Below are positions 1 through 20,000 of a DNA stretch of 20,000 nucleotides, piece after piece. A model generated the notes under the pieces. The model worked only from the letters and a program-made list of their open reading frames with translations, was not told where the DNA came from and did no database searches. The DNA comes from an uncultured virus (IMG/VR IMGVR_UViG_3300014205_009008) (lineage: Duplodnaviria; Heunggongvirae; Uroviricota; Caudoviricetes). The DNA is taken from the IMG/VR virus record IMGVR_UViG_3300014205_009008. One strand, written 5' to 3'. The position numbers and the translations under genes are program-made. Numbering within the stretch: the first letter of the stretch is position 1; each line of letters opens with the position of its first letter.

Positions 1-636
1 AAGGTCATTATCCACTCGGACAGTCAGCTGATGACGAAACAGGTCACCGGCAAGTGGCAGACCACCAAGCCTGAAATCATTTCCCTCTACAACAAGGCAA
101 TGGCGCTCATGGCCAAATACGGATTCACGGTGCAGTGGATTCCCCGTGAAAATAATGCCATGGCAGATGCACTCGCCCAGCAGCAGCGCCTGAAGGGTTC
201 TGGTCGCAGGTACACCCTTGAGGACGGCCGCTTCCGCGTCCACAGGAACACCCCCTGCGTCGAGATCTTCACCGACAAGGAGATGTGCAAGATGCTTCAC
301 ACAAACCGCATGAGCGAGCTCAAGGTCCAACTGGAGGCTGAACTGGAACGCAGCCAGACAGACTTCCCATCCCTGCTCGAAACACTGCAATCCCTGCAGC
401 AGGAAAGCGAAAAGATCCAATCGGGATTGCCCAAGATGAACGGGCTCATCCAAGAATGGGTGGACTCGACATTCCACATGCTGACTGACCACTTGGACAA
501 CTTCATCACTCTTGCCAAAAACGAGGATGACTCTGTCAGCACCGCCCTCCAAGAATTCCTCACCGCCATGGAGGAGAAACAAAGCCACCTTGCGGGAGAG
601 GAAGACGAAACAGCTGAGGAACCAGCCTACGCATAA
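1..636 (+). CDS. RNase HI-like protein (5'-partial) with C-terminal helical/acidic extension
   Basis: Frame is open from base 1: KVIIHSDSQLMTKQVTGKW...FTVQWIPRENNAMADALA. This matches the DSxL and WxPRExNxxADxLA motifs of archaeal/RVT_3-type RNase HI. The start lies upstream of the window. Confidence 0.85.
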   Translation, partial: KVIIHSDSQLMTKQVTGKWQTTKPEIISLYNKAMALMAKYGFTVQWIPRENNAMADALAQQQRLKGSGRRYTLEDGRFRVHRNTPCVEIFTDKEMCKMLHTNRMSELKVQLEAELERSQTDFPSLLETLQSLQQESEKIQSGLPKMNGLIQEWVDSTFHMLTDHLDNFITLAKNEDDSVSTALQEFLTAMEEKQSHLAGEEDETAEEPAYA

Positions 637-1040
637 TGCCAAGTCTAAAACCAAAGCCTCCTAAAGGCTGGACCGCGCACCAGCTAACCAGATTGCCAGC
701 CAAAGGATATTACGTCAGCTACTTTTCCGCAGCTCCGTTCTATACGGCCTATTTCGTAGGAAGCGGAAAATGTGAATACGCAAGATGCCAGCCTACTAAT
801 ATAACTTCTCCTGGTGGAAAGGGATCCACCTTTAGGACTGGGGACTGGCATACGCTGTTGTGGAATTGTGCCCCAACCAAGAAGAAAATCGCAGCATCAA
901 AACTCCTCACCCTAACAGGGAAGTTAGGGCCACATGACGAACAGTTCCACTACTTCAAGGACTACACGGACCTATTAACAGCATGGAATTCCTTCGCACC
1001 ACTATATTCGGCGGTCGCAAAGGCTCCTTCTGACATCTAA
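636..1040 (+). CDS. hypothetical protein
   Basis: 134-aa ORF coupled to the upstream stop by a TAATG overlap; no recognised motif. Confidence 0.7.
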   Translation: MPSLKPKPPKGWTAHQLTRLPAKGYYVSYFSAAPFYTAYFVGSGKCEYARCQPTNITSPGGKGSTFRTGDWHTLLWNCAPTKKKIAASKLLTLTGKLGPHDEQFHYFKDYTDLLTAWNSFAPLYSAVAKAPSDI

Positions 1041-1055
1041 GCTACGCTTAATCCA
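1038..1055 (+). promoter_or_regulatory. hairpin motif copy 1 (TAAGC-TAC-GCTTA), putative phage promoter; predicted +1 at A1055
   Basis: 5-bp inverted repeat with a 3-nt loop, just upstream of the ATG at 1074; one of six intergenic copies. Confidence 0.7.
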
Positions 1056-1073
1056 ATAAACACCGAATCACGC

Positions 1074-2852
1074 ATGAATACCAATTGGAACCTGCAATTG
1101 CTCTATACTGGCATGGATGATCCGCAGATAACAATGGACATCGTAGACTTTGAAAATCAATACATCCAGTTTAACAAGAATTACTCCGGATCAAACCTCG
1201 CAGACAAGGCCACCCTGCTAAAGGCCCTCCAAGATTACACCCGCCTGCTATTTTGCCGTGGGGAGAGGGCAATGATTTATTTCAACTATATCACCGAGCT
1301 CAACAGCTCCGATACAGCAGCGGAAGCAGCCCTCTCGCTCACAACGGAAAGGATCACCAAAGCAAGCAACGAGGTCATCTTCTTTGATCTAAACCTCGGT
1401 AAAATCCCCGCAGAAACCCAGCAGGCTTTCCTGCAGGATCCTGACTTCGCACAATACCGCTATTATTTGGATGGGGTATTCAAGACAGCAAAATACAACC
1501 TGTCAGAAGCCGAGGAAAAGATTATATCACTCAAGGACGGGCCTTCTTACAGCATGTGGGTCAGCGGTCAGGAAAAGCTCCTGAGCCACCAGACAATTAA
1601 CTGGAAAGGCAATATCATCCCGCTCACTGAAGCACAGGAACTTGTTGAATCACTGCCCACAAAAGAACGCCGCAAGCTCCATAAACAGGTAATGGCAAAG
1701 CTCAAATCCGTCAGCGATTTTGCCGAGGCAGAGATCAACGCCGTCTACACCGATAAAAAGATTGATGACGAACTTCGAGGGTTTAAGACCTCCTATGATG
1801 CAACCCTCCTCGAGCACGAAACAACCGAAGACACAGTCTTTGCACTAGTCCAGTCAACGGCTTCAAATATCGCCATTAGTCACAGGTTTTTCAAGCTAAA
1901 GGCCAAACTCCTAGGACTGGAATACCTCACATATGCAGATAGAGCAGTCACCCTGAGCACAGAACAGAAAGAAGTCCCCTTCGAAGCTGGAGTCCAGATC
2001 GTCAGAAAGGCATTTGCTGCAATGGACAGCCAGTTCTCAGACATCTTTGATTCGTATCTAGCCAAGGGGCAAATCGACGTATATCCAAAAAGCGGGAAAA
2101 GTGGTGGGGCATATTGTTCCAGTAGCATCGGCAATCCAACATACGTCCTGTTGAACCACATGCCCGACATGCAGTCAACCGTCACCCTCGCACATGAAAT
2201 GGGGCATGCGATCCACAGCGAGCTCTCAGAATCACAGCCGCCGCTCTATCAAGCCTACACCACCGCCGTCGCTGAAGTAGCCAGCACATTTTTTGAACAG
2301 ATTGTATTCTATAACATGCTCGAAACACTCAGCGTCAAAGAGCAAATAGTGGCCCTCCACGATCGTATCAATCAGGATATCCAGACCACCTACAGGCAGA
2401 TTGCATTCTTCAACTTCGAACTCGAACTTCACCGGACAATGAAGAAGAAGGGGGCGGTATCCAAGGAAGAAATTGCAACCATCCTCAATAAGCATGTTTC
2501 CGAGTACCTAGGGGACAAATTCAAAATGGCGGAAGACGATGGTTTCTTCTTCGTTGGGCTCAGCCACATGCGAGACTTCTTCTATGTCTACTCATACGCC
2601 TATGGCAGTCTGATCAGCAGGGCGATCTACAAGCAATACGCCGAGGACAAGAATGCCCTTGTCAAAATCAAACAATTTCTATCTGCCGGTTGTTCAAAGA
2701 GCCCAGAAGATATTTTCAAAGATATCGGAATCGACATCTCCAAACCAGAATTTTGGGACAACGGCTTCCAAGCAATCGCGGAAGACATCGACAGGCTGGA
2801 AGCATTAATCGCAAACAGCAAGGCGCAGGTCAGCAAATTAGCCCAAAATTAA
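1074..2852 (+). CDS. pepF: M3B family oligoendopeptidase F
   Basis: 592 aa; GKSGGAYC, TLAHEMGHAIH (HExxH), AEVASTFFE and FYVYSYAYG motifs of M3B peptidases. Confidence 0.92.
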   Translation: MNTNWNLQLLYTGMDDPQITMDIVDFENQYIQFNKNYSGSNLADKATLLKALQDYTRLLFCRGERAMIYFNYITELNSSDTAAEAALSLTTERITKASNEVIFFDLNLGKIPAETQQAFLQDPDFAQYRYYLDGVFKTAKYNLSEAEEKIISLKDGPSYSMWVSGQEKLLSHQTINWKGNIIPLTEAQELVESLPTKERRKLHKQVMAKLKSVSDFAEAEINAVYTDKKIDDELRGFKTSYDATLLEHETTEDTVFALVQSTASNIAISHRFFKLKAKLLGLEYLTYADRAVTLSTEQKEVPFEAGVQIVRKAFAAMDSQFSDIFDSYLAKGQIDVYPKSGKSGGAYCSSSIGNPTYVLLNHMPDMQSTVTLAHEMGHAIHSELSESQPPLYQAYTTAVAEVASTFFEQIVFYNMLETLSVKEQIVALHDRINQDIQTTYRQIAFFNFELELHRTMKKKGAVSKEEIATILNKHVSEYLGDKFKMAEDDGFFFVGLSHMRDFFYVYSYAYGSLISRAIYKQYAEDKNALVKIKQFLSAGCSKSPEDIFKDIGIDISKPEFWDNGFQAIAEDIDRLEALIANSKAQVSKLAQN

Positions 2853-3316
2853 TGAGAAGCTCCAAAAGAGAACAGCTCAGGAGGGTTGGTAAGCAACTAA
2901 TCAGAATAATTAAGAAATATTCTCCAAACAAAGATGAGGCTTTAGACGCTACTACACATGTAACTATCATGAGAGAGCTAGGGTTCCGCCGCTCACGCAA
3001 TGGAACCAACGGCGCATGGATCAACAAGCAAAGAGGCTACGTTGTGAAAAGCCCTTACTTATGCTCTTTCGAAGACGGCACTGAAGTTCCAAAGAAAGCC
3101 ATACCAACAATTGTTATTGGCGACAAGAGTTTGGGGCAAATATGGATACAGCCACTTGCGGATACATCTACCGAAGCCGTCCGCAAAGCACGCAAAATAA
3201 TCGTGAAAGGGGAACGCAAATGGGACCCTGAAATGTTTATGAGACATTGGGGTAAAGATGCCCATACCCAAAACATAGGGCTATATAAAAGCAAGCCAGT
3301 GGTTTTTGACTGGTGA
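2852..3316 (+). CDS. minimal protein-kinase-like protein
   Basis: Start placed at ATG 2852 (TAATG coupling) rather than 2690. Motifs YVVKSP, DAHTQNIG and PVVFDW resemble the kinase VAIK, catalytic-loop and DFG motifs. Confidence 0.6.
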   Translation: MRSSKREQLRRVGKQLIRIIKKYSPNKDEALDATTHVTIMRELGFRRSRNGTNGAWINKQRGYVVKSPYLCSFEDGTEVPKKAIPTIVIGDKSLGQIWIQPLADTSTEAVRKARKIIVKGERKWDPEMFMRHWGKDAHTQNIGLYKSKPVVFDW

Positions 3317-3329
3317 ATCATCGCGGATT

Positions 3330-3346
3330 AGGCTACGCCAAATACA
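3330..3346 (+). promoter_or_regulatory. hairpin motif copy 2 (AGGC-TAC-GCC), putative phage promoter; predicted +1 at A3346
   Basis: GGC/GCC stem with TAC loop, intergenic, before the ATG at 3362. Confidence 0.65.
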
Positions 3347-3361
3347 TCCAGAAACAGTAAC

Positions 3362-3835
3362 ATGATCGAAGCAGTTCTCTATTGTGACGCAAGTGTCAAA
3401 GCTGGTTTTTGTGGAATTGGTCTCTGCCTGTTGGACCTAAACGGAAACCTTATCAAAAAACAGAGCCGCCGCCTTTCAGATCGCGGCAAAAATAACACCG
3501 AGGGAGAGGCAGCAGCCATCATCGAAGGTATCAAACTGGCTCAAAAGCACGGCTTTTCCAGCATCAGGATCTACACTGACAGCAAATCGTTGGTTCAAGT
3601 TGCAAACAGGGGCAAAGGTGGGACTAAGATGACCCGCAAATTTGTGAAGGCACTCAGCACTCTCAAAAATCTTATTGCCATCAGCATCAAATGGGTCAAG
3701 GGTCACTCCGGCCAGAAATGGAATACACTCTGTGACAAACTCGCCCGCAACGCAAGCTGGTCAATCACAGACCTCATCACCATCGGGTTCAACAGGCTCT
3801 GCGGTAACTGGGATGTGCCCGGTGCACTCGTTTAA
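3362..3835 (+). CDS. rnhA: ribonuclease HI
   Basis: YCDAS, NNTEGE, IYTDSK and WVKGHSG..WNTLCDKLA supply the D-E-D-H-D catalytic set. Confidence 0.88.
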   Translation: MIEAVLYCDASVKAGFCGIGLCLLDLNGNLIKKQSRRLSDRGKNNTEGEAAAIIEGIKLAQKHGFSSIRIYTDSKSLVQVANRGKGGTKMTRKFVKALSTLKNLIAISIKWVKGHSGQKWNTLCDKLARNASWSITDLITIGFNRLCGNWDVPGALV

Positions 3836-3838
3836 TCA

Positions 3839-4261
3839 GTGAAGAAATCACTCTTCGGTCAGGCTCTAGCAATTGCTAACAGGGAATTGCGCAGCCACCC
3901 AGAATTCAGGCACTACCTGCACTGGAGTTTTATTGTCCGCAAAAACCAGATTATCGAATGGGCCACCAATCATAAATCTCCTCCTCCAATCCAGTTTGGC
4001 TACAGCAGCCAAATCAACAACGCCGAGGCCAAAACCCATTCCGAGTTTGCTGCCTACCGCAGGGCCAGAGGAATCCTGAAAGGCTCGTTTGAAGTCATTA
4101 ACATACGACTTAACAGAAAAGGGGACATGCGCAATAGCGCTCCCTGCAATTGCTGCCAAAATTTCTTGGAAGCCGCCGGATGCGCAAAGGTCTGGCATTC
4201 TACAAACGAAGGCGAATGGCTCAAGGCCACACCAAGCTGGCTACCAGAATTTTCAGAATAG
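3839..4261 (+). CDS. Zn-dependent cytidine/CMP-type deaminase family protein
   Basis: HSE (HxE) and SAPCNCC (PCxxC) motifs; GTG start. Confidence 0.8.
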   Translation: MKKSLFGQALAIANRELRSHPEFRHYLHWSFIVRKNQIIEWATNHKSPPPIQFGYSSQINNAEAKTHSEFAAYRRARGILKGSFEVINIRLNRKGDMRNSAPCNCCQNFLEAAGCAKVWHSTNEGEWLKATPSWLPEFSE

Positions 4262-4326
4262 TTGTCATAATATCCAAAGGCAATAGCCATGCCTGTCGCT
4301 AGCTGTGGGGAAAACATAAATTCGCC

Positions 4327-4773
4327 ATGAAGCTACAAGACCAAATTACCGCCGATATCAAGCAGGCCATGTTGTCCAAGGATACAAACGCCCTAGGCGT
4401 GCTCCGGATGCTCAAGTCCACCCTGACCAACCTTGCCATTGAAAAGAAGACCCAAGAATTGGATGACACCATAGTTCTCTCTGCCGTGCGCAAGAACATC
4501 AAAACACGCCAGGACTCGGTAGATTGCTTCACCAAAGGTGGCAGGCCAGAGCTGGTTGAAAAGGAGCAATCCGAAATCGCCATCCTCGAAAAATACCTAC
4601 CTGTTCAACTAGCAGAATCAGAACTCGTTACCATCATTGACGATGCCATCAAGGAAGTAGGTGCAACATCCAAAAAGGACATGGGAAAGGTCATGAAGGT
4701 TGTCAGTGCCAAGGTAAACGGCGCCGCCGATGGTAAAACCATAAGTGCACTGGTAGGCAAGAAGCTGATGTAA
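4327..4773 (+). CDS. yqeY: GatB/YqeY domain protein
   Basis: Typical YqeY pattern: L...I..D.K.AM..KD...L..LRMLKS, GRPEL..KE..EI..L..YLP.QL and KDMGKVM; 148 aa. Confidence 0.92.
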   Translation: MKLQDQITADIKQAMLSKDTNALGVLRMLKSTLTNLAIEKKTQELDDTIVLSAVRKNIKTRQDSVDCFTKGGRPELVEKEQSEIAILEKYLPVQLAESELVTIIDDAIKEVGATSKKDMGKVMKVVSAKVNGAADGKTISALVGKKLM

Positions 4774-4775
4774 CC

Positions 4776-5135
4776 ATGAGCATGCCAACCACATTACGCG
4801 AGCTGTCAGAGTTAATTGCCACACACAAGATAATCGTACACTCAGACGGACAAAGCGAACTTCTCGCACGAGCTACCTACTGGCAGAACGATAGTGGCTG
4901 GTACATTGTAGACAATGTTACAAATATACCACCTGAGTTGTCTTCCGACAGAATGGATCTTTTCTGGGCATATAGCGATAGACTATGCACCACTTCAGTT
5001 AATACCAAAGTTCTGCAGGATGCGAAATCACTCAGTCCTAGCGAGCTAATCAATTTTGTTCTAGAGCTAAATACCGTAACCAACAAAGGACTGCCCGATG
5101 GCACAATCCGTCTGGAATTTATACCGCTCGCATGA
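4776..5135 (+). CDS. hypothetical protein
   Basis: 119-aa ORF in the operon, with an ATGA overlap to the next gene. Confidence 0.7.
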   Translation: MSMPTTLRELSELIATHKIIVHSDGQSELLARATYWQNDSGWYIVDNVTNIPPELSSDRMDLFWAYSDRLCTTSVNTKVLQDAKSLSPSELINFVLELNTVTNKGLPDGTIRLEFIPLA

Positions 5136-5590
5136 TCCTTTTCATACCACCATTGCAAAGTAAAATCGCCTTAGCGTCACCGTGGACATTCACGCTAAAG
5201 GCCGACTACGAGAACCTCTCATTTATCGAAACAATGGTACAACAAGGGATCATAGACGAATCAGCACTTCTAGCCCTAAAGAATAGCATCTCTCCAAGCA
5301 GGTATACATCCCCAATGAGGAAATACAATTATCATGTATTCCTAACAGACCTAGTAACAGTAACATTACCTGCGGGCTCATATCTTAAGGTAGAAGCAAT
5401 GAGCATGAAGCCGCAAAAAACTGCATTTAGGAGCATATCACTACGCCTGCTGAAGACTCCAACCATGGACTGGAAAAATGCCCGCTTCAAAATAAACATC
5501 GAATACCTCAACACGATGGACATCAAGCCACCAACCATCGGCCCAGCACCAATACCGGCAACCACAACCATACACGCAAATCTATGCTAG
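5132..5590 (+). CDS. hypothetical protein (phage-type)
   Basis: 152 aa, coupled. The LFIPPL...WTF.L and VTLPAG..LKV pattern recalls uncharacterised large-phage proteins (from memory, not a search). Confidence 0.7.
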   Translation: MILFIPPLQSKIALASPWTFTLKADYENLSFIETMVQQGIIDESALLALKNSISPSRYTSPMRKYNYHVFLTDLVTVTLPAGSYLKVEAMSMKPQKTAFRSISLRLLKTPTMDWKNARFKINIEYLNTMDIKPPTIGPAPIPATTTIHANLC

Positions 5591-5754
5591 ACAAAGCTAT
5601 CGACGGAACCGACAAATTGCCAGCACTCATGGCAAAATTCACACTTGCAACCACCCAGAAAGAGCGCGATGCCCTTGCGGCAGAGATGGACCGACTCAAT
5701 GCTGAAATAGACGACGACATCATCGATTCAATCTATGGAGGACGCGAAGCATGA
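5584..5754 (+). CDS. small hypothetical protein (56 aa, not in ORF track)
   Basis: MLDKAIDGTDKLPALMAKF...DSIYGGREA; fills the gap and overlaps both neighbours (ATGA at 5751-5754). Confidence 0.7.
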   Translation: MLDKAIDGTDKLPALMAKFTLATTQKERDALAAEMDRLNAEIDDDIIDSIYGGREA

Positions 5755-6155
5755 AAACCAAGCCGGTCAAAGTTACCATCCCTCTCACATTCGAAGGAAA
5801 GAAATTCTCGCTTGTCAAGTACTCGGGGAACTGGGCAGACGAGATGGATGTGACAGGATTCTCTGTCATGTCAGAAGAAGAGCTTAAAGAGTGGATCGAA
5901 TACATTCCTAAAGAGCCATTCACCTTTGGTGTGGGCAGCAATCAGGAAATCGACTATCGCTCCGTCAAAGCGTTCCTAAAGAACTGCACCATCGAGGAAA
6001 TCTCCAGGGAACAAGCTGAACAGCTTTTTAAACTATTTCCATACAAACACGAAAGGTACCTCGACTGGAGGGATGACAACTACCAGCTCATCGAATATAG
6101 CACCAGGTGCGTTTTCGGACAATTTCCCAATTACAAGGACGAGGAAGAATCCTAA
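5751..6155 (+). CDS. hypothetical protein
   Basis: 134-aa ORF, coupled, with GGAGG upstream. Confidence 0.75.
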   Translation: MKTKPVKVTIPLTFEGKKFSLVKYSGNWADEMDVTGFSVMSEEELKEWIEYIPKEPFTFGVGSNQEIDYRSVKAFLKNCTIEEISREQAEQLFKLFPYKHERYLDWRDDNYQLIEYSTRCVFGQFPNYKDEEES

Positions 6156-6158
6156 ATC

Positions 6159-6587
6159 ATGAAATTCATTCCTACAGACATCCCCGCAGATGAAGTAGAC
6201 GAGATAATTGCCAAAAAGTGCGGGTGGACCGAGCACGAGATCGGAGACGGTGGTATTTATGGCTGGCTTCCACCCGATGGTAAGCATAAGAAAAGTTGGT
6301 GGGGCTCGTACTACTCAGCCAAAGAATTACCAAAATATAGCTCATGCTTAGACGCCATGCACGAAGCCGAAGCATTTCTTAAGGGTGATACAGATTATAT
6401 CCTAGCCAGAGCATATAAACATATTGACAGCACAACCTGGGATACATATTGCAAGACCTTAGCTAGGCTATGCTCACCGGAATCACCGGTGCATGCCACG
6501 GCAGCTCAAAAATCAAGAGCCTTTCTTATAGCAACCGACGAACTCGCACAACTGGAAGTAGAAGAGTACGCACTACTGGAAATCTAA
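6159..6587 (+). CDS. phage protein, ABA-sandwich/NinX-like
   Basis: IA...GW ... LPKYSSCLDAM.EAE ... ATAAQKSRAFL resembles the phage ABA sandwich domain. Confidence 0.6.
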   Translation: MKFIPTDIPADEVDEIIAKKCGWTEHEIGDGGIYGWLPPDGKHKKSWWGSYYSAKELPKYSSCLDAMHEAEAFLKGDTDYILARAYKHIDSTTWDTYCKTLARLCSPESPVHATAAQKSRAFLIATDELAQLEVEEYALLEI

Positions 6588-6589
6588 AT

Positions 6590-6826
6590 ATGTTACCAAT
6601 AGCAACAATTATCGTCATTTCATCTTGGATGGCACCAGCCGCTGTCACCGTTCTAGCAGGGCTTCTGGTAGCAGTAGTAGCAGCCTTGGAATATAGATCA
6701 TTCCGAAACAGCGCCAATTCCGGTTGGCTCGCAGGTGTGTTCACATTCTTCGCACTTATCACAGCCGTTATAAGTATATTAGTTGCCTGGGGAGTTTGGC
6801 TGGCAACTATATTCTTGGGACGTTAA
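6590..6826 (+). CDS. small membrane protein
   Basis: ATG at 6590 follows the previous stop; 78 aa with 2-3 hydrophobic segments. Confidence 0.65.
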   Translation: MLPIATIIVISSWMAPAAVTVLAGLLVAVVAALEYRSFRNSANSGWLAGVFTFFALITAVISILVAWGVWLATIFLGR

Positions 6827-8212
6827 TCAAAAGAGATCCATCTCGGGTCGTTCATCAACCTCAACAAGAGAGTTTATGCATCTTATATGTTCTAGATGTG
6901 CCTCCCACCAGGTTTTACCGCCGCGCAACGGCTTGTCTAAGTCCCTTTTATAACTATCCGGAACAAGCAGGCTTGTAGGTATACGGTGCAAATATCCATT
7001 GTCTGCAGCCAGCTGCATAACATTACGCCCCCACGATACATCTACTTCGGCAATATTTTCAACAGTTAACAAACTACCTAAAAACTCATCATACCCGTCA
7101 TCCTTGGATTGTGCCCCTATAGCCCATGCCAAAACGGAATGCCCACCTTCAGCATTAGGCGGAGTATCAAGAAGGGATAGAACCTCAGGGGTTAATAACT
7201 CCCTTGGTATTTGGTTCAAACATCCAGCGGATGCCGCCTCATGATAAACAGTATACCACTTGTTACTAAGGCGCATATTCTCATCGGTCAACAATTCCTT
7301 TGGTGCACGATCTAAGCACGAATGCTGAGCCAGTGTGTGTAAAACTGTAGAACCATGTTCATCTACCCGCCTGTAATCATCCAGTTTTAACAGCCCCTCG
7401 GGTAGTCTGTTTAAATAGCCCGTAGCAGCCAGCTCATGTAACATATTTGGAGCCCCAGACAGTATTTTCTCAAAATTACGGGCAACATAGCCATTTGGTA
7501 ACTGGTCAAGTTCTCCAAACATCACCAAACTCTGAAAAGCTGTTGTTCCACGAATATTTCTCAATAGCAGATTAGGAAGGTTAATGCACTCTGGTGGTAA
7601 TTCCTTAATCCAGCCCAGACCAATCATTTCATGGAATACCGTAGCCCCAGCTGCGTCCGTCTTGCTAAAGTTTTCGTTAGTCAATATATGCAGTGGTAAG
7701 TTGTGAATATTACCATACATTGCTGCCTGCCTAAAGCAGGTAGGTTTTCCAGGAATTTCCTCATTAAGGTACCGCGATGTAATCAGATCACTAGGGGCAT
7801 GATCCCAGCCAAACTTAGCAGCCTTACTTAACACCTCGTAGCCCATATCAGTAAGTGTAGCATCTGGTTGCAAAAATAGCTCTGCAGGAAGTTGCCCAGC
7901 CTTCCCAAGTCTCACAGCATGATCCAAAACGGTCTGCAGCTCAGTATAGGGTTCGTTAAACAAAGCCCTTGTCATGGACTCCTTTGGCACCTGCGCTATT
8001 TTATCATTCGAAATCATCGCGGCCATAACCGTCACACCAAGAGCATCTCTCAAGCCCAAATTTTCCTCAGTCAGAGCCCAATCGGGAATTACAGCATCAG
8101 GGTAACGTGCATAATTATGTAAGGTTGTAGAGCCTGCAAAGTCACGCCGAACCCAATATTCAGGGTCCTCAGGCGTAGGTCCAAACAACAATTCCCTTAG
8201 TTTCTTAAGCAC
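6827..8212 (-). CDS. ankyrin-like repeat protein, long type (ends PEMDLF)
   Basis: Degenerate repeats such as TVLHTLAQHSCLDRAPKELLTDENM; paralog of 16460-17863. Confidence 0.8.
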   Translation of the reverse strand: MLKKLRELLFGPTPEDPEYWVRRDFAGSTTLHNYARYPDAVIPDWALTEENLGLRDALGVTVMAAMISNDKIAQVPKESMTRALFNEPYTELQTVLDHAVRLGKAGQLPAELFLQPDATLTDMGYEVLSKAAKFGWDHAPSDLITSRYLNEEIPGKPTCFRQAAMYGNIHNLPLHILTNENFSKTDAAGATVFHEMIGLGWIKELPPECINLPNLLLRNIRGTTAFQSLVMFGELDQLPNGYVARNFEKILSGAPNMLHELAATGYLNRLPEGLLKLDDYRRVDEHGSTVLHTLAQHSCLDRAPKELLTDENMRLSNKWYTVYHEAASAGCLNQIPRELLTPEVLSLLDTPPNAEGGHSVLAWAIGAQSKDDGYDEFLGSLLTVENIAEVDVSWGRNVMQLAADNGYLHRIPTSLLVPDSYKRDLDKPLRGGKTWWEAHLEHIRCINSLVEVDERPEMDLF

Positions 8213-8217
8213 ACTTA

Positions 8218-8247
8218 ATTATAGCACCAGCATAATGGAAAAGGCAA
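8218..8247 (-). promoter_or_regulatory. sigma70-like promoter, predicted leaderless
   Basis: TTGCCT-18-TATAAT (extended TGc), 5 nt before the GTG at 8212. Confidence 0.7.
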
Positions 8248-8274
8248 CCAAACACACCAAACAGAATAACCGAC

Positions 8275-8454
8275 ATGAAAATTTATCGGACAGCATTTCA
8301 ATGGAACGAGACATACGACACAACCGCCCACTGGATAGATATCATTAAACAACTTGGATACATCGTCTATGATATAGCCCCAAACGGAGCCGCCTACTGC
8401 GAGTATGCCATCAGCAAAAGAGTAGTCAAGAAATACAAGGGAAAGGAAGTGTAG
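8275..8454 (+). CDS. small hypothetical protein (59 aa, not in ORF track)
   Basis: MKIYRTAFQWNETYDTTAHWIDIIKQLGY...KGKEV; fills the intergenic gap on the main coding strand. Confidence 0.6.
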   Translation: MKIYRTAFQWNETYDTTAHWIDIIKQLGYIVYDIAPNGAAYCEYAISKRVVKKYKGKEV

Positions 8455-8471
8455 GCAAAAACATAAATAAC

Positions 8472-8738
8472 GTGCCAGATATTTACCTCAACCTTGACCA
8501 GCAAGCGCACAAGATCGTCATACGCGACCTATACGACCATATTCTGCACAAATCAGTAACATTGGAGGAAATAGTCATATCCAATGAGGACTGCACCGTA
8601 GTAATCAAGGGTCAACCAATCCTTCGCTGGGACCGCCACCTGCATTACCCAACTGCAGAAAATCACCCGATAGCCGCGTACCTATTCTTGCGAGCTATCG
8701 AAGATATCATACTCTCTAAGAAAGAAATCACCCATTAA
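8472..8738 (+). CDS. hypothetical protein
   Basis: 88-aa ORF with GTG start. Confidence 0.6.
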   Translation: MPDIYLNLDQQAHKIVIRDLYDHILHKSVTLEEIVISNEDCTVVIKGQPILRWDRHLHYPTAENHPIAAYLFLRAIEDIILSKKEITH

Positions 8739-8743
8739 CAATT

Positions 8744-9145
8744 ATGTACAAGAAACCAATATATTGCGTCGGACTAGCCCACAACTTTGGTCGCACAGGC
8801 GAGTTTTTAGGAGCATCAATGCGCTACGCAGGATTCGTACAGGTAAGGTGGGACGGGGAGAACAGGTCAGTACAGCTCCAAAGAAAAGATATCATCATGA
8901 CCTCCACGCTTGAGCGACCAACTGCCTATGTGGACCGCGCTAAATGCATTCCAAGTACGCAGCGCAAACACAACTACCCAAAATCAAGGAAACCTGCCAG
9001 CTCATTTAGCCTCTTCTCAAAATCCAAGCTCCGATGCCAGAGCAAGTGTTCAGCGTCAGGAACGCCATGCCAGAAGCGCAAAGGTCATAAAGGAACACAT
9101 TCTGGATGGATATACAAGTGGGGGAAAAAGCACTCACGCGCATAA
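8744..9145 (+). CDS. basic hypothetical protein with possible C-terminal Cys/His metal site
   Basis: CQSKCSASGTPCQKRKGHKGTH near the C-terminus. Confidence 0.6.
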   Translation: MYKKPIYCVGLAHNFGRTGEFLGASMRYAGFVQVRWDGENRSVQLQRKDIIMTSTLERPTAYVDRAKCIPSTQRKHNYPKSRKPASSFSLFSKSKLRCQSKCSASGTPCQKRKGHKGTHSGWIYKWGKKHSRA

Positions 9146-9149
9146 GCTG

Positions 9150-9179
9150 TTGACTAGCCGAACTAAATAGCGCTAGAAT
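9150..9179 (+). promoter_or_regulatory. sigma70-like promoter, predicted leaderless
   Basis: TTGACT-18-TAGAAT, 5 nt before the ATG at 9185. Confidence 0.75.
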
Positions 9180-9184
9180 CACTC

Positions 9185-9874
9185 ATGCCAGCTACCGAAA
9201 GTTTCCTATACAAAGCGGCAAGATTAGGGGAGCTAAACAAACTCCCCACTGAGGCACTGCTAGCCAGTGATTTTCTGGCTACGGATAAAGAAGGATTCTC
9301 CACCATCCACATAGCTGCGATATATGGACACTTGGACCAAGTTCCGCCCAGGTTCGTTACAGCAGAAAGCCTAGACCAGCAAGCAAACAACGGAAACACT
9401 GTTTTGCACTATGCTGCTAATTATGGCCAGCTTTACCTGATCCCAAAAGAACTACTAACTGTCGAACGGCTATCCGTCATAGGTCAGATCAAAAGAACAG
9501 TATTCCATTGGGCTGCCCGCAATGGGTTTCTTGACCAGATACCACCAGAATTACTTACCGCTGATAACCTCCTAGTCAAAGATCGTGGCGGCAAAACACC
9601 TGTATATCTTTCAGCTCGAAGCGGATATCTAGAACAAATACCAAGAGATATACTCACCACCGAAAATCTGCTAATTAAAGCTCACCACGGAATGAACGCA
9701 CTGGACGAAGCAGCACATGGGCGCAATGCCAGCCTGTCACCACTCGTGGGCATAAATTTGGAAGTTAACGATAAAGTACGAAGAATCCTGGGTGACGAAT
9801 GGCTTGAAAAGAATAACAGGGTGTGTCATACATTGAAGCCACAATCAGAAGACAGTCACATGGATATATTCTAA
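9185..9874 (+). CDS. ankyrin-like repeat protein (ends SHMDIF)
   Basis: 33-aa repeats such as TVLHYAANYGQLYLIPKELLT. Confidence 0.88.
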   Translation: MPATESFLYKAARLGELNKLPTEALLASDFLATDKEGFSTIHIAAIYGHLDQVPPRFVTAESLDQQANNGNTVLHYAANYGQLYLIPKELLTVERLSVIGQIKRTVFHWAARNGFLDQIPPELLTADNLLVKDRGGKTPVYLSARSGYLEQIPRDILTTENLLIKAHHGMNALDEAAHGRNASLSPLVGINLEVNDKVRRILGDEWLEKNNRVCHTLKPQSEDSHMDIF

Positions 9875-9877
9875 GCC

Positions 9878-9907
9878 TTGACCAATCCAGCTCAAATAGG
9901 CTAGTAT
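9878..9907 (+). promoter_or_regulatory. sigma70-like promoter, predicted leaderless
   Basis: TTGACC-18-TAGTAT, 5 nt before the ATG at 9913. Confidence 0.7.
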
Positions 9908-9912
9908 TACGA

Positions 9913-10623
9913 ATGGTAAAGGAATCGCCGGTATACGATAAGACATATATCCTTGAGGCAGCAAGGCTGGGAGAAATCGACCAAATCCCCAAACATATTC
10001 TAACCCAAGAATATCTCACAGTCAAAGGATTAAGCGATGTCACACCACTACATTGGGCTGCTGAAAGTGGATGTCTGGATCAAGTACCAAGCCAGTTTTT
10101 GACTGCACAAAATCTGTTAACTAAAGATTCCAGCGGTCGATCACCGCTACACTGGGCTGCAGAGTGCGGGCAACTCAATCAAATTCCTACCTCACTCCTA
10201 ACAGCAGAAAATTTACAAATCAAAGACAAAGATGGCAATTGCTCATTACACCAAGCAGCAGCAAATGGGTACTTGGGGCAATTACCAATAGAAATACTAA
10301 CTGACAGCAATTTGTTATTACATAATAGGGATGGTATTACTCCTTTGGACTGGGCTGCGTATTATGGGCATATACACCAAATTCCGCGTTCTGTCCTCAC
10401 ACCAAAGAACCTCCTTCATAAAGATAATTTTGGACTCTCGCCACTACAGAGGGCCGAACAAAAAGGTCACCTTGATGCCCTGTTAGGAATTAAATTTGAG
10501 GATACCAAAGAAATACGGGACATAGTTGGGGACTGGTATGATAAAAATATACAATTTATAAAAGACCAGAATCTAACCGCGTATGTGAAAGAGGATGAGG
10601 CTCAAGAAATAGACATATTCTAA
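9913..10623 (+). CDS. ankyrin-like repeat protein (ends QEIDIF)
   Basis: TPLHWAAESGCLDQVP-type repeats. Start moved from 9823 to ATG 9913, which removes the overlap and fits the promoter. Confidence 0.88.
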   Translation: MVKESPVYDKTYILEAARLGEIDQIPKHILTQEYLTVKGLSDVTPLHWAAESGCLDQVPSQFLTAQNLLTKDSSGRSPLHWAAECGQLNQIPTSLLTAENLQIKDKDGNCSLHQAAANGYLGQLPIEILTDSNLLLHNRDGITPLDWAAYYGHIHQIPRSVLTPKNLLHKDNFGLSPLQRAEQKGHLDALLGIKFEDTKEIRDIVGDWYDKNIQFIKDQNLTAYVKEDEAQEIDIF

Positions 10624-11384
10624 TGATACCCAACCGTCAAAATTCGTTACGCAGGATTCGCCTATCTTCCCACATATTTTCAACAGCGTCTATCCAAGAA
10701 AGCGAAGCAAGTATCGCCTTACATGCCGCCGCCTCCTCAGGCACCTTAGACAAAATTCCAAAAGTCTGGCTGACAGCATCAAAACTCCGAATTCAAAATA
10801 AAACCGGTGAAACCGTCCTTGCAGTTGCCGCAAAGCACGGACACCTGGATCAAATACCAGCAAAGTTCCTAACCTCCTCAAATCTTCTCGTACCAAACCA
10901 ACACGGCCACACCGCATTTCATCAGGCCGCAGATAGTGGGCACTTAAATCAGTTCCCCATCAAATTACTGACTTCGGCCAATCTCCTAAAACGTAACTAT
11001 TGGGGAGGAACAACACTTCATATGGCAGTAGCCAAAGGGCACTTAGATCAAATACCAAAGAAGTTACTCACAATTGTAAACCTACTTAAGCGCACTAGAA
11101 CCGGAGATACCATTATTCACAGGGCAGCCTCAACCAACCACCTACATCATACCCCCAAGCAATATATAACCGAAGCAAATCTCCTCATGGAAAACAGCGA
11201 ACGGCAAACTCCCCTGCACCTACTTATGCGATTCGGAGCACCAGATCAGTTACATGACGTAGAACTATCGCCAGCCGTCGTTCCAATAGTTGGAGATGAG
11301 TGGTACTCAAGGTACCTGGAACGAAAGAAGAGCTTGGACACACTAGAGCCAGCAGTGAATACAAATGAACTAGATATGTTCTAG
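10623..11384 (+). CDS. ankyrin-like repeat protein (ends NELDMF)
   Basis: TVLAVAAKHGHLDQIP-type repeats; coupled to the upstream paralog by TAATG. Confidence 0.85.
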   Translation: MIPNRQNSLRRIRLSSHIFSTASIQESEASIALHAAASSGTLDKIPKVWLTASKLRIQNKTGETVLAVAAKHGHLDQIPAKFLTSSNLLVPNQHGHTAFHQAADSGHLNQFPIKLLTSANLLKRNYWGGTTLHMAVAKGHLDQIPKKLLTIVNLLKRTRTGDTIIHRAASTNHLHHTPKQYITEANLLMENSERQTPLHLLMRFGAPDQLHDVELSPAVVPIVGDEWYSRYLERKKSLDTLEPAVNTNELDMF

Positions 11385-11400
11385 AAAACGAGATAGTCAA

Positions 11401-11419
11401 CTAAGCTACGCTTAGCCCA
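11401..11419 (+). promoter_or_regulatory. hairpin motif copy 3 (CTAAGC-TAC-GCTTAG), putative phage promoter; predicted +1 at A11419
   Basis: 6-bp stem, intergenic, before the ATG at 11437. Confidence 0.72.
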
Positions 11420-11436
11420 CACAAAACATCAATCGT

Positions 11437-11727
11437 ATGAAACTTTCTGAGGTCTCCAACCGTTCCATCGCACTTTTACTCGCAGCCTTCGACCAAGATG
11501 CCGAAAACGGCGGATTTACTAGCTTCCCACAAGCACCAGAACAGGTGAGTGAGGACTTTGTTGCCGCATATGAGCATGCCTCCCGAGAAGCCCTTATCCA
11601 AGATCTTTCAGTACACCTCGATCAAGAGATCAACGAGGACAGCGAAGTCGAAAGCTTCATTCCCGAAATTGGGGAAGATCCTGTAAATTTCCTCATTCTG
11701 GCGAACGGGCCGGAAGTAGAGATCTAA
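11437..11727 (+). CDS. small acidic hypothetical protein
   Basis: 96 aa with 21 D/E versus 3 K/R. Confidence 0.75.
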   Translation: MKLSEVSNRSIALLLAAFDQDAENGGFTSFPQAPEQVSEDFVAAYEHASREALIQDLSVHLDQEINEDSEVESFIPEIGEDPVNFLILANGPEVEI

Positions 11728-11736
11728 AGAAATCAA

Positions 11737-12012
11737 ATGAAAACCCTGTATAAGGTTACAGCTCCAGCTCACATATACGAACCTCAGTACGTTCGTGGAC
11801 CGATCTACAAAGTCTTTGATACCCACACGGACGCGCTAAAGACAATCAAACGTATCAAAAAGGTACTCCAGTTACAAGAGAAAGACGGCACCACAGATGC
11901 CGAAGATAAATTTCGCGAAATGGTTTATGACCTGATGAACTGTAACGGAGACTGCGTCTTTACAGGCTCACCCAAGCTAACAGTTATCACCGAAGAAACA
12001 ATCAACGTATGA
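11737..12012 (+). CDS. hypothetical protein
   Basis: 91-aa ORF with an ATGA overlap to the next gene. Confidence 0.7.
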   Translation: MKTLYKVTAPAHIYEPQYVRGPIYKVFDTHTDALKTIKRIKKVLQLQEKDGTTDAEDKFREMVYDLMNCNGDCVFTGSPKLTVITEETINV

Positions 12013-12296
12013 AAGTGCACAACGAGCCTATTCCCGACGGCAAGCTAGGCCAATTTGACGAGATCCTCAAACTATGCGGAGGTAGATACCTGCAAAATCC
12101 AATCGAAGCACCTGACCAGTACGGAAGGTATCGCGTCTCGTACCAATATGACAACATGGCAGGCGCAACGCAGCATGAGGAGAAATGGAAACGCATAACA
12201 TCGGACATTAGAGAGACTACCAAACCAAGAGGGTTATCGGCTATCCTTTTAAAGACCAAACATTGGCTTTTGTACTTATTTGGGCCAATAGATTAA
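12009..12296 (+). CDS. hypothetical protein
   Basis: 95-aa coupled ORF; its stop overlaps the stop of the convergent gene. Confidence 0.7.
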   Translation: MKVHNEPIPDGKLGQFDEILKLCGGRYLQNPIEAPDQYGRYRVSYQYDNMAGATQHEEKWKRITSDIRETTKPRGLSAILLKTKHWLLYLFGPID

Positions 12297-13201
12297 CGAG
12301 CAAACTTGCGCCGACACGCGTAAAGAACTGGACAGCCAAAGAGTAGAAGACACCAAACGCTTGGTTCAGGAACTGCAGCTATATCCTGTATCCAACCCAT
12401 TGAACTAGACACTCTTGCTGTGTAAAACATTCCAGATCCAGACATAGGTACTATACCTGTAAAGTAATCACCGTAGTATCCATCTTCATTATATAAGGCA
12501 GCATTAAATGCATTGCTAAAATTAGCTTGAAGACTGTATGGGCCATCTACACAAGAATTCACTCCTGCAAGCTTCCAAACCCCAGCATCCAGGATAAATA
12601 GCCCAAATCCAGAATCACCACCAGATAGCATGCCCTCATTTACTCCAGCGTTGTGATTGAACTCAGCACCAAGTAAATGCCCCCACGTTGAGCCGCCACT
12701 ATCCACTATACTGGTAATCTCATTCGTCCCCCACCTCAAGGTATTCCACGACCCACTACCCCATTCCCATCCACGGGTAGACCCGTTTACAACCTCATTG
12801 CCTCTAGGAGCACCTTTGCCAAAAATCATGGCTAGCTTACCAACCTCATCAGACCCAGTATACAATGGGGCGTAAGACGAAAAAGTCCCATCTACCTTGC
12901 ATATGGTCAGATCTTCATTTGGATTATTATAAACTTCCGTTATTGTATACCTCACATTCTGCGCATCCCAAAAGGACCCGCCAGCAGACCACCCAAGATG
13001 TTTGGCACTAAGAAAGTATTGCGAGGCTATAGGTGTTCCCGAACTTGAACCCATATACTGCCAACCACTATCAGCATAGATGCCGGTGGGAGCCGTAGTA
13101 TTAAACGAAGACTCGCCAGTTGAATCAAACAGGATACCATATGAAGTCGAACAAAGAAACAACAGGAAAGTAAAGGGTAGTTTACGCATAATATTAGCCA
13201 T
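12293..13201 (-). CDS. secreted trypsin-like serine protease with PEP-CTERM sorting signal
   Basis: Signal peptide (MRKLPFTFLLFLC...). Catalytic triad candidates are LSAKH, EDLTI and GGDSGFG. C-terminus is VPEPS + hydrophobic helix + RRK. The start may be 13189. Confidence 0.85.
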   Translation of the reverse strand: MANIMRKLPFTFLLFLCSTSYGILFDSTGESSFNTTAPTGIYADSGWQYMGSSSGTPIASQYFLSAKHLGWSAGGSFWDAQNVRYTITEVYNNPNEDLTICKVDGTFSSYAPLYTGSDEVGKLAMIFGKGAPRGNEVVNGSTRGWEWGSGSWNTLRWGTNEITSIVDSGGSTWGHLLGAEFNHNAGVNEGMLSGGDSGFGLFILDAGVWKLAGVNSCVDGPYSLQANFSNAFNAALYNEDGYYGDYFTGIVPMSGSGMFYTARVSSSMGWIQDIAAVPEPSVWCLLLFGCPVLYACRRKFAR

Positions 13202-13359
13202 TCAAATTTTATTGGTATACAGTCATCAACAGTCCACAATATTTTGCCAGTGTAAACCCACTAGAACTTATGCTGTCATCGAACCATCTTAAAAATCTAA
13301 CCCATCAAACCTTAAAAGTCAAGGGGTGTTTTAAAACTTTTCTACACACCTCAAATAGA

Positions 13360-13377
13360 CAAGCTACGCTTGAATTA
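13360..13377 (+). promoter_or_regulatory. hairpin motif copy 4 (CAAGC-TAC-GCTTG), putative phage promoter; predicted +1 at A13377
   Basis: 5-bp stem, intergenic, before the GTG at 13399. Confidence 0.7.
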
Positions 13378-13398
13378 TCAAACTCATAAACACAACCT

Positions 13399-13542
13399 GT
13401 GAACAAGATTTCCATCAAGCGACTGACCAGAACCACCGATAGCAAGCGCGGAGCTTTCACTTTCCACTCAAAAATCAAGGGTCGCAACAAAGTTCTCGCT
13501 CGGCGTCGCAGCAGAAGGGTCATCAACAACCTCGAAGATTAA
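13399..13542 (+). CDS. small basic protein (47 aa, not in ORF track), weakly bL34-like
   Basis: MNKISIKRLTRTTDSKRGAFTFHSKIKGRNKVLARRRSRRVINNLED; lies between hairpin copy 4 and the next ATG, which is 3 nt after its stop. Confidence 0.6.
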   Translation: MNKISIKRLTRTTDSKRGAFTFHSKIKGRNKVLARRRSRRVINNLED

Positions 13543-13545
13543 GGG

Positions 13546-13845
13546 ATGAAAACACTTACACGCATTGAGGTTAATCCAAGCGGGGACGGATACCTTTCAA
13601 TCTTCCTCAACGGCAATCTGTTAATCCATGGCGACGACTACCATGACAAGATACGCGATCAGTACAATGGCATCAAGGCATACCTGGAACACGTGGGGGA
13701 AAAGTTCAAAGAAGAGAAAATCGCCTTGGACGTAAAGACTGGAGACCAAGAATGGTCGGATTACGATTACATGCCAGATACCGAGGAAACCCTCGACGAA
13801 TACCTCACCAAGATGAAGGAAAACTTTAAACCAACAAAACCATGA
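13546..13845 (+). CDS. hypothetical protein
   Basis: 99-aa ORF with an ATGA overlap to the next gene. Confidence 0.75.
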   Translation: MKTLTRIEVNPSGDGYLSIFLNGNLLIHGDDYHDKIRDQYNGIKAYLEHVGEKFKEEKIALDVKTGDQEWSDYDYMPDTEETLDEYLTKMKENFKPTKP

Positions 13846-14102
13846 CCGAATTCCAAAAAATCCGCAGGTTCACAGGCACAAAAAAGCACGCCGAAACACA
13901 CGTATTTCTCCAGTGCAGAGATAACCAAGGAACAGTAGAAGTTGGTGAATTGGCTACCTACACCAGCCCATCTAGTTGGGTCGACGTTCTGGATATCACA
14001 AAACTCGGCCCCTTTATCGAGGAAATCCCTTGGGAATCCGAGCAGGACGAAACCAGCTTCAAACAAGCACAGGAAGCTGAATACCGAAAAGCCCTAAGGT
14101 AA
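13842..14102 (+). CDS. hypothetical protein
   Basis: 86-aa coupled ORF. Confidence 0.7.
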   Translation: MTEFQKIRRFTGTKKHAETHVFLQCRDNQGTVEVGELATYTSPSSWVDVLDITKLGPFIEEIPWESEQDETSFKQAQEAEYRKALR

Positions 14103-14193
14103 TGGATTCGAAACGCCCAGAAATCGGAAAAATCCTGTAACATTCCATTGGTTGTAGATGCGATATCTCTTACTGCAGGGCATTCACATTACT

Positions 14194-14210
14194 AGGCTAC
14201 GCCCCAAACA
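14194..14210 (+). promoter_or_regulatory. hairpin motif copy 5 (AGGC-TAC-GCC); predicted +1 at A14210
   Basis: 3-bp stem, intergenic. Confidence 0.55.
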
Positions 14211-14234
14211 TAAAAAGGTATAGCAAGTAATAGT

Positions 14235-14264
14235 TTGCAAAAAGTACACAAGATCTGTTAATAT
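14235..14264 (+). promoter_or_regulatory. sigma70-like promoter, predicted leaderless
   Basis: TTGCAA-18-TAATAT (extended TGt), 5 nt before the ATG at 14270. Confidence 0.65.
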
Positions 14265-14269
14265 ATTGT

Positions 14270-14461
14270 ATGCATAAAGTAAAATACATCGATTTTGCTG
14301 AAATTCAGAGAAAAAAGGAAGTGTCGCGGGCACTCGATAATATGCTTGTTGCACAAGGCCAGCTTAAGGAAGTAGAAATAAAAAACAACCTGCTAGGACG
14401 ATTGCAGATAGATACTGGTCGCCTCAAAATGCCATTTAAACGCGCCCGGACATTATGGTAA
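14270..14461 (+). CDS. small basic hypothetical protein, possible partner of the downstream NTase
   Basis: 63 aa with its own promoter; overlaps the next gene by 7 nt. Confidence 0.55.
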   Translation: MHKVKYIDFAEIQRKKEVSRALDNMLVAQGQLKEVEIKNNLLGRLQIDTGRLKMPFKRARTLW

Positions 14462-15321
14462 CGCATACGCCGGATACCATCAAAAAAATAGCTGCACTGG
14501 CAGCGAAAGCAGGATTGGTTATCGTAGGTGGACAAGCTGTCAACACATGGAGCCTGAAGTACTATACGGAGAATACGGATCCTTGGGACAGTCTTAAACC
14601 TTTTACCAGCGACGATTTAGATTGTGTAGGAGACGCCAGTAAACTACACGCATTTGTGGAGCTCTTAAACAAGGAGTATGATGTAACAGTCACGCTACCA
14701 GCAAATGCCGAAGAGGAAAAAATAAACACAGCAGTTATAGAAATTTCAAAGGGAGATTTCTATTTAGGCGTGAATTGTCTTAAAAGTATACTTGGTGTAG
14801 AAACCGAAGATATTACCAGAGGTGCTGTGGCCACAGACGGTAACATGGCCTTGGTGTTACACCCGCTGCTTTGCCTGCAATCAAAATCTCATAACCTCGC
14901 AACTTTAGACCAATCTAATAGGCAGGATGAAAAGCATCTTCGTTTGTCCATTGCAAATCTGCACTCTTTTCTTAAAGAGCAGGAGTTGTCTGTTGAAGAT
15001 GCCGAGCTATACGTGGAGAAAATCACTGAAAAGGCAAGTTTGAATACCTACTTGCAACGCAGCTATAATGTCAACTGTGTGGATGCTTTACCATTGGAAG
15101 AATGGAGTAATAGCAGCAACGAAAGAATGCGCGCTCTTGCAGAAATTGGCAAAGAAGCACACAAAAAGGTTCAGCTTGCGGCAGAGAAGGAAGTAGCAGC
15201 AGAAGAGTGGTTAAGGCAACTTAATCCAAATCCATTTAAGCGTAACAAAGGGATAGGGTTTTTGTCAAAATTCAAGGACCTACCATCCAAAGTCGAAGAG
15301 TCACAGCAGCCAGAAATATAA
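14455..15321 (+). CDS. DNA-pol-beta-superfamily nucleotidyltransferase-like protein
   Basis: VIVGGQAV..W followed by FTSDDLD fits the hGG...[ST]xDhD signature of AbiEii-like NTases. Confidence 0.65.
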   Translation: MVTHTPDTIKKIAALAAKAGLVIVGGQAVNTWSLKYYTENTDPWDSLKPFTSDDLDCVGDASKLHAFVELLNKEYDVTVTLPANAEEEKINTAVIEISKGDFYLGVNCLKSILGVETEDITRGAVATDGNMALVLHPLLCLQSKSHNLATLDQSNRQDEKHLRLSIANLHSFLKEQELSVEDAELYVEKITEKASLNTYLQRSYNVNCVDALPLEEWSNSSNERMRALAEIGKEAHKKVQLAAEKEVAAEEWLRQLNPNPFKRNKGIGFLSKFKDLPSKVEESQQPEI

Positions 15322-15451
15322 TTTGGGCCGATCGGGTTGAAAAAACCTGAAGGTGGGCCTTGGAATAATAAGAATAAAAACTTAAACTCCTTGCACTCTG
15401 GCAATTTAAATAACATTGTCCGATAATTTGGTACTAGGAGCAGGTAACTCT

Positions 15452-16369
15452 CTAAAATATATCCATCCCCGTATGTTCACCATCCTGCACAACAAGATGT
15501 TGCTTGGCTTTCAACACCTTTTGGTTCCTTTCCCACCAATCATTGCCAACTATGTTTTTACTAGATACGAGAAGCTCCAACCCTAACAACTGATCCAAAT
15601 GCCCCTGATGAGTCGCGCAATGTAAAGGTGTCATACCATCGTTATCCCCAACCATTAGATTAATACCCGTAAGAACCTCCATCGGAATCTGATCCAAATG
15701 ACCATATTCAGACGCATAGTGCACAGGTGTTAGACCAATACTATTTTTTGACATCAGACTTGCTTCTGTAAGCAATGCCTTGGGCACCAGATCCAACTGA
15801 CCATGCTCAGCTGCATAGTGTAAGGGGGTATAGCCAGAGGCAGAATTTGCCACCAGAGTAGCTCCAGTAAGTAGATCCCTAGGAATCTGATCCAAATGAC
15901 TGGTCGCAGCCGCATAGTGTAAGGGCGTGCTGGCATCGGAATTCTTCAACATCAAATTTGCCACTGTAAGGACCTCCCTAGGCACTTGATTCAAATGTCC
16001 ATACTCTGCAGCGAAGTGCAAAGGTGTTTGACCAAGGTCATCTTTGACTAACAGGTTAGCTTCTGTAAGAAATTCCCTAGGAACCTGATCCAAATGTCCG
16101 GTCGAGGCCGCAACATGCAACGGAGTAAACTCATCACTATTCTTTACCAACAGATTAATTGCAGTAAATAATTTGTTAGGAATATAATCTAATTGGCCCT
16201 TTTCTGCTGCCCAGTGGAGTAGGATGCTACCAGAAGCATCCCTTACCAATAGAGTTGCTGGAGTCAGCAACTCTATTGGCACAAGCTCCAATTGACCCCT
16301 AGCCGCATAGTGCAACATATACTGGACCGACATTTGCCGCCCTTTCTTACTAAATTTGGCCTTTACCAT
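15452..16369 (-). CDS. ankyrin-like repeat protein (ends TGMDIF)
   Basis: About 8 regular 33-aa repeats, TPLHxAAxxGHLDQhPxxhLTxANLhxKxxxG. Confidence 0.92.
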   Translation of the reverse strand: MVKAKFSKKGRQMSVQYMLHYAARGQLELVPIELLTPATLLVRDASGSILLHWAAEKGQLDYIPNKLFTAINLLVKNSDEFTPLHVAASTGHLDQVPREFLTEANLLVKDDLGQTPLHFAAEYGHLNQVPREVLTVANLMLKNSDASTPLHYAAATSHLDQIPRDLLTGATLVANSASGYTPLHYAAEHGQLDLVPKALLTEASLMSKNSIGLTPVHYASEYGHLDQIPMEVLTGINLMVGDNDGMTPLHCATHQGHLDQLLGLELLVSSKNIVGNDWWERNQKVLKAKQHLVVQDGEHTGMDIF

Positions 16370-16374
16370 AACAA

Positions 16375-16403
16375 ACTATAGCATAGGACTCCTCGAAAAC
16401 CAA
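16375..16403 (-). promoter_or_regulatory. sigma70-like promoter, predicted leaderless
   Basis: TTGGTT-17-TATAGT (extended TGc), 5 nt before the ATG at 16369. Confidence 0.65.
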
Positions 16404-16459
16404 ACTCGAATCAGAAAAAACCCTCGATGATGCCACAATGGAGCAAGCAACTATAACGC

Positions 16460-17863
16460 CTAAAATATATCTATATCAGGCGTTTCCACCTGAGAAGTTA
16501 GAGAGTTAATAATACGCATGTGCTCAACATGCGCGTCCCACCAAGAAGAACCATCTGGCAAAGGGACATCAAGAAACTGTTTATAACTATCAGGTACTGG
16601 AAGTGTAGTTGGAATTCTGGCTACCTTACCTCTAGTAACAGCCACTTCCATTATATTCTTACCCCATCCAATATCCTGAACAGCTAAATTCTCTACAGTT
16701 AGAAGGCTACCTATAAACTCATCATATCCAAACTCCTTTGAGTTCGCGCCAACAGCATAGGCCAAGACTGAATGTCTCCGACTCCATCCTTGGTCAGGCC
16801 TATCTAAAAGTCCAAGTATTTCTGCTGTTAATAAATCTCTAGGTATCTGGTTTAAACACCCACCCATAGCAGCAGTATGGTAAACCGAAGAACCAGCACT
16901 AACCAAACGAAGATTCTCATCAGTTAGTACTTCTGCTGGTAAGTTGCGCAATTTTCCATGCTCTGCCGCTACATGAATTACAGTAGCCCCCGCACCATCC
17001 CGCCGAAGATAATCAGGAGCCGTAACTAAACCAGAAGGCAACCGATCTATTCTATCTAATGCAATAAGGTTGTGCAAAATATTCTTATCGCCAGCCAATA
17101 ATATGTCGAAATTTTTCTCTATAAACCCTGCTGGGAGATACTTCAATTCATCAAAGAAGCATAACTGCTGAAAAACAGTCTTATGATGATGATTCTCTAT
17201 AAGCAAATTCTCCACAGTGAAACACTCCACAGGCAAGTCCTTAACAAACCCCAACCCAATCAAGTCATGGAATATTGGAGTGCCAGAAGAGTCGCACGTA
17301 GCCAAATTTTCGGTAGTTAAAAGGTGTAGAGGTAACTTTGTAATGCCGCCATACTTGGCAGCTTGTCGGAAACAAGACTCCATGCCCCTATAATTCTCAT
17401 GCAGATGCTGCGACGTAATAAGCCCAGCCGGTGCAGTTGCAAGAGTCCCATGTTTTGCTACACGGGACAGAACCTCATAGCCATAATCATTAAGACCTTC
17501 ACCATGCTCAAACAACCTTACAGGCAGCTGTGAGACATTACATGAATCCACAGCATGCTTTAGCACAGTAATCTCACAATTATTATGTCTAGGCAGATCA
17601 AAAAGCGCCGCAGTCAAAGACTCAGCAGGCACATCGCCAACTCTACCTGCATTAATTATATCATAAATAACCGGCACGCCCTGATTATTTTTGATCATCA
17701 AATTCTCTTCAGTAAGAACGCCAGCAGGGATTTTTGTACCCACAACCCTTGGATCACTACCACACAAATGCAATAAAGTATTACCATATTTATCCTGCCC
17801 AACCCAAAATTCTAGGTCATCCTTGCTAGGGCCAAAGAACCAATTACGCAATTGTTTGAGCAT
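16460..17863 (-). CDS. ankyrin-like repeat protein, long type (ends PDIDIF)
   Basis: Colinear paralog of 6827-8212. Start set to ATG 17863 because MLKQLRN matches MLKKLRE and fits the promoter spacing. Confidence 0.82.
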   Translation of the reverse strand: MLKQLRNWFFGPSKDDLEFWVGQDKYGNTLLHLCGSDPRVVGTKIPAGVLTEENLMIKNNQGVPVIYDIINAGRVGDVPAESLTAALFDLPRHNNCEITVLKHAVDSCNVSQLPVRLFEHGEGLNDYGYEVLSRVAKHGTLATAPAGLITSQHLHENYRGMESCFRQAAKYGGITKLPLHLLTTENLATCDSSGTPIFHDLIGLGFVKDLPVECFTVENLLIENHHHKTVFQQLCFFDELKYLPAGFIEKNFDILLAGDKNILHNLIALDRIDRLPSGLVTAPDYLRRDGAGATVIHVAAEHGKLRNLPAEVLTDENLRLVSAGSSVYHTAAMGGCLNQIPRDLLTAEILGLLDRPDQGWSRRHSVLAYAVGANSKEFGYDEFIGSLLTVENLAVQDIGWGKNIMEVAVTRGKVARIPTTLPVPDSYKQFLDVPLPDGSSWWDAHVEHMRIINSLTSQVETPDIDIF

Positions 17864-17868
17864 TCTCA

Positions 17869-17898
17869 AGACTACCACATATGCCTGTTACCAAGCAA
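17869..17898 (-). promoter_or_regulatory. sigma70-like promoter, predicted leaderless
   Basis: TTGCTT-18-TAGTCT (extended TGg), 5 nt before the ATG at 17863. Confidence 0.6.
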
Positions 17899-17913
17899 CC
17901 ATAACCATGCATG

Positions 17914-17943
17914 TTGCCTTTACCAACCATAGTCCTTTATAAT
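17914..17943 (+). promoter_or_regulatory. sigma70-like promoter, predicted leaderless
   Basis: TTGCCT-18-TATAAT, 5 nt before the ATG at 17949; divergent from the previous promoter. Confidence 0.75.
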
Positions 17944-17948
17944 ATGGT

Positions 17949-18692
17949 ATGCTTAACCTACATGAAGCAGCTAGAACCGGACAGTTAAACCTTGTACCGT
18001 CTAACATTCTGGCCGAAAACCTGCAGTTAAGAAATGTCGAAGACTTTAGTGTCCTAGACATCGCAGCATCTAATGGACATCTTGAACAAATTCCAGCAGC
18101 TCTACTAACTACCGCAAATATGACATGTTTTGTGGGTAGCACATTGAATGACCCTGATGTCATGATTTCCCCTATTCAGAGAGGTATAGCAAACTTCCTT
18201 TCACACTTCAAGCGCAACCGGGAAAATACTCGAGTACTACCTAAACAGTTTAGGAAATACGAACACCCAACAAAACAAACGCCAATGCACTATGCAGCAA
18301 GGCACGGCCATTTGGACCAGTTACCAAAAGAGGTACTAACTGTTGAGAACATGCTGGTTGATGATATTGACAACTGGACTCCCTTGCACAAGGCAGCTGC
18401 TTTTGGGCATTTGGATCAAGTTCCCGTGGAAATCCTTACAAACCCACAAGCATTGTTTAAAAAGCGACGCCTTGAGATAGATGATTTATTTACCGGTGCA
18501 ACAGTGTTGGATACTGCAGTCGAATACGGGAACCTCCAACAGCTGTTTGGCGTAGATTTGCCCATAGAGTGCAGAGAAATAGTTGGGGATGAGTGGTTCA
18601 ACAATAATCAAGAGCATATTGCAGCAGTAAGAAAGGCAAAAGGTACAATTACAGAGGAAGTTCCTAAAGAACCGGAAATAGAGTTGTTCTAA
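17949..18692 (+). CDS. ankyrin-like repeat protein with loop insertion (ends PEIELF)
   Basis: TPMHYAARHGHLDQLP and TPLHKAAAFGHLDQVP repeats; IVGDEW cap. Confidence 0.87.
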   Translation: MLNLHEAARTGQLNLVPSNILAENLQLRNVEDFSVLDIAASNGHLEQIPAALLTTANMTCFVGSTLNDPDVMISPIQRGIANFLSHFKRNRENTRVLPKQFRKYEHPTKQTPMHYAARHGHLDQLPKEVLTVENMLVDDIDNWTPLHKAAAFGHLDQVPVEILTNPQALFKKRRLEIDDLFTGATVLDTAVEYGNLQQLFGVDLPIECREIVGDEWFNNNQEHIAAVRKAKGTITEEVPKEPEIELF

Positions 18693-18714
18693 CAGCCGCC
18701 TAAACAAGTTTAAA

Positions 18715-19032
18715 GTGAAAATAACTATCAAGCCAAAACCCAAAGCATTCAAAGTCTACAAGAATATATTCAAAATCACCATAAAAACAATGGTGGGGGA
18801 CGCAGACGCGTATGAAACGATAGATTACTACCTAAAGAAATCCGAGGAAGTTCTCAAGGACTATTCCTTCATCTCCGATCACGAACTAGACGGCAAAGCA
18901 ATAGCAACCTATTTTAAAGGAGATTGGCCAAGAGATCCATATAATGGAATACCAAACACCGTCGATGATATACAGATCACATGGTTCGACCAAAATGGAA
19001 TAGAGCATGACACAGCCATAACAAACGACTAA
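18715..19032 (+). CDS. hypothetical protein
   Basis: 105-aa ORF with GTG start. Confidence 0.7.
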   Translation: MKITIKPKPKAFKVYKNIFKITIKTMVGDADAYETIDYYLKKSEEVLKDYSFISDHELDGKAIATYFKGDWPRDPYNGIPNTVDDIQITWFDQNGIEHDTAITND

Positions 19033-19039
19033 AAAAATA

Positions 19040-19056
19040 AGGCTACGCCTATAACA
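19040..19056 (+). promoter_or_regulatory. hairpin motif copy 6 (AGGC-TAC-GCCT), putative phage promoter; predicted +1 at A19056
   Basis: 4-bp stem, intergenic, before the ATG at 19088. Confidence 0.68.
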
Positions 19057-19087
19057 TAAAGCACACAATCCTCGCGGAATCAAAAAT

Positions 19088-19396
19088 ATGAAAACTGTCG
19101 TGCCCATCAAACCATCAGAAGTCGGCAAGATCAAGCAAGCAACTATCCCTGATGAGGTCATCGAAGCATTCAACGAACTGATCGTCGCCAATTGGGAAGG
19201 GGAAAGTGCAGTATTCCTCCAGAAAGACGCAGTGAAGTTGATCGCAAAACGACTCAAGATCCGCCAGGACGCCATCTTTGACAAAGGGTATTTGGACGTC
19301 GAGGCACTCTACCGCAAACAGGGATGGGTTGTCACCTATGACGGACCTGGCTTCAACGAGTCCTACGACGCAACCTTCAAATTCGCAAAGAAATGA
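19088..19396 (+). CDS. conserved phage-type hypothetical protein
   Basis: PI.P.EV...IPDEVIEAFNELI...LDVE..YR..GW.V.YD.PG.NESY.A.F.F recalls a widespread uncharacterised phage family (from memory, not a search). Confidence 0.75.
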   Translation: MKTVVPIKPSEVGKIKQATIPDEVIEAFNELIVANWEGESAVFLQKDAVKLIAKRLKIRQDAIFDKGYLDVEALYRKQGWVVTYDGPGFNESYDATFKFAKK

Positions 19397-19635
19397 ATAC
19401 CATATTCTACATGTTAGCCATGTTAATCGATAAGATTGAACGCATGCAGCCAACGCCACGCTGGTTTGCTACAGTCTTCGCCGTGTTCCTAATAGTATCT
19501 GCAGTGTTCACTATGCTGTGGTTGCCCCTATTTCTATTTGGTATTGTCTCGATGGAACTTTTGATAATAGGATTCGGCAGCGCAATAGGAACAGGCATCA
19601 TACAGGCAACACAAAGAGCAATAATGAATCCCTGA
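19393..19635 (+). CDS. small membrane protein
   Basis: 80 aa, ATGA-coupled, with two hydrophobic segments. Confidence 0.65.
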   Translation: MNTIFYMLAMLIDKIERMQPTPRWFATVFAVFLIVSAVFTMLWLPLFLFGIVSMELLIIGFGSAIGTGIIQATQRAIMNP

Positions 19636-19644
19636 AGCACCAAG

Positions 19645-19908
19645 ATGAAACATTTCCACGAGAATCACATCATACTTCTCGATGGTCAACCGACATACCT
19701 CCTAAGTCACTGGGATTCGGATCTAGGGCTTGCCATTTGTGTCAGTGGGCCCAAAGTCCTCCTACTACATGAAAGTAATGCCACGGAGCTAGATGGAGCA
19801 AAGCTTGACCTGAAAAACGTGAACTACCACGCCGCAAGTAGCGGGGCATCCAGTTTCAATGGCGCTAACTTATATATTTGGCCACTACGATCTCGGTTGA
19901 AATCATAG
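19645..19908 (+). CDS. hypothetical protein
   Basis: 87-aa ORF following the operon. Confidence 0.55.
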   Translation: MKHFHENHIILLDGQPTYLLSHWDSDLGLAICVSGPKVLLLHESNATELDGAKLDLKNVNYHAASSGASSFNGANLYIWPLRSRLKS

Positions 19909-20000
19909 CCCTCGTATACAGTGGTTAATGCCTCCACTGGCAGACCAATACGTTCCGCATTGGTAATAGACTTACTATTATTTAACTCATACTCACCATA
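19824..20000 (-). CDS. possible 3' end of a convergent gene entering from outside the window
   Basis: Minus frame open from 20000 to the TAG at 19824 (YGEYELNNSK...PLLAAW); overlaps the previous ORF by 85 nt. Confidence 0.3.
   Translation of the reverse strand, partial: YGEYELNNSKSITNAERIGLPVEALTTVYEGYDFNRDRSGQIYKLAPLKLDAPLLAAW

Follow-up and report, generated by a model that had tools for sequence, protein, structure and literature searches.

Occurrence and placement of the motif

We asked what kind of signal is carried by a short palindromic block, built around the heptamer GCTACGC, that recurs ahead of genes in a 20,000-nt stretch of DNA from an uncultured virus (the whole stretch is called the window here). 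A scan of the 20,000 nt found seven copies of GCTACGC, all on the + strand, against an expected 1.15, and none of 200 shuffles reached seven. Six of the seven, at 1041, 3332, 11405, 13363, 14196 and 19042, were intergenic by our own gene calls, which assign 1,314 of the 20,000 nt (6.6%) to intergenic DNA, and each of the six was co-oriented with the next gene. An earlier reading of the sequence alone had listed these six positions, in one orientation ahead of plus-strand genes, and the scan bore out both the positions and the strand and intergenic bias. Absent from that list was the seventh copy (8823..8829, + strand), which lies within the ORF at 8744-9145 and differs from the other six in having flanks unpaired in register and a G-rich downstream sequence. 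It is probably the approximately one copy expected by chance, and it was left out as a promoter. Template-strand G-N-A triloop hairpins (at least 3 pairs, closing pair G-C or C-G) numbered 19 in the window, and the intergenic ones were the six GCTACGC sites only; at these sites the G-N-A loop is found on the template strand only.

Our preferred reading, to which we give a probability of about 0.5, is that the six intergenic sites would be element-specific promoters with the architecture of coliphage N4's early promoters, each with a template-strand mini-hairpin read by a polymerase of the element. We infer that transcription would start at the sites, that they would be read as hairpins, and what kind of enzyme would read them. 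The core of the mini-hairpin would be GC-GTA-GC at -14 to -8, usually extended by 1-4 more pairs, with transcription starting at a conserved A located 8 nt past the heptamer, at a distance of 11 nt from the centre of the loop. Such promoters would be read by a polymerase encoded or modified by the element, most likely a single-subunit enzyme, which may bind the extruded or single-stranded template hairpin like the N4 virion RNA polymerase; where the N4 enzyme takes G as the central loop base, the pocket of this one would have to admit T.

Stem-loops and predicted start sites

All six sites lie on the + strand. Site 1 (1038..1055, subclass TAAGCTACGCTT) has the stem-loop TAAGC-TAC-GCTTA at 1038-1050, the stem including the stop codon TAA of the ORF at 636-1040; its predicted +1, A1055, is 19 nt 5' of the ATG at 1074 of an M3 oligoendopeptidase, and the computed fold of the template strand has 5 pairs at -2.2 kcal/mol. 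Site 2 (3327..3346, subclass TAGGCTACGCC plus ACAT) contains the perfect stem GGC-TAC-GCC at 3331-3339, or a stem of 7 pairs spanning 3327-3343 if a single A.A mismatch is allowed; the fold of -2.4 kcal/mol was equalled by 2 of 200 shuffles, and the predicted +1, A3346, is 16 nt 5' of the ATG at 3362 of an RNase HI. Site 3 (11401..11419, subclass TAAGCTACGCTT) carries CTAAGC-TAC-GCTTAG at 11401-11415, folding at -4.1 kcal/mol, with a predicted +1 at A11419, 18 nt 5' of the ATG at 11437 that begins the first of three small ORFs.

Site 4 (13360..13377) is a subclass variant in which the third flanking pair is C-G instead of T-A, giving CAAGC-TAC-GCTTG at 13360-13372 and a fold of -3.5 kcal/mol that 1 of 200 shuffles matched. 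Its predicted +1, A13377, is 22 nt 5' of a 47-aa ORF with a GTG start (13399-13542) and 169 nt from the ATG at 13546. Site 5 (14195..14210, subclass TAGGCTACGCC plus AACATAAA) has the stem GGC-TAC-GCC at 14195-14203 with 3 pairs only, and its fold of -1.5 kcal/mol was no better than shuffles (65 of 200 were as good); the predicted +1, A14210, is 60 nt 5' of the ATG at 14270. Site 6 (19040..19056, subclass TAGGCTACGCC plus AACATAAA) forms AGGC-TAC-GCCT at 19040-19050, folds at -2.2 kcal/mol and has its predicted +1 at A19056, 32 nt 5' of the ATG at 19088. The sequence-only reading had placed five sites 16-32 nt from a start codon. This held for four ORFs of at least 50 aa, whose starts follow the predicted +1 by 19, 16, 18 and 32 nt, while the fifth is reached only when the 47-aa GTG ORF at 13399 is accepted (22 nt) and the sixth lies at 60 nt.

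The base 11 nt past the loop centre is A in all six sites, as had been claimed, and the base before it is C in five and T in one. The A of this YA is the 8th nt after the heptamer in every intergenic site, and the chance of a YA in six of six sites at any of 29 offsets was approximately 0.002, given the local base composition.

Pairing of the stems and linear recognition

The stems were found exactly as they had been described (TAAGC/GCTTA, GGC/GCC, CTAAGC/GCTTAG, CAAGC/GCTTG, GGC/GCC and AGGC/GCCT), with perfect lengths of 5, 3, 6, 5, 3 and 4 pairs for sites 1 to 6, at least 5 in three of the six. Their description as co-varying was overstated: the covariation score, computed on the six-row site alignment, was 0.248, whereas shuffles averaged 0.166, and 53 of 500 shuffles scored at least as high. 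The first flanking pair is complementary in all six sites, as A-T in three and G-C in three, and the next two are complementary in four of six each, including one double change from T-A to C-G. The sole cleanly covarying pair coincides with the two sequence subclasses, and a single event may lie behind the split.

This weak covariation, together with the three stems that have only 3-4 uninterrupted pairs, would suit a linear single-block promoter, TA[A/G]GCTACGC[T/C] (11-13 nt), recognised as duplex or melted DNA and with incidental dyad symmetry. Reading would then fall to a phage sigma-like factor working with the core enzyme of the host, or to a polymerase of the phage, multisubunit or otherwise. 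On the non-template strand T-12, A-11 and G-14 in six of six sites and T-7 in three of six, with the YA at +1, suit a sigma-type geometry, presumably that of an odd extended -10 element by our own comparison of the motif with the sigma-70 consensus, and no conserved -35-like block stands upstream. Against linear recognition, the G+C-rich block at -14 to -8 would be a poor melting element, the palindrome continuing three positions past the core and the first flanking pair kept in six of six by two pair types are left without explanation, and six of the seven heptamer bases are the same as in the N4 hairpin core. We regard a linear promoter as somewhat unlikely; in view of the weak covariation and the three stems of 3-4 pairs, recognition as a hairpin is a candidate reading.

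Other signal types

Four sites follow the stop codon of a preceding + strand gene by 0-20 nt, a placement that would also fit a GC-UAC-GC hairpin in read-through transcripts, where the RNA would be processed or stabilised or would bind an antiterminator or another RNA-binding protein. RNA hairpins bound by proteins typically keep the loop and the closing pairs constant while the outer stem varies, and the sites show this pattern too. Against such an RNA element, the site at 13363, in a divergent region, stands at the start of a + strand unit and has no + strand gene upstream, which also argues against a 3'-end or terminator role of the motif. No U-run follows any of the six sites on the + strand, and none of the six was listed there as an intrinsic terminator, with only 13363 flagged, weakly, on the reverse strand. 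Terminator-like sites were not enriched in the window (18 against 21.2 in shuffles), and no Rfam family matched. RNase III would need longer stems, and a YA at a fixed distance downstream would have no role in an RNA. An RNA element appears improbable to us.

A different arrangement was observed at the ankyrin-type genes, which are preceded by TTGCCT/TTGACT-N18-TATAAT/TAGAAT-N5-start codon, sigma-70-like and leaderless. The best sigma-70-like sites of the window are these, located elsewhere than the motif. At the motif itself a host sigma-70 promoter (-35/-10 hexamers with 16-18 nt spacing) was rejected because no conserved block was present upstream. Two promoter classes would then coexist in the window, as in phages using two polymerases. 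The arrangement at the ankyrin genes also bears on the idea that TAAGC-N3-GCTTA is a duplex operator bound by a dimeric regulator of the operons behind the six sites, for which the dyad symmetry and the overlap with the expected promoter position could be cited. No separate -10/-35 promoter stands beside the sites, whereas at the ankyrin genes promoters of that kind are plain to see. The TAC centre, moreover, is asymmetric and keeps one orientation relative to the downstream gene in six of six sites, and the half-sites are only 3-4 bp in three of them. We consider an operator quite improbable.

Carrier element and host

The carrier is an uncultured and probably large phage, and its host probably belongs to the Verrucomicrobiota or other PVC bacteria. 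Proteins of the window are on record on contigs of 74,669 bp and 115,752 bp. No DNA match to the window was found among 50,697 phage records, and the collections searched yielded no relative carrying the motif, which leaves it without comparative support. Searches covered 31 ORFs against Pfam and PHROGs, 25 against NCBIfam and 5 more small ORFs against Pfam, and returned no RNA polymerase, sigma factor or N4-like gene among the window ORFs searched. This agrees with the earlier remark that the gene content does not otherwise suggest N4. Schitoviridae genomes are approximately 60-80 kb, and this family was rejected as the carrier on the lack of N4-like genes in the window, the lack of a phage DNA match and the 115,752-bp contig. 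Protein matches to phages were weak and pointed to very large phages. Some very large phages encode their own multisubunit polymerases, a link that would favour the linear promoter.

Among 401 genomes from the likely host phylum, none had more than 3 matches to the pattern TARGCTACGCYN5YA, and a reversed control pattern was commoner there. The motif does not serve that phylum as a general signal, and this, like the separate sigma-70-like promoter class at other genes of the window, fits an element-specific transcription signal. The hairpin promoter class proposed from the sequence alone is consistent with the N4 geometry and with this element specificity; the weak covariation and the absence of an RNA polymerase gene from the window speak against it.

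Significance

In the literature found, descriptions of hairpin promoters are confined to N4-like phages. We tentatively suggest that template-strand mini-hairpin promoters extend beyond this group, to an unrelated phage of at least 115 kb, probably with a PVC host, which would use a pyrimidine-centred GC-GTA-GC, placed at exactly the -11/+1 geometry of N4, with its own polymerase and leave the ankyrin-type genes to the host polymerase. If this holds for a phage without detectable kinship to N4, promoter recognition through DNA mini-hairpins would be wider than thought, and the hairpin core would be a promoter module that either is ancient or has arisen repeatedly. T in place of a purine at -11 would then be a new specificity, implying a polymerase with a new -11 pocket, testable with short oligonucleotides, and the motif would offer a simple annotation handle for transcription units of uncultured phages. 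The window also displays a clean split between two promoter types in one element, and this supplies a hypothesis on which of the genes the host polymerase would transcribe.

Comparison with known systems

Late promoters of phage T4, a single-element type, are read by the host core polymerase with a phage sigma-like factor. Like the window sites they have one block near -10 and no -35, and T-12 and A-11 are present on the window's non-template strand; the window block differs in being G+C-rich and palindromic.

The template-strand GCGTAGC belongs, as the sequence-only reading recognised, to the d(GCGNAGC) class of extra-stable mini-hairpins, in which the form with N = T is described as the least stable of four, with a Tm of 70 C (PMC13037366). 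This is a structural class and implies no function for the window sites. GCGNAGC-type hairpins are reported at replication priming sites (PMC13037366), which could suggest single-strand initiation or priming signals like the primase or origin sites of phage G4 and plasmid ssiA. Such signals would leave unexplained why the sites are intergenic only, co-oriented, 16-60 nt before start codons and equipped with a YA at promoter distance, and we find them very improbable.

The closest likeness is to the promoters P1-P3 of N4 (Schitoviridae), which are read by the virion RNA polymerase gp50. In the N4 record these read GCT[C/T]CGC on the non-template strand, with inverted-repeat flanks and a +1 that falls on the eighth nt past the heptamer. 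The N4 geometry given in the sequence-only reading was correct, and the likeness is closer than it claimed, the window sharing six of seven heptamer bases and identical spacing to the YA. N4 promoters are described as a GC-rich heptamer centred at -11 with inverted-repeat flanks, in which the polymerase contacts -8G, -9C and -10G, a sheared -10G:-12A pair forms, and an 8-nt 'ruler' leads to +1 (PMC4496689). A GC-NNN-GC heptamer centred at -11 and flanked by inverted repeats was found in six of six intergenic sites, and all six have G(-8)C(-9)G(-10)T(-11)A(-12)G(-13)C(-14) as their template-strand sequence, so that at sequence level the bases contacted in N4 are kept (-8G, -9C and -10G, with -12A).

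The sites depart from N4 at the loop centre. N4 is reported to need -11G or a purine, with -11G critical (PMC13492108; PMC3715699), whereas T was found there on the template strand in six of six sites, as the earlier reading had pointed out, and the purine that an N4-type promoter demands at -11, which is G, or A in P1, is absent. The +1 is G in N4 and the candidate +1 is A in the window, both a purine after a pyrimidine, and the T-run of N4 at -4 to -1 is lacking at the window sites. N4 stems have 5-7 pairs at -3.7 to -6.7 kcal/mol, compared with perfect stems of 3-6 pairs in the window. The N4 genome, of 70,153 bp, has three promoters in its first 4.6 kb, whereas the window has six over 18 kb, interleaved with opposite-strand genes, and one of its proteins is recorded from a contig of 115,752 bp.

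Pseudomonas phage LUZ7, whose early promoters are read by a virion RNA polymerase, likewise is described as having several hairpin promoters per genome with a 3-nt loop, with nine early transcription start sites and stems of at least 4 bp (PMC9163698). Its middle promoters, used by RNAPII with Drc, are reported to carry GC-rich hairpins too, so that a second, small phage polymerase also uses such hairpins (PMC9163698). The LUZ7 start is given as G, 13-14 nt from the hairpin centre (approximately 15 nt for middle promoters), compared with the A at 11 nt in the window (PMC9163698). Hairpin promoters differ among N4 relatives, and we counted this variation in favour of an N4-type reading of the window sites.

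Number, placement and alignment of the motif

The heptamer GCTACGC was observed seven times in the 20-kb window, with all seven copies on the + strand, against a dinucleotide-preserving expectation of 1.15 (0 of 200 shuffles reached seven). We called 31 ORFs on the + strand and 4 on the - strand, which leaves 1,314 nt (6.6%) of the window intergenic, and six of the seven copies were located there (1041, 3332, 11405, 13363, 14196 and 19042), recovering every intergenic + strand position claimed in a sequence-only reading of this DNA. The seventh copy, at 8823 inside ORF 8744-9145, was absent from that reading; its flanks do not pair in register and, unlike the other six, it is followed by G-rich sequence. 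As about one chance copy is expected, we treated it as such.

Aligned without gaps, the six sites showed invariant columns at the whole heptamer, at an A two bases ahead of it, at an A 8 nt past it and at another A four bases later. Five sites have C just before the A at 8 nt and the remaining site has T, in agreement with the earlier proposal of an A 11 nt from the loop centre after a pyrimidine; under the local composition (45% A), the probability that all six share a YA at any of 29 offsets is ~0.002. Nineteen template-strand G-N-A triloop hairpins (at least 3 pairs, closing pair G-C or C-G) were found in the window, and the only intergenic ones were the six GCTACGC sites. No match was obtained in Rfam and tRNA scans of the window, and searching the literature with the motif strings gave, among the matches listed, nothing beyond unrelated primers.

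We propose that the six sites would serve as element-specific promoters, with recognition centred on the GC-GTA-GC core of the template strand at -14 to -8 and initiation at the conserved A (+1). A duplex operator seems decidedly improbable given the asymmetric centre, which lies in a single orientation at all six sites, and no separate promoter was found beside them. The stretches downstream of the hairpins were inspected for a -10 box of host type, and none was present.

Distance to start codons

The predicted +1 lies 19, 16, 18 and 32 nt from the next start codon at four sites (ORFs of at least 50 aa), and at site 14196 the distance is 60 nt. The sequence-only reading had placed five sites 16-32 nt from a start; this held for the four, while the fifth, site 13363, joins them (22 nt) solely on the condition that a 47-aa GTG ORF is accepted. 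This very basic ORF (13399-13542) is located between the hairpin at 13363 and gene 13546, ending 3 nt ahead of the ATG of the latter. It was considered as a relative of ribosomal protein L34 and rejected (no Pfam match at E up to 1). The tie of the sites to gene starts makes a priming signal the least probable of the explanations considered. A hairpin acting at the RNA level is unlikely as well: site 13363 has no + strand gene upstream, no U-run follows the sites, and the downstream YA would be left without a role.

Stems, folding and covariation

Counting the two pairs in the core, the stems contain 5, 3, 6, 5, 3 and 4 perfect pairs at sites 1041, 3332, 11405, 13363, 14196 and 19042, exactly as previously listed; if one A.A mismatch is tolerated, the stem at 3332 grows to seven pairs. 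DNA folding of the template strands gave -1.5 to -4.1 kcal/mol, and site 14196 did not stand out from its shuffles (65 of 200 folded as well); the three hairpins of coliphage N4, whose virion RNA polymerase reads template-strand hairpin promoters, gave -3.7 to -6.7 kcal/mol when folded alike.

The stems had been described as co-varying, which proved an overstatement. The first flanking pair is complementary throughout, as A-T at three sites and as G-C at the other three, yet covariation across the six rows was weak (score 0.248 vs a shuffled mean of 0.166, with 53 of 500 shuffles reaching 0.248). The split of this pair may represent a single event, since it coincides with two sequence subclasses, TAAGCTACGCTT at sites 1041, 11405 and 13363, and TAGGCTACGCC followed by ACAT at sites 3332, 14196 and 19042. 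The third flanking pair shows one double change, from T-A to C-G at 13363.

The most likely reading, to which we give a probability of about 0.5, is that a phage-encoded polymerase would meet the core in the form of a template-strand hairpin, in the manner of N4. It is favoured because every core base contacted by the N4 polymerase is kept, because the G-N-A loop is present on the template strand only, and because the consensus stays palindromic outside the core. A transcription start at the sites, their recognition as a hairpin and a single-subunit polymerase as the reader are each something we infer. The main competitor, which we consider possible but clearly less probable, is a linear single-block promoter read by a sigma-like factor or another phage polymerase. 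Non-template T-12 and A-11, together with a +1 seven to eight nt after -7, would fit sigma-type recognition, and three of the stems are short; such a promoter leaves the palindromic flanks unexplained.

The carrier and its presumed host

No DNA match to the window was found among 50,697 phage records, and its own proteins were also observed on contigs of 74,669 bp and 115,752 bp. A single DNA run, X1 (labelled landfill metagenome), contained the window, with an even read depth of ~14-16; the contigs of this run yielded no flanking sequence that could be used. About 60 nt of the window (19814-19873) recur with at least 85% likeness in two further long X1 contigs (40,937 and 28,772 bp), both at the same depth (~14-15), and probably represent a repeat in the same genome at which the assembly broke. 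The ORFs are mostly short, closely spaced and unassigned to any family. The recognisable ones are an M3 oligoendopeptidase, two RNase H-like proteins, YqeY, seven ankyrin-type paralogues and a PEP-CTERM protein, and weak PHROG and tblastn matches led to proteins of very large phages. Our reading is that this DNA is part of a large uncultured phage; a plasmid or another kind of element is a possible alternative.

The M3 oligoendopeptidase F (1074-2852) resembles a host gene that the element would carry. Patescibacteria-type proteins (up to 58% identity) come nearest to it after two closer relatives (P0002, 70%; P0003, 63%), and nine relatives were retrieved from metagenome loci at 43-51% identity. 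These nine loci showed no synteny with the window and no other gene in common, and the motif was not enriched in them. A 140-aa ORF (3839-4261) carries an H-S-E ... P-C-N-C-C pattern, which in our view resembles the zinc site known from cytidine/dCMP deaminases; it had no match in Pfam, PHROG or NCBIfam.

A 288-aa protein (14455-15321) belongs to no Pfam family and has 444 representatives in the protein library. Its family shows invariant GGQ..N..W and S/T-x-D-x-D motifs, from which the protein looks like a minimal nucleotidyltransferase; one of 18 aligned members had a weak match to DUF6036 'nucleotidyltransferase'. The retrieved loci of the family (80 genome loci and 1 viral locus) contained no comparable GCTACGC-like pattern. 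The genome loci were mostly from Verrucomicrobiota, followed by Cyanobacteria and Planctomycetota, and together with the PEP-CTERM tail they suggest a host of PVC type. A fragment with 88% identity to the 288-aa protein (P0123) indicates that the element has a close relative.

The seven ankyrin-type paralogues (6827-8212 (-), 9185-9874, 9823-10623, 10623-11384, 15452-16369 (-), 16460-17878 (-) and 17949-18692) share a C-terminal acidic-hydrophobic tail, [D/E]-[I/L/M]-[D/E]-[I/L/M]-F (MDLF, MDIF, IDIF, LDMF, MDIF, IDIF and IELF), with a module containing GDEW/WW ~25-35 residues upstream. This may be a common sorting or binding signal. Among 5.8 billion proteins, the sole relative of the 472-aa ankyrin-like protein was its own paralogue.

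A second promoter type

Three ankyrin-type genes, 8212(-), 9185(+) and 17949(+), are preceded by sigma-70-like promoters at 8218-8247 (-), 9150-9179 (+) and 17914-17943 (+), each consisting of TTGCCT/TTGACT, 18 nt and TATAAT/TAGAAT, with the start codon 5 nt further on. These account for three of the six best-scoring sigma-70-like sites of the window (score 10 of 12). Similar boxes on the - strand are TATAGT (16375-16380), five nt ahead of the ATG of gene 16369(-), and TAAAAT (13206-13211), four nt ahead of the ATG of gene 13201(-). Shine-Dalgarno sequences are absent from all genes of the window, and the mRNAs from the sigma-70-like promoters look leaderless. The genes thus appear to fall into two classes, in which host-type, apparently leaderless promoters would serve the ankyrin-type and PEP-CTERM genes, and the GCTACGC sites would serve the other + strand units.

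The phylum presumed to contain the host does not have GCTACGC as a signal of its own: TARGCTACGCYN5YA was observed in 42 of 401 sampled genomes of that phylum, at no more than three per genome, and a reversed control pattern was commoner. An 18-nt identity to the site at 1041 in genome G350 was set aside as an isolated chance match with no protein similarity nearby.

The sequence AACATAAA occurs four times (4313-4320, 8460-8467, 14207-14214 and 19053-19060), always on the + strand and intergenic, a count that is not significant by itself (4 vs 1.47; 15 of 200 shuffles). The last two copies include the predicted +1 of the hairpin sites at 14196 and 19042, while the first two stand alone, 6 and 4 nt ahead of the starts at 4327 and 8472, with hairpin-free sequence upstream.

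Comparison with N4, LUZ7 and mini-hairpins

Three copies of GCTYCGC were found within the first 12 kb of the N4 record (93, 562 and 4551). All three lie on the + strand, with 7 nt and then G after each; the non-template strands read GTTGC-TTC-GCAAC, AGAAGC-TCC-GCTTCT and AAGCTGC-TCC-GCAGCTT. PMC4496689 describes N4 promoters as a GC-rich heptamer centred at -11 with inverted repeats on either side, a sheared -10G:-12A pair in the hairpin, polymerase contacts to -8G, -9C/-10G and -11G, and a ruler that places +1 eight nt downstream of -8; an oligonucleotide printed in PMC13492108 is consistent with this numbering. The template strand of the window sites reads G(-8) C(-9) G(-10) T(-11) A(-12) G(-13) C(-14), and the conserved A occupies the place set by the ruler; therefore six of the seven heptamer bases and the spacing are as in N4, in line with the geometry originally proposed. 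The difference lies at the central base, which is T, as that proposal had noted, where N4 has G or A.

A T at this position is compatible with the earlier assignment of the core to the GCGNAGC mini-hairpins, which in the published series (PMC13037366) are extra-stable for all four N (Tm 76 C for A, 73 C for G, 71 C for C and 70 C for T). According to PMC9163698, phage LUZ7 has nine early starts at hairpins of at least 4 bp, 13-14 nt from the hairpin centre, and its middle promoters are GC-rich hairpins too, and the known hairpin-promoter family, on these accounts, thus varies in number, stem length and spacing.

Judged by sequence, the window sites appear to resemble N4 early promoters in core and geometry. 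Among the defining N4 features, the purine at -11 is absent and stem length agrees only by half, and the carrier, as far as the window and the 115,752-bp contig show, is not an N4-like phage. For these reasons we keep the sites outside the N4 family and file them as a variant of N4-type promoters.

Follow-up and report, generated by a model that had tools for sequence, protein, structure and literature searches.

We found that seven ankyrin-type genes in the window (the whole stretch of viral DNA analyzed here, 20,000 nucleotides) are members of a large undescribed ankyrin-repeat subfamily from uncultured Verrucomicrobia-related DNA, and that their proteins share a conserved C-terminal module of approximately 55 residues whose end is a short tail, [DE]-Φ-[DE]-Φ-F-COOH. 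On balance, our data favor the view that this tail is an exposed docking or targeting peptide common to a diversified adaptor or effector arsenal. The genes and their modules are located as follows:

6827-8212, (-) strand: ankyrin-like paralog 1, 461 aa, ends PEMDLF; C-terminal module 6830-7009
9185-9874, (+) strand: ankyrin paralog 2, 229 aa, ends SHMDIF; module 9692-9871
9823-10623, (+) strand: ankyrin paralog 3, 266 aa counted from GTG, ends QEIDIF; module 10441-10620
10623-11384, (+) strand: ankyrin paralog 4, 253 aa, ends NELDMF; module 11202-11381
15452-16369, (-) strand: ankyrin paralog 5, 305 aa, ends TGMDIF; module 15455-15634
16460-17878, (-) strand: long ankyrin-like paralog 6, 472 aa, ends PDIDIF; module 16463-16642
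17949-18692, (+) strand: ankyrin paralog 7, 247 aa, ends PEIELF; module 18510-18689

Paralog 3 likely starts at an internal ATG near 9913, past the stop codon of paralog 2, rather than at the GTG at 9823, and its own stop codon shares one base with the ATG of paralog 4 (TAATG). Pfam ankyrin repeats score above the gathering cut-off in five of the seven proteins (paralog 5 matches Ank_2 with an E value of 2.6e-42); Ank_2 in paralog 1 scores 23.8 bits, just under the cut-off of 27.3 bits, and paralog 6 is without any Pfam match. Paralog 6 is 51% identical to paralog 1, with repeats and module both aligning, and both long proteins align with the other five over these same regions. Relative to the first sequence, overall identity among the window paralogs ranges from 27 to 51% and is typically about 30%. 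The ankyrin surfaces are highly divergent between paralogs while the tail is constant, in agreement with the modular build of variable repeats and constant C-terminal end proposed in the initial annotation. The proteins contain cysteines, up to 8.

The shared ending [MIL]-[DE]-[LIM]-F, noted from the sequence alone in that annotation, is present in 7/7 of the ankyrin open reading frames, and a six-frame scan of the window found it followed immediately by a stop codon at these seven places and in no non-ankyrin reading frame. The composition-based expectation is 0.14 occurrences over 1,785 stops, although chance is the wrong null for the tail because the genes are paralogs. The codons of the tail vary synonymously between paralogs (TTT/TTC, GAT/GAC/GAG and ATA/CTC/TTG/ATG), all three stop codons occur among the seven genes, and the 3' flanks are unrelated; the tail is therefore conserved at the protein level. 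Upstream of it, all seven proteins carry the tryptophan motif that had been described, in the form GDEW, GDW or GNDWW in the five short proteins and GKTWW or GSSWW in the two long ones.

Both elements belong to the module, whose consensus is LDQLLG-x-[ED]-[LF]-[PS]-E..[RK]-x-IVG-[DE][DE]-W-[WYF]-x-[KR]-N, a helix, a variable acidic spacer and the tail. The finer consensus of its capping unit is LDQLLG-Φ-[ED]-[LF]-[PS]-E-x-[VA]-[RK]-x-I-V-G-[DE]-[DE]-W-[WYF]-x-[KR]-N, which runs into an amphipathic helix, and the spacer between this helix and the tail is short and poorly conserved. Upstream, the repeats are of an unusual type ('G-H-L-D-Q-[IV]-P-x-x-L-L-T-x-E-N-L'), diverged and variable in number. 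In a set of 179 non-redundant C-termini from the family, positions -1 to -5 carry 3.9, 1.5, 1.6, 1.5 and 1.1 bits of information, and positions -6 to -12 carry just 0.2-0.8 bits. Phenylalanine is terminal in 155 of these 179 sequences, position -2 is Leu or Ile, position -3 is Asp or Glu, and Val is common at -4 in the wider family, beyond the [MIL] of the window; at position -5, Glu occurs 68 times, Asp 53 times and Gly 15 times. In 112/179, the conserved tryptophan is 26 or 27 residues away from the C-terminus. The idea of a constant tail thus stands as regards conservation, but the tail is not a bare four-residue tag; rather, it terminates a module with near-fixed spacing.

A profile of the last 60 residues, searched against 1.84 billion proteins clustered at 50% identity, retrieved 184 cluster representatives at E<=1e-3, of which 41 reach E<=1e-10. 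Paralogs 1 and 7 are their own cluster representatives in this search (E 3.7e-17 and 9.4e-27). The profile match nearly always reaches the final residue of the protein, and 119 of the 150 matches listed (the best 150 of 184) end in [MILV][DE][LIMV]F; homologs elsewhere thus keep the tail, contrary to the first refuting condition set in the initial annotation. Ank_2 matches were found in 123 of the 143 family members scanned, and no other domain recurred among them. Consistent with the suggestion of an undescribed arsenal, Pfam and NCBIfam hold no model covering the module. Every source checked was metagenomic, and we found no family members in the IMG/VR search, in the GTDB pattern search or among 802 sampled Verrucomicrobiota genomes.

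We modeled paralogs 5 and 2 with AlphaFold2, using alignments 143 and 136 rows deep. Paralog 5 (mean pLDDT 94.9) contains a helix at residues 276-297, with pLDDT of 77 at residues 291-300 and 70 at residues 301-305; paralog 2 (mean pLDDT 95.4) contains a helix at residues 196-217, and its last 12 residues are coil, the last 9 having a mean pLDDT of 66. In both models, a helix-turn-helix solenoid and its cap helix exceed a pLDDT of 95, and the final 8-12 residues are coil at 66-70. These tail values are intermediate, as fully disordered tails typically fall below 50. The top Foldseek matches are ankyrin-1, DARPins and espin ankyrin repeats (E about 1e-10).

We considered whether the tail folds back within its own protein, against the capping unit or into the ankyrin groove on the concave side, to plug the structure or to act as an autoinhibitory pseudo-ligand, a role for which the autoinhibition segments of ankyrin-R/B are a precedent. 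Near-fixed spacing between tryptophan and C-terminus would suit such an element, as would the constant company of the helix: we saw no tail without it, even in four tail-bearing proteins that lack the VGxxWW motif. These two features count against a docking peptide in that they fit an intramolecular role equally well. The tail pLDDT is not very low, and Foldseek also matched ankyrin-B repeats with autoinhibition segments (5y4d, 5y4f, 4rlv), although these matches reflect the ankyrin fold only. Against this, AlphaFold2 did not confidently place the tail despite 136-143 homologs, so that packing as a structural cap, named in the initial annotation as a refuting outcome, is not predicted with confidence. 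Furthermore, divergent ankyrin surfaces paired with a constant tail oppose groove binding, though not cap binding, and mutual information between tail and module is weak (best z of 3.7 in 148 comparisons, uncorrected for relatedness). We therefore regard an intramolecular tail as unlikely.

Alternatively, the shared end could have no separate function and represent leftover paralog similarity or part of the ankyrin C-cap fold, since the genes are paralogs in arrays and a terminal ankyrin repeat, in modified form, is clearly recognizable in the upstream part of the module. This is highly improbable given that the tail is kept across 184 clusters while the preceding 7-8 residues are almost free to vary, in paralogs that share just about 30% of their residues overall; the frequency of terminal phenylalanine and a profile match ending on the last residue are the mark of selection acting on a free peptide at the C-terminus. 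Least probable of all is mimicry of a replisome hub, in which the tail would bring the ankyrin proteins into contact with DnaN or with SSB-binding enzymes. The beta-sliding-clamp consensus is QL[SD]LF and the SSB tip is D-D-D-[IL]-P-F (DDDIPF), and both had been offered in the initial annotation as possible models. Residues -4 to -1 of the family, Φ-[DE]-Φ-F, do resemble the last four of the clamp motif, but its defining Gln is missing: position -5 is Glu or Asp in 121/179, Gln is outside the six commonest residues there, and all seven window tails lack it. Replication would also be hard to square with dozens of paralogs on each replicon that all compete for the clamp. An acidic stretch with a terminal Phe likewise recalls SSB tips, but the register is wrong, as the SSB of four related Chthoniobacterales genomes ends in DDIPF, with Pro at -2 and a hydrophobic residue at -3, whereas the family has an acid at -3 and no Pro.

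The related contigs are 36-376 kb long with a GC content of 42-46% and carry arrays of up to 25 copies. Among 248 crude gene calls in the related DNA inspected, 54 (a fifth) end in the tail, which suggests heavy investment in one interaction; a single 156-kb contig accounts for 25 of them. Rho and DnaK on these contigs are 83-86% identical to those of Chthoniobacterales and lie amid phage-like genes; the contigs may be chromosomes or giant mobile elements. The carriers also encode eukaryote-like proteins, including Sel1, HEAT and PARP-WGR proteins, a Suv3-like helicase, a Ser/Thr kinase and a single-chain PheRS-like enzyme, and we infer a host-associated lifestyle from this gene content. The search for a partner on the element, as suggested earlier, gave no candidate: approximately 200 kb comprising the window and related DNA (a fraction of each contig) contained no ABC/MFP/TolC set, type IV secretion system, other export genes, type VI secretion core, clamp or dedicated protease. 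Virion loading, another of the proposed roles, assumes phage carriers.

An exposed docking or targeting peptide is supported by the anatomy of the module, by a tail that the whole family conserves at the extreme C-terminus and that is modeled with low order, and by the expansion of the genes into arrays. We infer that the tail binds a partner in trans. The diverged repeats, variable in number, would then provide a variable binding surface, and the tail, probably with the preceding helix, would link every paralog to one common receptor, such that many target-specific ankyrin domains may feed one machine. Within this reading, the leading, if tentative, candidate is a signal at the C-terminus for the export or translocation of an effector-like arsenal, by its likeness to the C-terminal motif of type 1 secretion substrates. 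The next candidate, and a rather doubtful one, is a docking role at a hub inside the cell, for example a protease or an ATPase, proposed by analogy with ankyrin-PRANC/F-box and ASB/SOCS-box adaptors. We further speculate, with comparably low expectation, that the module serves as the handle in a prokaryotic substrate-receptor system, in which dozens of diversified ankyrin binders would each capture a different target and deliver it via the invariant [DE]-Φ-[DE]-Φ-F-COOH to one machine. The gene for that machine, which might be an AAA+ protease or an ATPase for secretion or packaging, would lie on the same giant Verrucomicrobia-associated replicon or in the host.

The handle is compact and sharply conserved, lacks a curated model and is present in at least 184 protein clusters, only from metagenomes. 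Its receptor, once found, would establish a new signal for targeting or docking through the C-terminus, and the cargo or adaptor repertoire of a poorly known branch of Verrucomicrobiota, or of its giant mobile elements, would become predictable from sequence alone.

Several known systems offer points of comparison. Class III PDZ ligands have the form [DE]-x-Φ-COOH and CAP-Gly ligands EE[YF]-COOH. Like the family tail, clamp, SSB, PDZ and CAP-Gly ligands are short free C-terminal peptides tethered by a flexible acidic linker, which end in Phe and have an acidic residue two or three positions ahead of that Phe; the resemblance to PDZ and CAP-Gly ligands is a pattern match, and the DNA inspected contained no such receptor. 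For type 1 secretion, Ghigo and Wandersman (1994) reportedly described an acidic-then-hydrophobic rule for the C-terminal motif. In type 1 substrates, an uncleaved secretion signal occupies the last 50-60 residues; in it, a helix-prone segment leads up to an acidic and then hydrophobic residues that must stand at the extreme end. One report describes such an extreme C-terminal motif for the protease/lipase group, e.g., 'EGVLIS' in TliA (PMC3430570). The family tail and its preceding helix fit this signal loosely, as a resemblance, although conservation of the tail is much stricter and its terminal Phe is invariant-like. RTX/GGxGxD repeats (HemolysinCabind) had no match in the seven window proteins or the 143 family members, and no ABC/MFP/OMF type 1 genes were found among the neighbors scanned (parts of contigs). 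Absence of RTX repeats and presence of cysteines are atypical for classical type 1 substrates and count against type 1 export. Among type IVB (Dot/Icm) ankyrin effectors, NCBIfam models (T4SS_AnkX, AnkY, AnkG and others) matched with at best 65.9 bits against equivalog cut-offs of 500-1400, through ankyrin repeats only.

Parallels in overall design come from eukaryotes, viruses and intracellular bacteria. Metazoan ASB proteins combine ankyrin repeats with a SOCS-box. As in the family described here, poxvirus ANK-PRANC/F-box, Orientia tsutsugamushi Ank-F-box and ASB-SOCS-box proteins occur as numerous divergent ankyrin paralogs within a genome, with variable repeats for targets and one short constant C-terminal unit that links all of them to one machine. 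Pairing variable-surface repeat proteins with a constant handle is how viruses and intracellular bacteria redirect host machinery. The Orientia Anks are reported to be an ankyrin arsenal with a constant C-terminal domain and to be type 1 secretion substrates (PMC4315096, PMC4148323). F-box, PRANC and SOCS-box had no Pfam match in the seven window proteins (E<=0.01) or in the 143 family members (E<=0.001). Unlike these adaptors, the unit of the family is a tryptophan-containing capping helix with a free acidic-hydrophobic-Phe C-terminus, and its carriers are Verrucomicrobia-related rather than Rickettsiales or eukaryote viruses. If the substrate-receptor reading were true, the family would be a bacterial or phage counterpart of the eukaryotic and viral ankyrin-F-box/SOCS-box logic, built on a new C-terminal docking signal.

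We found that the following seven open reading frames of the window, whose coordinates agree with those of the initial annotation, terminate in the shared tail [MIL]-[DE]-[LIM]-F:

6827-8212, minus strand, ankyrin-family paralog
9185-9874, plus strand, ankyrin-family paralog
9823-10623, plus strand, ankyrin-family paralog
10623-11384, plus strand, ankyrin-family paralog
15452-16369, minus strand, ankyrin-family paralog
16460-17878, minus strand, ankyrin-family paralog
17949-18692, plus strand, ankyrin-family paralog

A six-frame scan (1,785 stops) returned seven occurrences of the tail tetrapeptide followed by a stop, all in these seven frames, where 0.14 would be expected from composition. 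Outside the seven, no ORF of the window carries the tail. Since the tail codons vary synonymously, stop codons of all three kinds are used and the DNA past the stops is unrelated among the seven genes, our data indicate that the similarity was selected at the protein level and does not reflect a shared DNA element. The upstream Trp motif described with the tail was recovered in all seven proteins. Five pass the Pfam ankyrin thresholds, while a 461-aa protein falls slightly under and a 472-aa protein has no Pfam match; both of these long proteins can be aligned with the other paralogs across the repeats (27-51% identity to the first sequence). Three paralogs (9185-11384, plus strand) are arranged head to tail, nearly without intergenic spacers. 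The third and fourth genes overlap where the stop of one meets the ATG of the other (TAATG), and the third gene, annotated with a GTG start at 9823, overlaps the second by 52 bases. An internal ATG directly past the stop of the second gene is the likelier start.

The tail is the terminus of a module of approximately 55 residues. We pooled 179 non-redundant C-termini that contain the Trp motif from the listed profile matches, the window and 14 related loci. Their Trp-anchored consensus is L-D-Q-L-L-G-[LIVF]-[ED]-[LF]-[PS]-E-x-[VAC]-[RK]-x-I-V-G-[ED]-[ED]-W-[WYF]-x-[KR]-N-x-x-[VIL]-[LI]-x-x-K-x-x-L, followed by approximately seven low-information residues that are for the most part acidic or polar (0.2-0.8 bits) and by the module end [ED]-[IVLM]-[DE]-[LI]-F, with 1.1, 1.5, 1.6, 1.5 and 3.9 bits in that order. 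The terminal residue is Phe in 155 of these C-termini, and 138 end in [MILV][DE][LIMV]F. Spacing is tight, since most C-termini extend 26 (83/179) or 27 (29/179) residues past the Trp. At its start the module is an altered form of a terminal ankyrin repeat, and internal repeats read G-H-L-D-Q-[IV]-P-x-x-L-L-T-x-E-N-L. AlphaFold2 models of two window proteins (143 and 136 aligned homologs) have a mean pLDDT of 94.9 and 95.4, and Foldseek gave matches to ankyrin proteins only. The models place a long helix that starts at the Trp motif or slightly upstream of it (residues 276-297 of 305 and 196-217 of 229), while the final 8-12 residues are modelled as coil (pLDDT 70 and 66).

A profile built from the seven window modules (alignment A2) and searched against 1.84 billion cluster representatives gave 184 matches at E<=1e-3, 41 of them at E<=1e-10, and the match stops nearly always at the final residue of the protein. 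Homologs elsewhere keep the tail, in line with the constant end that the initial annotation had proposed for the paralogs: the strict motif ends 75 of the 150 listed matches, and 119 once Val is allowed, with three low-ranking matches among the 150 (P0053, P0143 and P0147) that look spurious. When 143 family members were scanned, 123 matched Ank_2 and no recurrent domain other than ankyrin was found. Neither Pfam nor NCBIfam holds a curated model for the module, its look-alikes in the ESM Atlas are generic ankyrin or unnamed clusters (the best, at 0.92, is a 28-aa unnamed cluster), and no description of it was found in the literature at the level of titles and abstract starts. We regard this C-terminal module as undescribed and widespread; the ankyrin family that bears it is expanded.

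Exact-sequence look-up of ten matches led only to assemblies from JGI, ENA or Logan, with contigs no longer than 236 kb, and the proteins of the window itself lie on a contig that is at most 115,752 bases long. A second, word-based protein search with a closer alignment (A5) and longer proteins gave 14 matches, all from JGI, Logan or ENA, and no match when a single tail region was the query. No relatives were found among IMG/VR viral contigs with two window proteins, the back-translated pattern VG[DE][DE]WW[DE][KR]N, A5 or the neighbouring exonuclease gene, and a megablast comparison of the complete window with 50,697 phage records gave no match. The back-translated pattern had no match in GTDB species genomes, and the module profile was found in none of those searched: 0 of the 5 closest genomes, 0 of 401 sampled from the order and 0 of 401 from the phylum.

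The same pattern had 14 matches in JGI metagenome contigs of 376, 233, 156, 48 and 36 kb, and also in three short contigs. Across the window and the related loci, the tail ends 54 of 248 crude gene calls, and 25 of the 54 come from the 156-kb contig. Fifty of the 54 proteins contain the Trp motif, including two variants missed by the strict pattern; the remaining four still show helix, spacing and tail alike, and ankyrin-like repeats are recognisable in two of them but not in the other two. No tail was seen on an unrelated protein among these gene calls, and approximately 0.05 would be expected by chance among the non-family genes. These data indicate that the tail is family-bound. Comparison of non-ankyrin neighbours between the window and the related loci yielded only two weak pairs, and no candidate partner emerged from the comparison with related loci:

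window 636-1040 with L003:5348-5704, weak neighbour pair
window 5132-5590 with L010:5923-6384, weak neighbour pair

As candidate carboxylate-clamp receptors, the Sel1-repeat proteins found close to two of the arrays were set aside; a signal peptide is present in one and not in the other, and the window has none. Other genes of note lie in the window and in related loci (L006, L010, L011):

window 12293-13201, minus strand, 302-aa PEP-CTERM protein located mid-cluster among the ankyrin genes; its N-terminus is signal-like and its C-terminus has a VPEP...RRK sorting signal (NCBIfam PEP-CTERM matches weak)
L011:18028-18654, PEP-CTERM protein adjoining an ankyrin array
window 1-636, plus strand, RNase H-like (RVT_3/RNase_H), fused at the C-terminus to an extension that is acidic and coiled
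window 3362-3835, plus strand, a second RNase H-like gene (RVT_3/RNase_H), less than 4 kb from the first
L006:13102-17379, minus strand, RHS-repeat protein of 1,426 aa between two ankyrin arrays
L010:3558-4691, minus strand, Apyc1-like (anti-Pycsar) metallo-beta-lactamase-fold hydrolase adjoining another family member

The window was first taken for a large phage, with many small ORFs, several PHROG-only matches, RNase H, YqeY and an M3 peptidase. The M3 (PepF-like) oligopeptidase (1074-2852, plus strand) matches phrog_27765 at E 4e-62, better than cellular PepF, and is not an ordinary cellular copy since its identity to PepF of 80 Chthoniobacterales genomes is only 23-30%. The phage reading is complicated by cellular-type genes on related contigs (L003, L006, L011 and L014 among them), some of which also carry eukaryote-like genes:

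L003:2936-4279, plus strand, Rho, 84% identical to a Terrimicrobiaceae MAG
L011:15964-17889, minus strand, DnaK, 83-86% identical to five Chthoniobacterales genomes
L006:18454-19485, minus strand, eukaryote-type single-chain PheRS-like enzyme with class II core and FDX-ACB, the mitochondrial arrangement, and only 27-29% identity to bacterial PheS
L014:2579-4159, plus strand, eukaryote-type PARP-WGR protein
L014:5865-7967, plus strand, eukaryote-type Suv3-like helicase

Further cellular-type products are ClpP, a hybrid histidine kinase, an ABC permease, OmpA-like and PEP-CTERM proteins; further eukaryote-like products are Sel1 and HEAT proteins and a Ser/Thr kinase. The same contigs contain homing endonucleases, a T5orf172 helicase, PhoH, a T4-like RNA ligase, phage-type exonuclease and polymerase pieces and the Apyc1-like hydrolase. 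G+C content is 42-46% in the related contigs, compared to 50-68% (median 59%) around Rho in 80 Chthoniobacterales genomes. Rho and DnaK of the carriers have a G+C content of approximately 47%, and GC3 of Rho is 44% against 61-91% in the seven relatives measured, which points to a long period of evolution with a different base bias. Given this mixture of genes, the low G+C content and the lack of a match in the genomes searched, the carriers may be low-GC, perhaps eukaryote-associated, Chthoniobacterales chromosomes of a lineage that the genome collection lacks; alternatively, such bacteria may host them as giant mobile elements or huge phages. The window ends in a 180-base repeat (19819-20000) that recurs at the contig ends of two family carriers (L010:1-149 at 97%; L011:128-309 at 92%), which links the window to the same population; the stretch is probably a dispersed repeat or an insertion-sequence end that breaks assemblies.

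In this family a variable binding domain is followed by a rigid cap helix, a short acidic spacer of near-constant length and a strongly conserved peptide as the free C-terminus. This is the layout expected of a docking or targeting peptide, and we lean toward that general reading of the tail, in which a receptor pocket would recognise the terminal carboxylate and the Phe. The fixed Trp-to-end spacing and the obligatory preceding helix would also suit a tail acting in cis as a plug or pseudo-ligand. Such an intramolecular role is unlikely, however, as the model confidence of the tail is intermediate rather than high and covariation between tail and module positions is weak.

That the tail is common through mere paralogy is improbable, being contradicted by the conservation profile over 184 clusters. 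Mimicry of a clamp-binding or SSB peptide is likewise very doubtful: the Gln of the clamp motif is missing from the family, and the register is wrong relative to the SSB tip, which is the canonical DDIPF in four related genomes. A co-fold of the 60-residue module (A2) with DnaN of a related Terrimicrobiaceae genome (L096:1501-2595) scored 0.01 against a mark of 0.32 and, with this DnaN a stand-in from another organism, speaks neither for nor against binding.

ASB-SOCS proteins and poxvirus PRANC proteins combine ankyrin repeats with a constant C-terminal adaptor. Ankyrin arsenals of this kind (poxvirus PRANC, Orientia Ank-F-box, ASB-SOCS) are one of the two closest functional analogies to a docking or targeting tail, although the family has no F-box, PRANC or SOCS signature in Pfam. 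Orientia Ank-F-box proteins are reported to be secreted by type 1 systems as well (PMC4315096, PMC4148323). The other analogy is the motif at the extreme C-terminus of type 1 secretion substrates (PMC3430570), but the family lacks RTX repeats and no export genes were found in the visible DNA (the window and parts of the related contigs). On these signatures, the family would be placed with neither system. Of the initial annotation, the architecture, variable repeats with a constant end, is supported, and the partners it named (a translocation or virion-loading machine, a protease or adaptor, the clamp) are not. The module itself has the particulars described here, while the overall design of variable repeats and a constant handle is already known.
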